Source: a virus (Duplodnaviria > Caudoviricetes). From it: a stretch of 64,000 nucleotides of DNA. The stretch lies in the IMG/VR virus record IMGVR_UViG_3300020037_004820; one strand, written 5' to 3'. The notes under the pieces were generated by a model, which saw only the letters and a program-made list of their open reading frames with translations, had not been told where the DNA came from and did no database searches. The translations under genes were made by a program, and so were the position numbers. Every line of letters starts with the position of its first letter. Position 1 is the first letter of the stretch. This document shows, in pieces, positions 1 to 64,000 of this stretch.

Positions 1-2
1 AA

Positions 3-845
3 TATACATCACAAAGCTATTATAAAAAATCATTTTCTATGAGAGGTACTCAATATTGGTACAGTCGTCCTTGTATCGAAGTAAGATGGCAAGATGCCCA
101 ATTTGACGACAGAAACAATTCCTACATAAGTGCAGCATATGCTCCGGGTTCCGACAACTTGAACACCCTCTATTTGTACAATAAGGTAAGAGGGCAGCTT
201 GTTGACATTCCAAGCGTTGGACAAGGAAACATTTATGTCTCATTGTTTACTGGAAATGTAGCAACTCAAAGTGCATATAATTCAAATGCTACCGGAACTT
301 GGGTATCGACGGGTATATATAGAGCACAATTTTATTCTACATTTACAGGTACATTATATGATTTTTGGCATAATAACAGTCCTGTACAAATACCAACCAC
401 TGTTTTCTTCTCGTCTTCTATTAAAATGAAAAATTTCTTAGAAGATTACCATACAAATAATGATGAATTTATTTTATCTATGCCAAATATTCGGGACTTT
501 TATCATATGAATGATAAAGTTAGATTAGATTTATCTATAAGAAAACGTGCATGGAAAGCTAATATTTATACAACAATGACACAAGAACAAACAAGAGAAT
601 ATATCAAAAAAGCGTATTACCAAATAAGAAGAAGTTTAGATTCAAAAATAGTCATAGATTATGGAACTGGATCTACATATCATACCTTGTTATCATATGA
701 TAAAGATGGAAATTATTTCAATTTGAATATGAACTTGTTTGAACCAGATTATCAATACGAAATATCTTATATTTTCGATATTGAAGGTAAAAAAACTCTT
801 CAAAAAGATAAATTCAAGTTTAGAGTTCAAAGAGAAATTGTTTGA
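3..845 (+). CDS. Virion structural protein (baseplate/tail-associated), 5'-truncated by the window edge
   Basis: Frame is open from nt 3 (YTSQSYYKKSFS-MRGT...), so the ATG at 39 is probably internal; beta-rich; heads the structural cluster. Confidence 0.55.
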   Translation, partial: YTSQSYYKKSFSMRGTQYWYSRPCIEVRWQDAQFDDRNNSYISAAYAPGSDNLNTLYLYNKVRGQLVDIPSVGQGNIYVSLFTGNVATQSAYNSNATGTWVSTGIYRAQFYSTFTGTLYDFWHNNSPVQIPTTVFFSSSIKMKNFLEDYHTNNDEFILSMPNIRDFYHMNDKVRLDLSIRKRAWKANIYTTMTQEQTREYIKKAYYQIRRSLDSKIVIDYGTGSTYHTLLSYDKDGNYFNLNMNLFEPDYQYEISYIFDIEGKKTLQKDKFKFRVQREIV

Positions 846-855
846 GGGTAAATAA

Positions 856-3800
856 GTGAGCATAAAAGAACTATTCGATTCTGAACAAAAAGTTGGAACA
901 GTGATTTCTAAAAAATCATTATCTGATCTTACATCTTCGTATTTAATACAAAGTCCAGGTGTATTATCTGCTTCATATACAAAATATGATCAATTACTTC
1001 CTCATATAGATTTTTCAAGACCAGAGAATTTTGTAAAATACGGGTCGGCTGAAAAGTATTATTCTGCTTCTATTTCTAGAATTGTATATACTTTTCCGTA
1101 TGATGGGTCTAAAAGAGAGAAGCTTAATTGGAGAAATAGCTCTTCTTATTTAGATAATTATCTTTTTGATGAAGAATACCCAAAACATACAGGATCTATA
1201 ACTATAGGAACAAGTTTTGGAACAGCGTCTGTTAATAGCAGCGGGTATTATACTACGCCAGGAAGACTGGAGTATATTAAAGTAGGACCAGGGTTATCTT
1301 ATGGATCTATATATTCGTCCTCAGACAGAAACTCAGCTTTATCGTTTAATAGTGAAAATGGATTTTGTATTGAATTTTGGATGAAACAAGATCCTTGGAG
1401 TGCAGATATAGCAACTGCATCATATCAATGTATTTTTGACATTGGTGCCCGAGTAGCCGATATTACTTCTTCTTTAGCCTTTGCTAATCCTGCAAGCGGG
1501 TATAGAATTTCTGTTGTTGCAACAGGTACAACTTTAGCATTATTATCAGATGATGGAAATGCCGATTCAACTTTGAATTTTTACAATGCGTTTTCAGCAT
1601 CACAATGGAATCAATTTGCATTAAATGTATTTTCAGGTGGCTCTGTAGATATATGGAAAAATGGTATTAAACAAATTTCATCATCTTCTCTTGATTACGG
1701 AACTTTTTGTGAATGGCCCTATATTCCTGTCGATTTAAGGTTTAGTGGAACTATTGGAGCTTTTTCTAGTATTCCAGGCACATGGTTGGATGGAAATGTA
1801 CAATTAGGATGGAATAAATTTTCAGGTTCTATTGATGATTTTAGATTTTGGAGACGTTCAAGAACAGATAAGGAACTTGCATCAAATTGGTTCCACAGTG
1901 TTGATGGAGGATATGAAACTGATACTGAATTAAATCCAGATATGGGATTTTACTATAAATTCAACGAATATACAACAGGAACAGGTTCGATAGATGCAAC
2001 AGTATTAGATTACTCTGGTAGAAAAAATAACGGTCAATGGATTGGATATTTATCTGGTGCTAGAAGTTCAATAGGAGCAATGTCTAGCGAAGTTAAAGAT
2101 CCTATTCAATTTATCACGTCAGATATAGTTTCAAGTTTTATACAACAAAAATTATCTACAGGAAGCTATTACGATATCCATAATAATGGAGCTATCATAA
2201 ACAATCTACCTTCTTTTATATTAGAAGAAGACTCTAACAATCATTATGTAAATCTAACACAAATTATAGCTTCAATGTTTGATAGATTTTTTCTTCAAAT
2301 ACAGTCTTTAACTTCTCTAAAAGATTCTTCTTATTTTGCTTCTGGATCATTATCATCTGATATAATGCTTAAACTTATAAATTCTAATGGATTACGTTTA
2401 GACAATATTCTAAGTGATTACGATTTACAAGAAATTTTGCAACAAAAAGCCGATACATTTTTGTATGAAAATGATATTGAAAGAATTAAAGAAGTAATTT
2501 ACAAAAACATTTACAATAATTTGGTTTATATATTCAAAGCAAAAGGTACTGAAAAAGCTATTAAGGCTGTTTTTAGATCATTCGGTGTAGATGATGATGT
2601 ATTAAAAATTAAAGGATATGCTAAAGAAGGTGTTATAGAGATAGATGGATCTAAGAGAAAAGATACTGTTCGTAGAAAAAACTTTTTAGATTTATACGGA
2701 TATACTGATCCTAATAATATGAATGGTGTTGTGACTAATGCATATATACCTATTCAAAGTGCTTCATATGCATATTTAACCACTTCGTTAAGTTCTGTAG
2801 AAAAAGTAACAGATTCTTCTAATAAATCTTTAGAATGTTCTATTCTTTTTCCTAAAAAATTAGGATTATCTGATCCTAATCACGTATTTTTAAATCAAAA
2901 TCAATTATCTGCATCTCTATTTGGATTTTACGAGGTAGACCAATCTTTATCTCCTTCTTCTACCGATTTTACATGGCAAACAGGTGGCTATAAATTAAAT
3001 GTATATTCTGTGCAAAAAGATAGATATACTAAAGATGCTAAATTTGTATTTGTAATTTCGGGGTCTACTTTTTCTCAAATATACACTGAAACAATGTTTT
3101 ATCCAGATATCTATGATAATTCAAAATGGACATTTGCTTTTAGAACCTATCATAGTGCATCTAAAGATACTGGACTTATAAATACAGAAATAATTGCTTC
3201 TTCTCATATTAATACGGCAAGTATAGAGTTATATGGTGTTCAAGAAGAAGCTGGAGTTATTATACATTCATTTTCTTTTAGAACGGACATAGCGTATAAT
3301 GGAGTATCAGGAACTGCTACTAATAACCAATATTTATTAGGACAAAAAACTAAACTATATGTAGGAGCAAATAGAACAAACTTTACTGGAACAGTTCTCT
3401 ATCCAACTTATGCAAAATTTATAAATCTAAGATATTGGGATAACATCTTATCAGATGAAGATATTTTAAATCATGCTAAAGATGTTCATAATTTTGGTAT
3501 ACATAGTTCTTCTAGAAATTGGAAAAACTATATAAATTCTATTTGGGATAATCAACCTAGAGAATTTATTCCTAATGCAGAGACTCTATTAGTTAATTGG
3601 GATTTTGAAAACAATTATATACCGGATTCTAATGGGATATTTACTGTTTCCTCATTTAGTTCCGCATCTCAATATACAGCTAATAATATTCAAAGTAATC
3701 AGGAACTTAGAGTTGTAGGCAAGAATTATAGCGCAATAGGCTATGGATTCAATTCAGGTGCTATAGTAATTGATAAAAATTATGCAATAGAACAAAAGAA

Positions 3801-4311
3801 TAGAATTCCTACGGACTATTACGGCTACGATGATATATCATTATTAGATGATTCCGATAAGTATTTTGGAAGGTCTATAAGACCAATTGAATATTTCTAT
3901 ACTATTGAAAATTCTATATATGATGTTATATCTGAAGATATTTTAAATTTCTTTTCATCTATAGACGAGTTTAGCAATTTATATGGATATGCGATTGAAA
4001 GATATAGAACAGAGTATAAATTACTTAGACTTTTTAGAAATATCTTTTTCTCTAAAGTTGGAAATACATCTATAGATATAGATAAATATATTTCATATTA
4101 TAAATGGTTAGATGATGCGATTTCTTCAATAGTTTCTAAATTGTTGCCTGTATCAGCAAATGCAGATGCTAATATAAGAAATGTAATAGAATCTCACGTT
4201 TTGGAAAGAAATAAATATTTATGGAATGCTGAAATTGTAAGACAAAAGCTGATGCATGTAATAGAAGGTTCTGTTAAACCTATTCATTCAAAATTTAATG
4301 TAAACGGCTAA
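856..4311 (+). CDS. Large baseplate/tail structural protein with LamG (concanavalin A-like) domains
   Basis: 1151 aa; LamG-like signatures FCIEFWMK, WNQFALN, FSGSIDDFRFW and a second NLRYWDNILS; KAKGTEKAIKAVFRSFG resembles baseplate-wedge/tail protein I motifs; RBS GAGGG. Confidence 0.65.
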   Translation: MSIKELFDSEQKVGTVISKKSLSDLTSSYLIQSPGVLSASYTKYDQLLPHIDFSRPENFVKYGSAEKYYSASISRIVYTFPYDGSKREKLNWRNSSSYLDNYLFDEEYPKHTGSITIGTSFGTASVNSSGYYTTPGRLEYIKVGPGLSYGSIYSSSDRNSALSFNSENGFCIEFWMKQDPWSADIATASYQCIFDIGARVADITSSLAFANPASGYRISVVATGTTLALLSDDGNADSTLNFYNAFSASQWNQFALNVFSGGSVDIWKNGIKQISSSSLDYGTFCEWPYIPVDLRFSGTIGAFSSIPGTWLDGNVQLGWNKFSGSIDDFRFWRRSRTDKELASNWFHSVDGGYETDTELNPDMGFYYKFNEYTTGTGSIDATVLDYSGRKNNGQWIGYLSGARSSIGAMSSEVKDPIQFITSDIVSSFIQQKLSTGSYYDIHNNGAIINNLPSFILEEDSNNHYVNLTQIIASMFDRFFLQIQSLTSLKDSSYFASGSLSSDIMLKLINSNGLRLDNILSDYDLQEILQQKADTFLYENDIERIKEVIYKNIYNNLVYIFKAKGTEKAIKAVFRSFGVDDDVLKIKGYAKEGVIEIDGSKRKDTVRRKNFLDLYGYTDPNNMNGVVTNAYIPIQSASYAYLTTSLSSVEKVTDSSNKSLECSILFPKKLGLSDPNHVFLNQNQLSASLFGFYEVDQSLSPSSTDFTWQTGGYKLNVYSVQKDRYTKDAKFVFVISGSTFSQIYTETMFYPDIYDNSKWTFAFRTYHSASKDTGLINTEIIASSHINTASIELYGVQEEAGVIIHSFSFRTDIAYNGVSGTATNNQYLLGQKTKLYVGANRTNFTGTVLYPTYAKFINLRYWDNILSDEDILNHAKDVHNFGIHSSSRNWKNYINSIWDNQPREFIPNAETLLVNWDFENNYIPDSNGIFTVSSFSSASQYTANNIQSNQELRVVGKNYSAIGYGFNSGAIVIDKNYAIEQKNRIPTDYYGYDDISLLDDSDKYFGRSIRPIEYFYTIENSIYDVISEDILNFFSSIDEFSNLYGYAIERYRTEYKLLRLFRNIFFSKVGNTSIDIDKYISYYKWLDDAISSIVSKLLPVSANADANIRNVIESHVLERNKYLWNAEIVRQKLMHVIEGSVKPIHSKFNVNG

Positions 4312-4315
4312 TTAC
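4308..4315 (+). promoter_or_regulatory. Putative late-promoter motif CTAATTAC
   Basis: Matches the CTAWTTA consensus recurring before structural genes; begins 24 nt before ATG 4332. Confidence 0.45.
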
Positions 4316-4331
4316 AGCAACGGAATACAAC

Positions 4332-7300
4332 ATGCCTTATACTGACCCAACTGAATCAATCTATAGAGTTTTAGGAGAATATTTACCTCATTATACAGGG
4401 AATATTTCCAATATATATAGAATTGCTAATGTTAAATTATCTGGATCGGTTTTTTATAACGACCAGAAAAATATTGTTTCCAAAAGTATAGGAAATTATC
4501 AAAATTCTTATGAAGTTGTAGAATCTACTGGACGAAGAGATAATAATTTATCTCTTCGTTTATATCCTCTATCTCAAAGCATTTCTATTATTAAACTTGA
4601 TGGGCAAGTTCCTTATACTATGCCTGCACGCCAGTTTAATAAAAACATAATTGCTGTAATCTTTAGTGCTCCAGGCGGAAGCGATGTTGATGCAAATGGG
4701 CAACGAGATCTTGAGGGACTAGAATATTCTTCAAATAATAACATAAATTTTAGAAATGCAATCGTTAGAAAAGATATTAACCAAGATTGGAGAACGCCCG
4801 AAACATCTTCGGCATATACTCGTCATAAGACAGATAAAAATACACATTATAGAATATCTCCAATTACCTTAACATTTGAAACCAAATCCGATAATGGATT
4901 TGTTACGCATTTTGTTCCTTATCATATTGATCAAATAGCTTGGCTATCTCAATCGCTTATGAAAACAGAGGTTCAGAAGAAAAGTCATTATATATATTTC
5001 AATGAACAAACGGGAAGTGAATATGTCTTTACTTCTAGTATGGTAGGAAGTGAATTATCTAATTCATTTGGATCAGATTATTGGAGCATATATGGCTATG
5101 TCCCTTGGATACAAACAAGAGCCAGTGAAAATTGGAGACATAGAGCATTAAAAAATAGATCATATTATTATGTTAATAGAAATGAAAATTCTCAAGAAGG
5201 AAAAAGAGGTGTAAGAGTTGATACAGGTTTATTTATACAATCTGGTACATTTGACTCATCCTCCGAAGGTATATTAATTTTTAAAGAACCTTTGTTGGAT
5301 TTTTCTAATCAGTTATCCTTTATAAAAGTTAAAGATAATATGAAAAAAGATATGATTATAAAGTCTCCTATATATAAATCTATATTCTTTAACGAAGAAT
5401 TGAATAATATATATGGAATAGAAGATTCTATAAAAGATAAAGATAGATTAGCTTCTTTCTTAGAAACACAATATTCTTATATAAAAGGTAAAAAATACCA
5501 AATATATCCTAATCCTAAAGTTGGAGGTTTTCTTAGAACTAGAAAACGTGAAAATTTTATATTTAAAGCATGGAAAGATGATTCATTTAGAACACAATCT
5601 CAAGTATATGGAGGGGCAACTCCAAATGCGGATAATACACGACAAGTTAGAAATTCTGCTATAAAAGGTTACACTGTTCCTAGTTTATATGATTTTAATT
5701 TAACAGGATCTATATGGCCTCTGGATCAATATATTCATCCTACAATGTTTTTGACAGGAAATAGAAGAGTTCAAGGTGAGTTAATGATGACTGTAGGACA
5801 GGATAGTATAGCTGAGCAAGTTTTAACTGTTCAAAGATCTTATATGCCAGTAGTTAGTTATAGATATACAGAAAATACAAATCCTATAAGTGTATTACCT
5901 TGGACGGCATATAGAGCGGCAAAATCGACTCCTTTTAAGGACTCAGAGGATGTATATTCTTTACATACTTCTAGAAAATATTTAAGTTATGGTGTTGTTC
6001 CTGAATTCAATGTGTCTCAGCAAATTACAAGTGGTAATTTTACCCAATTAACAAAATATCTAACTGATAATTCATTTGTATTTATGAATACAGGTTCTTA
6101 TACTGTAAATAAACTAACAGATACATATTCTGTAAAAGATACTTTGCAATTCAATATAAATGCTGTTATACAAACTAGACCTTATGATAATTTTTATCCA
6201 TGTCAATATACATTGGAATGTGCTAAACAATTTTCTGCATCTTTATCAAAAGTTAGTAGTTATAACGCTGCTTTATCAAATTATGTAGGAAGTGGATCTG
6301 CTTTATTATTTGCAATGTTTCCATTTTTTAATCCTGGAATATTATATGCATCTATTAAAGCAGGATTGCCTATGTCTTTCAATTTTAATTCAAATTTAAC
6401 ATCTGGAGACATTTGTGAATTTGAAGAAATTTTTGATCCTTCACGTTTCTTGTTAGAATATACAATCCAAAACAATCATTTTACAGAAACATTGTCTGTG
6501 GATCTATATAAAAATGCAATCCTTAATTTCATGGAAGAAGTTCGATATACATTTTGTAAAAATAATAGTTTAGAATATTTTGAATCAAATAACGATGTAG
6601 ATTTTAAAGTGTTCACATCTGGAACAAATTATATATTAGATGTGGTTTTAGATACAGGGAAATTAGATTTCAGTTCTAGTAATATTTCACAATACGGAAA
6701 AGCTATTATAGGTGGAGTAAATTATATAGGATATTCCCATAATTTATATCCTGCAAATATTCCTCCATGGTGGCCTGGGAATGAAACATCTAATGCAAGT
6801 ATAGGAACTAAAGTTGCTAGAATTTCATTCACTCCAACACTTACTAGAAAATATACTTTAGATGAAATTTTCGCATTATCTTCTGTAACTTTTCATAAGA
6901 GATTAACAGATACAATATCTGTTCCACAATCTTATACAAAGTTAACATCTTCGTTTAATTTATTCGAGAAATCAACGGATAATGATGGAAATAGTAAATG
7001 GAAGATAAAATCTAAATGGGAATTTCCATTTTTAGCTTTAACAGGTGCTATGGATCATTTTAGCAGCGCTTTAACGACTAGACCTATAGAAAATACTTGG
7101 AGTAATAACACAGTAGAATATGCCGGTGGATTATGGCATGATTTTTGTGAAGTTCCGTCTTCTGAACAAGGAATATTTTTATCTCTAAAGGATTTTAATT
7201 ATATATCAGGTAGTACTGCTCTTAAATCTGCTTCTTTGGCAAGACAAGTTGGATTTGATATAAATAAGAAAAAACGAGTTGGGGAATTGAATACACAAAA

Positions 7301-7808
7301 AGAAATTTCTGAATTAATATGTATAGTTCCAATTAATAAACAAGATGATACATTTTTTATCATTAATACACCTATTATGTCTAAAAGTTTATCTACAGAA
7401 TCTGCTTCTATATCTACAACATATCATGAAAATATAGAATTTGCAAAACGTTATATTTTGCCACCAAAATTGGACTATACAATCTCTGGAAACAAACCTA
7501 TTTTAATGTTTTGTACAGAAATATCCGACGTGTGGTCTAAACGAGATTTGTCTTATATATGGCAAAATCTTTTGCCACAAAACGGATTAGATCATAAAGA
7601 GAAATCATTAATTTATGAAGTTAAAGATCAAAAAGATTTAGATATGTTAAAGAATAAAGAGATTTACTTTATGATATTTAAATGTAAACAACGTTCTATA
7701 TCTAATCCTCTAGGTTCATATGGGTACAATTGGCCATTTGATATGTGCAGTCTTGTGGAATTGGCACAAATTGAAATGGTTACAGAAGAAATAGGGATAA
7801 ATACATAA
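4332..7808 (+). CDS. Large virion structural protein (tail/baseplate-associated)
   Basis: 1158 aa, S/T/G-rich, within the structural cluster; C-terminal YGYNWPFDMCSLVEL. Confidence 0.5.
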   Translation: MPYTDPTESIYRVLGEYLPHYTGNISNIYRIANVKLSGSVFYNDQKNIVSKSIGNYQNSYEVVESTGRRDNNLSLRLYPLSQSISIIKLDGQVPYTMPARQFNKNIIAVIFSAPGGSDVDANGQRDLEGLEYSSNNNINFRNAIVRKDINQDWRTPETSSAYTRHKTDKNTHYRISPITLTFETKSDNGFVTHFVPYHIDQIAWLSQSLMKTEVQKKSHYIYFNEQTGSEYVFTSSMVGSELSNSFGSDYWSIYGYVPWIQTRASENWRHRALKNRSYYYVNRNENSQEGKRGVRVDTGLFIQSGTFDSSSEGILIFKEPLLDFSNQLSFIKVKDNMKKDMIIKSPIYKSIFFNEELNNIYGIEDSIKDKDRLASFLETQYSYIKGKKYQIYPNPKVGGFLRTRKRENFIFKAWKDDSFRTQSQVYGGATPNADNTRQVRNSAIKGYTVPSLYDFNLTGSIWPLDQYIHPTMFLTGNRRVQGELMMTVGQDSIAEQVLTVQRSYMPVVSYRYTENTNPISVLPWTAYRAAKSTPFKDSEDVYSLHTSRKYLSYGVVPEFNVSQQITSGNFTQLTKYLTDNSFVFMNTGSYTVNKLTDTYSVKDTLQFNINAVIQTRPYDNFYPCQYTLECAKQFSASLSKVSSYNAALSNYVGSGSALLFAMFPFFNPGILYASIKAGLPMSFNFNSNLTSGDICEFEEIFDPSRFLLEYTIQNNHFTETLSVDLYKNAILNFMEEVRYTFCKNNSLEYFESNNDVDFKVFTSGTNYILDVVLDTGKLDFSSSNISQYGKAIIGGVNYIGYSHNLYPANIPPWWPGNETSNASIGTKVARISFTPTLTRKYTLDEIFALSSVTFHKRLTDTISVPQSYTKLTSSFNLFEKSTDNDGNSKWKIKSKWEFPFLALTGAMDHFSSALTTRPIENTWSNNTVEYAGGLWHDFCEVPSSEQGIFLSLKDFNYISGSTALKSASLARQVGFDINKKKRVGELNTQKEISELICIVPINKQDDTFFIINTPIMSKSLSTESASISTTYHENIEFAKRYILPPKLDYTISGNKPILMFCTEISDVWSKRDLSYIWQNLLPQNGLDHKEKSLIYEVKDQKDLDMLKNKEIYFMIFKCKQRSISNPLGSYGYNWPFDMCSLVELAQIEMVTEEIGINT

Positions 7809-8620
7809 TGGAATTGTTTAATAAATTAGAAGATGTTATATCTTTTGTGCTAACTGGATATGGTAAAGAACAATTAGCCACAGGAACGTTCAATCCTGTA
7901 TATTACGCTTTTTCTGATTCGGATATCTTGTACGATACGAGTTATGCTCCAGTAAGTCCACAAGGTTCTTATCCTGTCAGTTCTAGTCAAAATAGAACAA
8001 TAGAGGATTTAGCTAAAAAAGATAGACCTAAACCTAGCACTTTTCCATCTGTGTCTGAGAACGATTTCGGGGATAATTTTTATAAAGCCGGATTAGTGGG
8101 AACTTCAGAATATGGGAATAACTTATATCCAGCATTTGAAGTAAAACTATATGATGGACAAATATCCGGGTCATATTATTATAGTGGAACATTTTTGAAC
8201 CAAAATATACCTACTATAAATGTAAATATTCAATGTAAATACGATCCAGATACTAAAACATTTAAAAAACACGAAACATTATTTTTAGAGATAAATGAAT
8301 TAAATGGCTTATTTGAAAAAGAAAATTTTGAATATAGCATACTACAACGTTATGACCCTATAGTCCGAACAGGTCCAGTTCCTTTATTTCTATATGTTCC
8401 TGATAAATTATTAGAATTTGTAGATAGAGAAGAAGATTTAGAAAATCAAGAGTTTCCTCCTTTACAAATAGATACAGATTCTCTATCTAATGATAAAGTA
8501 GAATATTGGTTTGATATTGATGTGGACGATAAAATAATTGAACTTTTAGATTTCGAATTATCTGATTCTAATATTTATCTAAGACCTGAAAATATAGAAC
8601 CTAGACCGGAGAATTGTTAA
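7808..8620 (+). CDS. Virion structural protein, N-terminal paralog of 15841..16737
   Basis: VLTGYGKEQLATG..YYAFSDSDILY parallels VLTDAGRQRLARG..KFALADSEIDY; TAATG coupling. Confidence 0.5.
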   Translation: MELFNKLEDVISFVLTGYGKEQLATGTFNPVYYAFSDSDILYDTSYAPVSPQGSYPVSSSQNRTIEDLAKKDRPKPSTFPSVSENDFGDNFYKAGLVGTSEYGNNLYPAFEVKLYDGQISGSYYYSGTFLNQNIPTINVNIQCKYDPDTKTFKKHETLFLEINELNGLFEKENFEYSILQRYDPIVRTGPVPLFLYVPDKLLEFVDREEDLENQEFPPLQIDTDSLSNDKVEYWFDIDVDDKIIELLDFELSDSNIYLRPENIEPRPENC

Positions 8621-10365
8621 TGATTAGAGAATTGGAATTATTTAACACATTAGGATTAGTACCAACTATAACATCGGTTTTTTTAGAGCAAAAAAACCTA
8701 AGTAAAGTCAGTGCTAATTTTCAAATAGATATACCTCTTTCTAAAAATAGAAATCCTTGGATTTTGAATGAAAAGGTTTTAAAATATTTGAATCTTACTA
8801 TAACTTTTTGTACAAATGTTGAATTATACACAATTCTATCATCTAAAACTAATGATTGGACATACAGTTATATTTCTGAAGGCGGATTCATTGAAAATAT
8901 AGATTATGTACAGATAAATAAAAAGTTACAATCTTCTTATTTAAATTTCATTGTCGAATCGGATACTAAAGACAATAAATTGATTAAAACAGGTTTTACT
9001 GAAGATGTTATATTAAATGTGGAATCTTTAAAACACTTTTCTATATTCATTGCTATAAGTTTAGATAAAAAAGAAATAGCAAAGCAATTTGATATAAATG
9101 AAGCAAAATATGTAGATCTTTTAGGTTTTTGTGAATCTGAAGTTTTTATCGAAGACTATAAGGTAGTAAATAAAAACTTAAATGATGTATCTGTTCTTTT
9201 AGATAAAGATTCTTTTAGTTTAAATTCTATAGATATTTCATCTGCTACCTCTAATATTTTATACAATTATAGAGGTACAAAAAGCAGCACATATAGTTCT
9301 GAGCTTTTCTATTCTGTAGGGCGTGATGGAAGAATCATAGGATTTTTTATAACAGATATTATTACTTTATTTAGAAATGAAAGTAGAATAGCATCTTTTT
9401 TTGATAGAAAAGAATTTCTTAAATATTTCTTCTCGTCTGAGACATTGTTTCTTCCAAAAAGAATAACTTTAAAACGAATAAACGAACAAGGAGAACAGAC
9501 GATTCTTTATGATGGAAAATATTCTACAAAAATAGATACTGATAAATGTAAAATAACAAAAAGCCATATAACTTCTGATAAAAAATTATATACAACATTT
9601 TTTGATAAAACATCAGGAGAATTATCTAAATGCTACACTTACTATGTGTATATGACTTTTCAAGATGCTACTTTTAGTTATCTAACTAAAATACTAGAAA
9701 AAATAGACAAACATGCTTTAGATATTTCAAAAATAATAAATTTAGCAAGTAGTGGACGCTATTATGATTCTATTACGAATTCTTTTTCGAATAAATTTTA
9801 TGAAGTTTTAGAATCTGAAAATTTATCCATTAAATCTGTAATTTTAGCTGTATCGGGGATATTTTCTCAATTTATGGATTTAGATTTAAATACTCAAACT
9901 AAAATACTTAATCTATCTAATAGTAAATATCATAATTTCGAAGTATTAGAGCACATATCCGATGTTTTATCCTATTTGCAAGCTCAAATTTCTAGTCTTA
10001 AATTTAGATTATCTCAAACATCTATTTTAGATATTTCTATAGAATGTTTATTCGATACGCAAGTTGATAAAACAATACATTCTAATTTTAGAGAAGAAGT
10101 TATTACAACAATAGAATCTAAAGGGTATCCTGAAATATCTAAAACAGATTTTCTTAAAAGAATTTCCAAAGAAGTTAATAAATATTATAATGTCCCAGAT
10201 ATTTCAAATCCTTTAAAAGTTTCCTATTTTTCTCCAAGTTCCTTCGGGAATAGGAAACAGTTTATAGTTCAGGATACAATAGACTTTTCTAATTTAGATA
10301 AATATAATAAAGCTCTCATAGAAATATATTACACAAATAATGTGGGACCAAAAGATGAGCTATAA
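8614..10365 (+). CDS. Hypothetical protein (probable virion protein)
   Basis: 583 aa ORF in the structural cluster; start may be ATG 8620. Confidence 0.45.
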   Translation: MLMIRELELFNTLGLVPTITSVFLEQKNLSKVSANFQIDIPLSKNRNPWILNEKVLKYLNLTITFCTNVELYTILSSKTNDWTYSYISEGGFIENIDYVQINKKLQSSYLNFIVESDTKDNKLIKTGFTEDVILNVESLKHFSIFIAISLDKKEIAKQFDINEAKYVDLLGFCESEVFIEDYKVVNKNLNDVSVLLDKDSFSLNSIDISSATSNILYNYRGTKSSTYSSELFYSVGRDGRIIGFFITDIITLFRNESRIASFFDRKEFLKYFFSSETLFLPKRITLKRINEQGEQTILYDGKYSTKIDTDKCKITKSHITSDKKLYTTFFDKTSGELSKCYTYYVYMTFQDATFSYLTKILEKIDKHALDISKIINLASSGRYYDSITNSFSNKFYEVLESENLSIKSVILAVSGIFSQFMDLDLNTQTKILNLSNSKYHNFEVLEHISDVLSYLQAQISSLKFRLSQTSILDISIECLFDTQVDKTIHSNFREEVITTIESKGYPEISKTDFLKRISKEVNKYYNVPDISNPLKVSYFSPSSFGNRKQFIVQDTIDFSNLDKYNKALIEIYYTNNVGPKDEL

Positions 10366-11170
10366 GAATGCAATAAAGAGGGCGATACAAATGAGTGTTT
10401 CAACTTTAGAAAAATTAGTAGTTATAATGCATAGATTTGGGATAGATTATAATGAATTTAATCTTAAATTTGAAAATATAGAACATTTAGAGATAAATTT
10501 CAATAATAATGTTATAGATATTCCTGACCCTGTATTATCAACATGGGAACCTTATCATTTAATCTTAGATGACGCTCTACCTATTTCTTCGTCTTATCTT
10601 GGAAATGGAGTATATTCTTATTACAATGATCCAGGTGTTTATCCAATATTATCTGTTCAAAATCCTATAAAAACTGTACAAGGAAGTATAATTTTTTGGG
10701 CATCATCATCTATAGACTTAGGAACATTTGCGTTATTGCAAAATCTTCCCAATTCTTTGGACCCGCAAATTATTGCATTTCCGACATCTATATCTGGATA
10801 TTTAATTAAACCTACAAGTGCTAATTCCCTTTACGAACCTGATACACTTTCTGAAATTCCTTTCGGAAGCTGGGGATTATTCGTCTTAACTCAAGATAAT
10901 TTAGTTCAAAAAATTTATCGAAATAATTTACTTACAGATACTGGATCATCCGCTAATTTAGTGGGAACATTAACCTTCAATTTTTATTCACATATACTTG
11001 CGAACATAGCTTTTACAAATACCGCTTTAACTTCTGAGCAAGTTACTGCCTTATGGAACGCTGGTGTGACTGCTAATTACAAAGATGTTTTAGGGTTTAC
11101 TCCTGAAGCATATTGGAGAAGTGCTCCTTTGCCTGGATCACCTTCTTATATAGCTAATGAGGTATTTTAA
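10340..11170 (+). CDS. LamG-like domain protein
   Basis: GSIIFW...WGLFVLT...KIYRNN...NIAFTNTALTSEQVTALWN is a LamG-type C-terminal pattern. Confidence 0.5.
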   Translation: MWDQKMSYKNAIKRAIQMSVSTLEKLVVIMHRFGIDYNEFNLKFENIEHLEINFNNNVIDIPDPVLSTWEPYHLILDDALPISSSYLGNGVYSYYNDPGVYPILSVQNPIKTVQGSIIFWASSSIDLGTFALLQNLPNSLDPQIIAFPTSISGYLIKPTSANSLYEPDTLSEIPFGSWGLFVLTQDNLVQKIYRNNLLTDTGSSANLVGTLTFNFYSHILANIAFTNTALTSEQVTALWNAGVTANYKDVLGFTPEAYWRSAPLPGSPSYIANEVF

Positions 11171-11613
11171 TGGCAAATAAGAATGAAACAAGAGAGCAAT
11201 TTTTAGAGAAATTATTTTTCGATATATTTCTTACATGTATAGTTTTAAAAGACTCAAAACTATTCAATTTTGAATACATAAAAACAATTACCAAAACAGA
11301 TAATTTACCTATACAAACAACTGCTCTCATAGAATCTTTTAAAAAAGATGCAGAAAAAATGAATTCGATAGAGTTGTCTAATAAATATTTTTTCATTATG
11401 TACATGAATTATCAACATTTATTTCAAATAGAATATTTTGATGATAAACTTCAAAAATGGAATTTATTAACGGAACAAGTTTTGAACACTCTCCCTGATG
11501 TTAAAGTATTATGCAGAGTAGTATCTTTTATCAATGAAGAACTAAGTATAGTAAGAAGTGAAAGTATAGATATAGAATTAGTTAATCAATATTTTATACT
11601 TAGTAACCAATAA
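11170..11613 (+). CDS. Hypothetical protein
   Basis: 147 aa, TAATG-coupled, RBS GAGG. Confidence 0.5.
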   Translation: MANKNETREQFLEKLFFDIFLTCIVLKDSKLFNFEYIKTITKTDNLPIQTTALIESFKKDAEKMNSIELSNKYFFIMYMNYQHLFQIEYFDDKLQKWNLLTEQVLNTLPDVKVLCRVVSFINEELSIVRSESIDIELVNQYFILSNQ

Positions 11614-11614
11614 T

Positions 11615-14600
11615 ATGAAAATAAGAAAATACCTTTTTAGAGATCATTACAAAGTATCAACAGATAAATTTAGAGATATTCTAGGTTTATACCATGATTA
11701 TAAAAATCAAAATCTAACAGATTTATCTAATCCTATAAAAGAAATTTTTAATCATTCTATATTTTCAATATCTGATGCAGTTATTGTAGATGAAGATCAA
11801 GGTTTATACAAACAAAATGTAACTTTTAAACCAACAAATTTAGATTCAAATCAAAGATTTTTGAATCAAGAATATAGACAAAGATCAATTGAGGAATTAG
11901 ATCAAAATTTAATTCCAAGACGTGTGGATTTTCAACAAGGAGGAAATGGTTTTATATATACCACACCTGCTCCCATTGAAGGACCTGGGGAGTTAAATAC
12001 AACTACTCAAACATCTAATAATACTTCTCCAATTGAGGTAACTGTTCCTTTAGATCCCGTTATTCCTATTTCTGGTAAAACTAATAGAGAAGTTATAGTT
12101 GATACTATTAGAAGCAATAAACATTACGAAGATATAAATACTATAGTAGATGAAGTGACTGATTTAAAAATAGGAACAGATGATTCCTATGTAAATATTG
12201 AATCTAAATACAATTTTTTCATACCAAAATACGAAGAACAGATACAATCTAATTTAATTCCTGAAGAAATTTTACCGAACTTTTATGTTGTTAGTTTAGC
12301 TCTAAATCAAGATATCTTAAATTCTATATCACAAGATGATTACAATTCTTCTTTAGCGTTAGGAAACACATCTCCTTATGAAAATCTTAATAAAAAATTT
12401 GATAAATTTATCACATTAGATGGAAACCTATCATTAGATAGAAATGGGGATATCGGGTTCTTTTTTGCTCTTGCCTTAGTAGCTTATATGGAACAATACG
12501 CGGAAGTGTATGATTCAGTATCTGTAGATTATATAGAAACTGTTAAGAAAAGATTTGGACATTTATTTAATAATTTAACTAATAAAGAAATTTTAGATAA
12601 ATTGAATGAATTTAAAAGCTCATATCCTTTATATATTAATATAGAATGGACAACTACAACATTAAGTCCTTTACTTGTCTTTCTACAAAATGCAGGAATA
12701 TCTTTGCAAGCATTACAAAGTTTTCTTGGAGACAAATTGCTTATCAAAATACAATCTTCTGGTTTATCAGAAGTTTCAAGGTTTTCTATTTTAGCACAAT
12801 CTCCTAGATTAGATTTCACAACAGGTTTAGGGCATTTTGAGGAATATTCTCAGAATCTATATACATATGATGCAGGTCAATGGATTATCGACTTTTTGCT
12901 TGAGATCTTCGCAGGGACAAGCAATGAAATAATTCACCCTAATGAGTTGCTGGTTATTGACCAAAATGGGCAAGAGATTCCGATCACTGACCAGTTTGAC
13001 CCGACGAGGGGCGCTATTGATATTTACGAAATACTCAACGCAATATCTGCTATACCTGGGTATCGGGATTTACTTAATACCTCTATACGAACGTATAAGC
13101 AACTTATAGAGGGAGATTTTGCTAAGTCGGAAGTTTTGCTATACAAAATAGAAAAAAGAAATTCACAACATGTGTTACTTCAAACATTTTATATACCTAA
13201 TGTTTCTGGAATAAATGTGCAAAATTATGTAGATACTCAAGTTAAGTATAATAAAGAATATAAATACAAAATATTTGCGTATACAGCAATTTATGGTACA
13301 GAATATTATTATTCAAGATTTCAATCTGAAACAGATGATACACATTACTATAGAGCTGGTGAAGGGCATTTATCGATTGATACAAATATTAGTTTAGGAA
13401 TGTCTAACAAAAAAGTAAAGCAACCTATTAAAGAAAATTCTATAGTAGGATATTTTAGAGTTTTATCTGCGGACGAAGGGCATCAACTATTCGATATATT
13501 TATGAACACTTCTATAGCAGGTTCTGATCAATTTACATTAGGCTTTTTTGGCGATACAACTAGTTTAAACGTAGATAATTTATTAATCAATAAATGGTAT
13601 CATTTTTCTATTGTATCTAAAAAAGTAAAATCAATAGAAGGTATATCTTTTATAAGAGAATTATACATAGACGCTAGATTAGCAGGATCTGTTATTGCAG
13701 ATCCTATAGTAGAATTTAAAAATAGAATATTAATACCAGGATATGCGCCCTCTGCAACAGATCCTCTATTTGATCCCTTTGGAAGTTTTGGGAATTATTC
13801 CACAGTTACTCGTGATATGAGTAACATAGCAGTTTTCGATAGAGCACTAGAATATTCAGAAATAAAATCCTTAAAAAATCTAGGAAGATGTTGGGATATT
13901 AGAAAATCTAAAAAAGGTATACCTCCTTTGAATATAAATGATTGGACTGGAGAGGTTCCTTCATTTTATTGGCGTAAAAAAGCTATATATAATGTAGTTA
14001 CAAATGATGGATTTGCAGGCGAAGCTAACTTGGTTCTACATGGAGATGCAGTTTCTATAAAATGCGACGACAATTCTATACCAGATGATTCTAAAAAAGA
14101 AACATTTGAACCAAGAAATATAGAACCTAGAGATATAATACCTCCTTTATTCGAAGAATATCCTGTATATGGAGAAACAGATTCTTTAACTCCTGTTGAT
14201 CCTTTTATAATTGAACCACAAGAGCCATTTAAGGGATCAACAGGAGTTCCTGAATTTTTAGACATAGGTATACCATATGAACCTCCGGGTGTTCCAGGGT
14301 ATGGAGAAGTATTTATTCCTCCAGAAGAACCTCCTTTTATTCCACAAGAATCTCCTCCTGATTTTATAAAACAAGAGGTATATATTCCTACACCTACTGT
14401 TCCTACTGTTCCAATAACAGTTCCTGGTAAAAAATATATACCTGTAATATCTGTAGGAGGAGATACAACTCCTCCAGTTCAACCTGCTCAACCTTCTACT
14501 ACATCAGGGTATGCAGAAGTATTTATTGCACCAGATGCTTCTACACCAACTGTTAGAGTAGTTCCAACAGTTATTCCAAATATGCCTAGTGTTCCTGATA

Positions 14601-14836
14601 CAAGAGTGACAACTGCGCAAATAACACCTCAAACAGCACGACCTATATCAGCAGGAGGTGGAACTTCTCCTCCGCTTGTTCCACCTAAAAAGACAGTATT
14701 TACAAGAGATACACAAGTTACTCCTGTTAAAAAAGAGCAAGCGCCTATTTTACAACCTTCTCCTGTAACTATAAAAAAAGATATAATTACTCAAAAAGCG
14801 TCTACATTAATAACAACTAAAGGTACAAAAAAATGA
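11615..14836 (+). CDS. Large virion protein with FN3-like strand pattern, LamG-like domain and Pro-rich C-terminal tail
   Basis: YVDTQVKYNKEYKYKIFAY; KWYHFSIV..LYIDAR..NIAVFDRALEYSEI; about 240 aa P/T/V/E-rich tail. Confidence 0.55.
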   Translation: MKIRKYLFRDHYKVSTDKFRDILGLYHDYKNQNLTDLSNPIKEIFNHSIFSISDAVIVDEDQGLYKQNVTFKPTNLDSNQRFLNQEYRQRSIEELDQNLIPRRVDFQQGGNGFIYTTPAPIEGPGELNTTTQTSNNTSPIEVTVPLDPVIPISGKTNREVIVDTIRSNKHYEDINTIVDEVTDLKIGTDDSYVNIESKYNFFIPKYEEQIQSNLIPEEILPNFYVVSLALNQDILNSISQDDYNSSLALGNTSPYENLNKKFDKFITLDGNLSLDRNGDIGFFFALALVAYMEQYAEVYDSVSVDYIETVKKRFGHLFNNLTNKEILDKLNEFKSSYPLYINIEWTTTTLSPLLVFLQNAGISLQALQSFLGDKLLIKIQSSGLSEVSRFSILAQSPRLDFTTGLGHFEEYSQNLYTYDAGQWIIDFLLEIFAGTSNEIIHPNELLVIDQNGQEIPITDQFDPTRGAIDIYEILNAISAIPGYRDLLNTSIRTYKQLIEGDFAKSEVLLYKIEKRNSQHVLLQTFYIPNVSGINVQNYVDTQVKYNKEYKYKIFAYTAIYGTEYYYSRFQSETDDTHYYRAGEGHLSIDTNISLGMSNKKVKQPIKENSIVGYFRVLSADEGHQLFDIFMNTSIAGSDQFTLGFFGDTTSLNVDNLLINKWYHFSIVSKKVKSIEGISFIRELYIDARLAGSVIADPIVEFKNRILIPGYAPSATDPLFDPFGSFGNYSTVTRDMSNIAVFDRALEYSEIKSLKNLGRCWDIRKSKKGIPPLNINDWTGEVPSFYWRKKAIYNVVTNDGFAGEANLVLHGDAVSIKCDDNSIPDDSKKETFEPRNIEPRDIIPPLFEEYPVYGETDSLTPVDPFIIEPQEPFKGSTGVPEFLDIGIPYEPPGVPGYGEVFIPPEEPPFIPQESPPDFIKQEVYIPTPTVPTVPITVPGKKYIPVISVGGDTTPPVQPAQPSTTSGYAEVFIAPDASTPTVRVVPTVIPNMPSVPDTRVTTAQITPQTARPISAGGGTSPPLVPPKKTVFTRDTQVTPVKKEQAPILQPSPVTIKKDIITQKASTLITTKGTKK

Positions 14837-15801
14837 GAGATATGACTGGCTTTGGGGGACTTGACCCTTTTACAAATGAGCAAAATTCTGAAAATCCTTC
14901 TTTGATTAATGCTCCAAAAGAGGAACAACAGGTTGGACCTATTAGCACAGGTGTGGAACCATCCACACCATTTACTCCTGAAAATATACAGAATATTTCT
15001 GATATCTTATTTTCGGATGAATTTCAATTCTCAGTATTTTTCAAACCTTTGTTAAAATTAGTGGAAGTAGATTATAGCGATTGGATATCCGCAAAAATAT
15101 TAGATTTTCCACCTACACCGCCTGTTGTACATTTTTGGCCTATAAAAGATGTATCTAATCGATACAATATAGCATTAGCTCCTTCGAGTGGAGAAATTCG
15201 TCAATCTCCTATAGCATTGCGTTTAAATGAAATAAGTTTTTTCAAAGATATATTAAATCAACAAAAAAGTACAGATGGCAAAATAACCTTTAAATATGAA
15301 GGAGAAATTGCTCAATATGAAATGTTTAGAATAGAAAATACTCCTTTAAGTTGGAAATCTTTCACACAAGATTCTACGAGTGTTAAAAAGATTTTTTCGG
15401 GATATGAAAATTTTCTATTTCAAGAATCGATTCAATCTAATAAGGACTATTATTATACCTTTAGAGCATATGATTTTCATTTGAAGTTTTCAAATCCTTC
15501 TCCAATTTATAAAGTAAGAATATACGAAAACGATGGAGTGGAGTATTTAGATGTAAAAGTATTCAATTTTCCTGAGAAGAAAAAAATAATTTCAAAAGAT
15601 TTTAGAAAGTTTATTAGAATTGATACATCTTTGGAACAAAAAACTTATAAAGAACCAAACTCCTCATTAGAAACAGAAGGAAAATTAGGCTTATACGATG
15701 AATCTTCTTATAATCGAAAATTTGTATTAAGAATTACAAGTAAGCATACAGGAAAAACATTAGATGTTGTTCTAAATTTTGTAAAAGAGGATATAATCTG
15801 A
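14833..15801 (+). CDS. Virion protein with FN3/Ig-like pattern
   Basis: PPTPPVV...YEMFR...NKDYYYTFRAYD..FSNPS; ATGA overlap with the upstream gene. Confidence 0.5.
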   Translation: MRDMTGFGGLDPFTNEQNSENPSLINAPKEEQQVGPISTGVEPSTPFTPENIQNISDILFSDEFQFSVFFKPLLKLVEVDYSDWISAKILDFPPTPPVVHFWPIKDVSNRYNIALAPSSGEIRQSPIALRLNEISFFKDILNQQKSTDGKITFKYEGEIAQYEMFRIENTPLSWKSFTQDSTSVKKIFSGYENFLFQESIQSNKDYYYTFRAYDFHLKFSNPSPIYKVRIYENDGVEYLDVKVFNFPEKKKIISKDFRKFIRIDTSLEQKTYKEPNSSLETEGKLGLYDESSYNRKFVLRITSKHTGKTLDVVLNFVKEDII

Positions 15802-15809
15802 ACAATAGT

Positions 15810-15817
15810 CTAATTAT
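15810..15817 (+). promoter_or_regulatory. Putative late-promoter motif CTAATTAT
   Basis: Intergenic CTAWTTA followed by AAGGAG RBS and ATG 15841. Confidence 0.55.
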
Positions 15818-15840
15818 TGTGATACAAAGGAGCATAACAA

Positions 15841-16737
15841 ATGGCAATTTTAGATAATAGTGGAGATATTGTATTAGATATCGTCTTAACGGATGCAGGG
15901 CGTCAGCGCCTAGCGAGAGGAGATAGAAGTTTCAGAATAGTCAAATTTGCTCTTGCAGATTCTGAGATTGATTACAGAAATTATAACTTAAATCATCCAA
16001 GTGGATCAGCATATTTTGATTTAAATATTGTAGGAACTCCTTGTTTTCAAGCATTTACAAATAATACAGCAGCTATGAAATATAAATTAGTTTCATATGC
16101 TAGAAATGATTTACTTTATTTACCTGTTATTAAAGTCAGTACGAATCTAGGACCAGGGGCAGCTACCTATAATTCTCTTGGTTATTATGTTGTCACATGT
16201 AACGAACAAACGATTCAATCGTTAGGAGTAGGAGCAGGGATTATAGATGGACAAACTGTTCAAACTGCCCAAAGAACTCCCTTAACTTTTGAACAAGGAT
16301 TAGATACGACAGAGTTATCTCCAAAAATACAGATACCTAATGATTTGAAAGAAACTCAATATTTTGTAAAAGTAGATTCTAGAATAGCTGAAATTGTTAC
16401 TCCTAGAGGAACGCCTCGTGCCGCTGAAGTATCATTTATAGATGATGATAAATTTTCGCTATATATATTCTCTATTGCAACCCCAGGGGATTTCATTAGA
16501 GATATAACTAATACAGATGGAAATTCCGCAATAGCTGGTCCGAGAGGAACAATGTTTCAATTCGGTATCAAAGCAAATATAAATCTAAATACATCGGATA
16601 ATTTGTTCACAAAAATAGGCTCTACTGTAACTATTAATGCGGTAGCATATCGATATATTGATACAAATATATTTATAGAAGGTGGTACAACTGGATTTTC
16701 AATGGATGTTCCAGTACGTTTCCTTCGTAAAATCTAA
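15841..16737 (+). CDS. Virion structural protein (baseplate/tail-fibre attachment-like)
   Basis: LTDAGRQRLARG motif resembles the N-terminus of tail-collar/fibre-anchor domains; strong RBS. Confidence 0.55.
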   Translation: MAILDNSGDIVLDIVLTDAGRQRLARGDRSFRIVKFALADSEIDYRNYNLNHPSGSAYFDLNIVGTPCFQAFTNNTAAMKYKLVSYARNDLLYLPVIKVSTNLGPGAATYNSLGYYVVTCNEQTIQSLGVGAGIIDGQTVQTAQRTPLTFEQGLDTTELSPKIQIPNDLKETQYFVKVDSRIAEIVTPRGTPRAAEVSFIDDDKFSLYIFSIATPGDFIRDITNTDGNSAIAGPRGTMFQFGIKANINLNTSDNLFTKIGSTVTINAVAYRYIDTNIFIEGGTTGFSMDVPVRFLRKI

Positions 16738-16750
16738 GAGGAGTTAGCTC

Positions 16751-17803
16751 ATGCCATCAACATACAAATATATAACCGACGATAAAGTTCAAACGATACA
16801 AAATAAACTACATGAAGCTGTTCCTTTAACTGGAACAATTATATCTGGAACATTAGCAGATTCTAATGTTCGCAATTATGTACATGATAGGTTTCAAAGT
16901 GTATATGACTCTTCTGTATTAAGTTCATCTGCTAATCATATTTTTGATATTGCATTTGGATATTGCAGCGGATCAACTTTGTCGTCTTCTGCTAATTTAC
17001 TTAATAATGAAAAAGTATTAAATTATACCCAATTTGCTCAAATTTTTCAAGGATTTGACATTACTGGATCAATTCAATTATTTGATCAAGATGGTAACAT
17101 CAATGACGGCGGAACAAAGCTTAAAGAATGTGTATTTATTTTCTTCTCTAGAACTGTAGTTAAAGATGGTATAAAAAGAGGTTCGTTTAGTGCAACATTC
17201 TTTACTGGAGGAACTTGGGCAGCGCCTGCTGGAAGATTAGAAATAAACGACCAACATGCTGTTTCTTCTTATTTTGTAAATTCTCCTGTTGGAGAATGGT
17301 CTTATTTGACAGGAAATCCTGCAACTGGAGGAGGCCCGGGATCTCAAGTTGGACTTATTTTTTACGGTCCCGGATTGGTAGTTTTAACTGGGAGCATTTT
17401 CACATCTAGCTCGGGAGGTGGAACTCCAGTATTCTTTAGCTCTGCCGCAGATCCAAATAGAACTTTTAACCAAATGATGACAGCTTCTACTTTATCTTCT
17501 TCTGCAAATGGTTTGAGAAGAAAAATTGTAAATATCAATTTCGTAAATACAACAGAATTGAATTCACAAATATTTTTCTTGGATATTGGTCCAAATGAAT
17601 TCAATTACAGCTCGAATCCAACTTATTTATCCGCATCAAAAATTAGAACAAAAGATGACCCAACGGATAATTCCGTATCGTTTATAACAGAAGTAGGCTT
17701 ATATTCAGCAGATAATGAATTAATAGCTTCTGGTAAATTTTCTCAACCGTTACAAAAAACTGTAGGAAAAGCAATTTCTGTTAGAGCTAGAGTAGATTTC
17801 TAA
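16751..17803 (+). CDS. Virion structural protein (tail-fibre attachment-like C-terminus)
   Basis: FNYSSNPTY...FITEVGLYSADNELIASGKFSQPLQK...RVDF; RBS GAGGAG. Confidence 0.55.
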   Translation: MPSTYKYITDDKVQTIQNKLHEAVPLTGTIISGTLADSNVRNYVHDRFQSVYDSSVLSSSANHIFDIAFGYCSGSTLSSSANLLNNEKVLNYTQFAQIFQGFDITGSIQLFDQDGNINDGGTKLKECVFIFFSRTVVKDGIKRGSFSATFFTGGTWAAPAGRLEINDQHAVSSYFVNSPVGEWSYLTGNPATGGGPGSQVGLIFYGPGLVVLTGSIFTSSSGGGTPVFFSSAADPNRTFNQMMTASTLSSSANGLRRKIVNINFVNTTELNSQIFFLDIGPNEFNYSSNPTYLSASKIRTKDDPTDNSVSFITEVGLYSADNELIASGKFSQPLQKTVGKAISVRARVDF

Positions 17804-17819
17804 AGGAGACTCACATAAA

Positions 17820-18236
17820 ATGGCTGAAAGTAGAAAAGCAAAAAATTTGCGAATTGCTTCGTGGATACTTTTGACTGTAGTTCCTGCTATATTCGCAGTT
17901 GGATTTGATGCGAAAGGATATGTTGCAAAAGCAGAACAAAGTTTATCAGTGGTTACTATTTTAGAGCCAAAAGTATCTAAAATGGAAACGGAATTATCCC
18001 TTAATGGATTGAATGATTTGTTTACTAAAACTATTGTAGACGCAGATACAAAACGTGTAGATAGAATTATAGATGAATTGAAAACTTTAGATAAAAGTGT
18101 AACAGAACTTACCGCAGCAGTTACTGCTTCGAATGCGAATGTTGAGCAAATAATATTACGAAATAATAAATTTTGGGATGAAGATTGGAGCAAATTTACT
18201 TCTAAAATTGATAAACTAATTGACAGGAAAAAATAA
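17820..18236 (+). CDS. Membrane-anchored coiled-coil protein
   Basis: Hydrophobic segment IASWILLTVVPAIFAVGF followed by a heptad-like region; RBS AAGGAG. Confidence 0.55.
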   Translation: MAESRKAKNLRIASWILLTVVPAIFAVGFDAKGYVAKAEQSLSVVTILEPKVSKMETELSLNGLNDLFTKTIVDADTKRVDRIIDELKTLDKSVTELTAAVTASNANVEQIILRNNKFWDEDWSKFTSKIDKLIDRKK

Positions 18237-19477
18237 TGTATTTCAAATTTAAGGATAATGATATATATAGACAAACTATTATTGCATATCCTGCGTTTAA
18301 ATTTACATATGTTAAATCCAATGAAGACAGTCAATTTAAGATTTATCTAAATGATGTTCAATCTGGATCAGGAAAAGCTCTTGCTCTAGATGCTCAAATG
18401 AAGACAGAAATAAACGTTAATACAACAGGATCTGAACTCATTTATCCTTTTATTGACAAAACATCTGGACAGTATTGGACATCAAATGTAAATTCTTCTT
18501 CTTTTAATCTTATACCTTTTGGAGCTAGTATAACTGGTACCTATATGGTTAAGCCAACATTATATTTAGATTTCATTTCTTCTACGACTAATTCTATATA
18601 TAAATCATTAGTCAATATATGGGAATCTCAAAAAACATTAAGTAGCGAATTTGAATATGAGAATTTTCCATCAGGAGCGGCTATTCATATATTTCCCAGA
18701 GAATACTATGGAACAGGCTTCAGAAAAGGTAGTGTTAAAGCAACCGTTGTTTCTTTGTATACAGATACAGGAAAAGGAGATTATTTTCCTGATTATTTAA
18801 ATACATTTATTGCTCAAGATATTTATAAAGACGGCATCTTAAGAGTTGTGGAAGATAGTTTTCCTGACAAAACAGTTTCTGATTGTAATATAGGAAGAAT
18901 TGTTGGATATGTATTATATGACTATGGACTTATTTTATTTAAATCTGCTTCTATGATTTATTATACACCATATTCTGATTCAACTGCCTCTTTAAAAACA
19001 AAAGGATTTTCTGGAAATTTTGAATGGTCGTCTGGTTCTTATGGAACTTCTGAAGAAAGAGAATATTATAATTGGAGATGGTTTGGAGATTCGCGTTTTT
19101 GTGACGAAGCAATTAATAGAACAGTCGCATCAATAGAATTTCAAGGGATAAATAAAATTCAAAACTTAACTTTGATGTGCCATTCTCCCAAAGGAAAATT
19201 GAACAACTCTACAAATCCTACATTTGTAGAATTTTCACAAAGCACTAGACTTACTCAATCTTCTGATTATTCTATGGTAGAAAATTCTAGAATTAGGATT
19301 AAAAATATAGTCTCATCTTCTTACAATGTAGAAGAAAATTTTGATAAAAGAACTATACTTTCCACTATTTTAGTTATGGATGAAAATAAAAAAGTATTAG
19401 GAATTGCTAAGGTTGCTAATCCTATAGTAAAGAAAGAAAGTTCTGATAATACTTTTAAAATTTCTTTGGATTTATAA
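18236..19477 (+). CDS. Virion structural protein, C-terminal paralog of 16751..17803
   Basis: LNNSTNPTF...LSTILVMDENKKVLGIAKVANPIVK..FKISLDL. Confidence 0.55.
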   Translation: MYFKFKDNDIYRQTIIAYPAFKFTYVKSNEDSQFKIYLNDVQSGSGKALALDAQMKTEINVNTTGSELIYPFIDKTSGQYWTSNVNSSSFNLIPFGASITGTYMVKPTLYLDFISSTTNSIYKSLVNIWESQKTLSSEFEYENFPSGAAIHIFPREYYGTGFRKGSVKATVVSLYTDTGKGDYFPDYLNTFIAQDIYKDGILRVVEDSFPDKTVSDCNIGRIVGYVLYDYGLILFKSASMIYYTPYSDSTASLKTKGFSGNFEWSSGSYGTSEEREYYNWRWFGDSRFCDEAINRTVASIEFQGINKIQNLTLMCHSPKGKLNNSTNPTFVEFSQSTRLTQSSDYSMVENSRIRIKNIVSSSYNVEENFDKRTILSTILVMDENKKVLGIAKVANPIVKKESSDNTFKISLDL

Positions 19478-20953
19478 ATGAATATAGATAAACAAATCTT
19501 AAACGAAGTAATTTCTGTTGTAATAAAAGAACAAGATATGTCTTTAATGAATAACTCTGTTCGAACAGAATATTTAAAAAAGTTACTTTTATATGTAGAA
19601 TATATCTCTAGATATTATAAAGTAATTAATGATCATATTAATAATGCTGCTTCAACACAATTATCTACAATAGAAATTTATGAACAAACTATTAACTTTC
19701 TTAAAACTATAATTTCTGATCCAGATTTTATACAGATACAAAATGCCTTAAAATCTCTAACAACAAATTCAGATCAAGAGTTTGGGAAACTTTTACCTAC
19801 TCTATCAAATTCTTTACAAAATTTAGTTACTTTTTTGAATTCATACAATAATACATTACCAGAAGAAGAACAGATACATGCTTTTACATCTTTTATAAAA
19901 GATTTTAGAATGTATTCAAATAGTATATCCAAGATATTAAATAATATACGAACTAAATTTTCGGATATTTCAACAAAAAATGTTTCAAATAAACCTTTGC
20001 CTGAATTATCGACAGTAAGTTATGTAAATGATTTAGAAAATATATCATTGGTTTATCTTTCTGAGATAGAAGCTCTTTTTAAAAAATTTGATAATATTCG
20101 AATTGAATCAGGAGAATATGCTAAGAAATGGGAAGATTTTAATATTCTTCGAGGACACAATATGTATGCCCAAGGAATTGGCGTTGTAAACGATCCTAAT
20201 CCTGAAATCTCTGATAAAATTAAGAGATTTATGGCAAATTATACTAAAAAACATTTATCTCCAAATATGGATGTTATGCAAAGTGCTCCCTATTCTTTTA
20301 ATATAGGACAATTTATTCAAATTCTACAGACAGGAAAATATAAGGCAAATCCAAAGGAAAAATATCCAACTAGAGAAATACAAAAAGCTCAATCTATTCA
20401 ACAATCTTTATCTAAAATCTTTGGATGGGATACTGTTACGAAAAATGTAACAAAGAATAGTATAGAAGGAACTTTACAAGAAAAATTTAAAGAAATTCAT
20501 GCAAAATTATGGGATGCAAATTCCGGCAAGTATCTATATGATTCAGAACTTAGACAAATTTTTCAAATATTGTTTAATGTGAGACGTTTGTATAAGAAAA
20601 CTTTGAACAATATAATAACTAAAATGCATCAAATGAAGGATAAAAGTTTACCAGAAGTTTTTTCAAAAATAGGTCCTATTATAGATGCTATAGTGAAATA
20701 TGTTCAATTTGGTAAATTAAATATTCGAAATGTGTTATTGAATTTAATAACGAATTCTGGCGTTAACATTGATGTTGCAAGATATCAAACAATGTTTAGT
20801 AAGCAGAATGACGAGACAGTTGCCAAACGTTTAGCATATTGGTCATTATTCCAACGATTAGGTTGGACTAAAGGACTTAAAAACGAAGAACCTCCAGAAT
20901 GGATGTATGGAAATGCAATCAAGTCTGAGCCTACAGTAGCAGCGTCCCCTTAA
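19478..20953 (+). CDS. Hypothetical helical protein, possible internal head protein
   Basis: 491 aa; N-terminal ILNE/IKEQ motifs like T4-type prohead protease substrates. Confidence 0.4.
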   Translation: MNIDKQILNEVISVVIKEQDMSLMNNSVRTEYLKKLLLYVEYISRYYKVINDHINNAASTQLSTIEIYEQTINFLKTIISDPDFIQIQNALKSLTTNSDQEFGKLLPTLSNSLQNLVTFLNSYNNTLPEEEQIHAFTSFIKDFRMYSNSISKILNNIRTKFSDISTKNVSNKPLPELSTVSYVNDLENISLVYLSEIEALFKKFDNIRIESGEYAKKWEDFNILRGHNMYAQGIGVVNDPNPEISDKIKRFMANYTKKHLSPNMDVMQSAPYSFNIGQFIQILQTGKYKANPKEKYPTREIQKAQSIQQSLSKIFGWDTVTKNVTKNSIEGTLQEKFKEIHAKLWDANSGKYLYDSELRQIFQILFNVRRLYKKTLNNIITKMHQMKDKSLPEVFSKIGPIIDAIVKYVQFGKLNIRNVLLNLITNSGVNIDVARYQTMFSKQNDETVAKRLAYWSLFQRLGWTKGLKNEEPPEWMYGNAIKSEPTVAASP

Positions 20954-20961
20954 GGAATAAA

Positions 20962-21525
20962 ATGATATTAGCACTTGATTTAAGTTCATCTAAAACCGGA
21001 ATTTGTTGTATGACATATGACGGAAAATTATACTTTTTCTCATATTTAGATACTGCGCCTACTACTAAGGCAAAGAAAGTATTATTTGAGGATATTTATG
21101 ACAAAATAAAATATGTCACTGATTATTTTGAAAAATGGTATGATATGCATCCAGATTCTCCCAAAATAACTCAGATTCATATAGAAGGTCCACTTAGCAA
21201 ATTTGCTCCTGGTAAATCTTCAATGCATACATTAGAAACCTTATTCCAAATGAATTATTCCGTTAGTTTTGAATTATATAGAATATTTGGTATCAAACCT
21301 ACTCATTGGCATCCAACTACATTGAGAAGTGCTAATGGAATAAAGATACCTCGTGGCAGCGATACGAAAAAAATCATATTCGATTTTGTCAGTAATACAT
21401 ATCCTGAATTTGTAAAAGCATTACCTGATAAATTAGCCAAAAGTAATCCATGGATTGACGTAGCTGATTCTGTAGTTATAGCAAGAGGTGCTTGGCTACT
21501 TGGACAGCAAAATGATAAACATTGA
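20962..21525 (+). CDS. ruvC: RuvC-like Holliday junction resolvase
   Basis: ILALDLSSSKTG, IHIEG and DVADSVVIA supply RuvC-type catalytic acidic residues. Confidence 0.85.
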   Translation: MILALDLSSSKTGICCMTYDGKLYFFSYLDTAPTTKAKKVLFEDIYDKIKYVTDYFEKWYDMHPDSPKITQIHIEGPLSKFAPGKSSMHTLETLFQMNYSVSFELYRIFGIKPTHWHPTTLRSANGIKIPRGSDTKKIIFDFVSNTYPEFVKALPDKLAKSNPWIDVADSVVIARGAWLLGQQNDKH

Positions 21526-22513
21526 AGAAAAAAAACAAATAATAATCGATATCTTAGGGGAATATGAGACAAGAGCAGGAGAAATCCTGTTTTTTTGTCC
21601 CAACTGTTCCCACAAAAACAAAAAACTTTCATTTAATTTCAAAAAGGATAAGTTCCAATGCTGGGTATGTGAATATTCTGGCAAATCTATTAAAAATTTC
21701 GTTAAAAAATTTGGAACTTACGAACAGCTTAAATCTTATACAGCATATGACGAATCTGTCACTCTTGATACAGTTTATCAAAATATATTTGGGCAAAAAG
21801 ATAAAATAAATCATATTGCAACCTGCGCTTTGCCAGAGGGATATGAATTCATTTACTATTCTAATAGTAAATTTGCGAAAGATGCTTTAAATTATCTAAT
21901 CAATGATAGAGGATTAACAGAGCAAGATATATATAAATGGCGTATAGGCATATGCAAGAATGGGGATTATTACAATCGTATAATAATCCCCTCATTTAAT
22001 TCTTCTGGAAATTGTAATTATTTTGTGGCAAGAGGGGTATATTCTGATACCAAATACACCTATTTGTACCCAAAAATAGAAAAAAGTCAAATAATTTTCA
22101 ATGAGCTAAATATAGATTGGAATAAACCTATATTTCTTACAGAAGGTTGTTTTGATGCTATAAAAATAGGTAAAAATGTGATACCATTGATTGGCAAGAC
22201 TATACCGATAGATGCAGAATTTTATTCTAAACTAATTGAGAAACTAATAATGTACCAGCCTGTTATCTATCTATGTTTTGATACAGATATAGTGGCGGGG
22301 CAACCTATAAATCGTTCTATAGAAATAGCTAAACTATTAATGTCCTACAGTTTATCAGAAATTTATATTTTAGATCCCGCAAAAGTTCGTAAAAAAGATT
22401 TTGGGGAATTGGATGATATAGAAAAGAAAATAGTAATGAATAATCCAGAACGGATTAATTCTAGATATGACCTTATAGAAAAGCAAATAAACATGTTAGA
22501 GGTGATGCTATGA
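21512..22513 (+). CDS. dnaG: DNA primase (Zn-finger + TOPRIM)
   Basis: CPNC..H...CWVC zinc finger, RIIIP, TEGCFDA, CFDTD, KDFGE; ATG 21512 preferred to the GTG at 21488. Confidence 0.88.
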   Translation: MINIEEKKQIIIDILGEYETRAGEILFFCPNCSHKNKKLSFNFKKDKFQCWVCEYSGKSIKNFVKKFGTYEQLKSYTAYDESVTLDTVYQNIFGQKDKINHIATCALPEGYEFIYYSNSKFAKDALNYLINDRGLTEQDIYKWRIGICKNGDYYNRIIIPSFNSSGNCNYFVARGVYSDTKYTYLYPKIEKSQIIFNELNIDWNKPIFLTEGCFDAIKIGKNVIPLIGKTIPIDAEFYSKLIEKLIMYQPVIYLCFDTDIVAGQPINRSIEIAKLLMSYSLSEIYILDPAKVRKKDFGELDDIEKKIVMNNPERINSRYDLIEKQINMLEVML

Positions 22514-22587
22514 TATCTATACGCTACAACGTTGATGTGTCAACTATATGTAAGTTAATAAAAAGAGAAAAAAAATGCCAAAAATAA
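22510..22587 (+). CDS. 25-aa bridging mini-ORF, HTH recognition-helix-like remnant
   Basis: MISIRYNVDVSTICKLIKREKKCQK; GAGGTG RBS; overlaps the primase stop (ATGA) and the SbcCD start. Confidence 0.35.
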   Translation: MISIRYNVDVSTICKLIKREKKCQK

Positions 22588-25547
22588 TTATATTGAGTGA
22601 TCTACACATTAAAAATAACGTTCGACATGATGAATATTTAAAATATTTCGGATATATAAAAGAACAGCTTCTGCGATATGAACCTGATTATGTATTATTT
22701 TGTGGAGATCTGTTTCATAGTAAAACTACTCTATCTCCTGACTCGTTTACTTATGCATATAAATTTCTAAAAATGCTTAGTATTTGTCCAAATACACAAG
22801 TAGTTGTCTTGGCCGGCAACCATGACATGAATGAGAAAAATTTAGATAAATTAGATGCAATTACCCCACTTTTTGAACATTTAGATTCCGAACGTTATTT
22901 CTATTGCAAAACTGCTAATGACATATTTTATGAAGATGTTGCTTTTAGACCTTATCCTTTATCTGATAAATCGAATTGGAAATTTGATAGAAATGGAATT
23001 GCCGATTCTGAAATACTAATCGGTTTATATCATGGTCCACTTAATGGGGTAAAGACAGATTTGGGATTTGTCTTCTCAGAAGGAAGAGATGTTAAAGAAT
23101 TTGAAAGTTGTGATTACTTGTTTTGTGGGGATATTCATAGTCTCACAGATTATACAGAGACTGGAACAAAAATAAGTGTTGGAAATCCTATTCAACAAGA
23201 TTTTGGTGAAAATACTAGAAAAGGAATGTGGCTCTATGAAATAGAATCCAGAACAAAATTCCAAAGACAATTTATAGAAATACCAAATTATTTTCCATAT
23301 ATAACATTAAATGCAGGCGAAGATATACCTACTTTGACGGAAGCAGATAAAGTAAGGTTCAGAATTTTTTCAAACATTTCTTATGAAGAAACTCAGGAAT
23401 ATGTAAAACAAGTTAAAAACGCTTTTGGTCAAAAAATACAATCTTTAACTATATCTAGAACTCCTGTAGCTAATATAGAAAATTCTATATCGAAAATAAT
23501 GACTTACAACGAGTATATAAAGGATAAAGACAATAAAGAAAAACTACTAGAATTGTACAATCTTTATATAAAAGAAGTAGAAGATATTTCCAATGTAAAT
23601 AACTGGAAAATAAAACAAATTACATGGAATAACTTGTTGAGTTATGAAGAGAATAACTTTATTGATTTTGAACAATTAGAAGGAAAAGCAATTGGTATTT
23701 TTGGAAAAAATTATAGCGGTAAAACGTCTGTAATTGACATTATATGTTTTGCACTATATGGATCATGGACTAAACCTTTTGTTAAACTTATTAATTTGAT
23801 AAATGATCGTAAAAAATCCGCAGATGTATCATTGGTATTGCAAATCAATAATAAAGAATACACAATTTATAGGAATCTAGAAAGAGTAGGGAAAACTTGT
23901 AAATCTACTCTAACTTTTAAGAATGTGACAGATAATTTAGAGCTGAATGAAGTAGATATAGGTTCTACGCAGAAATCTATAGAATCTTACATAGGTTCTA
24001 AGTCTCAATTTTTATTGACATCATTGTCAACACAATTTAATAACTTTTCTTTATTAGATGAAAAAAATACAAAGAGAAAAGAATATTTTTCTTCCTTTTT
24101 AGGTATAACGAAATACGAGCAAATTTATAAATTGGTTAAAGAGGATATAAAGACATTAAAAGATGAAATATCTGTATATAGTAAATTCTCTAATATAGAA
24201 GAGATTAATAAAAAAATAACTTTAGTAGATATTGATATTGAAAATGCTATCACAGAATTAAAAAGATTAGATAACATTATACAAAAACTATCTAGTATAG
24301 ATAAGACATATTATAAGACTATTGTAAAAAATAAAGAGCTTAGAAATAATACTCGATTTATGGAGCAACAACTCTCTCTTAAATTAGAAAGAAATAATAG
24401 AAAGATAGATGCTCTGTCAAAAGAAATTGTACAAGATATATATTGTCCTCAAGTTATTATTCCTGAGGAGGCTATGGAAGATATACATAGTTTATTAAAC
24501 ACTGTGAATTCCTTATCTGCTGGAATAATGAAGAAGAATTTTGAATTAGAAAAATGTCAAGAAGCAAAAAAATTATTGAATAGTGTCCCGTGTGGTACTC
24601 AATTTTTACAATGTAGATTTATCACCAATTCTAAAGCATTTATAGAAGTAGATGATGCAGCATTATTAGGAAGTATAAAAGCTCTTCAAACGGAATTGAC
24701 TGAAACTAAAGAAAAGATAAAAGCCGTCGAATATCAGAATGATCTCATTAAGAAAAATATAGCCAAAAATAAAGAATTTGAAAAAATAGTTCAAAAAAAT
24801 GAGTTAATTAAAAAACAAATAAACGATTTAGCTAAAGAACGAGAAGAAGATGTTCACGAATATAATGAATTATATAATACACTAAAACGTTTGGATGTGA
24901 TAGTGGATCAAGATTCTTTTAAAGAAAAAGAAATTGAAATAGCAATTAAAGAAGAATTAGAAATACATAAGTTACGTGTTGCTTTTGAAGGAAGTTTGAA
25001 AGTTTCGGAAATACAAAAAAAAGAACTTCAAAATACGTTAGACGTTATTTCTTCAAAACAACTTTCCTTAAGCTATTTGGAAGAATTTTCTGACACTGTT
25101 GGGAAAAATGGAATTATAGTTTCAATTCTAAATCAATATATACCTGCTATTGCAGATTTTGTTAATAATATATTAATCAATTTCGTAGACTTCAAAATAT
25201 CTATAGATATAGAAAACGATAAAGATATAGAAATTTATATAGAAGATTCGTTCTCATCAAGATTGGTAGAAACCTGTTCAGGCTCTCAAATGACGATCAT
25301 TGCGTATGCTCTACGTATGGCACTACTGTATTACTGCCAAATACCTTCCTGTAATTTGGTAATAATGGACGAACCTGCGACGGCCTTAGACTCAGATCAC
25401 TTAGCGGATTTCTCTAAATTGCTAGACATGCTTAAGTTGAATAATAAAACCATTATGATGGTTACACATATTATGATGCTTAAAGATTTTATGGAGGTAT
25501 CTTTACTCGTTGACAAGACTTCTGGATATTCTAAAATAATTTGCTAA
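22575..25547 (+). CDS. Fused SbcD-SbcC (Mre11-Rad50, gp47-gp46-like) nuclease/ATPase
   Basis: Phosphoesterase motifs SDLH, GDLFH, GNHD, YHG, GDIH; Walker A GKNYSGKT; coiled coil with PCGTQFLQC; signature CSGSQ; Walker B IMDEP; H-loop VTH. Confidence 0.9.
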   Translation: MPKIIILSDLHIKNNVRHDEYLKYFGYIKEQLLRYEPDYVLFCGDLFHSKTTLSPDSFTYAYKFLKMLSICPNTQVVVLAGNHDMNEKNLDKLDAITPLFEHLDSERYFYCKTANDIFYEDVAFRPYPLSDKSNWKFDRNGIADSEILIGLYHGPLNGVKTDLGFVFSEGRDVKEFESCDYLFCGDIHSLTDYTETGTKISVGNPIQQDFGENTRKGMWLYEIESRTKFQRQFIEIPNYFPYITLNAGEDIPTLTEADKVRFRIFSNISYEETQEYVKQVKNAFGQKIQSLTISRTPVANIENSISKIMTYNEYIKDKDNKEKLLELYNLYIKEVEDISNVNNWKIKQITWNNLLSYEENNFIDFEQLEGKAIGIFGKNYSGKTSVIDIICFALYGSWTKPFVKLINLINDRKKSADVSLVLQINNKEYTIYRNLERVGKTCKSTLTFKNVTDNLELNEVDIGSTQKSIESYIGSKSQFLLTSLSTQFNNFSLLDEKNTKRKEYFSSFLGITKYEQIYKLVKEDIKTLKDEISVYSKFSNIEEINKKITLVDIDIENAITELKRLDNIIQKLSSIDKTYYKTIVKNKELRNNTRFMEQQLSLKLERNNRKIDALSKEIVQDIYCPQVIIPEEAMEDIHSLLNTVNSLSAGIMKKNFELEKCQEAKKLLNSVPCGTQFLQCRFITNSKAFIEVDDAALLGSIKALQTELTETKEKIKAVEYQNDLIKKNIAKNKEFEKIVQKNELIKKQINDLAKEREEDVHEYNELYNTLKRLDVIVDQDSFKEKEIEIAIKEELEIHKLRVAFEGSLKVSEIQKKELQNTLDVISSKQLSLSYLEEFSDTVGKNGIIVSILNQYIPAIADFVNNILINFVDFKISIDIENDKDIEIYIEDSFSSRLVETCSGSQMTIIAYALRMALLYYCQIPSCNLVIMDEPATALDSDHLADFSKLLDMLKLNNKTIMMVTHIMMLKDFMEVSLLVDKTSGYSKIIC

Positions 25548-25551
25548 TTAT
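25544..25551 (+). promoter_or_regulatory. Putative late-promoter motif CTAATTAT
   Basis: CTAWTTA before GAGG RBS and ATG 25571. Confidence 0.5.
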
Positions 25552-25570
25552 GTAAGATTAAGAGGAAAAC

Positions 25571-25939
25571 ATGACAATGAAAGAAAGAATTAAAGGATTT
25601 TTGGACAAATATCTTAACAAGTTTATTTCTAGAAAACTTTTTGTTTTTATCGTAGGAACAGTTCTTTTATGTACTGGATTGATTAATGCAGAAATTTGGT
25701 TAACTCTTTCATCTTTTTATATAACCGCAGAAGGTGTAAAAGATTGGACAGTTGCGAATAATACATCTAAGTCTACAACAACAGTTACTACAAATACAGA
25801 TAAAGCAAATTCATCTATATCGGTAACAAAAGGCGGAACAACGGGTACACCTCCAACAGAACCATTAGATGTAAAAGTAATAAATACAGAACCTATTTCT
25901 GTAGAAACGGAGGATGGAACTTATGGTAGACAAGGTTAA
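25571..25939 (+). CDS. Putative holin-like membrane protein
   Basis: SRKLFVFIVGTVLL and a second hydrophobic segment; dual-start-like MTMK; hydrophilic tail. Confidence 0.55.
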   Translation: MTMKERIKGFLDKYLNKFISRKLFVFIVGTVLLCTGLINAEIWLTLSSFYITAEGVKDWTVANNTSKSTTTVTTNTDKANSSISVTKGGTTGTPPTEPLDVKVINTEPISVETEDGTYGRQG

Positions 25940-26282
25940 AAGATTTTTTAAGAAATATGGAATAATTGCATATACTATTGTTACTCTAGCCATTGCTGTT
26001 GTAGTTTTATTGGTAGTTTGCGTAGTATCCGCTGGACGTTTTGATTTGAAAAAAATTACAGATAAGTTAGATGTAGTTATAGACTCTTCTAGAGATAAAC
26101 TTACAGATATTAAAATAGATGAAGTATCTGTTAAAATAGAGAAAAAAGTTGCTTTAGAACAAGCAACTAAAGAAAAAGAAGTTCTTATTAAAAAATATAC
26201 GATAGTAAAAGCTATTACCGATAAAAAGAAAAGAGTTGACGCACTTATAGCTTTAAATAAATCTATTGAGGTAAAATTATGA
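25914..26282 (+). CDS. N-terminally membrane-anchored coiled-coil protein (i-spanin-like)
   Basis: Long TM (IIAYTIVTLAIAVVVLLVVCVV) followed by a K/E-rich helix; overlaps the holin-like gene. Confidence 0.45.
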   Translation: MELMVDKVKRFFKKYGIIAYTIVTLAIAVVVLLVVCVVSAGRFDLKKITDKLDVVIDSSRDKLTDIKIDEVSVKIEKKVALEQATKEKEVLIKKYTIVKAITDKKKRVDALIALNKSIEVKL

Positions 26283-26725
26283 AAAAAAGTTTTCTTATAT
26301 TTTTAACTTTATTGCTTAGTTTATTTCCAATTAAAAATGTATCATATGCTCAAGAAGAAACAGGTCCTCCTATACAACTTGTAGAGAAATTTGAACCTCA
26401 TTATTTGGAAGTGCTGCAAGATGGAATATTACAATCTGGAGTGTTCATAACAGAACAAGATTATTCCTTTTATACTAATCTAAAAATAGAATTTAATTTT
26501 GTACAAAAACAGCTTCAAATTTATGAAACATATAGTGAAGGTTTAGATAAAATTATACAAGATCATAAAGCATTATCTGAGAATATACTAAAAGATGTTC
26601 AAGAAGTTAGAGAAATGGTAATAGATGCTCAAGATTCTTGGTGGAATAATAATAAATTCTATATAGGAGTAGCTGCGGGCGCTATAATTACAGGACTAAT
26701 TATAGCAGGCGCAAATGCATTATGA
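26279..26725 (+). CDS. Exported coiled-coil protein with C-terminal TM (spanin-like)
   Basis: Signal peptide MKKSFLIFLTLLL..SYA, helical middle, C-terminal FYIGVAAGAIITGLIIAG. Confidence 0.45.
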   Translation: MKKSFLIFLTLLLSLFPIKNVSYAQEETGPPIQLVEKFEPHYLEVLQDGILQSGVFITEQDYSFYTNLKIEFNFVQKQLQIYETYSEGLDKIIQDHKALSENILKDVQEVREMVIDAQDSWWNNNKFYIGVAAGAIITGLIIAGANAL

Positions 26726-27012
26726 ATTTACAAGAAGTAGAGAAATATTACGAGAAAAAATTTTCCGAAAAAATAACTGTTATAACTGCTAAGCAAAAAG
26801 AATCTAAATATATAGAAATATTGGAAAATAAAATAGAGAATGAATCTATAGAAAAAGAAGGTTTTACACTTACTATACCTATAAGAAAAAGATCATTATT
26901 TGAAAATAAATGTAAACATTGTGGAAATGGATGCGTAAAAGATAACGATAGATTTTATTATTCGAAATATAAGACATGTCATCATTGTGCTATATTACAT
27001 GAGGAGAGATAA
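26722..27012 (+). CDS. Small zinc-finger protein
   Basis: CKHC...CHHC; ATGA coupling. Confidence 0.6.
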   Translation: MNLQEVEKYYEKKFSEKITVITAKQKESKYIEILENKIENESIEKEGFTLTIPIRKRSLFENKCKHCGNGCVKDNDRFYYSKYKTCHHCAILHEER

Positions 27013-27013
27013 A

Positions 27014-27535
27014 ATGCCTGAAAAAAAACTAACTGCACCGGAAATTATGTCTGCGATAGCCACCGCAGTTTATCAAACAGCAGATTCCACAGATTCTAAA
27101 AAAGTTAACACTTACGATGATGATCATGAAATGCCTTATTGGGTTAGTTATGAAGATCCTGTAAGTGCAGTTAAATGCAAATTTAGAGATAACAAATTGC
27201 TTATCATGTTCACTGTTGAACTTATAAATGCTCTAAAATTGACAAATCATTACTCCAATAAAGTAGACGCTAAATTAGAAGATATAGTTTCTCAAATAAA
27301 AACTAAATATAAAGAAATAACTGGTAAAACTTTAGGTTTAACTAAATTTGGAGATACTTTTGAACAATCCACTGTTATTTCAAATAGACAACAAACTAAA
27401 ACATATTTTTGTGTATATGAGATAGCGGGTATAGAATCTGTGGAGAAACAGAATGCTAAGGAAGTGAAAGAACTATTACAAAATGCTTTAGATAAAGCAG
27501 AAAAGGTAACAGGGCTTAGCGTTCGATCTAAATAA
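27014..27535 (+). CDS. Hypothetical protein upstream of terminase
   Basis: ATG 27014 follows GAGGAG. Confidence 0.55.
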   Translation: MPEKKLTAPEIMSAIATAVYQTADSTDSKKVNTYDDDHEMPYWVSYEDPVSAVKCKFRDNKLLIMFTVELINALKLTNHYSNKVDAKLEDIVSQIKTKYKEITGKTLGLTKFGDTFEQSTVISNRQQTKTYFCVYEIAGIESVEKQNAKEVKELLQNALDKAEKVTGLSVRSK

Positions 27536-27537
27536 TA

Positions 27538-29226
27538 ATGCTATCAACTTTAAAAAACAAAGTAACTCCCGCTAAAACAATTTCTAAAACAGACCAAGCT
27601 TCCGAAATTAGAAGATGTAGTAAAGATCCAGCCCATTTTGCTAAAAATTATATCTATATTAAGCATAAAAGTGGAAAGGCTATAAAATTTAAACTGTGGG
27701 ATTTTCAAGAAGAAGCTTTACACGCCTTTAGAGATAACAGTAAAAATATTATTCTGAAAAGCCGTCAAATGGGTATTACCGAATTGATGGCCATGTATAT
27801 TTTATGGTTAACGCTTTTTAGCAGTGACAAAAACGTCATAGTTGTGTCTAAAAATGCTAGACAGGCAGCCCAAATCGTTAAGCGTATAAAATACGCATAT
27901 AAAAAACTTCCAGTCTGGCTTAAAGTCGCAAAGATGGTGTCAGACAACGTTCACACAATAGAGTTCAGTAATGACTCTATTATATTCGCAGATGCAACTA
28001 CTCCAGACGCAGGACGTGGTGAAGCATGTTCTTTATTCGTGGTTGACGAAGCAGCCTTCATTCCTGTATTTGAAGAAATGTGGGGATCAGTAGAACCTAC
28101 TATCAACAATGGTGGAGCTTGTATAATTGCATCTACACCTAACGGTGGAGCTGGAGAATTCTACAATCTTTATACTAATGCGCCTAAAAATGGATTAAAT
28201 CCAATTAAAATTGAATGGGATATGCATCCTGATAGAGATGAAGAGTGGTATGAAGAAACTAAACGCTCTATGTCTCCTAAAAAATTCGCACAAGAATATT
28301 TATGTTCTTTCCTATTGTCAGGAGATACAGTTGTTGATGGTGAAGATATTTTAAGACATGAAAAATGCATAAAAGATCCAATAGAAGAAATGGGGCCTGA
28401 ACGTGCTGTCTGGAAATGGGTAGAATACAACCCTTCTCATAGATATTTAGTATCATGCGATACGGCCAGAGGAGACGGCGAAGACTTTTCAGCATTTGTT
28501 GTAATTGATGCAGATACTTTAGAGATAGCATGTGAATATAAAGGGAAAATAAAAGTAAATAAATTTGCTGAGCTAATTTCGTATTGTGGATACGATTATG
28601 GCACATGTTTAGTTGTAGTAGAAAATAATACATACGGACTAGCTGTTTTAACAAAACTTATAGAACTTAAATATCCTATGATATATGGAGAAGAGAAAGG
28701 TGGAAAAATCCATTTTGATGGATATGTGGATTGGGATCTGGACGATGTTGTACCAGGATTTAGAACTGACTTAGCTTCTAGAGTTCTAAGTATAGATAAG
28801 TTAGAAGAATCTTTCAGATTAGACAGAGTTATAACTTATTCTAAAAGATGTATTGAAGAGCTTAGAAACTTTATTTACGAAAATGGTAAACCTCAAGCTA
28901 GAAAAGGGACAAATGATGATATTGTCATTTCTCTTGCTATTGGACTATTCGTATGCTCCGTTGTATTTGGATCTAAAGATTCTGATCTAGATATGACTAG
29001 GAGATTATTAGAAAATATACGAAAAATAGATTATTCTATCAATTATAAAACTTCCCAAGAAAAGGGATTTAATTCTGAGGATAATATTTATAGACAACAT
29101 CCTTCTGATCCTTATTGTGGTATCTATAGAGATCAAACAATTGATTTTAGATGGGTTTTAGGGAACAGAAAAGCTCCTGAGAAAGTAGAAAATAAAGGAG
29201 TAGACTTTTTAGGAACATTGAGGTAA
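27538..29226 (+). CDS. terL: Terminase large subunit (T4 gp17-like)
   Basis: LWDFQ, KSRQMG, Walker B VVDEAAF, ASTPNG, FAQEY, nuclease SCDTARG..DFSA, NDDIV. Confidence 0.95.
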   Translation: MLSTLKNKVTPAKTISKTDQASEIRRCSKDPAHFAKNYIYIKHKSGKAIKFKLWDFQEEALHAFRDNSKNIILKSRQMGITELMAMYILWLTLFSSDKNVIVVSKNARQAAQIVKRIKYAYKKLPVWLKVAKMVSDNVHTIEFSNDSIIFADATTPDAGRGEACSLFVVDEAAFIPVFEEMWGSVEPTINNGGACIIASTPNGGAGEFYNLYTNAPKNGLNPIKIEWDMHPDRDEEWYEETKRSMSPKKFAQEYLCSFLLSGDTVVDGEDILRHEKCIKDPIEEMGPERAVWKWVEYNPSHRYLVSCDTARGDGEDFSAFVVIDADTLEIACEYKGKIKVNKFAELISYCGYDYGTCLVVVENNTYGLAVLTKLIELKYPMIYGEEKGGKIHFDGYVDWDLDDVVPGFRTDLASRVLSIDKLEESFRLDRVITYSKRCIEELRNFIYENGKPQARKGTNDDIVISLAIGLFVCSVVFGSKDSDLDMTRRLLENIRKIDYSINYKTSQEKGFNSEDNIYRQHPSDPYCGIYRDQTIDFRWVLGNRKAPEKVENKGVDFLGTLR

Positions 29227-29229
29227 CTT

Positions 29230-31398
29230 ATGCCAAACGATAAAGCAGAATATTTTGCAAAAATAAGGGAAGCTAAAAAAGAAAAAGCTAAAACAGTTTA
29301 TAATCCATCTAACGTATTATATAACAAATTAACTAAGTTCTTCTCTGGACCTGTTGTAAAATTTAAAACTCCAGACATTGCTAATACAAATAAAATAAAT
29401 CTTTCTAAACATGATTGGAAAGATTCATTTCATACACCATTTAAGCGAACAGAAGAATATTTTCTTATAAATGAAGCGCAAATTGAGCAAAATCAAGAAA
29501 CAGCAAGAATGGAAAGATATGTTGATCTTGAAAATATGGAATTATCTCCTCCTGAGATTAAAGTTGCGTTAGATATATATGCGGATGAAATAACTTGTTA
29601 TACAGAATTTTCTCCTATATTAAAAATTATTTGTCCTAAAGATGAAATACGAGAAATATTACGTTCATTATTTTATGATACTTTGAATGTGCCTATGAAT
29701 CTCTTTAGATGGGTTCGTGCAATGTGTTCAAAAGGTGATTTCTTTTTATTTTTAGATATAGATCCAAAATTAGGAGTAGTTGGAACTAAAGCATTACCCA
29801 CTATGGCTATTCAAAGATTAGAAGGCGAAGATCCTACTAATCCAAACTATATTCAATTTCAATGGAATGATAAAGGAATAACATTTGAAAATGTTGAAAT
29901 AGCTCACTTTAGAATATTAGGAAATGATAAATATTATCCATATGGTACAAGTATCTTAGATGCTTCTAGAAAAATTACCAAACAACTAAATTTAATGATC
30001 GAACATATGATGACATATCGTATAGTAAGATCGTCTGAAAAAAGAGCTTTTTATTATGATATTGGTGGTATGCCAAGCACAGAGCAAGAGACTTATTTAG
30101 AAAAAGCTATTAGTAAAACAAAAAGACAATCTGTTATCAATGCAGATAATGGTCAATTAGACCTAAGATATAATGTAGTAGGAGTTGAAGAAGATTATCA
30201 TATCCCTACACGAAAAGGTTCTGAAACTAGAATCGAGCCACTTCCGGGTGGACAATTTGTGGGAGACATAGAAGACGTTGAATTCCTAAGAGATCAATTG
30301 TTTACATCTCTAAAAATTCCTGGCTCATATCTGACTAATAAAAACGCAGATGGAGAACAGAATTCATTAGCACAGAAGAGTATGCTTTTCGCAAAAGAGA
30401 TAACAAGAATTCAGCATTCTGTTGTTGCCGAGTTGCGTAAGATAGCAATGGTGCATCTTATAACATTAGGATATACAGGTAAAGATATTTTATCTTTTGA
30501 TATTAGATTAAATAATCCTTCTAAACTTGCGGAAATGCAAGAATTTGAACATCTTAAATTAAAATCTGAAGCGGCTTCCCTATTGTCAGATCATAATTTA
30601 AGTAAGAGATGGATTCAATCTAATATATTTGGTTTTTCTCCTGATGAGATTAAGCAAAATGTTTACGAAATTCTGGGTGATGCTAAATTCCAAGCAATTC
30701 TCTCTAATATAGAGAATGCAGTTGCAGGTGGAGGAGTTCCAGGGATGGATGGAGGAGGCGGTGCAGGTGGTGCATTAGGTGGACCATCCCCAGATGGATC
30801 TATTCCTGGATTAGACCAAATGGCTGGAGGAGAAGGTGAGCCACAAGCTAACCCTGAAGATGAATTTGTACAATTAGGAGGAGAAGGTGGAGGAATGATG
30901 CCACCGGGGGAACAAGGACGAAGAAGTGATGGTGAATCCAGATTCCTAACTCCTAAATCTCTACGTTCTTATCAAACAGCTAATTCTAGAGGAAATGCGC
31001 ATAGTAAAACAACCTCAGATGGAAGAAACCAAAGATTCAATCAAATGAATGCAACAACAGGAAGAAATGTTGTTAGAAGCAATCATAAAGCTATTGCACA
31101 TGGTTATGATCATTTGATTGCAGGAATTTTCCCTTCTTTACATAATGAAAATAATGTATTAAATGACGAACAACTTCTTACTGAAGAAAATTTGATAACA
31201 AATATAGAGCATTCCATGGTGGAATCTATCAATCTTCTATCTAGTATAGATGAAGATCGTAAAGAGCGAAAGCAACTTATTAACAAAAGTTTAGCTAATT
31301 ACAAACAAGATGAAGTCGTGAATAAAATAGTTACAGATAGAAAACAAAGAATAGATGAATATATAAAAACCATTCATTTTACAGGGAGAACATCATGA
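29230..31398 (+). CDS. Portal protein (T4 gp20-like) with long Gly-rich C-terminal extension
   Basis: ALDIYADE, YRIVRSSEKRAFYYDIG, EEDYHIP, IEPLPGG, DIEDVEFLRDQLFTSLKIP. Confidence 0.93.
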   Translation: MPNDKAEYFAKIREAKKEKAKTVYNPSNVLYNKLTKFFSGPVVKFKTPDIANTNKINLSKHDWKDSFHTPFKRTEEYFLINEAQIEQNQETARMERYVDLENMELSPPEIKVALDIYADEITCYTEFSPILKIICPKDEIREILRSLFYDTLNVPMNLFRWVRAMCSKGDFFLFLDIDPKLGVVGTKALPTMAIQRLEGEDPTNPNYIQFQWNDKGITFENVEIAHFRILGNDKYYPYGTSILDASRKITKQLNLMIEHMMTYRIVRSSEKRAFYYDIGGMPSTEQETYLEKAISKTKRQSVINADNGQLDLRYNVVGVEEDYHIPTRKGSETRIEPLPGGQFVGDIEDVEFLRDQLFTSLKIPGSYLTNKNADGEQNSLAQKSMLFAKEITRIQHSVVAELRKIAMVHLITLGYTGKDILSFDIRLNNPSKLAEMQEFEHLKLKSEAASLLSDHNLSKRWIQSNIFGFSPDEIKQNVYEILGDAKFQAILSNIENAVAGGGVPGMDGGGGAGGALGGPSPDGSIPGLDQMAGGEGEPQANPEDEFVQLGGEGGGMMPPGEQGRRSDGESRFLTPKSLRSYQTANSRGNAHSKTTSDGRNQRFNQMNATTGRNVVRSNHKAIAHGYDHLIAGIFPSLHNENNVLNDEQLLTEENLITNIEHSMVESINLLSSIDEDRKERKQLINKSLANYKQDEVVNKIVTDRKQRIDEYIKTIHFTGRTS

Positions 31399-32213
31399 CC
31401 ATGAGTCATAATAAAAAAAGAAATACTGCTTTTTTGTTTGAAGTTTTGCTTAAAGAGCAAACAAAAGCTATTCTCGAAAAGAAAGATGCTAAAGCAAAAT
31501 ATATTGAAAAAGTTATAAAAGAGTATTTCGCGATAGATTCTATTCTTTATAAAGAATTGGAACTATATAACTCTTTATTAGAATACAGAGATAGAAACGG
31601 TGAAGATGTTGATAAAATCATTTTATTAACTAAAACTGAAAGAGCTACTCTTAACGATAAAGAAATTTATGAATCTCAAAGTAAATTAATATCTATAATC
31701 AATAAAAAATTGGGACCTGATGTTTTCTACAATTTTGTTCCAAACTATAAAGAATTAGCTACTATTAATATTTTATTTTCCAAGCAAACTCCTTTCAATA
31801 TTAAAGTTAAAATGGAAGAAAGTTTAAAAAATCATTTACAAACTGCTTTACCTAAAGAAGAATATATAGAAGAAAAAGTAGATTCTCTAATATTCAAGAA
31901 ATGTGTTGAAAACTTCAATGGGAAATATGAATCTTTATTAGACGAGCAAAAAGAGTTATTATCTAAATATTTACTGTCTAAGTTCGGAGATACTATTGAT
32001 TTCCCTATATATTTGAATGCAGAATGTAAAAGATTATCCAATTCTATAGAAAAAACTAAAGAAAAAGTTAAAGAAGATAAAACTTTATATGAAAATATAA
32101 AGTTAGCTTTATCTAATCTAAAATCTTCTTCTGTAAAATATAACGATGATTTATTCATATATTCTATACTGAAGCATCAACAGTTAGCAAGAGAACTTGA
32201 AAATGGCGAATAA
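31395..32213 (+). CDS. Hypothetical head-module protein
   Basis: HNKKRNTAFLFEVL N-terminus; directly after the portal gene. Confidence 0.6.
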   Translation: MTMSHNKKRNTAFLFEVLLKEQTKAILEKKDAKAKYIEKVIKEYFAIDSILYKELELYNSLLEYRDRNGEDVDKIILLTKTERATLNDKEIYESQSKLISIINKKLGPDVFYNFVPNYKELATINILFSKQTPFNIKVKMEESLKNHLQTALPKEEYIEEKVDSLIFKKCVENFNGKYESLLDEQKELLSKYLLSKFGDTIDFPIYLNAECKRLSNSIEKTKEKVKEDKTLYENIKLALSNLKSSSVKYNDDLFIYSILKHQQLARELENGE

Positions 32214-32709
32214 AGCAATAACTATAAAATTTAGACAGATATCTAAAACGTTAGATGGGAACTTGTTGATCGGAGATCATGAACAAGTTTATTTTGTTTT
32301 ATCTCCTGAAAAAAGAAAAATTACTCTTATATCTAAACAAGATTTAAAAGATGATTTTTTCATGGTACAAAAACGCTTTTTAGAATTTGCTTTAAAATAT
32401 GGAATGTTAGTAATGGGATCAGAATCCACAGGATATTTACCTGGGATGTTTGAATTTAGTTATCCAGAAAGTGACAAGCATGATTCAGTTAAAGTTATGT
32501 TACGTTTAATATCGATGTTTATTACTGGTGAAAAAGCTATCTATGACAGAATAAATGCACATGAAGAAGAGATGGAAAAACGTTTATTAGATCCTGATGA
32601 AGAAAATTCTACAGAATTAGGAGAAGTTCCTCATGAAGATAAAAAAGGTGTAAAAATAAACAATCCTTATCTTAGTTATATGACCTCATGGTTCGGGTGG
32701 TACGTCTAA
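32197..32709 (+). CDS. Hypothetical head-module protein
   Basis: 170 aa; C-terminal PDEENSTELGEVPHEDKKG. Confidence 0.55.
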   Translation: MKMANKAITIKFRQISKTLDGNLLIGDHEQVYFVLSPEKRKITLISKQDLKDDFFMVQKRFLEFALKYGMLVMGSESTGYLPGMFEFSYPESDKHDSVKVMLRLISMFITGEKAIYDRINAHEEEMEKRLLDPDEENSTELGEVPHEDKKGVKINNPYLSYMTSWFGWYV

Positions 32710-33326
32710 TGAATGAAATAACTCTAAATAAAAATGATTTACTTGATATAATCAAAGAAGAAATAGTACGTTTTTCTGAAAAGAAAGAACACAACGAAAT
32801 TGTCAATAACTTTGCAAATAAATTTTCAACTGTATTTGTAGAAGCTTTAGAACTAAAAGACACAGATTCTAAGGACAAAATTTTTACAGAAGCTGTAAAT
32901 TTTGTCAAAAAATACAAAAAAGAAATAATCGCCTCTACAGTTGACCCTACCTTTTTAAAGTTACGTGAACAATATCAAATTGTCACTAAAAATAAAAACA
33001 GAAATATTCTAGGATTAGTTGAAACTAAATTGTCTTCATTAAATGAATCAAAATCTCCTTCTAAAAATATTATATTAGAAGGAGATTTATTTTTCGGATT
33101 AGAAGATAATGTTTTAAGATTAGGGGAGTATAAAGGCAAAGAAGTTGTTATAAATGTTCCATTTTTAGGAAACGAGAAAAAGTACAAGATATATATTGAA
33201 AATAAAGGTAAAATAGAGAAAGTAGAATTTGGGGAATCTAATATGTCTATAAAAAAATCTAACCCAAATTTGAATGAACAATCTGTATGGATTTGTAAAA
33301 ATTGGACAGAAGGTACTGATAAATGA
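32709..33326 (+). CDS. Hypothetical, probable prohead core/internal protein
   Basis: Repeated IKEE/LNE/ILE motifs; C-terminal EYKGKEV..KVEFG..NMSIKK..WICKNW. Confidence 0.5.
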   Translation: MNEITLNKNDLLDIIKEEIVRFSEKKEHNEIVNNFANKFSTVFVEALELKDTDSKDKIFTEAVNFVKKYKKEIIASTVDPTFLKLREQYQIVTKNKNRNILGLVETKLSSLNESKSPSKNIILEGDLFFGLEDNVLRLGEYKGKEVVINVPFLGNEKKYKIYIENKGKIEKVEFGESNMSIKKSNPNLNEQSVWICKNWTEGTDK

Positions 33327-33955
33327 GTTTAAAATCAGAACGTCTATTATTAAAAGAATTTTATGATTTAGATGACAAATGGCTTAAAGAAAATAAGTCA
33401 AGTTCTGGTACTATTTTTTTAACAGGTATAATTCAAAGAGCTGATAAGAAAAATCAAAATGGAAGAATTTATCCAAGAAAAGTTTTAGAAGCTGCCTTTG
33501 AGGCATACAAAAAAAAGATAAAGGATAATAGATCTGCTGGAGAAGCAAATCATCCATCTAATAGCGTAGATATAGATCTATTGAAAATTTCCCATATCAT
33601 AAAAGATATATGGTGGGAAGGAGACGATCTTTACGGACGTTTACAAATAACTTCTAATACTGTAGGTAAAGATATACAAGCATTAATCAATGACGGTTTA
33701 ATGTTAGGCATATCTTCTAGAGGATATGGCTCTGTTTCTAAAAAAGATGGAGATATTATAGTAAATGAAGATTTCGAATTAGTTTGCTTTGACTTAGTAC
33801 ATGATCCTTCGACAACAGGAGCATTTGTTCTAAAAGAAGGTGTATATGTCAAGGTACAAGAAACTGATTTGTTCACAGAGAAAAAACTTATTATACCCGA
33901 ACAAAAAAAATTACATACACTTGTTGAACAAATTCTACAAATAAAGAAGGTGTAA
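33323..33955 (+). CDS. Prohead maturation protease (T4 gp21-like)
   Basis: NQNGRIYP, GEANHP (His), GISSRGYGS (Ser), FDLVHDPST (Asp). Confidence 0.95.
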   Translation: MSLKSERLLLKEFYDLDDKWLKENKSSSGTIFLTGIIQRADKKNQNGRIYPRKVLEAAFEAYKKKIKDNRSAGEANHPSNSVDIDLLKISHIIKDIWWEGDDLYGRLQITSNTVGKDIQALINDGLMLGISSRGYGSVSKKDGDIIVNEDFELVCFDLVHDPSTTGAFVLKEGVYVKVQETDLFTEKKLIIPEQKKLHTLVEQILQIKKV

Positions 33956-33956
33956 A

Positions 33957-34397
33957 ATGGCTGGATTAACTAGAAAAGATATTAAAGATATAATGAAAGA
34001 AGCTGTAAAAGAAGCATTAACAGACAACACACTTCTTAAAGAGATGATTGCTGAATGTATAAAAACTTCGGTAGTTACAATACTTAAAGAAATAAATATA
34101 CAAGATACTCAAATAACAGAGAGTAGAGATGTTAGACCTTCACAATCTTTGTTTCAAGAAAAACCGTTGATTACTTCTGCGTCTAAAACAAATGTAGGTA
34201 AAAAACCTGTACAACAAAGACCTCCAAGTGAGCCAGCTTTTTCACCAGAAGCAATGAGAGCTATGTTTGAAAATGAATTTGGAGTGGGAACACCTTCGGC
34301 AGCACCACACAGTAATCCAGCTAAAATAAACATTCAGGATATGAATGATACAGAAGAAGATGATCCTCGTGTCTTAAGGGCATTAGGAATAAGATAA
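33957..34397 (+). CDS. Hypothetical head-module protein
   Basis: IKDIMKEAVKEAL..LLKE N-terminal helix. Confidence 0.55.
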   Translation: MAGLTRKDIKDIMKEAVKEALTDNTLLKEMIAECIKTSVVTILKEINIQDTQITESRDVRPSQSLFQEKPLITSASKTNVGKKPVQQRPPSEPAFSPEAMRAMFENEFGVGTPSAAPHSNPAKINIQDMNDTEEDDPRVLRALGIR

Positions 34398-34406
34398 GGA
34401 GTTAAA

Positions 34407-34634
34407 ATGAAACCGTTAAATTTTGAAGTAGTAGAAAAGCCAGGAGAATCAACTGATAAGTTGATCAAGAAATTTTTGAAGAAAACATCTAGAAATAAGA
34501 TTGTACAAACCTGTTTAGATAAGATGTATTTTCAAAGTGATTCAAGTAAAGGACGTAATAAACGCTCTAGAAAGAAGTATATAAAGCAAAAAATCCAAGA
34601 GAATCATGAAAAAGCTATAAACTCTGAAAAATGA
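34407..34634 (+). CDS. rpsU: Phage-encoded ribosomal protein bS21-like
   Basis: 75 aa, basic; V..GESTDKLIKKFLKK...IV......YF.S.S..R.KR fits the bS21 pattern; lies in the head module. Confidence 0.72.
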   Translation: MKPLNFEVVEKPGESTDKLIKKFLKKTSRNKIVQTCLDKMYFQSDSSKGRNKRSRKKYIKQKIQENHEKAINSEK

Positions 34635-34646
34635 GAAAAATACTAA

Positions 34647-34654
34647 CTATTTAC
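34647..34654 (+). promoter_or_regulatory. Putative late-promoter motif CTATTTAC
   Basis: Intergenic CTAWTTA before the scaffold gene. Confidence 0.55.
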
Positions 34655-34681
34655 GTGTGACTATACAGGAAGATATAAAAT

Positions 34682-35851
34682 ATGCCACAATCAGATGATA
34701 TATTACAACAAGCTATTTTAGATGTAAACAAGATTAAAAATGTTAGTCTTAAAGTGGCTAAAGAAAAATTACAGCAACAATACTCCAATGATTTACGTAA
34801 AAAATATATCAAAGAGATGACTGATAATTTTGGTGATAATGATGATATAACATTATTCGAGGATATCAATGATATCTTGGGGGAAGACGATCCAAACGCT
34901 TCACCCGAGGGTGATACTCCCGGCGCAATTCCTGGTCAACCTAAACCTGGGGAACCTACACCCGGAGTAGGTGCTCCTGAAACTGGATTAACTCCATCAC
35001 CAGAAGGTGAAAATGGATTACCTCCACAAGCAGGTGCAGTTGATTCTCCCGTTTTACAATCAGATATTCCAGTTGCTGGAGTAGATGATACGTCTAATGG
35101 ATCTGTAATAGTTCTTAATTTAGGGGATGGAGAATCTCCATTCGATCTAGATGCGAACGAAGCTGATCTTAAAGCACAGACTTCTGAATTATTGGCGGGA
35201 CAACAAGGTGTTCCTCCTCAAGATCCAACCGCAGCACTTCCGGGTTCTAATCCTGTTGATGCTACGGGCGGAATGTTGCCTCCAGAAGAACAAGGAAGAC
35301 GTTCTGGAGAAGATCCTATTTTTGCAGGAATCTTTGATGAAGAAGATCCATATTTGCAAGAACCAGGACTTAGAGCTGAAGGCTCTTTAAAAATTTCTGA
35401 TGAAATTTTACTAGAATATATACAAAAATCATTGAATAATGAAGATAATTTCAAAACTCTATATTCGACTATAGAGAAATTACAAACAGATGTCGATAAT
35501 TTGTCTAAACAACTGAATAAATCTAATTCGGATTTGACAAATCTAAAAGAACAAAACATTCGCTTAATGTATAAAAATCAAGCACTTAATGATGACTCTC
35601 TGAGTGAGCCACAAAAACAAAGTATTGTCAAGGCACTAGATAAAGCTAAGACTCTAAGTGAAGCTAAAGCTGTTTATGAAACAGTTGCAACTTCGACCTC
35701 AAAACCAAACAAAAAAGCTACAGACGTTAATACTCTTTTAGCAGATAATGCAACTCGTAAATTTCTGAATGAAGATAAACAATCTCCAACAGAAGAAAAA
35801 CCAGAATTAACATCTATAACTAAAAAATTGTTTGAGAAATGGGGAATTTGA
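34682..35851 (+). CDS. Prohead scaffolding protein
   Basis: Acidic, P/G-rich disordered middle and coiled-coil C-terminus (NIRLMYKN..QKQSIVKALDKAKTLSEAKAVYE); immediately upstream of the capsid gene. Confidence 0.8.
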   Translation: MPQSDDILQQAILDVNKIKNVSLKVAKEKLQQQYSNDLRKKYIKEMTDNFGDNDDITLFEDINDILGEDDPNASPEGDTPGAIPGQPKPGEPTPGVGAPETGLTPSPEGENGLPPQAGAVDSPVLQSDIPVAGVDDTSNGSVIVLNLGDGESPFDLDANEADLKAQTSELLAGQQGVPPQDPTAALPGSNPVDATGGMLPPEEQGRRSGEDPIFAGIFDEEDPYLQEPGLRAEGSLKISDEILLEYIQKSLNNEDNFKTLYSTIEKLQTDVDNLSKQLNKSNSDLTNLKEQNIRLMYKNQALNDDSLSEPQKQSIVKALDKAKTLSEAKAVYETVATSTSKPNKKATDVNTLLADNATRKFLNEDKQSPTEEKPELTSITKKLFEKWGI

Positions 35852-35862
35852 GCAAATAAAGA

Positions 35863-35870
35863 CTATTTAG
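35863..35870 (+). promoter_or_regulatory. Putative late-promoter motif CTATTTAG
   Basis: Intergenic CTAWTTA before the AGGAG RBS of the capsid gene. Confidence 0.6.
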
Positions 35871-35898
35871 TGGTATAACTCACTAGGAGAAAAATAAA

Positions 35899-37614
35899 AT
35901 GGATGATTTTCTAAAAGTAATAATGGATAGCGATGTTATCGAATCCAGATTAGATAAAGACAATAAGCTTGTTGAAAAATGGGGCAAGTATGGTTTCCTT
36001 AAGGGGATCACTGACGACAACAAGAAAAGAACTATAGCTCGTTTGTTTGAGAACCAAAAGAATCAAATGAAGAGACAAATTGTGCTAGAGCAAACCTCTA
36101 TGGCAGGAGGTGATGTTCAAGGGTTTGCAGCGGTTTCTATGCCGATTATTCGAAGAGTCTTCGGTAACTTAATCGGAGCTTCTGAAGTTGTATCTGTACA
36201 ATCTCTTGATCAGCCTGTTGGTCTTATATTCGTATTAGACTTCACTGCTGGAACAAATAAAGGTGGAATGGGTCTTGCTCAAAACGCTTCTATTTATGGT
36301 CAAGGTAGAGTTGGTGCACAGATTCTGAGCGGAGCTGATTTATCAGGTATCAACGCAGAAACTGGTTTCACTGCTCTTAACCAAGGTTATACACAACCTT
36401 CTGGATCTGTTACCATGGTTGCTGCAACTACTTTCGGGTCGTTCTTAGCATCTGGTACAGTTGGTGGAATTGATAATACTTTAGATAGATGGGTAAGATT
36501 TGATCAAGATTTATCTGGATCTTTCGTTGCCGTGTTGACTGCTTCTAAAGGATTGTTCCCACAATTGTTAGAAAAATCTTATATGGCGATTGCTGACTCT
36601 TCTACAACTTCTGGAACTTTGGTTAAGAGATTAATCCAAGAATACGCTCCAGATCCTACAAAAGTTGTATTGATTTACTCTGGTGCATCTCTTGGTGCTC
36701 TGAATGAATTAACAAATACAGCTAACCTTCGTACATACAAATATCCTATCTATGACAACTTTGCATCTGTAAACGGTGTATATTCTGCCATACAAGGTAC
36801 AACTCCTTGGGGATTTGAATGGGACGGTTCTGCTGGACAAAACGGTGAAATTCCTGAAATCGACTTGAAAGTTGAAGCATTCAATATTCAAACTAACACT
36901 AGAATGTTGAGAGCAAAATGGACAGCGCAGGTTTCACAAGACTTAGCGGCATGGCAAAATATGGATGCAGAAGTGGAATTGACTTCTGTTCTTTCAGAAC
37001 AAGTTGCAATGGAAATTGACATGGAGGTTCTAAAGGACCTTGTTGAAGGTGGAAAAGCAACTGTTAGATACTGGTCACGTAGACCTGGACGTTTCGTTAC
37101 TCGTACAACGGGTGAAGTTATTCCTGCTGCGCAAACTGGTGACTTTACAGGTAACGTTGCAGAATGGTATCAGACCTTATTGGAAACAATAAACGATATC
37201 TCTGCACAGATTGCACGTAAGGTTCTAAGAGGTGGTGCAACTTTCCTTGTAACTTCTCCAGAAGTTCAATCGATTCTTGAATCTACAAATCAATGGTATG
37301 CTACAACTACGGTTGGAGAATCTGAGAAAGGTGGTCAAGCTGGATTGAAGAAAGAAGGTTCTGTTTCGAAGAAATGGGATGTTATGGTTAGCCCTTACTT
37401 CCTAAGAAACGTTATATTAGTTGGACGTAAAGGTTCTTCTAATCTAGAAACAGGATATGTATACGCTCCTTATGTTCCTCTTATCACTTCTCCTACAATT
37501 CCTAATCCAGATAACCTGTTTGTGTACAACAAGGGTGTTATGACAAGATATGGAAAGAAAATGATTAGACCAGATATGTACGCCTTGTGCATCATATTGA
37601 ATCTTGAAGGCTAA
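35899..37614 (+). CDS. Major capsid protein (T4 gp23-like)
   Basis: LVEKW, LFENQ, PIIRRVF, VSVQ..P.GLIF, TRMLRAKWT, DAEVEL..EIDMEVL, GYVYAPYVPL, GVMTRYG. Confidence 0.96.
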   Translation: MDDFLKVIMDSDVIESRLDKDNKLVEKWGKYGFLKGITDDNKKRTIARLFENQKNQMKRQIVLEQTSMAGGDVQGFAAVSMPIIRRVFGNLIGASEVVSVQSLDQPVGLIFVLDFTAGTNKGGMGLAQNASIYGQGRVGAQILSGADLSGINAETGFTALNQGYTQPSGSVTMVAATTFGSFLASGTVGGIDNTLDRWVRFDQDLSGSFVAVLTASKGLFPQLLEKSYMAIADSSTTSGTLVKRLIQEYAPDPTKVVLIYSGASLGALNELTNTANLRTYKYPIYDNFASVNGVYSAIQGTTPWGFEWDGSAGQNGEIPEIDLKVEAFNIQTNTRMLRAKWTAQVSQDLAAWQNMDAEVELTSVLSEQVAMEIDMEVLKDLVEGGKATVRYWSRRPGRFVTRTTGEVIPAAQTGDFTGNVAEWYQTLLETINDISAQIARKVLRGGATFLVTSPEVQSILESTNQWYATTTVGESEKGGQAGLKKEGSVSKKWDVMVSPYFLRNVILVGRKGSSNLETGYVYAPYVPLITSPTIPNPDNLFVYNKGVMTRYGKKMIRPDMYALCIILNLEG

Positions 37615-37621
37615 TTTTTTA

Positions 37622-37635
37622 CCCTAGAAATAGGG
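37622..37635 (+). other. Small GAAA-tetraloop hairpin after the capsid stop
   Basis: CCCTA-GAAA-TAGGG. Confidence 0.5.
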
Positions 37636-37642
37636 GCAAAAT

Positions 37643-37669
37643 AAACCGACCGTAAATGGTCGGTTTTTT
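37643..37669 (+). terminator. Rho-independent terminator after major capsid
   Basis: AAACCGACC-GTAAAT-GGTCGGTTT followed by a T-tract. Confidence 0.9.
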
Positions 37670-37700
37670 GTTTTAATCATATTTTTATCTTTTCCAAACA

Positions 37701-37708
37701 CTAATTAC
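37701..37708 (+). promoter_or_regulatory. Putative late-promoter motif CTAATTAC
   Basis: CTAWTTA just downstream of a terminator and upstream of a GGGAG RBS. Confidence 0.55.
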
Positions 37709-37733
37709 TGTGTATTTAGGGAGAACTATCACA

Positions 37734-38180
37734 ATGGGTATATCAAAGCGTGCATTTGCGGAGTTAACAGCTAAAGCTGTTTCCAATTCTTTTGTTTCAC
37801 AATCATTTTCTAGCTCGTTTCATCAAAACGTCAACTCTGTCAGATTGAACTTAACAGGTGTATATAATACATTTGTATTGACCCCATCTGGATCAGGTCG
37901 TGCGAAAGTTGTAGGTATCCAAGCACATCCCAATGATAGCGCAAACGCATACTCTATGAGTTATGGTGTGTTCTCAGTAGGTGTCCCTGGTGGTGCAATG
38001 TTACAAGGAAACGCAGGATATTTCACTGGTGTTATAACTGGTGGAACAACTCGTACAGCATCTCTAAATACAGATGCTTCTAAACTTGTAATTGCTCCGG
38101 GTAGCTTATGCTATCTATCTTCTACAAACCATACTGGCGCAATGGCAGTAGAAATTTTCTATAAGACAGAAGTTATATAA
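37734..38180 (+). CDS. Probable capsid decoration/surface protein
   Basis: S/G/T-rich beta protein right after the capsid gene with its own promoter motif and terminator; ATG 37734 follows GGGAG. Confidence 0.45.
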   Translation: MGISKRAFAELTAKAVSNSFVSQSFSSSFHQNVNSVRLNLTGVYNTFVLTPSGSGRAKVVGIQAHPNDSANAYSMSYGVFSVGVPGGAMLQGNAGYFTGVITGGTTRTASLNTDASKLVIAPGSLCYLSSTNHTGAMAVEIFYKTEVI

Positions 38181-38201
38181 ATCTACAGTAAATGATTGAA
38201 T

Positions 38202-38237
38202 AAAAGGAACAGATGAGAATCTGTTCCTTTTTATTTT
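38202..38237 (+). terminator. Rho-independent terminator
   Basis: AAAAGGAACAGAT-GAGA-ATCTGTTCCTTTT followed by a T-rich tail. Confidence 0.9.
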
Positions 38238-38246
38238 AAGTTTTAG

Positions 38247-38254
38247 CTATTTAT
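38247..38254 (+). promoter_or_regulatory. Putative late-promoter motif CTATTTAT
   Basis: CTAWTTA about 10 nt after a terminator and before a GAGG RBS. Confidence 0.55.
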
Positions 38255-38268
38255 GACGAGGAATTACC

Positions 38269-38565
38269 ATGGAAAATAAACAATTATTGGCCGAAAAGAA
38301 ATTTCTATTGAATTGTGGATATTCAATGGACGAAGTTGCATCATTAGTAGAAGGATTTGGAGTTACCGATGCTTTGCCAGAAGGACCAGAAGGTCACCCC
38401 TCTCAATTAAATCCAAATGAAGGTGCAACACAAGCTGCAAAAGATCGTGCTTCTGCACAATTTACTCAATTATTATCTATACTAAACAATCTATGGAGAG
38501 GGAAAATTCCTCCTCAAATTAGAGAAATAAGTACAGAAATTGCTAGATATTTTACAACTAATTGA
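38269..38565 (+). CDS. Hypothetical protein (possible internal head protein)
   Basis: 98 aa; LLAE and LVE motifs. Confidence 0.55.
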   Translation: MENKQLLAEKKFLLNCGYSMDEVASLVEGFGVTDALPEGPEGHPSQLNPNEGATQAAKDRASAQFTQLLSILNNLWRGKIPPQIREISTEIARYFTTN

Positions 38566-38577
38566 GGATAAAATACA

Positions 38578-39819
38578 ATGTCTACAGTATATCTCGATCC
38601 AACAAGTCAATTGTCTAGTAAAAAGTTACCACCAACTGGAACTTATACCAATGTGTTAACCATGTTACCAGATTTGGTATATACATCTAGTGCATTCATA
38701 ACAGGTGCAGTAAATGCTGTTGCTTTAGCATATGATTTTTATGCAGGTAACATTTTAGATATAGAACTTGAGGAGAGAAACTGCTATAGATATTATCAAA
38801 TGGCTGTATTAAAATACTCATATTTACTTAATACCCATCATGCAAAAAATATATTGTATGAAATGTTAGGTTTTCAAACTGCAACTTTTAATGCAAATGG
38901 TACAATATCTGTTGGTCAAGATCTTTCTCTTAAAAATCCCAATTTTTCACTTGCTTATGCAAGAAATATGGGAGCAGCTTTTGGAGGAGAAATAGGCGTA
39001 GGAGGATATATACCAACCTATTCAGCTTCTTTTCAAGCTGTAAATGAACAACAAGATTATGATTTACAAGAGTTGATAGGAAATTCAGCAGAGTTTAGCG
39101 GAATTGTACAAGGAAAACGACTTATAGTTAAAGAAGTTTTCTTTAAAACTCCTTATACTGGTTGGACATTTTTTGGAGGCATGGGAAGTTATGGATCTGT
39201 TGCAGGATACAGTTCTTACAATGGATATGCAAATAGATCAACTTTTCAAGTTACCCCTGTTTGGGAAGATAAATTACGTTTAGCTAACTTTGAAGATGCT
39301 ATAACAACTAGAACATCTAACTTTTCTTACGAATTGATTAACAATAAATTGCGTTTATATCCAATACCTAGAGCCCATGCATACGGTGCGCCATCTAAAT
39401 ATTGGATTAGATTTTCAATTGATGATAGTCCTTTATCAGCTTCTAATGGTATAACAACTTCCTCTATAGAAGGTATAAATAACTTGAACACGCTACCGCT
39501 AGGTAATTTACCTGTAGAGAATATCAATGGTCCAGGTCATCAGTGGATCAAAGAATACTTCCTTGCATTATGTGCAAAAGCCCTTGCATTAGTTAGAGGA
39601 AAATTTGGGTCTATACCTTTACATGGTGGAAGAAATATAACCTTGAATAGTGCTGATTTATTATCTACTGGAAAAGAAGATCTTAAAGATTTGGAAGAAA
39701 AATTAATTAAATTATTAGATGATATGGTTCGTCCAGAATTGGCAAAGAAGAAACAAGAGCAAATAGAAGCAAATACTGCTATTTTAGCTAATGTTCCTTT
39801 GTTTATCCATGTGAGATAA
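38578..39819 (+). CDS. Neck/head-tail adaptor protein (T4 gp13-like)
   Basis: ILDIEL, QQDYDL, NKLRLYPIP, QWIKEYFLALC..L..VRGKF..IP...ITLN..DL. Confidence 0.8.
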   Translation: MSTVYLDPTSQLSSKKLPPTGTYTNVLTMLPDLVYTSSAFITGAVNAVALAYDFYAGNILDIELEERNCYRYYQMAVLKYSYLLNTHHAKNILYEMLGFQTATFNANGTISVGQDLSLKNPNFSLAYARNMGAAFGGEIGVGGYIPTYSASFQAVNEQQDYDLQELIGNSAEFSGIVQGKRLIVKEVFFKTPYTGWTFFGGMGSYGSVAGYSSYNGYANRSTFQVTPVWEDKLRLANFEDAITTRTSNFSYELINNKLRLYPIPRAHAYGAPSKYWIRFSIDDSPLSASNGITTSSIEGINNLNTLPLGNLPVENINGPGHQWIKEYFLALCAKALALVRGKFGSIPLHGGRNITLNSADLLSTGKEDLKDLEEKLIKLLDDMVRPELAKKKQEQIEANTAILANVPLFIHVR

Positions 39820-39820
39820 T

Positions 39821-40366
39821 ATGAATGAAGAATATATATCTTTATCTAAATTGTTAGACGAGTTTTATAGAAGAAAAATAACTAAAGGAACATTATTAAG
39901 AAGTTTAGAGAATTATTATAGTTTAAACTCAAATTTAGTTATAACCTATGCAGATTCAAATTATTATGCATGTTATGATATAAATAAATTACCTTTGACG
40001 AAAAAAGATATTTATAAACCAGATAAAACAATAAAAAATAACACTCAAAAAATCTATTTAGTTAGAAAAAATATATACGGAAAGAAAAGAACTATAGAAT
40101 TTGTAATCTCATTATTTATAACAAAAGAAAATATTGCAAAAATAGATACTCAAATATTTGAATCTAAAAATGGTAAAATACTTTCATATTGGTTTTCACA
40201 AATAGAGGATTTTGAAGATACATTACAAGAATCTGAAGATTTAATCTTGCGCAAAATAGATGGAATGATTATAGATGTAAAAGAAGTAAGGAATGAGCAA
40301 CTTATATTAACCTCTAGTGAAAAACCAAAAATTCTAAAACGATTTAAAAATCTGGATATTGATTAA
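39821..40366 (+). CDS. Hypothetical protein
   Basis: 181 aa ORF. Confidence 0.5.
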   Translation: MNEEYISLSKLLDEFYRRKITKGTLLRSLENYYSLNSNLVITYADSNYYACYDINKLPLTKKDIYKPDKTIKNNTQKIYLVRKNIYGKKRTIEFVISLFITKENIAKIDTQIFESKNGKILSYWFSQIEDFEDTLQESEDLILRKIDGMIIDVKEVRNEQLILTSSEKPKILKRFKNLDID

Positions 40367-40631
40367 AATGAAAATAGATAACATAACATTTACTAACATT
40401 AAAGAAAACACTTCTGTATTTCAAATATTAAGCAAACAAATGTTTAGTATGCAACGTGAAATTGCAGCTACTTTAGGTGCAAATAAAAAATATGCAGAAG
40501 CTAAATTATTTCTTTCTAAAAGCAATTTTTTGATAGCTGCGCTTAGTAAGGCTAAAGATGAGGATACTTTAAGCAAAGTTAGAATAGCTTTTATTAATTT
40601 ATGTGATCAATATAAAGAGGATATTAAATAA
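40359..40631 (+). CDS. Hypothetical protein
   Basis: About 90 aa, coupled to the next gene by TAATG. Confidence 0.5.
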   Translation: MIKMKIDNITFTNIKENTSVFQILSKQMFSMQREIAATLGANKKYAEAKLFLSKSNFLIAALSKAKDEDTLSKVRIAFINLCDQYKEDIK

Positions 40632-41116
40632 TGCCAAAATGGGACAGACCAACTTCCGCACCCCCTCCATTATACGTAAACAAACCTGAAAGGGATTTTC
40701 AGAAACAAATTGCGGATGAGATACAGGATTACGTTCTTCCATATGAAGGATTGTATTTTGCAGTTGATGTTGAAAGAACTAAATGGCATCCAATCTATAA
40801 AGAAGCTATAGAAAAATTTTACTATGATCCAGTTTATATAAGATTTTTTGCTGATTATGATGATAAAAATACAACAACAACAAAATATGGAAAAGATAGA
40901 AAATCAGAAGTTGTATTTCATTTTCATAAACGACGTATAAATGAAGATTTAAATCTTGTTGTAACAGAAGGTGATTTAATCTATTATAATGAGGAATATC
41001 ATGAGATAAAAAAACTTGCAGAACCGGAAGGTTTATGGGATCAAGTTCAATTTAAAAATGGTGTTACAGCTTATTGTGAAAAGAGTAGAAATGTTCCCTT
41101 GTTTGAAACTAAATAA
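40631..41116 (+). CDS. Neck/head-closure protein (T4 gp14-like)
   Basis: HPIYKEAIEK.Y..PV, EGDLIYYN..YHEI; between adaptor and sheath genes. Confidence 0.7.
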   Translation: MPKWDRPTSAPPPLYVNKPERDFQKQIADEIQDYVLPYEGLYFAVDVERTKWHPIYKEAIEKFYYDPVYIRFFADYDDKNTTTTKYGKDRKSEVVFHFHKRRINEDLNLVVTEGDLIYYNEEYHEIKKLAEPEGLWDQVQFKNGVTAYCEKSRNVPLFETK

Positions 41117-41136
41117 GAGCTTTGAGGAAAAAATTC

Positions 41137-41144
41137 CTAATTAT
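41137..41144 (+). promoter_or_regulatory. Putative late-promoter motif CTAATTAT
   Basis: Intergenic CTAWTTA before the sheath RBS GGAG. Confidence 0.6.
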
Positions 41145-41170
41145 AGATGTATAAATTGGAGATAACTTAG

Positions 41171-44116
41171 ATGTCAGAAAAACAATATAAAGCAGTTAGC
41201 CCGGGAGTAGAGATTAGAGAAATTGATCAGTCTCAACTTCCTGCCGTTTTTGATGAGCAAGGTCCAGTTGTAATTGGACGTGCGGAACGTGGACCGGCAA
41301 TGGTTCCCGTTAAAGTCAATTCTTATTCAGAATTTGTTGAATTTTTCGGCAATCCTAATGGAAATCTTGCTCTAACGGACGTATGGAGAGAGAAAGTAAC
41401 TATTGGTCCTTCTTATGGAGCTTTAGCTGCGCAAGCATCTTTAGCAAATAAAAGCGCTTTAACTTTCGTTCGTTTGTTAGGAACACAAAATGATGAAGCA
41501 ACTTCTGCGGGTAGAGCAGGATGGGGAGTTGGTGGAGATGGAGATGCAGAAAACCTTTCTTATAACGTAAGAGAAGGTGGAGCATATGGTCTATATCTGA
41601 TTCCTTCTGTTACATTGCCTGCAACAGTTGCAACAGGGACACTTGCAGCAGTATTTTACCTAAATACTGGTTCTATAATGCTTAAAGGACAATTATATGG
41701 AGCATCTGGCGCATATAGTTCAATTTCTGGGTCTGCTGTATTAATTGAATCCGATACCAATAAACAATTCAGAGCCTTGATAAAGAATGCTTCTGGTGTA
41801 ACCGTTGAAGACGTTACATTTGGTATGGATAAATCTGGCGATAAATTCATCCGTAAAGTATTCAATACGAATCCTACAAAAATTAACTCTGCTTTGTATA
41901 CTTCCCCTAAGACATACTTTTTAGGAGAAACCTTCGAAGACTTTATTTATAATGCTGATGAAATGTCAGGTATGCGTGATTCTACAAGATGGGTAGGTGT
42001 TATCTTAGGATTGAAGAACAATTCTACAGGAGATACTCTGTCTAGCAGAAGAATTCCTTCTCAACACGGTAGAACAGGATGGTTCTTCTCTCAACACTTA
42101 GGAAATAACGCAAACTTTGAAATCGATAACGTTCAAAAATTATTCAAAATACACTCTCGTGATTCTGGAGAATGGAATCAAGCTCATATCAAAATTTCTA
42201 TAAGAAATGTAGAAGCAAGTACAAATGTCTACAATCCTTACGGAACCTTTGACGTTGTTATAAGAAAAATTGACGACTCTGATCAAAACATTGTAATCAT
42301 TGAACAATTCAATGGATGCGATTTGAATCCTCAATCTGAAAATTATCTAGCAAAGAAAATTGGTGACAAATATATTGTATACAGCACTTCTGATCGTAGA
42401 AATATAGAATATGGAGATTATGATAATCAATCAAGATATATCAGAGTTGAAATAAATGAAGATGTAGCAGTTGGAGCAACTGTTCCTGAATTGCTTCCAT
42501 TCGGTGTATATGGACCTGTGAAATTTAGAGATTTCTCTTTCTCATCGGGATCTATTGGAAACGATTTGGGTATGTCTGGTTCTATGTTTGGAGAATATGA
42601 AAGAGCTGCAACTGGTGCAACTTATCCGAACTATGCTGCGGCATTCGTTATAGGTGGAACTTCTATTGCAGATTCTGCTGTAAATGCATTATCTGGAACT
42701 GGTCCTGTAGTATTCGGTGCTGGACCATCTGGTGCTGTTTCAACAACAATCAAGACTGCTGCTATTCTAATGCCTTTCCCAAGACTTAGAGTTTCAACAC
42801 TTACAGGTGCATTAGGTAATCCTAAGAATGCATACTTCGGAGTATTCACAGATAATACATCTGATACTTTCCAAAAATCTGTAAGAGATTTAACAAATGT
42901 TATGCCAAGAGGTGTAGATTCTTTTGCACCTGATTCTGCGGAAGGAACAGCTTATTCATGGAAGTTCACTTTAGATGATTTGAAGTATGTATCTGGTGGA
43001 GAAACTGATGTTCAATGGTCATCTGGTTCTAGATTAGCTGGAACATCAATAACATCTATCGGTTCAAATGGATGGAACTCTGTACTGACAGGTGGTTGGG
43101 ATTCTTTCACAACATTATTAGCAGGTGGATTTGACGGATGGGATATTACTGAAATCGAACCATTGAGAAATGATGCGATGGCAGGAGCAACCGAAAAGAC
43201 AAATTATGCATATAATACAATAAACAGAGCTATAGAGCTTCTACAATATCCTGAGTTAGTAGAATTCAACGTTGCTGCAATCCCTGGTGTAAATAAAGCA
43301 GGGTTGACAAGAAGACTGATTGAAGTCTGCTCACAAAGAGGAGACGCCTTAGCGGTTATAGATTTGGAAAATGATTATAAGCCACGTTCAGAAAATTCTC
43401 TTCCAGAATCGTCTAGAAGACCTATTGTGTCAACTGCAATTAGTGCATTGAAAGATAGAGCATTCAATACGAACTATGGTTGTGCATATTTCCCATGGGT
43501 ACAAGGTATTGATCCAAACTCTAACATTCTTACATATCTTCCTCCTTCGGTTATTGCATTAGGAGCATTTGCTTATACAGATAGAGTAGCTGGTTCACAC
43601 CATGCTCCTGCTGGATTTAGTAGAGGTTCGTTGTCCCAAGGACACGGTGGAATACCTGTAAAAGATGTAACATTGAAATTATTGCAAAAAGATCGTGATG
43701 ATCTATATAAAGCAAATATCAATCCCATCTCTTTCCTTGAAAGAGAAGTGGTTATCATGGGACAAAAAACTCTACAAGTTATTCCATCTGCATTGGATCG
43801 TATAAGTGTAAGAAGAGGTCTATTAGATCTTAGAAAGAAATTCTCTAAGATTGCGTCTAGACTTATCTTTGAACCTAACGTCCAAGATACTTGGAACAGA
43901 TTCAAAAATCAAGCAGAACCTGTATTGAGAGATATGGTTACTAAATTAGGATTAGATGACTGGAGACTTATATTGGATAGTAGAACAACTACTCCTGATT
44001 TGATAGATAGAAATATCATCTATGCAAAAGTTTACTTAAAACCAACTCGCGCAGCAGAATTCTTCTATCTTGACTTTAATATAAGTAATTCAGGTGCCGC
44101 TTTTGCGGAAGTGTAA
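41171..44116 (+). CDS. Contractile tail sheath protein
   Basis: SPGVEIREIDQS, GRAERGP, YFPWV, LPPS, APAGFSRG, LYKANINPI, RISVRR, FEPN, KPTRAAEF. Confidence 0.96.
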   Translation: MSEKQYKAVSPGVEIREIDQSQLPAVFDEQGPVVIGRAERGPAMVPVKVNSYSEFVEFFGNPNGNLALTDVWREKVTIGPSYGALAAQASLANKSALTFVRLLGTQNDEATSAGRAGWGVGGDGDAENLSYNVREGGAYGLYLIPSVTLPATVATGTLAAVFYLNTGSIMLKGQLYGASGAYSSISGSAVLIESDTNKQFRALIKNASGVTVEDVTFGMDKSGDKFIRKVFNTNPTKINSALYTSPKTYFLGETFEDFIYNADEMSGMRDSTRWVGVILGLKNNSTGDTLSSRRIPSQHGRTGWFFSQHLGNNANFEIDNVQKLFKIHSRDSGEWNQAHIKISIRNVEASTNVYNPYGTFDVVIRKIDDSDQNIVIIEQFNGCDLNPQSENYLAKKIGDKYIVYSTSDRRNIEYGDYDNQSRYIRVEINEDVAVGATVPELLPFGVYGPVKFRDFSFSSGSIGNDLGMSGSMFGEYERAATGATYPNYAAAFVIGGTSIADSAVNALSGTGPVVFGAGPSGAVSTTIKTAAILMPFPRLRVSTLTGALGNPKNAYFGVFTDNTSDTFQKSVRDLTNVMPRGVDSFAPDSAEGTAYSWKFTLDDLKYVSGGETDVQWSSGSRLAGTSITSIGSNGWNSVLTGGWDSFTTLLAGGFDGWDITEIEPLRNDAMAGATEKTNYAYNTINRAIELLQYPELVEFNVAAIPGVNKAGLTRRLIEVCSQRGDALAVIDLENDYKPRSENSLPESSRRPIVSTAISALKDRAFNTNYGCAYFPWVQGIDPNSNILTYLPPSVIALGAFAYTDRVAGSHHAPAGFSRGSLSQGHGGIPVKDVTLKLLQKDRDDLYKANINPISFLEREVVIMGQKTLQVIPSALDRISVRRGLLDLRKKFSKIASRLIFEPNVQDTWNRFKNQAEPVLRDMVTKLGLDDWRLILDSRTTTPDLIDRNIIYAKVYLKPTRAAEFFYLDFNISNSGAAFAEV

Positions 44117-44142
44117 TAGTTATGACAGGAGAAATATAAAAC

Positions 44143-44730
44143 ATGGCAGCACCTAATGTATTCTGGGCAAGTCCAGTAAATGAACCAAAAAGATCGTACA
44201 AATATCTTGTACAATGGGGTAACGGAGATATTCCTTGGTATCTCGTATCGTCTATTGATCTTCCAAAATTAGAAGTTGGGGAAGCGCAAACTCATGCTCT
44301 TAATCATACCTTCAAATGGACCGGAAGACCTACTTGGCAAGATGTTACCATGGAAGTAACAGATTCTGAGTCTCTAAATGCTATGAAAGTTGTTATGAAT
44401 AAGTTCAAACAAGCTGGGTATGTTTATCCTGATAGACCTACTCAATATAGAACTATCTCTAAACAAGGATTTATAAATGCATTTGGACAATTGGTTATTC
44501 AAGAAATAAGTTGGGATGAAAAGATCATAGGAGAATGGAAATTTCTCAATGCTTGGATTAAGAGTATTGATCCAGGTAAGAAAGCTTATGAATCTGATGA
44601 TCCTCAAAAAATATCAATTGGTGTTACGTTCGATTGGGCGGAATACGATACAGAAAATGCAGGAACCTTTATAGGGGAAAATCCATTGCAAGGAGATGTT
44701 CCTGGTGGCGGAAATCCTAACGCAGCTTAA
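44143..44730 (+). CDS. Tail tube protein (gp19-like)
   Basis: EPKRSYKY, GRPTWQDVT, EWKFLNAWIKSI, VTFDWA; follows the sheath gene. Confidence 0.9.
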   Translation: MAAPNVFWASPVNEPKRSYKYLVQWGNGDIPWYLVSSIDLPKLEVGEAQTHALNHTFKWTGRPTWQDVTMEVTDSESLNAMKVVMNKFKQAGYVYPDRPTQYRTISKQGFINAFGQLVIQEISWDEKIIGEWKFLNAWIKSIDPGKKAYESDDPQKISIGVTFDWAEYDTENAGTFIGENPLQGDVPGGGNPNAA

Positions 44731-44744
44731 TAATTGAGGTATAA

Positions 44745-45569
44745 ATGAGTTCAAATAATAAATTTCCAGAATTGGTATTTCCATCATATACAGATATGGT
44801 GGATTTACCCTCTGGAGGAAAATTTTATCCTAAAGATCATCCTCTTTACGGTCAAACTTGTGTTGAAATAAAACAAATTAGAGGGCCAGAAGAAGATATT
44901 TTAACAAATAAGGATTATCTTAGACGAGATATAGCAGTTGATAAACTACTATTATCTCTTATTAAAAATGATAATCTTAAACAAGATTATGCATATAATA
45001 ATTTGCTTATTGCGGACCAACTAATGTTGGTCAATCAAGCAAGAATGACAGCATATACATATGATTATTCATGTTCTATTCGTTGTCCAGCATGCAAAGT
45101 GGTATCTAATTTCAAATTTGATCTTAGAAAGCATAAGATTATTTTACCAGATTTATCAAATGATAAAGATGTAAAGTATGACGAAGACACTAACCAATTT
45201 GTGGTTACTATTCCTGATACTAAAATTGTGTTACGATTATTGCCATATACTGTGGGTACACAACGAAAGATAAAGAATAAGCTCTTAGCGAAAAAAGATA
45301 AAAGTCTTTCCAAAAAAGAGCGCTATGAAGATGTCATATATTCTATAAACGATGAAACGGATAGAAAATACATTTCAGAATTTTTCAACGTGGTGCCTGC
45401 TTTCTATCTAAAGTGGTTAGAAGCTGTAATAGAGGATATCAATATTACTGTTTCTTTTGAACAACAATTCGTATGTAGTTCTTGTCAATATGATGAAGAT
45501 CTGGAGCCGCCGTTTACAGTTGATTTTTTATATACACCGAAGATCCAAAGGAAGAAGCTACAAGAGTAA
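44745..45569 (+). CDS. Tail assembly chaperone / gp26-like baseplate assembly protein (G form)
   Basis: VDLPSGGKFYP, EEDILTN, two CxxC pairs; between tube and tape measure genes. Confidence 0.8.
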   Translation: MSSNNKFPELVFPSYTDMVDLPSGGKFYPKDHPLYGQTCVEIKQIRGPEEDILTNKDYLRRDIAVDKLLLSLIKNDNLKQDYAYNNLLIADQLMLVNQARMTAYTYDYSCSIRCPACKVVSNFKFDLRKHKIILPDLSNDKDVKYDEDTNQFVVTIPDTKIVLRLLPYTVGTQRKIKNKLLAKKDKSLSKKERYEDVIYSINDETDRKYISEFFNVVPAFYLKWLEAVIEDINITVSFEQQFVCSSCQYDEDLEPPFTVDFLYTPKIQRKKLQE

Positions 45570-45805
45570 ATAATAATGTCTATTTAGGTGTTAATAATTT
45601 ATTCTTTTCTTTACATGATGCTGATGAGAAAAAGTTGGCATTACATACAGAAATAGCAAATATGCAAGCGCATAATTGGGATATAATGTATGCGTATTCT
45701 CTCCCTGTTGGTCTTAGAATATTCTATATAAAACAAATAGTAGAGCGATTAAATGCGGAACATGAAGCAAGAAATCAATCTGCAAGAGAAAGTGCTAAAG
45801 TCTAA
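45524..45805 (+). CDS. -1 frameshift extension of the tail chaperone (GT form, about 353 aa in total)
   Basis: Slippery T-TTT-TTA at 45524-45530; the -1 frame opens exactly there (TGA at 45521) and runs to TAA 45805, encoding ..WDIMYAYSLPVGLRIFYIKQI.. Confidence 0.8.
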   Translation, partial: FFIYTEDPKEEATRVNNNVYLGVNNLFFSLHDADEKKLALHTEIANMQAHNWDIMYAYSLPVGLRIFYIKQIVERLNAEHEARNQSARESAKV

Positions 45806-45833
45806 ACTGTGATATAAACTATCACAGTTTTTT
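45804..45833 (+). terminator. Rho-independent terminator after the GT extension
   Basis: AAACTGTGATA-TAAAC-TATCACAGTTT plus TTT. Confidence 0.85.
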
Positions 45834-45868
45834 CATTTAAGCATAATTAAAGCCAGGAATACTAATAA

Positions 45869-48457
45869 ATGGCAGATAATATATCAGTAGATATTGATCG
45901 TTTAGTTGATGAGCTTACTAAAAGAAGTTCTCTATCGCGTGTGCTTAATGAAGAACAAGCAGACGTCAGCAAGTATTTAACTGAATTTATTGAGGCTATA
46001 AAAGCTGCGAGCAAAGAACTAAAGACAGCTTCTGATAAATTTGATTCTGCGGGTAAAGCAGTTTCTGATCGTCAAAAAGAAGACGAAAAGATTTATGCTG
46101 AATTCAAAGAGAAATTTGAAGAGGCAATGAAGCTTGATAAAGTAGAAGAAGTTCAATCTGCTTTTGATAAATTAGTTGAATCTATTGAAGAAGCTGTTAA
46201 AGCAAAACGTTTAGAAGCAGATAATGGTGAGCTATTAAAAAATGCATTAAATGCAAAAAAAGAATTTATAGAAGCTGCGTCTAATCTACAAAAAGCTAAA
46301 ATAGAAGAAGAAAAGCATAAAAATATGCTTGAACGTATAAAATCTTCTAGTCAATCAAATGTGAGTTCTTTATTCGGAGCATTAGGCTTATCTTATGAGG
46401 GTGATCCTAAAAATGCTAACGCTTTGTTTATGGGTCTATCTCTTATAAGAGATGGTAAAACTCAACAAGGTATGTCATTATTAGCTGCATACGCAGATAT
46501 GGCACAAAAAGCATATTCTAATATGATCGATCCGTTAAACGTATTTGTCAATATTCTTGGTCTGTTGAAATCTAAAACTATAGAAGTCTTCACCATGGCG
46601 GATCAAGTAACAGCTAATTTTCTACGAGCAACAGGTGCTACAACTGCGTATAGAGATGTTGTAATGGAAGCATGGGATGGAACTAGAGGAGTAGGTGTTT
46701 CTTTAGAAGAAATGTCTGATATAGTTCAAGGGTTGATTAATGATTTTAGAGGTTTCTCTAGAGAAACCGAAGATTCTAAAATTCAAACTGCTGAATATGT
46801 TTCACTTGTATCTAGATTAGGAGTTGGATCGTCTAGCGCAATCAAATTACTCACTTATTTTACAGATTCTTTAAAACAAAGTGTTACACAAGCAAAAGGG
46901 AATTATTCCCAATTATTAGGATTAGTGAAAACAACTGGTGAAACTCTTAAGAAAGTAACAGATGATTTTATTCAATCTATTCCAGTTGTATCTAGATATG
47001 GTTCACAAGCATCGTCTGTGTTTAGACAGATGTTTGCAACAGCAAAAGCATTGCGCATTGAAACTTCTCAGCTATTAGAAGTTTCAAGTCATTTTGATAC
47101 TTTTGAAGATGCTGCAACTTCTGTTGGTAAATTAAATGCAATTATGGGAGGACCTTATCTAAATGCCATTCAGCTAATGAATCAAAACGAAGCAGAACGT
47201 ATTACAACTCTTAACAGAGCATTTAAAGCAACTGGAAAAACATGGGAATCTCTAAGCAAATATAGCAGACTTGCTTTCGCCGCTGCTGCGAATATTACAG
47301 ATATGGATGTGGCTCAAAAAGTATTTAATGGATCTACACAAGATGCTGCGCGTTATATGCGTCAAGCATCTTTGGAACAAGAAGAATTAGCGGAAAAGAA
47401 TCAACGTGCAACTAGTATTGCAGATAAATGGAAAAATGTTCTTATGCAAATTGGAGCTGTTTTAACTCCTATTATTGATCTTGTACATGGTGTTGTTGAT
47501 GTATTTTTAGATTTCTCAGATACATTAGGTAAAATTTGGGGACCATTGCGTGTATTGGCTGTTCCTTTATTGTTCATGATGATATCTGGTTTTAAAGGTC
47601 TATTTTCTATGATGTTAAGTTTTGGACCAAAAGCCATAACAAAGATAAGTTCTCTATTATCTAAATTTAGTGGAATAGCTTCTACTGTAGCGCCTGCTAC
47701 AGAAGCTGCTGCTGCTGGAATAGGTGCAGCGGGAAGTGCATCGGCTGCTGCTGCTCCTTCTGTTGGAGGATTAGGAAAAGTATTGTCAGGAATTGCACAA
47801 GAAGCGCCTGCTATAGCAAAAGCTATATTATATATAGGTGGAGCAATTGCAATTGTTGTTGCGTCATTCATGGCTTTAAAACAAATAGCTTCTGGTATTG
47901 GTTCTTTGTTTGAAGGAGTTGGTAAAGGAGTTGGAAAATTTGTTGAAGGAATAGGTCAAGGATTTTACGATTGGGTAACAGAATCTCCTCTTGAAGAGTT
48001 AGAGGATTTGATCGATACATTAGCAGATGCTGGTCCAGATATTGGAACTAAAATGATGGGAATTGGTAATGGATTGAAACAAATGGTCGAAAGTTTTAAT
48101 TCAAGTATATCACAATCTACGCTAGAAAGTTTTACAGATTTAATAGAAATTTTAGCAGATAACTCAAGTAAATTCTCTAATACAGTTGGTTTAGGAATTT
48201 TAGATTCCTATGCTAGATTAATGGAAGCATCTAGTGATTTAGCAATTACTCCTACAAAAATACAAGATATGAAACAGTTTACAGAAAACCTAGTTACCAT
48301 AAGTAAAACTAATGGAGATGGTGGATTGTCTAAAATTGCATCTTCTAATCAAAATGTGGAAGTTAAAGTATATATTGACGGAACAGAGCTAACCTCCAAA
48401 ATTGTAAAAGTTGTAAAAAGTGATTTAAATAATTCATTACAACCAAGAACAGGATAA
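45869..48457 (+). CDS. Tail tape measure protein
   Basis: 862 aa, A/S/G-rich helical; FDTFEDAA..VGKLNAIMGG; hydrophobic stretch; ends EVKVYIDG. Confidence 0.85.
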   Translation: MADNISVDIDRLVDELTKRSSLSRVLNEEQADVSKYLTEFIEAIKAASKELKTASDKFDSAGKAVSDRQKEDEKIYAEFKEKFEEAMKLDKVEEVQSAFDKLVESIEEAVKAKRLEADNGELLKNALNAKKEFIEAASNLQKAKIEEEKHKNMLERIKSSSQSNVSSLFGALGLSYEGDPKNANALFMGLSLIRDGKTQQGMSLLAAYADMAQKAYSNMIDPLNVFVNILGLLKSKTIEVFTMADQVTANFLRATGATTAYRDVVMEAWDGTRGVGVSLEEMSDIVQGLINDFRGFSRETEDSKIQTAEYVSLVSRLGVGSSSAIKLLTYFTDSLKQSVTQAKGNYSQLLGLVKTTGETLKKVTDDFIQSIPVVSRYGSQASSVFRQMFATAKALRIETSQLLEVSSHFDTFEDAATSVGKLNAIMGGPYLNAIQLMNQNEAERITTLNRAFKATGKTWESLSKYSRLAFAAAANITDMDVAQKVFNGSTQDAARYMRQASLEQEELAEKNQRATSIADKWKNVLMQIGAVLTPIIDLVHGVVDVFLDFSDTLGKIWGPLRVLAVPLLFMMISGFKGLFSMMLSFGPKAITKISSLLSKFSGIASTVAPATEAAAAGIGAAGSASAAAAPSVGGLGKVLSGIAQEAPAIAKAILYIGGAIAIVVASFMALKQIASGIGSLFEGVGKGVGKFVEGIGQGFYDWVTESPLEELEDLIDTLADAGPDIGTKMMGIGNGLKQMVESFNSSISQSTLESFTDLIEILADNSSKFSNTVGLGILDSYARLMEASSDLAITPTKIQDMKQFTENLVTISKTNGDGGLSKIASSNQNVEVKVYIDGTELTSKIVKVVKSDLNNSLQPRTG

Positions 48458-48463
48458 TATAAT

Positions 48464-49444
48464 ATGCCATTAATGAATTATGAAAAACAAATGAAAAATG
48501 CGGGACATATGTTTCGCATTGAAGCTATGCATATCAAAGATATAAATGGTAAACCTGATTATGTTGAATTTTTTCCTTATATTGAAGGATATACTGAGAA
48601 TTATGATTCTTCATGGAATGAAGAAGATGTATTTGCTAGAATGGATGGAATAGCGAATTTTGTTTCTGTTAAAAGAAGTTTTACTCTTTCTCTAAGAGTT
48701 GCGGCAGGATCAGAAGAACAAGCTCGTGAAAATCAATTTAGAATTTCAAAAATGATTAGATTTCTTTATCCAGCTATTACTCCGGGTCCAGGCGATGGTT
48801 CTTTTTATTTCAGAGGCGCACCTATTTTACGTCTAAAATTAGGAAACGTTATATCAGACACTGCAACAAATGGAGGACTTTTTGGATACGTTCAAGGAGG
48901 ATTTAGTATAACTCCTTCTCATAAAGATGGTTGGTTTGCTCCTCAAAAAGAAATAATTATACGAAATAATTCTAACATTTTTGCATCCCCTTTAAATGAA
49001 CAACGACAAGATTCTCCAGATAAAGGACAATCTGAAAAAGCTGTTACATTATTTTTTAAATATTTCGATATAAATTTTACCTTCAAAGTTTTACATAATC
49101 ATCCATTAGGTACTAATGCTGAATCGAATAATCAGGGATCATTTACATATTTTCCTTATGGTGTAAACAATCAAGATTTTTCAAATGGATCAGAATTAAA
49201 TCCGGCAGATTTAACAACAAGACATGAATGGGATGATTCAAGTATGTCAGCCGATGATAGACATCAAAGATTTTTGGATAATGATTCTAGAACACCAATT
49301 GAAGATGAAATTGGAGATGATGGTTATACAGAATATGGCAGACAAATAAAGGCTCAAAATGAAAGATATATACAGCAATATGAAGAGAATCAACGTATAA
49401 TAAATCAAAAGAAATTAGACCAACTCTTTGGAAGAAGTAAATAA
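48464..49444 (+). CDS. Baseplate tube-initiator protein (gp48/gp54-like)
   Basis: YDSSWNEEDVFARMD..F..VKRSFTL, LYP, APILRLKLGN. Confidence 0.7.
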   Translation: MPLMNYEKQMKNAGHMFRIEAMHIKDINGKPDYVEFFPYIEGYTENYDSSWNEEDVFARMDGIANFVSVKRSFTLSLRVAAGSEEQARENQFRISKMIRFLYPAITPGPGDGSFYFRGAPILRLKLGNVISDTATNGGLFGYVQGGFSITPSHKDGWFAPQKEIIIRNNSNIFASPLNEQRQDSPDKGQSEKAVTLFFKYFDINFTFKVLHNHPLGTNAESNNQGSFTYFPYGVNNQDFSNGSELNPADLTTRHEWDDSSMSADDRHQRFLDNDSRTPIEDEIGDDGYTEYGRQIKAQNERYIQQYEENQRIINQKKLDQLFGRSK

Positions 49445-49782
49445 TGACTATAAGATACTCTAAAAATAAAATATTCACTAATGATTATATAGAATACAAA
49501 CCTTTGTTTGAAGCTAGAGGGCTAAAGTATATAAGACAATATGCTACAAATACACTGTTGACTCCTACGGCCGAAGATATAAGTGAGATGAGAATAGATA
49601 AGTTCTCATGGAAGCTTGGGGATGCAATGTGGAGATATGCTGCGCAACATTACGGCAGAGCTAATTTATGGTGGGTTATCGCGCATTTTAATCAAAAACC
49701 GACTGACCACCATTTTCAATACGGCGATATAGTATATATACCCTCTCCTTTAGATAGAGTGTTCAGGAGTTATGGCTTATGA
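49444..49782 (+). CDS. LysM-like baseplate protein (gp53/tail X-like)
   Basis: WKLGDAMWRYAAQHYG..LWWVIAHFN......GDIVYIP. Confidence 0.8.
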   Translation: MTIRYSKNKIFTNDYIEYKPLFEARGLKYIRQYATNTLLTPTAEDISEMRIDKFSWKLGDAMWRYAAQHYGRANLWWVIAHFNQKPTDHHFQYGDIVYIPSPLDRVFRSYGL

Positions 49783-52115
49783 TGGAGTTTGGGGAATTAG
49801 ATCAATTTCTTTTGATAAGATATCTAGAAAAAATTGTTTCTTGGCATAAAAATTTCGAAGGGACTAACAATCCGTATAACAATCTAATAATGGTTCAAGG
49901 CAACAGACCAGATGTTACTTTTAACAGAATACTAAATTGTGATAAAGATGTTTATACATTTTTCAATAATTTAAATTCTATACAAAAAGCTACAATGATG
50001 CCTAAGTTAGAATTGTATTATATGACAAAGGAAGGATATAAACTGATAAATTTTAGAAATTTTCCTGATTTTGATGAATTTAGAAATTTTGCAACTAATA
50101 CTAAAAAAGAATTTTCTTTTAAAGAAGGACAAGAGAAAGAAGATGGTGTAGGATTAAAAAAGATTACAATATCTGATAAAAATCAAAATCCCGGATCTGT
50201 TAATTTGGAATGTACTGTAGAATTATTTTTCGACAATATTTTAGCATTAACTAATAGTTCTATATTACAATTGATTCGTGTACCTGAAACACGCTCTAGT
50301 AAATCGGAGAGAGATTTTAGACTTAAGTTAGTAGCTGGTTGGCATACTCCGGTAGATGTTAGTAATGAAATATTCTCAACTAAACAACTTGAGTATATAG
50401 AAAGATCAAATGTTGTGTATCTATTGTCTCTTGTTAAACATGATTTATCTTTTAATCAGAATGGATCAATAACTTTAACAATTCATTATCAAGGAGCTTT
50501 AGAAAAATATTTAGCTTCATCATCAGAGATGGATATATTCAGTGTATCATCTGAAGCACAAATGTATAAATTTTTATTAGATATTTCAAAAGCAGATACA
50601 GCAAACATAAAATATCTGCAAGATTATATAACTCAAACTCATAATAAAATCTTGTATGAAGCACAGTTGGAAACAATTTCTAAACAAAGATTAACAGCAA
50701 CTGAAAAGGCTAGAATAGATTTAGGAGAAAATTTATCTGGAGATAGAAATCAAACATCAGAAGCATTTAAATTAAACGCAGAAGCCGAAAAAGAAATTGA
50801 AGCTAAATTATCAGAAACTCTAAAAAGAATTTCGGAATATGAATTGTATATTATAAAAACAAAATATTCTAGATTTTTAACTGCTTTAGAAAATTCTCAA
50901 AGATTATTCTTTTTGCCAATATTATCGGATACATACTCTGGTTTACATAAAGATTTATTAACAAATAATGCAAAGTTTTGGGAACCTGTTTTGGATATAA
51001 CTCCTATTAATCCTGAAAATTTTGCAAAAACAGAAAATAGAGATGCTTTGTATACATTGCAAAGAAAGAAAAATATAGCATATCAAACAATTATAGAACA
51101 GATCTATGCGGCAAATGGAGATGAATCAAAATTATCAGAAATAACTGCCAATGCTTTTACATTTGGTTTAGATCAACTTGCTCCTAGTTTTAGACAAACT
51201 CCTGGGCCTTCTAATAAATATATCGTATATACAACTTTAGGAGATATTGTCAATATTGCTAGAGGATTTGTTGAGATTCCAGAAGCTGATCATACTGAGA
51301 TACTTTTGGGGCCGTGTTTGGTAGGAAAAATATCTATTAATATTGCAAGCTTTCCTATCGCTCTTTCTACTTTTATGACTTGGTTTGTTAATTCTGTAAT
51401 ACGAAAAGCTGTTAGAAAGTATCAATTTTGGGATTTCATTTACGATATCATAGGCGCGCTAATTGCTCCTGTTTTATTGACAACAGGATTAATTCCTAAT
51501 CAAGCTGTTAACTTAAATCTATCAACAGCTATCGTCATATCTGATCAACAATTAGAAAAAGGTAAATCTTATTTAGATGAAAATATGTTTCATTTTCTTT
51601 CTAAAAATATTTTCAATACTCAACAAATTTATTCATATATGGTCTTATATATGAAAGATTATGAAATAGATAAAAGAGATGGAATACTAGAAGAAGATAT
51701 GCAAAATGGTATATATCATTTCGGCATATTTAAAGATAGAGGAATTGTTAAAAGCATAGATTTCACTAAATTAGATTTTCCTAGATTAAGAGATATGCGT
51801 TTAGTAACAGAAGGATTTAACAATGCAGGAGATTTATTGAGAGAACATTACCAAATGACTTTGAAAACTATAGGTTCTCCTTTATTTATTGTTGGTTCTC
51901 AGGTTTATTTTGATGGATCGTATTTAGGAGAGACTGGTAGAAATATAACAGAATTAATAGGTTTAGGTGGATATTATATAATCACAAATATAGAGACGAC
52001 AATTTCTAAGGAATTATATGAAACAGAAGTAAAATGTTTGTGGACAAGTATGCGTAAAACTAGTGCAGAAGGTTATAGAATTGTGGATGTTGGAAAATTA
52101 GAGGCAGAAAAATGA
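49779..52115 (+). CDS. Baseplate hub-like protein (gp27/gpD-like)
   Basis: Follows the LysM gene; C-terminal LKTIGSPLFIVG..YF..GLGGYYIITNIE..YETEV pattern. Confidence 0.6.
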   Translation: MMEFGELDQFLLIRYLEKIVSWHKNFEGTNNPYNNLIMVQGNRPDVTFNRILNCDKDVYTFFNNLNSIQKATMMPKLELYYMTKEGYKLINFRNFPDFDEFRNFATNTKKEFSFKEGQEKEDGVGLKKITISDKNQNPGSVNLECTVELFFDNILALTNSSILQLIRVPETRSSKSERDFRLKLVAGWHTPVDVSNEIFSTKQLEYIERSNVVYLLSLVKHDLSFNQNGSITLTIHYQGALEKYLASSSEMDIFSVSSEAQMYKFLLDISKADTANIKYLQDYITQTHNKILYEAQLETISKQRLTATEKARIDLGENLSGDRNQTSEAFKLNAEAEKEIEAKLSETLKRISEYELYIIKTKYSRFLTALENSQRLFFLPILSDTYSGLHKDLLTNNAKFWEPVLDITPINPENFAKTENRDALYTLQRKKNIAYQTIIEQIYAANGDESKLSEITANAFTFGLDQLAPSFRQTPGPSNKYIVYTTLGDIVNIARGFVEIPEADHTEILLGPCLVGKISINIASFPIALSTFMTWFVNSVIRKAVRKYQFWDFIYDIIGALIAPVLLTTGLIPNQAVNLNLSTAIVISDQQLEKGKSYLDENMFHFLSKNIFNTQQIYSYMVLYMKDYEIDKRDGILEEDMQNGIYHFGIFKDRGIVKSIDFTKLDFPRLRDMRLVTEGFNNAGDLLREHYQMTLKTIGSPLFIVGSQVYFDGSYLGETGRNITELIGLGGYYIITNIETTISKELYETEVKCLWTSMRKTSAEGYRIVDVGKLEAEK

Positions 52116-53128
52116 TAAGAGAATTATTTGAAAATAATGATACATATGAATCTGCGGTAGTGAATGCTAATTTATTAGATTTTTCGCAAGTCAGAGAATA
52201 TGGATTTATTTGTAAAGACAGATTGTATATTCCAAATAATTTATTCATTAAGCCAAGTATAAAACAGCCTGTGATCAATTTTGTAGATTCAAATGAGGCA
52301 TTAGACAAGTTGTTGAGTCACATCCGTAACCACTGCACATTTGGTAGAATACCTACAACTTCTAAATTTCACATAAACAATATTAAATTGACCAAATCGT
52401 ACATAAATTCCGAAGATTTATACAAATCGTATATGTTTATATTATTATCCAATTTTTTGGATAAAATGCCGCAAACAGACTTCACAACCTTTTCAGAATT
52501 TTTTAATAAATTTGTGTATGAAATGTACACAGATATAAAATTTATGAGTGATTTTATGAAGTCAGAAATAGTATCTATATTTTCAACAGGATTAGCTTAT
52601 CAAATATTTGATGAAAAAAAACCTGATATGGAAATTGCAAAATCTTATATACAAGATGATTTCTTCTATATATTCAAAAACATATGTTTACAATATAATT
52701 TCATAATTGACAAACATATGCCCTGGATTATAGTCTACCGTGTGTCGGAAGAATATTTGACCGACAATATCAATAGATATAAGAGCGTATATGCATCAGA
52801 TATGAGCATATTTTTCTCGGTAATGAAGATATTATATACGTATTATGTGCGTAATATTTTGAATCAAGATTTATATAATAACGTAGATATAGACAACTTT
52901 TCATTGTCTAAAGATGCGATATTGAACTTATACATCGAAAAAAAATTAGAAATCCAGTATATTAAATATACAAAAGATGATTTCCTTTCATTAAAGAATT
53001 TCTTTAAAACGAATACTCTGTATAACGGACTTGAAAGCAGTGCTCATAAACTCAACAATATTAAACAAGTCAGTGATGCCGTTTATGATGATTGGCAACA
53101 AATATATCTCGGATTGGGGAATAACTGA
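52112..53128 (+). CDS. Hypothetical protein
   Basis: 338 aa, aromatic-rich; FIIDKHMPW. Confidence 0.55.
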   Translation: MIRELFENNDTYESAVVNANLLDFSQVREYGFICKDRLYIPNNLFIKPSIKQPVINFVDSNEALDKLLSHIRNHCTFGRIPTTSKFHINNIKLTKSYINSEDLYKSYMFILLSNFLDKMPQTDFTTFSEFFNKFVYEMYTDIKFMSDFMKSEIVSIFSTGLAYQIFDEKKPDMEIAKSYIQDDFFYIFKNICLQYNFIIDKHMPWIIVYRVSEEYLTDNINRYKSVYASDMSIFFSVMKILYTYYVRNILNQDLYNNVDIDNFSLSKDAILNLYIEKKLEIQYIKYTKDDFLSLKNFFKTNTLYNGLESSAHKLNNIKQVSDAVYDDWQQIYLGLGNN

Positions 53129-54215
53129 TACACTACCTGTAATAGATAATAATATTTACATTTCTGTTTATTTCGAAAAATCATTTTTATTTAGAGAAGA
53201 TATTTTATATCTTCCGTGTTTGATTAATTCTTACAATTATCACATCTATTTAACCGGCTATTATAACTTTAACTCATTCAAATCCTGTTATGAGAAGTTC
53301 AAAGCTGAACTTCGTTCACTATACGTTTGTCGTTTTAATATTTCTGACTTTACTAATTTTTTGAATGAGAAAGTTATTCTATCCTTTTACAAAGAGTATA
53401 AAGAGGCAATTCTATTCTTATACGAAAAATTCAACTTTGTAGAAGATTATGAGCATAAAGCAAAAGCATTTATAATTTCTGAGTATATCAGTTTTGGTAA
53501 ACTATTATATGATGACAAATATGTGAAAATATCTTTCAATCCTTTTACAGATTATGGAAGATTTGGTTTAAATGCGAACTCTTTTAATATATTATCTTTA
53601 GCCAAAGATAAACGTTATAAATTGGATGCGGATAAAGACTTCGAATTTTTCGAATATGATTACAATGCATTTGAGATAAGAGTATTGTTAGCTTTACTGA
53701 AAATCAATCAACCTAAAGGAGATTTATACGAAGTATTGCATAATATGTCAAACGATTATAGACAACGTTCTCAGTTTAAACAATTTCTAATATCTTCAAT
53801 ATATTCGAAAAACGAAGATAAAACAGTTCTCTATAATTTTATGAAAAATAGAGAGTTTTATAAACAATATCAAATTGTAGAAGGGCATGTAACAAATATC
53901 TTTGGAAAGAAGATGGAGTCTGATGAGTATCATATTTTGTCTAGAGTGCTGCAATCTTCGGCAGCGTATATATTATACCAACAAATGTACGAACTAGCTT
54001 TCTTTATAGAAACGAATAAATTGAAAACAAGGATAGCATTTTGTATACATGATTCAGTATGTTTGATGATTCATAAAGATGAACATCAATATATTGATCA
54101 ATTTAAACAGATATTAGCCACAGTTAATATAAAAAAGTTAAATTATGAATCATTTTTTGAATTGAAAATAAAACGTGGAAAAAATTACGGAGAAATGAAA
54201 GCATATGAAACTTAA
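53031..54215 (+). CDS. Miniature family-A DNA polymerase-like protein (polymerase domain only)
   Basis: YGR, motif A EYDYNAFEIRVL, motif B R..FK..LISSIY, LQSSAA, motif C IHDSV; true start may be 53076-53088. Confidence 0.75.
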   Translation: MKAVLINSTILNKSVMPFMMIGNKYISDWGITDTLPVIDNNIYISVYFEKSFLFREDILYLPCLINSYNYHIYLTGYYNFNSFKSCYEKFKAELRSLYVCRFNISDFTNFLNEKVILSFYKEYKEAILFLYEKFNFVEDYEHKAKAFIISEYISFGKLLYDDKYVKISFNPFTDYGRFGLNANSFNILSLAKDKRYKLDADKDFEFFEYDYNAFEIRVLLALLKINQPKGDLYEVLHNMSNDYRQRSQFKQFLISSIYSKNEDKTVLYNFMKNREFYKQYQIVEGHVTNIFGKKMESDEYHILSRVLQSSAAYILYQQMYELAFFIETNKLKTRIAFCIHDSVCLMIHKDEHQYIDQFKQILATVNIKKLNYESFFELKIKRGKNYGEMKAYET

Positions 54216-55002
54216 TTTAGTAGGAATAGGTTCTTTTTCCTCACAAATAGTTGATCGATTACATGATGAAGATTGCCAAAGTATTATATATCGAGAAAAC
54301 CTTGCGGATCTTGATTTAGAATCAAATGAGATGAGCTTTCAAGCATCTGACAGCCTGATCACGTACAATATGTCTAATATACAAGAAACGTTTTGTTTCG
54401 TTGATTGTAAAGAAGGAATAGCGGGCATCACGCTTTCTCTATTGAAGAAATTTTCTGAAAAGGATATAACGGTATTTATGCTGGTATATAATTGCCAGTC
54501 AATAACTGAGAAAATGAATCAGAAAATAACCTATAACGTATTACAGGAATATGCGCGCAGTGGAGTGTTTAAGGGTGTATTCATATTGAATTATGATAAC
54601 CTATTTGATCAGATTGTTAATGGTATGCCAGAAAATGAGGCTATATCTATAAATGATGTCAATATTAAAGTAATTGACAAGTTAATATTTGGTGTGCATG
54701 TATACTGGAGATTGAATAACGAAACATATATGGAAGGCGAGCAGATTCGCTTCCAAGATACTATTTATAGAATCAAAACGTTCTTTGACCAAGTTGGAGA
54801 AACTGACTATACATATGGAGACATATTATATATAGGTAATCGAATTTTAGTCAAAGGACTTAAAGAGAAGATGCAAAAACAAGATCTTTTAGATTTGCAA
54901 AAATTTAAAAAAAGAATCAAAGAACGAGGAGATAGATATATTCTACTCAAATCAGAATTTGATTTCGTTCTTGGGATTGCAGAATCAAAAATAGTACAAT
55001 AA
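54205..55002 (+). CDS. Degenerate tubulin/FtsZ-like protein
   Basis: N-terminal LVGIGSFSSQIVD resembles the FtsZ IGVGGGG.N loop; CKEGIAG at the expected GGGTG position; VLQEYARSGVF..ILNYDN. Confidence 0.5.
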   Translation: MKLNLVGIGSFSSQIVDRLHDEDCQSIIYRENLADLDLESNEMSFQASDSLITYNMSNIQETFCFVDCKEGIAGITLSLLKKFSEKDITVFMLVYNCQSITEKMNQKITYNVLQEYARSGVFKGVFILNYDNLFDQIVNGMPENEAISINDVNIKVIDKLIFGVHVYWRLNNETYMEGEQIRFQDTIYRIKTFFDQVGETDYTYGDILYIGNRILVKGLKEKMQKQDLLDLQKFKKRIKERGDRYILLKSEFDFVLGIAESKIVQ

Positions 55003-55030
55003 ATAACAAACTAGAACAGAGGTAACATCA

Positions 55031-55894
55031 ATGACTGAACAATTAAACAAATTTCAAGAGCTATTAAACAAGAACAAATTTAATCCTGAAAGTGTGCTTC
55101 CCAAGCAGGATTTAAAAGAAGAAGATTTACGAAGATCATATAAACTGAAAAACGGTGCAAATGATTGGAGAATCATAGCTTGGGACGATGGATCTATCAT
55201 CCAAAAAAACTGGATTCATATGAATCTTGGTATTCCTTTCTTTTGCCCAAATAAGTTGGATAAAACTGAAAAATGCCCAGATTGTGATTTTGGTTGGAAA
55301 TTGTATAACGATAATGGTAAGCAACATACCGAAGAATCTAGAAACTTTTTGGCACAAGAAAAGTGGACAATTCGAGGAATTGCAAGAGCAGAAGAAAAAG
55401 AAGATATCGAAAAATTCGGTTATCCAAGAATTCGTTTCTTAGATTTATCACCTACTAATGGTGCAACAGTAGAATCTTACTTTACTCCTCCACAGATTAA
55501 AAAGTGGGGAAATCTTTCTGATTATTTTACAGGTAGAGATATAGAATTAAATAAGGATGAGGCAAAAGCGAAAGCAAGACAGGCATCTACAGTAATAGAA
55601 AGAAGTGCTGTACAAACTCCTGTATTTGCAGAACTGGACCCTAAAGATCAAAAATTCGAAGATATGTTTGTTAAGATGTTTGAAAATGCAACTCCTAACG
55701 AAGATAGATTTGAAAAGAAAACATATAAAGAAATTCTAGAATTAATGGAAAACTTTAGACGCAAGAATTCTTCTAAAGAAGAAAAAACTGAAACTGAAGA
55801 TTTCTCTGTTACATCTTCTGGATTTTCGGCTGCATCTTCCTCATTAGCTGAACAATCTAATGAAGATATGGATGCGGTTGCAAAAAGATTCTAA
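55031..55894 (+). CDS. Single-stranded DNA-binding protein (gp32-like)
   Basis: WRII, H..CP......CPDC zinc site, TGRDIEL, acidic C-terminal tail. Confidence 0.8.
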   Translation: MTEQLNKFQELLNKNKFNPESVLPKQDLKEEDLRRSYKLKNGANDWRIIAWDDGSIIQKNWIHMNLGIPFFCPNKLDKTEKCPDCDFGWKLYNDNGKQHTEESRNFLAQEKWTIRGIARAEEKEDIEKFGYPRIRFLDLSPTNGATVESYFTPPQIKKWGNLSDYFTGRDIELNKDEAKAKARQASTVIERSAVQTPVFAELDPKDQKFEDMFVKMFENATPNEDRFEKKTYKEILELMENFRRKNSSKEEKTETEDFSVTSSGFSAASSSLAEQSNEDMDAVAKRF

Positions 55895-55901
55895 ATAACG
55901 T

Positions 55902-55963
55902 AGACTTAGAAATCCCTATATGGATTAGTGCATGCATTAATTTGTATAGGGATTTCTTTGTCT
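55902..55963 (+). promoter_or_regulatory. Long intergenic RNA hairpin between ssb and recA
   Basis: 62-nt inverted repeat; stem of about 27 bp including 4 G-U pairs and a 2x2 U-U loop; abuts the GGAG RBS. Confidence 0.75.
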
Positions 55964-55976
55964 GGAGCATAATAAA

Positions 55977-57128
55977 ATGTCTGATAAAGAAGAAAAACCA
56001 GAGAAAGTAAAGAAAGAAAATAAGTTTCTTAATGCAACCGACATTAAAGAAATGATTAATAAGTCTACAGGCAATAAAAATGCTTACAACCTATTAATGG
56101 ATGATCCAACTGCCGTAACTGGTTGGATTAGATCTGGAAATAGGTTACTAGATTCCAACATCTGTGAAGGTAAAGTGGCAGGTCTTCCAGAAGGAAGAAT
56201 AACAATGTATGCTGCCGAATCAGGTATTGGTAAATCTTTCATAGCAATTGAGCATTGTAAACATGCTATAGATGAAGGAATACATCCAGTCTATTTCTGT
56301 TCTGAGCCAGGTGGTATCGAATCTGATTTCTTGTTAAAAGTTCTTGGTGAAGAAAGAATGCAAAATTTCACATATGTTGAAATTACATTTATGGAAGAAA
56401 TGTTTGAAACTATTGAAGCATTGATGGCAAATACAAAGAACAAATACTTATTTGTTTGGGATAGTCTTGCAGCAACTCCTTCCAGAATGGAAACAGAAGG
56501 TGGATTTGATGCTTCCTCGTACTTTGCGGTTGCTGCAAAAGCGGCTGCATTGGGCTTGAAGAAAATATTAGTTCCATTGTCTAGACGAAATTGTACATTA
56601 TTGATTCTAAATCAAGTTAGAGAAAATATTGGCGCAACCAAATACGACTTAATGACACCAAGTAAACGATTCAAAATTCCTGGTGGAAAAATGGTTGTAT
56701 TCTGTTGCTCACTTGTTCTTTTGTTATTCGCAAAAGCAACTAAAGCCGCAGCATTGATAGATGAGAATGAGCAAAGAATCGGGAAAACAGGAGAAGCTTA
56801 TTTCCTAAAATCTAGATTCAGAACAGAAGGACGTTCTATACCAATTGCTTTCACATGGGCGGGAGATAATCCACATTTCCATGATGAAGAATTATGGGCC
56901 GAAGCTCTTAAGGAAAGAGGTATAATAAAAACATCTGGACCATCGACAAAGATTACTTTTAAAGATGGTACAGAACATAGAATAAAAATGGATAATTGGA
57001 TGGAACATCTAAAAGATCCAATCTTTAAAAAGAAAGTAGAAGAAATCCTTGATGATGCCTTTATATATAACTATAAAGGTCCTACTCAAGAAAATGTTAT
57101 AAATATATCAGAAATGATCGAGGAATAA
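55977..57128 (+). CDS. recA: RecA/UvsX-like recombinase
   Basis: GLPEGRI, Walker A AESGIGKS, VWDSLAA, ILNQVR, PGGK, KSRF. Confidence 0.92.
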   Translation: MSDKEEKPEKVKKENKFLNATDIKEMINKSTGNKNAYNLLMDDPTAVTGWIRSGNRLLDSNICEGKVAGLPEGRITMYAAESGIGKSFIAIEHCKHAIDEGIHPVYFCSEPGGIESDFLLKVLGEERMQNFTYVEITFMEEMFETIEALMANTKNKYLFVWDSLAATPSRMETEGGFDASSYFAVAAKAAALGLKKILVPLSRRNCTLLILNQVRENIGATKYDLMTPSKRFKIPGGKMVVFCCSLVLLLFAKATKAAALIDENEQRIGKTGEAYFLKSRFRTEGRSIPIAFTWAGDNPHFHDEELWAEALKERGIIKTSGPSTKITFKDGTEHRIKMDNWMEHLKDPIFKKKVEEILDDAFIYNYKGPTQENVINISEMIEE

Positions 57129-57129
57129 T

Positions 57130-57330
57130 ATGATATGTAACTGTACTGGAAATTGTATGAGAGTTTGCTCAGTTTGTTATAGACGATTGGGATGCTCTGG
57201 AGCATGCGATTGCATGTCTAGAATATTTAATTTGCGGATAATACAACCTATGCCGACTGTCATACAGTTTCCAGACACAGTTATATATGACGATGATATT
57301 AGATGGTATTATGCTCAAGAAGAAGATTAA
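57130..57330 (+). CDS. Small cysteine-rich protein
   Basis: 8 Cys in the first 28 aa; GAGG RBS. Confidence 0.55.
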   Translation: MICNCTGNCMRVCSVCYRRLGCSGACDCMSRIFNLRIIQPMPTVIQFPDTVIYDDDIRWYYAQEED

Positions 57331-57344
57331 ACTATTTGGAGAAT

Positions 57345-58355
57345 ATGCAGGACAAAAATCAAATGCATGATAAAAAGAAAGTATTGATCATAGATGCGAA
57401 TAATATGCTCTTTAGATCATATTGCGCCAATCCTGCGTTAAGCGTAAAAGGACATCATGTTGGAGGAATTTTAGGATTTTTCTATTCTTTGCAAAAAGCA
57501 ATTAAAGATGTCAATCCTCATCGAATTTTTATAGTGTGGGATGGACGTGGTGGGTCTAAAAAGCGTAGAGAAATTGTACCAGAATATAAAGAAGGTAGAA
57601 AAGCGCCCAAACCAATGACGCTAAATAGAACACATGATATTCAATTAAGTCCAGATGAAGAAAAAATCTCTTTATATTATCAGCAAGGGAAAGTAATAGA
57701 ATTGCTCAACAATTTTCCATTTGTTCAATTATGTGAAAATGGGGTAGAGGCTGACGATTTCATATCGTACTTATGCAACAAATACTCAATAGCTGACAAC
57801 TATATGAAGGTGATTATATCTAATGACAAGGATTTCATTCAATTAACTAATGAATCTACGATACTGTATAGACCTGCTACAGAAGAATATCTTACCTATA
57901 AAAGCTTTTTAAAATCGGAAGGAATACATCCTAACAACATGGCTTTAGCAAGAGCTGTTGAAGGGGATAAAGGAGATAATCTCGAAGGTGTAAAAGGGGT
58001 AGGAAGAAAAACTTTAGTTAAAATATTTCCTGAATTATCTTTGCCTAAATTTGTAACAACTGATGAATTTTTTGAAATGTGTGAACAACGAGATTGTAGA
58101 CCTTCTAAATTGATTTTAGAATTCAAAGATAAAGTTAAAAGAAATTATGACGTTATGCAGTTATATATGCCAATGGTGCCTGCTATAACTGCGGTAAAGA
58201 TAGATAATCAAATTGATAGTTATGTGCCAGATGTATCTGTTCCTACTTTTTATGAAACTATTTCACAAGAAGGAATAGAAAAAGCATCTTTCGCAGCTAT
58301 GACTAATCATGCATATAAAATGCTAAAGGATTACAACAATGAACGAAGCAACTGA
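57345..58355 (+). CDS. 5'-3' exonuclease / T4 RNase H-like flap nuclease
   Basis: IIDANN, VWDG, YKEGR, EADD, SNDKDFIQL, GDKGDNLEGVKGVGRKT; ATG 57345 follows GGAG. Confidence 0.93.
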   Translation: MQDKNQMHDKKKVLIIDANNMLFRSYCANPALSVKGHHVGGILGFFYSLQKAIKDVNPHRIFIVWDGRGGSKKRREIVPEYKEGRKAPKPMTLNRTHDIQLSPDEEKISLYYQQGKVIELLNNFPFVQLCENGVEADDFISYLCNKYSIADNYMKVIISNDKDFIQLTNESTILYRPATEEYLTYKSFLKSEGIHPNNMALARAVEGDKGDNLEGVKGVGRKTLVKIFPELSLPKFVTTDEFFEMCEQRDCRPSKLILEFKDKVKRNYDVMQLYMPMVPAITAVKIDNQIDSYVPDVSVPTFYETISQEGIEKASFAAMTNHAYKMLKDYNNERSN

Positions 58356-59733
58356 TACCGCCGAAGAACTTAGCTTAAAATCTACAACTAAAGCATCTTT
58401 TTCTAAATATCCCGAACATTTTCAAGTTAATCTAGTTAAACTAATACTTGAAGACAGAGCATTTGCTGCACAAATGCAAGAAGTTTTAGATATATCATAT
58501 TTTGATACAGATTATCTTAAAATAATAGTTGAAAATGTCTTCAATTATAAAGACAAATATGGAACACATCCTGCTACTGAAACGATCGATATGATTTTTG
58601 CTACACAGTTGCGTTCTGTTGATCCGATTAAAAAAGATCAAGTTACGAAATTTTGGGATCATTTTAAGAAAAATAGAACCATAGAAGATCCAGAATATTA
58701 CATGAAAATAGCGTTGGATTTTTGTCGTTCGGAAAAGGTTTTACAAGCGTTACAGAAATCTATTCCATATCTAAAATCCAATGAAATTGATGTTTTCATG
58801 GATAACATGACTAAAGCGGCTGCGCTTGGTTCATCGCAAAACTTCGGACACGACTATTTCGAAGATTTCGAGAAACGATATGAAAAGGATCATCGTGAGC
58901 CAGTTACAACAGGCTGGCCGGAATTAGATGAGGTTACAAAAGGCGGAATTGGTAAAGGCGAAATTTTCGTCTATGTTGCTCCTCAATCAATGGGTAAAAG
59001 TTCTAGAATGGTTTACACAGCTTGTAAAAATTTGCAAGCTGGACATAACGTTGTTTATTTTACATTAGAAATGCCGGAAGTAGAAATTGGACAGAAATTC
59101 GATTCTTGTTTGACAGAAATTCATTTAGAAAAATTAGTTGACAATAAAGAAGAAATTAGAAAATGTCTAGAAGAATTACCTGGTAAACTAAAGATTATAG
59201 AAGAAGAATACTGTGCAACAACTCCTAGACGTATTTTCAATAAAGTCAAAAAATTGGAAGATACTGGATTCGCAGTTGATCTAGTTGTTATAGATTATGC
59301 AGACGTTTGCGCACCAACTAAATCTATAAAAGATGATGATGGTATCATCGGCGGCATACATGTGTATTCAGAAATGAAAACTCTTACTCAAAGACATCAA
59401 AAACGTACTTTGACTGCTGCTCAAACAAACAGAGAAGGTGCAGAAGCTGACGTTATTACACCTAAGCACTTTGAAGGAAGATTCCAAAGATTTAATCCTT
59501 GTCACTTCGTTGTTGGTTTTTCTAGATCAGGAAGAGTTAAAGATCTCAAAACTCGTTTAGGACCTGCATTCTTATTCTCAGAAGAAAGAGATTTCGGAAG
59601 AGTATGGACAAAACTGCACAAAGATAGTACAGATGATATGGACCATATGGCAAATAATGTTTCCAAAGCAAAAAGCTCAAAATCTATTCAGGAAGCATTA
59701 AGTCAATTCTTACATGCAAGAGGTGAAAAATGA
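58339..59733 (+). CDS. dnaB: Replicative DnaB-like helicase
   Basis: TGWPELD, Walker A APQSMGKS, FTLEM, VIDYAD, TAAQTNR, KTR. Confidence 0.9.
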   Translation: MNEATDTAEELSLKSTTKASFSKYPEHFQVNLVKLILEDRAFAAQMQEVLDISYFDTDYLKIIVENVFNYKDKYGTHPATETIDMIFATQLRSVDPIKKDQVTKFWDHFKKNRTIEDPEYYMKIALDFCRSEKVLQALQKSIPYLKSNEIDVFMDNMTKAAALGSSQNFGHDYFEDFEKRYEKDHREPVTTGWPELDEVTKGGIGKGEIFVYVAPQSMGKSSRMVYTACKNLQAGHNVVYFTLEMPEVEIGQKFDSCLTEIHLEKLVDNKEEIRKCLEELPGKLKIIEEEYCATTPRRIFNKVKKLEDTGFAVDLVVIDYADVCAPTKSIKDDDGIIGGIHVYSEMKTLTQRHQKRTLTAAQTNREGAEADVITPKHFEGRFQRFNPCHFVVGFSRSGRVKDLKTRLGPAFLFSEERDFGRVWTKLHKDSTDDMDHMANNVSKAKSSKSIQEALSQFLHARGEK

Positions 59734-59999
59734 TAAGTGCGTTAGAAGCTAGAGACTATGTGGAAAAAAAAGCTAAACGTGATAAAGAATTATATGATTT
59801 AAATTTTCCTGCGGTATATGCTGCTGCCCAAACCAAATTAGAGCTTTCTATACAAACTGCTACAGAATATGGACATACCCAAACACATATAATGATTCAT
59901 GATATCAACTTAGCAGAGCAGTTAGAAAGAGAATGTATCCAATTAGGATATAAAGTAAAATACAATCCTAAAGAAAAAACATTCAAAGTGGAGTGGTGA
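59730..59999 (+). CDS. Hypothetical protein
   Basis: 89 aa, ATGA coupling, GAGGTG RBS. Confidence 0.6.
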   Translation: MISALEARDYVEKKAKRDKELYDLNFPAVYAAAQTKLELSIQTATEYGHTQTHIMIHDINLAEQLERECIQLGYKVKYNPKEKTFKVEW

Positions 60000-60002
60000 T
60001 AT

Positions 60003-60689
60003 ATGGAATTAACAACTGCTATAGATGATAATTGGGGAACTCCTTATGATTTATTTCATTTTGCAGAATTCATGTTTGGGGAATTCAATTTAGATGCGGC
60101 TGCTGAACCAGATTGGAAAATGTGTGAAAATTATATTGGTGAGGAGCAAAATGCTTTAGATCCCAATGTAGAATGGAAAGGAGATAATATATGGATTAAT
60201 CCTCCATATGATATCAAGAACATAACCGCTTTCATAAAGCGTTCCTTTGCAGAATCTGCAAATCATAAAAGTATAACTTTGTTACTTCCAGTTAAATCTG
60301 ACCAACAATGGTTTCATGATCTTGTTGAACAAGGTGCTATTTTCATTTTTATTAGAAAGCGCGTAAAGTTTAGAAGACGTAATGGATTGCCTGCAATTGG
60401 TGCATCTTTTCCAGTTATGTTAGTAAGAATAAATTCGACTATATGTGAACCTAAGATTTTTTCATATGATGAACATATTAAATTGTTTGAACAAGCTAAA
60501 GAATTAAAGATGAGACGTTTACAAGAAACAATTAGTGAAGAAATTGACAGAGAAATTTTAAAGGAACTTATAGATAATCTTCCTAAAGATTTTAAAGAAG
60601 GTATTTTTAATACTTATCCTGATAGAAGTGAGCTAATTTTACTATTATTTGCTAATCAACAAAGGATATTAAATGAACTATCTACTTGA
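60003..60689 (+). CDS. Phage-type DNA N6-adenine methyltransferase with C-terminal extension
   Basis: DNWGTP, FNLDAAA, WINPPY, LLLPV, RVKF. Confidence 0.88.
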   Translation: MELTTAIDDNWGTPYDLFHFAEFMFGEFNLDAAAEPDWKMCENYIGEEQNALDPNVEWKGDNIWINPPYDIKNITAFIKRSFAESANHKSITLLLPVKSDQQWFHDLVEQGAIFIFIRKRVKFRRRNGLPAIGASFPVMLVRINSTICEPKIFSYDEHIKLFEQAKELKMRRLQETISEEIDREILKELIDNLPKDFKEGIFNTYPDRSELILLLFANQQRILNELST

Positions 60690-60879
60690 AGATAATATAA
60701 TAGAAGTTGATTATTGTGTTCCAGTTCAAGGCGGATTGAGAATTTTTATGATGGGACAAACTTTTAAAGGTGAACCATTTGGATTATGGAAAAAAATAGA
60801 TTCAAATGGAAACATTATTAAAGAATTTTCGGAGAATCATAGAGAGCATATTTATGGAATCACAGAAAAGGAGACTTAG
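60673..60879 (+). CDS. Hypothetical protein
   Basis: 68 aa, AAGGA RBS. Confidence 0.5.
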   Translation: MNYLLEDNIIEVDYCVPVQGGLRIFMMGQTFKGEPFGLWKKIDSNGNIIKEFSENHREHIYGITEKET

Positions 60880-60882
60880 ACT

Positions 60883-63009
60883 TTGAATACATATACACAA
60901 GAACTTTCGGATTTTATATTTACAAGTAAATATGCCAGATATGACGATTCCAAAAAACGTAGAGAGACATGGGAAGAATCTGTTGATAGACTCTTAAACA
61001 TGCATTTAGATAGATTTACATGGTTAGATCCTGTAGATACAAATGAAATTATAGAAGCATTTGACGCTGTTAAGCGCAAAGAAAATGTTCCATCTATGCG
61101 CAGTTTACAATTTGGAGGAAAAGCCGTTGAAGCTCATAACTCTAGATTGTTCAATTGCGCCGTCAGACACGTTGATTCAATTCGATCATTTTCAGAAATA
61201 TTTTATTTATTGCTTTGTGGGTGTGGAGTGGGAATTGGCTTACAGAAGAAGTTTTTAAAGAGATTGCCCAATTTAGTTACAGCAGAAGATAAGACAGGTA
61301 CTGTTTTAACATATGTTGTAGAAGATACAATAGAAGGATGGTCAGATTCCATCGAAGCTCTATTATCCTGTTATTTCAAAAATACTGCATGGACTGGACG
61401 AAAGATTGTCTTCGATTATTCTAGAATTAGAAAAAAAGGCGCTATATTGAAAACAGGTGGGGGCAAAGCTCCTGGGTATAGAGGATTAAAAAAAGCTCAT
61501 ATAAAAATCAAGAATATTCTTGATTTCATTATTGAAGAAATGGGACAGTTATCATTAGGATCTATAAATGCATATGATATACTAATGCATTTAGCAGATG
61601 CTGTATTGTCTGGCGGAATTAGAAGATCAGCTTGCTCTATTGTCTTCTTAGAAGATGATATAGATTTGTTAAATTCTAAAATTTACTTTAATGTCTTAAA
61701 GAAAGGTAAATTTGAATTTAATGAAAAAACTTCTAAATATGAAGGATATGTTATTATTGATGATCCTTGTTATAAAAATTTGAAGATTGATGTAGAAATT
61801 TCTAATCAATATGGAGCTTATGATACCTTACTAAAAGATAATATCATAAGTTGGTTTGAAGTTTATCCACAAAGAGCAAGAAGTAACAACAGTGTTCTTC
61901 TTTTAAGAAATAAAATAGATTTTGAATCATTTACTAGAATATTTGATAGAACCAGACAATTCGGTGAACCAGGATTTGTGTTTGCTGATCATGAAGATAC
62001 TTTATTCAATCCATGTTTTGAAATATCCTTTATACCTGTATATGAAGGAGTATGTGGTGTACAGTTTTGTAACCTTAGTAGTATAAATGGGGCTAAAATT
62101 AAAACAAGAGAAGATTTGTTAAAAGCTGCAAAGTATGCTTCTATAATAGGAACATTGCAAGCATCTTATACTGATTTTCCATATTTAAGCAAAGCAGCTA
62201 AATGGTTAACAGAAGAAGAAGCGTTATTAGGGGTATCTATTACAGGTATGATGGATAATCCTGAAATAAATCTGAATCCTTCTATTCAAGAAGAAGCAGC
62301 TACTGTTGTAAAAGATACAAATGAAATTTGGGCTAAAAAGCTTTATATAAATCCTGCGGCAAGAACAACCTGTATAAAACCAGAAGGAACCTCTTCTCTT
62401 GTTTTGCAAAGTGCATCTGGTATACATCCTCATCATGGGCGAAGATATTTCCGAAGAGTGCAATGTAACAAAATTGATCCAGTTTATATGCATTTCAAAA
62501 AATCCAATCCACATATGTGTGAAGAAGGTGTTTGGAGTGCAAATAAAACAGATGATGTTATTACATTTCCTGTTGAAGTATCAGATACAGCTTTAATCAA
62601 AGAAGATTTATCTGCTCTATCCCATTTGGATATCATAAAGAATACCCAACAATATTGGGTACAAACTGGTAAATCTAAATACAATAAGAAAAGTATAGAC
62701 AATAATGTCTCTTGCACCGTAATTGTTGGACAAGAGGAATGGGATCAAGTTATTCAGTATCTATATGATAACAAAAATTATTTTGCAGCAGTTTCTTTCA
62801 TAGGAAAATCTGGTGATAAAGATTATGTGCAGGCTCCGTTAGAAAATATTACAACCAAAGAAGATGAAGAAAAATGGAACAATATTGTATCTAATTTTAC
62901 CAAGGTAGATTATACTTTATTGAAAGAAGCAACGGATCAAACAGCTTTGCAAGCCGAATTGGTTTGCGCCGGAGCAAATGGGTGCGAATTGCCTATATTG
63001 ACAAATTGA
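60883..63009 (+). CDS. nrdJ: Class II (adenosylcobalamin-dependent) ribonucleotide reductase
   Basis: RRETWEE, PSMR, FNC, GGIRRSA, RARSNNS, NPCFEI, FCNL, TCIKPEGT, C-terminal CAGANGCE; TTG start after AAGGAG. Confidence 0.92.
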   Translation: MNTYTQELSDFIFTSKYARYDDSKKRRETWEESVDRLLNMHLDRFTWLDPVDTNEIIEAFDAVKRKENVPSMRSLQFGGKAVEAHNSRLFNCAVRHVDSIRSFSEIFYLLLCGCGVGIGLQKKFLKRLPNLVTAEDKTGTVLTYVVEDTIEGWSDSIEALLSCYFKNTAWTGRKIVFDYSRIRKKGAILKTGGGKAPGYRGLKKAHIKIKNILDFIIEEMGQLSLGSINAYDILMHLADAVLSGGIRRSACSIVFLEDDIDLLNSKIYFNVLKKGKFEFNEKTSKYEGYVIIDDPCYKNLKIDVEISNQYGAYDTLLKDNIISWFEVYPQRARSNNSVLLLRNKIDFESFTRIFDRTRQFGEPGFVFADHEDTLFNPCFEISFIPVYEGVCGVQFCNLSSINGAKIKTREDLLKAAKYASIIGTLQASYTDFPYLSKAAKWLTEEEALLGVSITGMMDNPEINLNPSIQEEAATVVKDTNEIWAKKLYINPAARTTCIKPEGTSSLVLQSASGIHPHHGRRYFRRVQCNKIDPVYMHFKKSNPHMCEEGVWSANKTDDVITFPVEVSDTALIKEDLSALSHLDIIKNTQQYWVQTGKSKYNKKSIDNNVSCTVIVGQEEWDQVIQYLYDNKNYFAAVSFIGKSGDKDYVQAPLENITTKEDEEKWNNIVSNFTKVDYTLLKEATDQTALQAELVCAGANGCELPILTN

Positions 63010-63062
63010 CAGGGATATAGCCGTGCATATATAAGGGTATATCCCTTATTAACTTTAAGGGA
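63006..63062 (+). promoter_or_regulatory. Sigma70-like promoter candidate with alternative RBS-occluding hairpins
   Basis: TTGACA-18-TATAAG; the CCCT-containing segment 63038-63049 is complementary to three purine-rich sites including the RBS. Confidence 0.4.
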
Positions 63063-63064
63063 GA

Positions 63065-63853
63065 ATGTGTATGAACACGATTACAGAGTTTGGAGCATGG
63101 GCAGGATACGCAGCTTTACAGAATCCAGATAAATATATAAAATTGATCAAACAGGTTGGCCTTGATCGTATTGATATAATGATCAATGATGGAACGAAAC
63201 CAGGAGGTTTTAGTTTATATTTTCCTGAGCAAAAACTTATAGATATATTGAAGAAATTTAGACAATCAGGTGTTAAAGTATCCATTTCAACTTGGGCAAA
63301 ACCAGAAACAAGCTGGACAGTTGGAATGGCTCAAGTAGGAAAAATAGCTACTGAGGCAGGAGTTGATCAAGTAACATTAGATTTAGAAGAACCTTGGATC
63401 ACTCCATTAAAAAATAAATCTCCTGCTGAGATATTTACATGGAATACATCTTTAGTTGGAACATTACGTGTTCATTTTCAAGGTGTTATAAATTTGGCAC
63501 CTATTGTATATGCTAACCGAAAAGTATTGGATGGTGCTTTGCAAATGGTGGACCAAATAATTCCACAATGTTATTCAACTGTAAAAAATGTTCCAGGCTC
63601 TGGACACGATGGAAGTTTAGAAAGAGCTACTGTGAATTTATATAAGGGATATGGAGCACCTATCGTGATGGGTGCTGCTGCATGGAATTTGGAGGGAGCT
63701 TATGGAAAAAATACATATGAAGCTGTTAGAACATCATTACAAGCTACACTCCAATTAGGAATAACAGAAGTTCGGTATTGGAGATTTGAATTTCTCAACG
63801 GGGATGTTCTTAGAGCTATAAAAGAATTTCTGCCTTCAAATAATGTAGGCTAA
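63065..63853 (+). CDS. Glycoside hydrolase-like TIM-barrel protein (GH18/GH25-like; possible cell-wall hydrolase)
   Basis: GAW, GVKVSISTW, GVDQVTLDLEEPW (DxE), IPQCY, VRYWR. Confidence 0.55.
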   Translation: MCMNTITEFGAWAGYAALQNPDKYIKLIKQVGLDRIDIMINDGTKPGGFSLYFPEQKLIDILKKFRQSGVKVSISTWAKPETSWTVGMAQVGKIATEAGVDQVTLDLEEPWITPLKNKSPAEIFTWNTSLVGTLRVHFQGVINLAPIVYANRKVLDGALQMVDQIIPQCYSTVKNVPGSGHDGSLERATVNLYKGYGAPIVMGAAAWNLEGAYGKNTYEAVRTSLQATLQLGITEVRYWRFEFLNGDVLRAIKEFLPSNNVG

Positions 63854-63883
63854 CATTTCAAATAAACAAATACGGAGTAAAAG

Positions 63884-63934
63884 ATGATTAAGTTTATCGA
63901 CATAATTCAAGATTTATCCTATGGAGATTGTGGT
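63884..63934 (+). CDS. purA: N-terminal fragment (possible exon 1) of an adenylosuccinate synthetase-like gene
   Basis: GGAG RBS; MIKFIDIIQDLSYGDCG matches the PurA N-terminal GD(E/C)GKGK region, but KGK is missing and the frame stops at 63958. Confidence 0.5.
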
Positions 63935-63954
63935 TTTGATAGACTATTTATTGC

Positions 63955-64000
63955 ATGAAATGTTTAATTTGTCCAAATGAAACTAAAACTAAGAAAGCAA
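63955..64000 (+). CDS. Start of a CxxC protein (possible homing endonuclease), truncated by the window edge
   Basis: MKCLICPNETKTKKA... Confidence 0.3.
   Translation, partial: MKCLICPNETKTKKA

What the first reader, a model, noticed from the sequence alone, without database searches (positions are those of the whole stretch)
3..44116. Virion proteins are studded with a [ST]-[GAS]-[ST] tripeptide, a possible modification sequon
Seen: TGS/SGS/SAS/TGT/SGT/SSS/TAS, often flanked by hydrophobic residues, occurs more than 20 times by eye in 856..4311 (HTGSI, FSGSI, FSGTI, ISGST, STGSY, ASGSL, QSASY, FTGTV). It is also dense in 4332..7808, 16751..17803 (LTGTIISGTL, ITGSI, LTGSI), the capsid insertion region (PSGSV, ASGTV, LSGSF, TSGTL) and the sheath (NTGSI, ISGSA, MSGSM). 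It is rare in terminase, portal, RecA, helicase and exonuclease. Known: some phages glycosylate capsid and tail proteins. Inference: one short motif spread across unrelated folds may be a surface sequon for O-glycosylation or another virion modification.
Basis: partly seen in the sequence, partly recalled or inferred. Interest (0 to 1): 0.7.

Follow-up and report, generated by a model that had tools for sequence, protein, structure and literature searches.

The report
Hydroxyl-small-hydroxyl tag on outer virion proteins
The outward-facing tail, baseplate, sheath and capsid domains of this uncultured marine T4-like phage and its relatives carry the tripeptide Ser/Thr-Gly/Ala/Ser-Ser/Thr three to five times more often than chance, which most likely marks sugar-attachment sites for the lineage's own conserved sugar-transferase genes, though no chemistry has been shown.

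Summary
In an unbiased scan of all reduced tripeptides, [ST]-[GA]-[ST] is by far the top outlier in six baseplate and fibre-module proteins (53 vs 12.5, z 12). The rest of the window sits at expectation (35 vs 34.4). The excess depends on residue order, survives local shuffles, and lies in the protein sequence, not the DNA.

In this window the sheath and capsid are not significant alone. Pooled over five orthologous genomes they are, and only in their outer domains.

- T4 shows no excess.
- Positions drift between homologues while the density is kept.
- The centre swaps between G, A and S.
- Turn-equivalent variants with Asn or Asp are not enriched.

All 13 large relatives and three cultured relatives (Flavobacterium phage immuto, Microcystis phage Mel-JY01, Rhodothermus phage RM378) carry an orthologous GT4 sugar-transferase. 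In one uncultured relative and in immuto it sits in a sugar-nucleotide gene cluster. Immuto DNA carries no sugar.

Best reading, at about 0.45: these are acceptor sites for phage-encoded O-glycosylation of the virion surface. The main rival is a lineage-specific folding idiom.

Earlier notes of this scan describe the same kind of tag on other phage DNA (e1-5644671 and others); they are leads, not evidence. I could not read this genome's own upstream sugar cluster.

The parts
3..845 (+). C-terminal part of the baseplate protein that follows the gp25-like and gp6-like genes in relatives; motif-rich
   Evidence: [ST][GA][ST] 3 vs 0.7. Orthologues in G001 and G005 have 10 vs 2.7 and 10 vs 3.4. Gene order comes from L003.
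856..4311 (+). 1151-aa peripheral baseplate protein with a LamG/ConA/pentraxin-like jelly-roll domain; the main carrier of the motif (30 sites)
   Evidence: 22 vs 5.7 under local shuffles. Weak Pfam Laminin_G_3 match. AlphaFold2 model with Foldseek matches to LamG and pentraxin folds. Site turnover in alignment A2.
4332..7808 (+). 1158-aa baseplate or fibre protein, motif-rich (16 sites)
   Evidence: 11 vs 3.8, p 0.0005. The G005 orthologue has 11 vs 4.0.
7808..8620 (+). 270-aa protein of the same module, motif-rich
   Evidence: 4 vs 0.6; 3 vs 0.5 under local shuffles, p 0.006.
16751..17803 (+). 350-aa strongly conserved virion-module protein; highest site density (13 sites), most of them nearly invariant in 41 homologues
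   Evidence: AlphaFold2 model with pLDDT 76 and no clear fold match.
18236..19477 (+). 413-aa protein of the baseplate/fibre module, motif-rich
   Evidence: 9 vs 3.4; 6 vs 1.5 under local shuffles. Orthologues have z 4.8 and 5.1.
36226..36786 (+). Insertion domain (residues 110-296) of the gp23-type major capsid protein (gene 35899-37614); all six capsid sites lie here
   Evidence: Pfam Gp23. 5 vs 1.5, p 0.017. Pooled over five orthologues, the insertion has 22 vs 9.0 and the core 6 vs 5.9.
38578..39819 (+). 413-aa head/neck-region protein; borderline excess here, consistent across orthologues
   Evidence: 6 vs 1.9. Pooled orthologues 20 vs 7.3. Weak PHROG match to head-tail adaptor.
41468..43465 (+). 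Non-conserved middle (outer) domains, residues 100-765, of the tail sheath (gene 41171-44116); all seven sheath sites lie here
   Evidence: Sheath assignment. Not significant alone. Pooled over orthologues, the outer region has 52 vs 19.5 and the core 5 vs 4.4.
11615..14836 (+). 1073-aa protein of the same module without the motif (internal contrast)
   Evidence: 1 vs 4.0.
27538..31398 (+). Large terminase and portal: zero sites, as their composition predicts (contrast)
44143..44730 (+). Tail tube protein: beta-rich but internal, no sites here or in two orthologues (contrast)

Best explanation
The tripeptide, best written hydrophobic-[S/T]-[G/A/S]-[S>T]-hydrophobic, is a recognition tag on the outward-facing domains of the virion. 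Its most likely reader is the lineage's own cytoplasmic sugar-transferase system.

Inferred mechanism: a sugar-nucleotide pathway (4,6-dehydratase, aminotransferase, methyltransferase) makes a modified deoxy-amino-sugar. The conserved pair of GT4 transferases, with accessory transferases, puts it on a Ser/Thr hydroxyl of the tag in baseplate-periphery, fibre, sheath-outer and capsid-insertion domains, before or during assembly. The result would be a sugar-coated particle.

Shown here: the statistics of the tag, its restriction to outer domains, its positional turnover, and the presence and conservation of the enzymes in relatives.

Inferred only: that the enzymes act on these proteins at these sites.
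For: 1. Among all reduced tripeptides, [ST][GA][ST] is the single extreme outlier in six proteins (53 vs 12.5, z 12.1). Next come its own extensions with a hydrophobic flank. The rest of the window is at 35 vs 34.4.
2. Codons at the sites follow general usage (60 distinct 9-mers among 76 sites), so selection acts on the protein.
3. The carrier proteins share no detectable similarity and have no internal repeats.
4. In T4, gp6-12, gp34-37, gp18 and gp23 show no excess of [ST][GA][ST]; only the wider pattern, with Ser also allowed at the centre, is mildly high in gp18 and gp48.
5. The same orthologous set is enriched in two complete relatives and in the cultured phages immuto and Mel-JY01. RM378 also shows an excess.
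6. Within the sheath and capsid proteins only the outer domains are enriched (2.67x and 2.46x). The cores are not (1.14x and 1.02x).
7. Positions turn over. In 40 homologues of 856-4311, 196 columns hold a site, 88 of them in one sequence only. After the 11 conserved columns are masked, the private sites are still 2.2x enriched in the median sequence, and above the shuffle mean in all 40. The sheath and capsid show the same drift.
8. The centre interchanges between G, A and S within conserved columns, and is no better conserved than other G/A. Position 3 is almost always Ser.
9. [ST]G[ND], [ND]G[ST] and [ND]G[ND] are at expectation, while [ST]G[ST] is 3.6-4.7x.
10. 13 of 13 large relatives carry 2-3 GT4 genes. 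In G001 they sit in an operon-like cluster with a dehydratase, an aminotransferase and a methyltransferase, about 3 kb upstream of the baseplate block. Immuto has a very similar annotated cluster.
11. In 50,697 phage records this GT4 occurs only in the far-T4 set, whose hosts span Rhodothermus, Flavobacterium and Microcystis. That argues for a target belonging to the phage itself.
12. Immuto DNA shows canonical dA, dC and dT plus fdPreQ1, with no sugar adduct reported (PMC10516641). No ThyA-type hydroxymethylase was found in the 13 relatives.
13. Both GT4 proteins match the chlorovirus-encoded transferase B736L, PDB 3oy2.
Against: - No chemical evidence exists for any of these phages.
- The enzyme and the motif co-occur in one lineage only, so the association is a single evolutionary event.
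- I could not read this genome's own upstream region.
- The hydrophobic flanks, and several sites with an invariant Gly in the 350-aa protein, fit a folding role.
- Side-chain exposure could not be computed, because only DSSP strings were available. A few sites fall in predicted helices.
- Weak excesses (1.3-1.4x, 1-3 proteins each) also occur in cyanophages and a pelagiphage that lack this GT4.
- Most characterised GT4 enzymes act on sugar or lipid acceptors.
Confidence: 0.45

Rival explanations
1. A lineage-specific folding idiom. The tag is a preferred way to end or link beta-strands, or to cap helices, in the beta-sandwich and jelly-roll domains that decorate these virions. It has no reader and carries no modification.
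For: Positions -2, -1 and +1 around the tag are hydrophobic. Many Gly-centred sites sit at predicted strand ends. Several sites in the 350-aa protein are invariant, including the Gly. Outer domains are beta-rich, and some fibre proteins of unrelated marine phages show a weaker excess.
Against: T4 baseplate and fibre proteins show none. The beta-rich tube, and large neighbours such as 11615-14836, show none. Variants with Asn or Asp, which from general knowledge of turn statistics should serve equally well beside a turn glycine, are not enriched. The centre swaps between G, A and S. Secondary-structure context is mixed and not tied to strand ends (p 0.34). Positions drift while density is kept.
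Confidence: 0.3
2. The tag is read by some other trans-acting factor. This could be a different modification (phosphorylation, phosphoglycerol or phosphocholine, acylation), an assembly chaperone, or a host enzyme. The sugar cluster would then serve another purpose.
For: The statistics require only a reader, not a sugar.
Against: No kinase or other modifying enzyme turned up in the parts of the window I scanned. The only conserved lineage-specific enzymes found next to the virion genes are sugar enzymes.
Confidence: 0.15
3. The sugar cluster modifies phage DNA or the host envelope, and the motif is unrelated to it.
For: Phage transferases related to LPS and teichoic-acid enzymes glycosylate 5hmC in DNA, and such clusters can lie near structural genes (bioRxiv 10.1101/2023.12.21.572611). 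One GT4 also matches Pfam 'GT4-conflict'.
Against: There is no ThyA-type hydroxymethylase in the 13 relatives. The Tet/JBP search found nothing but its control did not ring, so it is inconclusive. Immuto DNA has canonical C and T. The same GT4 is kept in phages of very different hosts, which argues against a host-glycan target.
Confidence: 0.08
4. Chance or a composition artefact.
For: The motif was chosen by eye. Sheath and capsid in this window alone are not significant.
Against: The motif is the top outlier of an unbiased scan, at z 12. It passes the residue-order test and local shuffles. It replicates in six other genomes and in 240 homologues.
Confidence: 0.02

Closest known systems
Mycobacteriophage virion glycosylation (Freeman et al. 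2023, Cell Host Microbe; known here only through citation in PMC12582341, and from my own knowledge)
   Same: Phage-encoded glycosyltransferases are thought to decorate the phage's own virion proteins in the cytoplasm.
   Different: From my own knowledge, glycans there sit on Ser/Thr-rich C-terminal extensions of the capsid and tail-tube subunits of siphoviruses. Here the candidate sites are a short internal tag scattered over outer domains of many proteins of a T4-like myovirus. The enzymes are a GT4 pair with a deoxy-amino-sugar pathway. Nothing has been shown chemically.
Bacterial autotransporter heptosyltransferases Aah/TibC acting on AIDA-I and TibA
   Same: Cytoplasmic O-glycosylation of many Ser residues. 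[quoted passage not shown] The modified TibA peptides contain SAS, NSGG and VSGT (PMC4358343). The hydrophobic-tag-hydrophobic layout here resembles that.
   Different: The phage enzymes found here are Glycos_transf_1 (GT4) proteins; from my own knowledge the heptosyltransferases are a different enzyme family. No heptose pathway was seen.
Virus-encoded glycosylation machinery of chloroviruses and other giant viruses (review PMC9614988, listed; B736L structure 3oy2)
   Same: The virus carries its own sugar-nucleotide enzymes and transferases and, from my own knowledge, glycosylates its capsid at atypical sequons independently of the host. Both phage GT4 proteins match B736L.
   Different: Those are eukaryotic viruses and, from my own knowledge, mostly use N-linked glycans. 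The sequence similarity is weak (E 1e-7 and 5e-4).
Phage DNA sugar-hypermodification gene clusters (bioRxiv 10.1101/2023.12.21.572611)
   Same: Clusters of transferases recruited from LPS or teichoic-acid enzymes, sometimes next to structural genes.
   Different: Those depend on a 5-hydroxymethylpyrimidine-forming enzyme, which was not found here. DNA of the cultured relative immuto has unmodified C and T.

Membership tests
Protein O-glycosylation acceptor motif (sequon) served by a virus-encoded transferase | Motif over-represented beyond composition and residue order in the substrate proteins | tested here: met
Protein O-glycosylation acceptor motif (sequon) served by a virus-encoded transferase | Dedicated transferase genes in the same genome | tested here: inconclusive
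Present in 13 of 13 large relatives and in immuto, Mel-JY01 and RM378.
Protein O-glycosylation acceptor motif (sequon) served by a virus-encoded transferase | Sites lie on solvent-exposed surfaces of the assembled particle | tested here: inconclusive
   At domain level the feature is met: only the sheath outer domains and the capsid insertion are enriched, and internal proteins are not. At residue level, 16 of 28 confident sites are in coil, but side-chain exposure could not be computed.
Protein O-glycosylation acceptor motif (sequon) served by a virus-encoded transferase | Glycan mass on the Ser/Thr of the motif | not testable with these tools
   Needs virion glycoproteomics.
Structural glycine beta-turn | Central glycine is required and better conserved than other glycines | tested here: not met
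   G/A in the motif is conserved at 0.48, against 0.49 for other G/A, in alignment A2. G, A and S interchange within conserved columns, although a few columns are Gly-only.
Structural glycine beta-turn | Turn-equivalent neighbours (Asn, Asp) are enriched as well | tested here: not met
   [ST]G[ND], [ND]G[ST] and [ND]G[ND] are at 0.4-1.5x in three protein sets. That Asn and Asp are favoured beside turn glycines is my own knowledge of turn statistics.
Structural glycine beta-turn | One fixed secondary-structure context | tested here: not met
   Coil, strand edge and helix all occur. Sites are not tied to strand ends (p 0.34 and 0.37). Model quality is moderate (pLDDT 66 and 76).
DNA sugar-hypermodification cluster (for the transferase genes) | Enzyme that makes a hydroxymethyl-pyrimidine acceptor | tested here: inconclusive
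   PF00303 is absent from the 13 relatives, and its control rang in 10 of 14 genomes. PF12851 found nothing, but its control rang nowhere.
DNA sugar-hypermodification cluster (for the transferase genes) | Glycosylated nucleosides in virion DNA | not testable with these tools
   Published LC-MS of the cultured relative immuto reports dA, dC, dT and fdPreQ1 only (PMC10516641).
T4-like (far-T4) myovirus structural module | gp23-type capsid, gp20 portal, T4-type terminase, sheath, tube and gp21-type protease | tested here: met
   The nearest capsid proteins are in LR756508, Mel-JY01, immuto and RM378.

The most novel reading that the evidence does not exclude
A whole lineage of T4-related phages coats the outside of its virions with a phage-made deoxy-amino-sugar. 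The lineage runs from thermophilic Rhodothermus phage RM378 through Flavobacterium and Microcystis phages to abundant uncultured marine phages and a 484-kb megaphage. The sugar is attached at a simple tag, hydrophobic-[S/T]-[G/A/S]-S-hydrophobic, which selection keeps at constant density while individual sites come and go. This would resemble the glycan shields of animal viruses.
Probability: 0.4. Interest if true: 0.8.

Novelty: new variant of a known kind. Interest (0 to 1): 0.62.

Why it matters
Virion glycosylation in phages is documented for mycobacteriophages. If it is also a core trait of an abundant marine and freshwater lineage of T4-related phages, then sugar coats would become a general feature of phage particles. 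That has consequences for adsorption, particle stability, grazing and aggregation in seawater, and for how receptor-binding proteins are read from sequence.

The tag would also give a simple sequence rule for predicting which proteins and domains face outward. Three cultured relatives make the idea directly testable: immuto, Mel-JY01 and RM378.

Even if no sugar is attached, a short motif with drifting positions and conserved density in non-homologous proteins still needs an explanation.

Tried and rejected
- **DNA-level motif:** rejected, because codon usage at the sites equals general usage.
- **Internal repeats or shared domains among the carriers:** none found by BLASTP.
- **Periodic spacing:** none.
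- **Fold of the 350-aa protein:** no convincing match with Foldseek or VIA-align (best Z 4.2).
- **Gapped motifs such as [ST]-G-x-T, reported in earlier notes for other phages:** not enriched here.
- **T4 late-promoter consensus TATAAATA:** at chance in the window, so it could not be used to time expression.
- **This genome's upstream region:** not reached.
- **An independent lineage carrying the same GT4, to break the phylogenetic confound:** none in the phage collection.
- **An 805-aa frame in Mel-JY01 with 114 sites:** it conflicts with the deposited annotation, so I did not use it.
- **The paper on mycobacteriophage glycosylation:** not held in the library.
Full report
**What the window is.** All genes lie on the + strand, and G+C is about 30%. 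Assignments by family search:

| Coordinates | Assignment |
|---|---|
| 21488-22513 | primase-like protein |
| 22575-25547 | SbcCD |
| 27538-29226 | T4-type large terminase |
| 29230-31398 | gp20 portal |
| 33323-33955 | gp21-type prohead protease |
| 35899-37614 | gp23 capsid protein |
| 41171-44116 | tail sheath |
| 44143-44730 | tail tube |
| 55977-57128 | RecA |
| 57303-58355 | 5'-3' exonuclease |
| 58339-59733 | DnaB helicase |
| 60883-63009 | class II ribonucleotide reductase |

The left 20 kb has almost no family matches. Gene order in relatives places it directly after the hub, gp25-like and gp6-like baseplate genes. The window's own contig is 221 kb. The nearest capsid proteins belong to an uncultured 484-kb phage (LR756508), Microcystis phage Mel-JY01, Flavobacterium phage immuto and Rhodothermus phage RM378. 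These form a far-T4 group. Homologues of the window's proteins are very common in marine metagenomes.

Against whole-protein shuffles, [ST][GAS][ST] is in excess as follows:

| Gene | Observed vs expected |
|---|---|
| 856-4311 | 30 vs 9.1 |
| 4332-7808 | 16 vs 7.3 |
| 7808-8620 | 4 vs 0.6 |
| 16751-17803 | 13 vs 4.1 |
| 18236-19477 | 9 vs 3.4 |
| 3-845 | 4 vs 1.3 (marginal) |
| 38578-39819 | 6 vs 1.9 (marginal) |

- Because the motif was picked by eye, I scanned all reduced-alphabet tripeptides without prior choice. [ST][GA][ST] is the single extreme outlier in these proteins (53 vs 12.5, z 12.1). The next two are the same motif with a hydrophobic flank. In the other 49 proteins it is 35 vs 34.4.
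- The three permutations of the same residues differ sharply: [ST]G[ST] 34, G[ST][ST] 8, [ST][ST]G 12. So local composition cannot be the cause.
- Shuffles within 12-residue blocks agree.
- Codons at the sites follow general usage, so the signal is in the protein, not the DNA.
- Positions -2, -1 and +1 around the tripeptide are enriched in hydrophobic residues. There is no periodicity.
- The carrier proteins share no detectable similarity and have no internal repeats.

**What is not confirmed.** In this window the sheath (p about 0.2-0.4) and the whole capsid protein (p 0.08-0.24) are not above chance. Several large proteins of the same module have no excess, for example 11615-14836 with 1 vs 4.0. 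The rarity in the replication and packaging enzymes is simply what their composition predicts.

**Comparative picture.**
- T4 baseplate, fibre, sheath and capsid proteins show no excess of [ST][GA][ST]. With Ser also allowed at the centre, gp18 and gp48 are mildly high (z 2.6 and 2.1).
- Cyanophages S-PM2 and P-SSM2 and pelagiphage HTVC008M show only a weak general excess (1.3-1.4x) and one to three enriched proteins each.
- Two near-complete uncultured relatives (G001 and G005), immuto, Mel-JY01 and RM378 are clearly enriched. In the relatives with detectable orthologues, the same orthologous proteins carry the excess.
- All 240 database homologues of two of the families keep it, with a median observed/expected of 2.6-2.7.
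- Pooled over five genomes, the sheath (57 vs 23.5) and the capsid protein (29 vs 13.6) are enriched as well. Terminase, portal, tube and SbcCD are not.
- Within the sheath and capsid proteins the excess is confined to the non-conserved outer domains. Sheath outer is 52 vs 19.5 and core 5 vs 4.4. Capsid insertion is 22 vs 9.0 and core 6 vs 5.9. Each region was shuffled on its own.

**Behaviour in evolution.**
- In the strongly conserved 350-aa protein, most sites are nearly invariant.
- In the 856-4311 family only 11 alignment columns hold the motif in at least half of 40 sequences. In all, 196 columns hold it somewhere, and 88 hold it in one sequence only.
- After the conserved columns are masked, the remaining sites are still 2.2x enriched in the median sequence (median z 3.2), and above the shuffle mean in all 40.
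- The sheath (35 positions, 23 unique to one genome) and the capsid (19 positions, 13 unique) behave the same way.
- Density is therefore kept while positions drift.

**Anatomy of the tag.**
- Within conserved columns the centre swaps between G, A and S (for example A22 G14 S5). The first position is T or S, the third is almost always S, and both neighbours are hydrophobic.
- The central G/A is no better conserved than other G/A.
- The top exact tripeptides are SAS, TGS and TGT in the window. They are TGS (39 vs 5.2) and SGS in G001 and G005, and SGS (62 vs 10.6) and TGS in immuto and Mel-JY01.
- Only the form with a hydroxyl residue on both sides is enriched. [ST]G[ND], [ND]G[ST] and [ND]G[ND], and Gly next to charged or hydrophobic residues, are all at expectation in three independent protein sets.
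- On AlphaFold2 models (pLDDT 76 and 66), confident sites lie mostly in coil (16 of 28). Some are in helices and few inside strands. They are not significantly tied to strand ends.
- The 1151-aa protein contains LamG/ConA/pentraxin-like jelly rolls.
- These features fit poorly with a generic glycine turn. They fit better with something that recognises two hydroxyls separated by a small residue.

**The enzymes.**
I could not read that DNA, so I tested relatives instead.
- All 13 large relatives carry two or three GT4 genes, and 10 also carry a GT2.
- In G001 the genes run in this order: PD-(D/E)XK nuclease, GT4, GT4, Glyco_trans_1_2, FkbM methyltransferase, 4,6-dehydratase, DegT aminotransferase. 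Several start and stop codons overlap. The cluster ends about 3 kb before the baseplate block.
- Immuto has a very similar cluster in its deposited annotation.
- Among 50,697 phage records this GT4 has homologues only in LR756508, immuto, Mel-JY01 and RM378. It is therefore a signature gene of the lineage, kept across hosts as different as Rhodothermus, Flavobacterium and Microcystis. That argues for a target belonging to the phage rather than a host glycan.
- DNA is an unlikely target. No ThyA-type hydroxymethylase is present in the 13 relatives. Published LC-MS of immuto DNA found canonical dA, dC and dT plus fdPreQ1 in place of dG (PMC10516641).
- Both GT4 proteins match the chlorovirus transferase B736L.

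**Interpretation.** A shared short motif with all of these properties is most simply explained by a trans-acting reader:
- it occurs in non-homologous proteins;
- it is restricted to outward-facing domains;
- it is absent from T4;
- its density is kept while positions drift;
- it needs two hydroxyls around a small residue.

The only lineage-specific enzymes found next to the virion genes are sugar enzymes with no other evident substrate. I therefore rate O-glycosylation of the virion surface as the best explanation, at about 0.45.

[quoted passage not shown] The closest biological precedents are mycobacteriophage virion glycosylation and giant-virus glycosylation.

The main rival, at about 0.3, is a lineage-specific folding idiom of surface domains. 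The hydrophobic flanks and the invariant-Gly sites favour it.

Weak points of the best explanation: the enzyme-motif association is one phylogenetic event, exposure was judged only by domain, and no chemistry exists. Earlier notes of this scan describe similar tags in other phages. They agree with this reading, but they are AI notes and not independent evidence.

Noticed in passing
window 34646-34654, 35862-35870, 38246-38254; G001 and G005 (loci L099-L117): A promoter-like word, (A)ACTATTTA(T/A), lies 11-87 nt (mostly 20-40) upstream of the scaffold, capsid and other virion genes. It occurs in 10 and 18 upstream gaps of G001 and G005, against 1.3 and 1.7 expected. In G005 it also precedes gene 90159, which heads the gene run leading into the transferase cluster. 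The T4 late consensus TATAAATA is at chance.
   Followed up: partly
window 16751-17803 (residues 57-62, 77-82, 248-253): The 350-aa protein contains the longer word L-S-S-S-A-N three times. The first copy is nearly invariant in 41 homologues. The protein has thousands of metagenomic homologues but no fold match.
   Followed up: partly
window 11615-14836: This 1073-aa protein sits in the middle of the motif-rich module and has fewer sites than expected (1 vs 4.0). It has no family match and only a partial homologue in G005. It may be internal to the particle or not a virion protein.
   Followed up: no
Flavobacterium phage immuto and Microcystis phage Mel-JY01 fibre-like proteins (loci L120-L137): A second strongly over-represented word, (Y)SHAEG (HAE 10 vs 0.2), appears in the enriched fibre and spike proteins of the cultured relatives but not in the window.
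   Followed up: no
L138 (Mel-JY01 635-3052): An 805-aa open frame on the + strand holds 114 motif sites. It overlaps a deposited minus-strand CDS (739-2298). One of the two readings is probably wrong. A 1227-aa protein with an FkbM methyltransferase annotation and a GT1 domain lies just downstream.
   Followed up: partly
G001 64040-64870; immuto 47964-48905: A PD-(D/E)XK nuclease gene directly precedes the GT4 pair in both an uncultured marine relative and immuto. The neighbourhood is therefore conserved and unexplained.
   Followed up: no

Follow-up and report, generated by a model that had tools for sequence, protein, structure and literature searches.

Head genes and the two proteins carrying the peptide

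The DNA analysed here (the window), a stretch of 64,000 nucleotides from a virus of the Caudoviricetes (IMG/VR record IMGVR_UViG_3300020037_004820), carries the same gp20/gp21/gp23 head module as phage T4, together with a putative scaffold gene, and one short peptide occurs in both the portal and the putative scaffold (Table 1). The portal is T4-like (PF07230) in sequence and fold and of the gp20 type, the top Foldseek matches of its AF2 model being the T4 gp20 structures 9mkb, 6uzc and 3ja7 (E 1e-13 to 1e-11). It consists of a gp20-type core (aa ~75-499) and a C-terminal extension of about 200-240 aa, in which the motif is located. A linker of like composition and varying length was found in all family portals, and the C-terminal hairpin is also kept family-wide, with the consensus Y..EE...F....LIE.LE. 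In the AF2 monomer model the region around the motif (aa 500-579) showed pLDDT <50 and no secondary structure, the motif itself giving about 30. The major capsid protein has an acidic N-terminal arm bearing the invariant candidate maturation site I-V-L-E↓Q-T-S, whose E64 stays unchanged across 18 family capsid proteins.

Table 1. Features of the head-gene region, in coordinates of the window
Feature	Position	Strand	Basis or remark
Portal gene, 722 aa	29230..31398	+	PF07230 E 1.3e-57 on aa 95-481; phrog_213 portal; AF2 model best matches T4 gp20 structures
Gly/Pro/acidic flexible linker, portal aa 500-553	30727..30888	+	pLDDT 30-35, no secondary structure; predicted tether of the motif to the crown
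Portal motif copy GGMMPPGEQGRRS plus conserved acidic/aromatic extension DGESRF, aa 554-572	30889..30945	+	translation, clade alignment
Conserved C-terminal helical hairpin, portal aa 642-714	31153..31371	+	helices 642-689 and 693-714, pLDDT 72-91
Prohead protease, S77, T4 gp21 type	33323..33955	+	PF03420 E 2.1e-30; phrog_207; candidate partner or processing enzyme
Putative scaffold, 389 aa, positional analogue of T4 gp22	34682..35851	+	between protease and capsid genes in all syntenic relatives
Scaffold motif copy GGMLPPEEQGRRS, aa 196-208	35267..35305	+	conservation island in 8 clade scaffolds; pLDDT <50
Older conserved element next to the scaffold motif, IFAGIFDEEDPY, aa 213-224	35318..35353	+	clade A scaffolds, conservation 0.90
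Major capsid protein, gp23 type	35899..37614	+	PF07068 E 2.4e-53; candidate partner

The putative scaffold gave zero family matches against Pfam and PHROG, even at E values up to 10 (Pfam) and 5 (PHROG), and its sequence does not place it in a T4 gp22-type family of either collection. Its AF2 model includes an N-terminal helix (aa 4-49), a disordered acidic middle and a coiled coil (aa 240-303), and it is solely from the gene position and this predicted architecture that we infer the 389-aa ORF to encode the scaffold. The residues around the motif (aa 176-235) showed pLDDT <50 and no secondary structure. The adjacent element at aa 213-224 also occurs, as DIFSDEF.., in the scaffolds of clade B, which lack the motif. 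An internal start at the scaffold motif is unlikely, because in 4 of 5 scaffolds no Shine-Dalgarno-like sequence was found upstream of it.

Match between the two copies

Translation of positions 30829-30960 of the portal gene yields ...GGEGGGMMPPGEQGRRSDGESRFLTPKS, and that of positions 35207-35365 of the putative scaffold gene yields ...DATGGMLPPEEQGRRSGEDPIFAGIFDE. The translated ORFs are identical at 11 of 13 residues between portal aa 554-566 and putative scaffold aa 196-208, the 13-mers corresponding exactly to positions 30889-30927 and 35267-35305. Codons differ at 6 of the 11 identical residues (portal/scaffold: GGT/GGC, CCA/CCT, CCG/CCA, CGA/AGA, AGA/CGT and AGT/TCT), and by our own count the nucleotide identity of both copies is 28/39 over the 13 codons. 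The two-copy match described in an earlier note on this DNA was thus reproduced from the translation in its 11/13 identity, its six differing codons and both its coordinates. As a null for the match, the two low-complexity regions were shuffled 3000 times with preservation of composition, and the best 13-mer was scored each time; the best match had a mode of 6 and never exceeded 9, and chance is therefore ruled out as the source of the 11 identities observed. After a six-frame scan of the whole window, the only copies of the motif were those in the portal and the putative scaffold, and a motif HMM search found no further carriers among the ORFs of the head module. In profile-profile comparison of portal and scaffold, the alignment covered the 22 columns of the motif alone (E 1.2e-5).

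Conservation and origin of the motif

Within the clade of the window, the motif was kept in all eight scaffolds (P0004-P0011; 64-80% identical) and in all portals (P0003, P0024-P0028, L081-L084), at least nine of which have tails 57-63% identical, with the consensus M-[ML]-P-P-x-E-Q-G-[RK]-R-[ST]-acidic in both proteins. Both prolines, the E, Q and G and the second Arg are invariant; at the first basic position Arg and Lys occur, and the position after the two basics has S or T in 15 of 16 distinct clade sequences, the remaining one having E. At the invariant residues the codons vary (CCA/CCT/CCG/CCC, GGA/GGT, AGA/CGT), and the Ser of the motif is encoded across the clade by AGT, TCT, TCC, TCA and TCG. 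Over the motif, 180 synonymous codon differences were counted against 80 non-synonymous ones, the latter concentrated at three tolerant positions, and the rare residue changes are conservative (M/L, R/K, S/T). Both copies lie in sequence predicted to be disordered (pLDDT <50) that separates structured parts, as conserved islands within fast-evolving, indel-rich flanks: in the eight clade scaffolds the majority fraction is 0.88 for the motif against 0.35-0.48 just upstream, and in the family portals the linkers and spacers vary in length. Because it is kept in all clade relatives with free synonymous codons and predicted disorder, the peptide is a short linear motif under selection, as the earlier note had proposed.

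Homogenisation of the two copies at the DNA level was not seen, and gene conversion is not ongoing, because the copies of one genome are no closer in DNA than those of different genomes. Co-variation between the portal and scaffold copies, for which the clade was also inspected, was not observed: portals mostly carry RRT and scaffolds RRS, with KRE in one scaffold. The clade is tight, with portal cores about 94% identical, which leaves a modest time for which the scaffold copy has been kept, though the scaffolds have diverged to the extent given above.

The portal belongs to a large family from uncultured marine T4-like phages. An alignment of 66 family portals revealed a family-wide version of the motif, L-L-A-x-P-P-G-K-R-D-D, located after the Gly/acidic linker in the C-terminal tails; R565 of the portal is at least 90% conserved in this set. 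The commonest core of the family-wide form is KRDD, with usually D at the position of the clade S/T. At E ≤ 0.001 a search with the portal-tail profile identified 585 cluster representatives, of which 364 remained at the stricter limit of E ≤ 1e-10, and the strict pattern was matched by 87 of the top 150 matches, most of the non-matching ones that were read carrying variant forms. From these alignments the clade portal motif is judged to be homologous to the family-wide form. The motif turned up in no cultured phage, and Flavobacterium phage immuto, the nearest cultured relative, has a degenerate version only.

The scaffold copy is confined to the monophyletic clade of the window (100/100 support), and it is absent from the sister L001, from clade B and from more distant genomes. 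Portal-scaffold similarity above the null was detected in 4 of 23 genomes with both genes, all of the window's clade, and likewise in the window itself. On this distribution the portal copy is ancient and original and the scaffold copy later and clade-specific, gained once because it is lacking in the sister and more distant genomes. The search of the genome and its relatives suggested by the earlier note thus recovered the motif in both proteins throughout the clade, while relatives at ≤63% portal identity keep the portal version without a scaffold copy. For these relatives the outcome that the earlier note had named as refuting, a motif missing from one of the proteins, is thus observed, and the symmetrical picture of two equal copies does not hold.

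Proposed role of the peptide

We propose, on the grounds of sequence comparison and at about even odds, that the motif is a short linear docking peptide born in the portal, and that both copies bind a shared partner in the prohead. The portal tail would project from the crown into the head interior, since in T4 the crown is inside the capsid and anything C-terminal to it should lie there as well (PMC9958956). Along the tail, a flexible Gly/acidic linker is followed by the conserved peptide, a basic stretch and the helical hairpin, the peptide offering two hydrophobics, Pro-Pro-Gly, two basics and then acidic residues. A near-exact copy of the clade form, M-[ML]-P-P-G-E-Q-G-R-R-[ST]-[DE], entered the disordered acidic middle of the scaffold once, probably as a short in-frame patch from the portal gene, and selection at the protein level has retained it since. 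Both copies would act inside the prohead before scaffold removal, gripping one common site on a prohead component, and in this way the twelve tails tethered to the portal and the subunits of the scaffold would join the same assembly network at head nucleation on the portal. As candidate receptor we favour the major capsid protein, at its inner face or its acidic N-terminal arm; the helical domains of the scaffold itself and the prohead protease come next. The AF2 monomer models of portal and scaffold gave no raised confidence at the motif that would indicate docking in cis. The two copies are coupled only by shared conservation, and their lack of co-variation stands against the docking view. 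Outside the clade, phages assemble with no such copy in the scaffold, so that it is inessential to the assembly plan of the family.

Precedents for hydrophobic-plus-basic scaffold peptides that dock on capsid or portal are found in P22 (PMC12005531) and in 80alpha/SaPI1 (PMC5644958). In the P22 scaffold, the hook binds through basic residues to the acidic capsid N-arm, and a hydrophobic C-loop lies between portal wings (PMC12005531); the motif likewise joins a hydrophobic pair and a basic pair, and the capsid N-terminal arm is acidic here too, but the P22 elements are folded (helix-turn-helix hook) and its portal is without a copy. In staphylococcal phage 80alpha, the scaffolding protein competes with SaPI1 CpmB for a single capsid-protein site (PMC5644958), and in that pair as in ours two head-assembly proteins bear the same short peptide, one as a later mimic, docking in our case being putative. 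In 80alpha/SaPI1, however, both proteins are of scaffold type, come from different genetic elements and carry the peptide as a C-terminal helix, whereas here the peptide is internal, disordered and placed on portal and scaffold of one phage. A further precedent of a docking scaffold peptide is HSV-1 YYPGE, within residues 143-151 of scaffold pUL26/pUL26.5, which interact with conserved tryptophans of portal pUL6, as cited in a preprint (10.1101/2020.09.30.320457). HSV-1 also uses a short scaffold peptide, one needed for portal incorporation, in portal-scaffold coupling at procapsid nucleation, the role here being putative, and shares a local pattern of hydrophobic pair, Pro, Gly and Glu, a resemblance without homology; its portal carries no copy of the peptide, unlike the portal tail here, the apparent original owner. 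The T4 CTS of internal proteins IPI-III is also a peptide of about 10 residues common to several prohead-core proteins, but it lies at the N-terminus and is cut off at an [L/I]-x-E site next to it (PMC9958956). The present motif does not have that form, being internal (aa 554-566 of 722 and aa 196-208 of 389), without such a cleavage site, and carried on structural assembly proteins, not cargo.

Among other readings, it is unlikely that the scaffold motif binds the portal core (wing or crown), with the portal tail copy as a tethered pseudo-ligand, and just as unlikely are its particulars, that the tail copy fills the site in cis or on a neighbouring subunit, aiding ring closure or gating scaffold entry, and that the clade scaffold evolved the same peptide to compete for the portal site. 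The hydrophobic-hydrophobic-P-(P)-G-E pattern resembles the HSV-1 YYPGE implicated in portal binding, the P22 scaffold C-loop occupies a hydrophobic cleft between portal wings (PMC12005531), and the flexible linker of ~55 residues would be long enough for the tail to reach its own portal wing. Against these points, the pLDDT of ~30 at the motif in the full-length portal model gives no signal of cis docking, members without the scaffold copy would need another means of scaffold-to-portal binding, and the family-wide L-L-A-x-P-P-G-K-R-D-D is without the Glu of 'PGE'.

The T4 gp21 protease cleaves by the rule [L/I]-x-E↓, with an aliphatic P3. The motif could be a cleavage site (P-P-x-E↓Q-G-R-R) or an exosite of the S77 prohead protease, the portal tail being removed and the scaffold fragmented at maturation, and this we consider somewhat less probable again. 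The Glu is invariant in the clade motif and followed by Gln or, in one scaffold, by Glu, the candidate capsid site is also E↓Q (IVLE↓QTS), and both carriers share the prohead interior with the protease, of which T4 scaffolds are substrates (PMC9958956). The motif, however, does not conform to a T4-type site: P3 is Pro in 16 of 16 distinct clade sequences instead of L/I, and the ancestral, family-wide portal form P-P-G-K-R-D-D has no Glu at all. The conserved candidates of this phage do obey the aliphatic P3 (V-L-E↓Q in the capsid protein; L-K-E↓Q, L-S-E↓P and L-x-E↓A in the scaffold), and the conserved stretch of 13-17 residues far exceeds a site of this type. The processing site suggested in the earlier note is thus unlikely, the motif falling outside the [L/I/V]-x-E pattern.

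Little probability is given to a modification site, in which an enzyme of phage or host would phosphorylate or otherwise alter the hydroxyl residue of R-R-[S/T]-[D/E] and so regulate both proteins together; the occurrence of S/T in the clade (15/16) at a position usually D family-wide is what one would expect of a phospho-acceptor that takes the place of an acidic residue, but the S/T to D/E interchange fits a simple polar contact equally well and conservation spans the whole 11-17 residues, beyond the basic-S/T core. Least probable of all is that a portal patch, duplicated into the variable region of the scaffold gene in the clade ancestor, left a tolerated relic that has no role there and persists through the youth of the clade. 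The tightness of the clade (portal cores about 94% identical) and the out-of-clade relatives that manage without the copy speak for this, but the flanking scaffold is heavily diverged with indels around the conserved motif, the synonymous sites are well mixed, and the changes are few and conservative.

Extending the docking reading, we tentatively suggest, as possible but well short of even odds, that the family's portal tail of about 200 residues is a built-in, tethered 'scaffold arm', with the peptide, here M-M-P-P-G-E-Q-G-R-R-S-D, as the long-sought address that captures the first core or capsid subunits. If this is true, the tethers, being flexible, would span the 12-to-5 mismatch in symmetry, the scaffold and portal of the clade would compete for, or chain through, one receptor site, and the peptide would be the first defined docking code of a T4-type prohead core. 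According to a 2023 review of the T4 head, the mechanisms localising proteins to the core are still mysterious and the core's structure is unresolved (PMC9958956); portal nucleation of the scaffolding core and shell is unsettled even for T4. The picture of two equivalent copies is now corrected to one ancestral copy and one recent mimic. The analysis offers a concrete peptide that is conserved, can be mutated and occurs on the flexible tail of the portal across hundreds of marine T4-like phage sequence clusters, and the second copy in one clade is a natural experiment; together they provide a testable handle on portal-core coupling.

Two copies of one peptide in the portal and the putative scaffold

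By translation of the window, the motif was located in the portal tail (aa 554-566) and in the putative scaffold (aa 196-208), and the positions given in the earlier note, together with the identity of the two copies at 11 of 13 residues, were all reproduced. Of the 11 identical residues, six differ in codon, again as noted before; examples are AGT/TCT at the Ser and CGA-AGA/AGA-CGT at the Arg-Arg. The match between portal and scaffold is real and local, and is not a product of the Gly/Pro/acidic composition. When the two low-complexity regions were shuffled 3000 times with their composition preserved, the best 13-mer match was mostly 6 and did not exceed 9 in any shuffle, and in the profile-profile comparison of the portal and scaffold families just these 22 columns were aligned (E 1.2e-5). 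A third copy was not detected in the six-frame scan of the window, which is part of a 221-kb contig and has a GC content of 31%.

Features of the head-gene region in the window (a slash within a peptide marks the candidate cleavage point)
Feature	Position	Strand	Identification
Portal protein, T4 gp20-type	29230-31398		722 aa; PF07230 over aa 95-481, E 1.3e-57; top structural matches of the AF2 model are T4 gp20
Portal copy of the motif	30889-30927		GGMMPPGEQGRRS
Portal C-terminal helical hairpin	31153-31371	+	aa 642-714; pLDDT 72-91
First gene after the portal	31395-32213	+	overlaps the portal stop
Second gene after the portal	32197-32709	+	overlaps the first; aromatic C-terminal tail ...SWFGWYV
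Prohead protease, S77	33323-33955		T4 gp21 family, Pfam match
146-aa protein	33957-34397	+	amphipathic N-terminal helix
bS21-like gene	34407-34634	+	PF01165, 27.5 bits against a cut-off of 27
Putative scaffold	34682-35851		389 aa
Scaffold copy of the motif	35267-35305		GGMLPPEEQGRRS
Capsid protein, gp23-type	35899-37614		
Capsid candidate cleavage region	35899-36100	+	aa 58-70, Q-I-V-L-E/Q-T-S-M-A-G-G-D

Of cultured phages, Microcystis phage Mel-JY01 and Flavobacterium phage immuto come closest, with 33-40% identity in the portal core; beyond the last crown helix (471-499) the portal of the window carries an additional tail of about 220 residues. The second carrier gave zero family matches in Pfam and PHROGs. 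Its gene lies between the prohead protease and the capsid gene in all syntenic relatives, with a bS21-like gene intervening on the protease side, and in the AF2 model the N-terminus is helical, the C-terminus forms a coiled coil and the long acidic part between them is predicted to be disordered; because of this gene position and predicted architecture, it is taken here as a putative scaffold.

Several other features of this neighbourhood were observed. The bS21-like gene, inside the head operon, occupies the same place in 8/8 syntenic relatives (L081-L088). The C-terminus of the 146-aa protein, whose gene lies between those of the protease and bS21, reads ...DPRVLRALGIR and is similar to the scaffold C-terminus ...KKLFEKWGI and to the ...DRMKRLAGI(K) of distant scaffolds; this protein is probably a second small core protein with the C-terminal tag of the scaffold. 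The scaffold homologue of immuto (MW353176.1; L089:11991-13232) has the same conserved N-terminal helix and a ...RWQKLAGIIK end, and its label 'DNA polymerase phi-like protein' looks like a mislabel from the acidic low-complexity middle.

Both copies of the motif are predicted to lie in disordered segments, with pLDDT of about 38-50 for scaffold aa 176-235, between the helix 156-175 and the coiled coil from 240, and of about 30 for portal aa 500-579, followed later by the confident C-terminal hairpin. Confidence at the motif is low in the AF2 models of both full-length proteins, which makes them uninformative on docking in cis, rather than negative. The hairpin itself is conserved across the family and could assemble into a 12-fold bundle above the crown, somewhat like the barrel of the P22 portal.

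Conservation of the peptide in the clade of the window

The word-index search of a large protein collection yielded 7 further scaffolds (64-80% identity) and 5 portals with tails 57-63% identical, and the look-up of contigs added the syntenic head modules L081-L084, all four complete. In all the scaffolds of this clade M/L-L-P-P-x-E-[QE]-G-[RK]-R-[ST/E] precedes acidic residues and [IL]-F-[AS]-G-I-F, and in all its portals M-[ML]-P-[PT]-G-E-Q-G-R-R-[ST] precedes acidic residues and [FY]-L-T-P. Within the scaffold, the motif forms an island of conservation, the majority fraction being 0.88 against 0.35-0.48 in the indel-rich stretch directly upstream. The codons of the invariant residues are well mixed (4 for Pro, 2 for Gly, AGA/CGT at the second Arg and 5 for Ser), and the non-synonymous differences are concentrated at three tolerant positions. 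Since the codons are mixed and the nucleotide identity between portal and scaffold copies within a genome (0.67-0.82) is not above that between genomes, selection acts on the peptide, with no refreshing by gene conversion; recent conversion was ruled out by the same comparison. The proposal of a selected short linear motif, put forward from the sequence alone in the earlier note, is thus borne out by the conservation island, the mixed synonymous codons and the disordered setting.

The motif HMM run over all fetched loci found the motif in just the portal and the scaffold of each head region, and the word-index search among longer proteins, weak because of its 35 candidates only, gave no third carrier. 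In L082 an additional upstream ELGG match was found that is peculiar to this lineage. Internal translation start at the ATG/TTG of the motif was rejected, because 4/5 scaffold genes lack an upstream Shine-Dalgarno-like sequence and the GGAGG of the portal represents Gly codons.

The family-wide portal tail and the origin of the scaffold copy

For the family survey, 80 IMG/VR loci and the assembly contigs L085-L088 were used together with 1.84 billion cluster representatives, in which a search with the tail profile gave 585 matches at E ≤ 0.001, or 364 at the stricter E ≤ 1e-10. These comparisons show the portal tail to be a module conserved within a large, uncultured family. The tail starts with a Gly/Asp/Glu/Ala/Pro linker of variable length and continues with [acidic]-x-L-L-A-x-P-(optional spacer)-P-G-K-R-D-D, S-K-G-K-x-Y-x-P ... 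D-x-R-x-x-G-x-R and, last, the C-terminal helical hairpin. The commonest core is KRDD, and RRSD, KRDE, RRDD and others are also found. The M-M-P-P-G-E-Q-G-R-R-S-D of the window corresponds to the family motif plus an E-Q-G insertion, with intermediates such as L-L-M-K-P-G-E-K-G-S-R, L-L-V-K-P-G-E-Q-H-R-R-S and V-L-I-K-P-G-E-Q-G-H-R in neighbouring clades. Among cultured phages no carrier of the motif was found, the short tail of immuto, the nearest cultured relative, having just a degenerate K-P-G-R-P-R-E. Inteins were also observed in the head-module genes of relatives: P0028 is a 1085-aa portal with the intein-splicing domain PF14890, several tail-profile matches 950-1450 aa long are probably portals with inteins as well, and the large terminases L085:1118-4171 and L086:1458-4382 (1017 and 974 aa) contain LAGLIDADG/Hint domains.

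The scaffold copy was found in the clade of the window only. This clade is supported at 100/100 in the portal-core tree, with L001 as its sister at weak support and clade B (L088, L086, L002) next, and nothing similar was detected, at the place of the motif or elsewhere, in the scaffolds of L001, clade B and 13 more distant genomes. The pairing of both copies in relatives, as expected in the earlier note, therefore holds inside this clade and fails outside it. Similarity of portal and scaffold above the shuffle null was found in 4 of 23 genomes with both genes, all four in this clade, and in the window itself; independent recurrence was rejected after the 19 others gave none. The simplest history would be a single gain on the stem of the clade. 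The scaffold copy repeats the clade-specific E-Q-G insertion and the ensuing acidic-x-acidic-Ser stretch (for example MMPPGEQGRRTDGDS vs MLPPGEQGRRSEGES in L083), for which reason copying of a short in-frame patch from the portal gene is preferred here to convergence; no DNA trace of such copying remains.

Two further resemblances were set aside. A candidate for a second, family-wide scaffold copy near the C-terminus (S-T-M-L-P-R-R-K...; I-L-T-P-N-T-G-K-K-F in clade B) scored not more than 2.8 bits with the family-wide portal-motif HMM, which is not significant. In L001 the portal (9041-11164; ...KPAARRSSPL...) and scaffold (14392-15573; ...KGLARRGSKL...) show a weak A-R-R-x-S resemblance, which might reflect a degenerate matched pair; co-variation of AARRSS with LARRGS was nevertheless treated as chance, being a match of 4-5 residues in one lineage without resemblance in the related scaffolds P0017, P0018 and P0022.

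Candidate roles in the prohead

In T4 the stem, wing and crown of the portal are all inside the capsid (PMC9958956). The tail continues from the crown, and is therefore expected inside the prohead alongside the scaffold. Scaffolds are removed before DNA entry, so that a function common to both copies would have to be exerted in prohead assembly or maturation; this timing argues against a shared role in DNA binding.

Processing by the prohead protease was examined as one such function. The Glu of the capsid candidate region is invariant in 18 family capsid proteins and aligns, by eye, with the maturation cleavage site of T4 gp23; cleavage at this candidate site, I-V-L-E/Q-T-S, would remove about 64 N-terminal capsid residues. 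The scaffold contains invariant L-K-E/Q, L-S-E/P and L-x-E/A, and from these conserved Glu sites in capsid and scaffold the protease probably keeps the [aliphatic]-x-Glu rule. Cleavage after Asp (R-x-D) is less likely, the invariant capsid Glu at this position favouring a Glu-specific enzyme. In the motif itself P3 is Pro, and the Glu is missing from the ancestral form in portals, so that the processing site suggested in the earlier note was not confirmed and cleavage within the motif is unlikely; a role as protease exosite is also conceivable. There is a small chance of a phospho-switch at the S/T after the two arginines, in favour of which this position is Asp in the family-wide motif and Glu in one scaffold. 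That the scaffold copy is a neutral relic has likewise a small probability: the portal cores are about 94% identical, which marks the clade as young, but the conservation island and the synonymous turnover are hard to square with neutrality.

Our proposal is that the motif would serve as a tethered docking peptide for a partner inside the prohead, with twelve copies on leashes of about 55 residues at the portal crown and, in the clade of the window, many further copies on the scaffold. The hydrophobic pair, Pro-Pro kink, two basic residues and following acidic residues resemble in chemistry three known elements: the P22 scaffold, whose hook binds the acidic N-arm of the capsid protein through the basic R293 and K296 and whose hydrophobic C-loop lies between portal wings (PMC12005531); the HSV-1 scaffold segment with YYPGE, implicated in portal binding (10.1101/2020.09.30.320457); and the one capsid-binding site that 80alpha scaffold and SaPI1 CpmB have in common (PMC5644958). 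Because its N-terminal arm (MDDFLKVIMDSDVIESRLDKD...) is acidic, the capsid protein was ranked, weakly, first as candidate receptor. The products of the two genes after the portal are further candidate partners of the tail, since they are family-specific as the tail is; homologues were found in 70/80 and 59/80 family loci, respectively, and neither product gave a match in Pfam, PHROGs or ESM Atlas. The overlaps of these genes suggest translational coupling. In a complex prediction, portal tail aa 540-590 was paired with scaffold aa 230-389, protease and capsid protein; the score was 0.00 and was counted neither for nor against binding.

The evolutionary and sequence evidence for the motif is solid; its function we only infer. 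Our literature search, of incomplete coverage and hence weak as evidence of absence, did not turn up a tail or motif of this kind. Docking peptides shared among head-assembly proteins are already known in principle from T4 CTS, 80alpha/CpmB and the HSV-1 and P22 scaffold elements. New are a peptide that is conserved throughout a family of T4-like phages on their long, disordered C-terminal portal tail, its arrival at a later time in the scaffold of a single clade, and the polarity of the portal-scaffold relationship.
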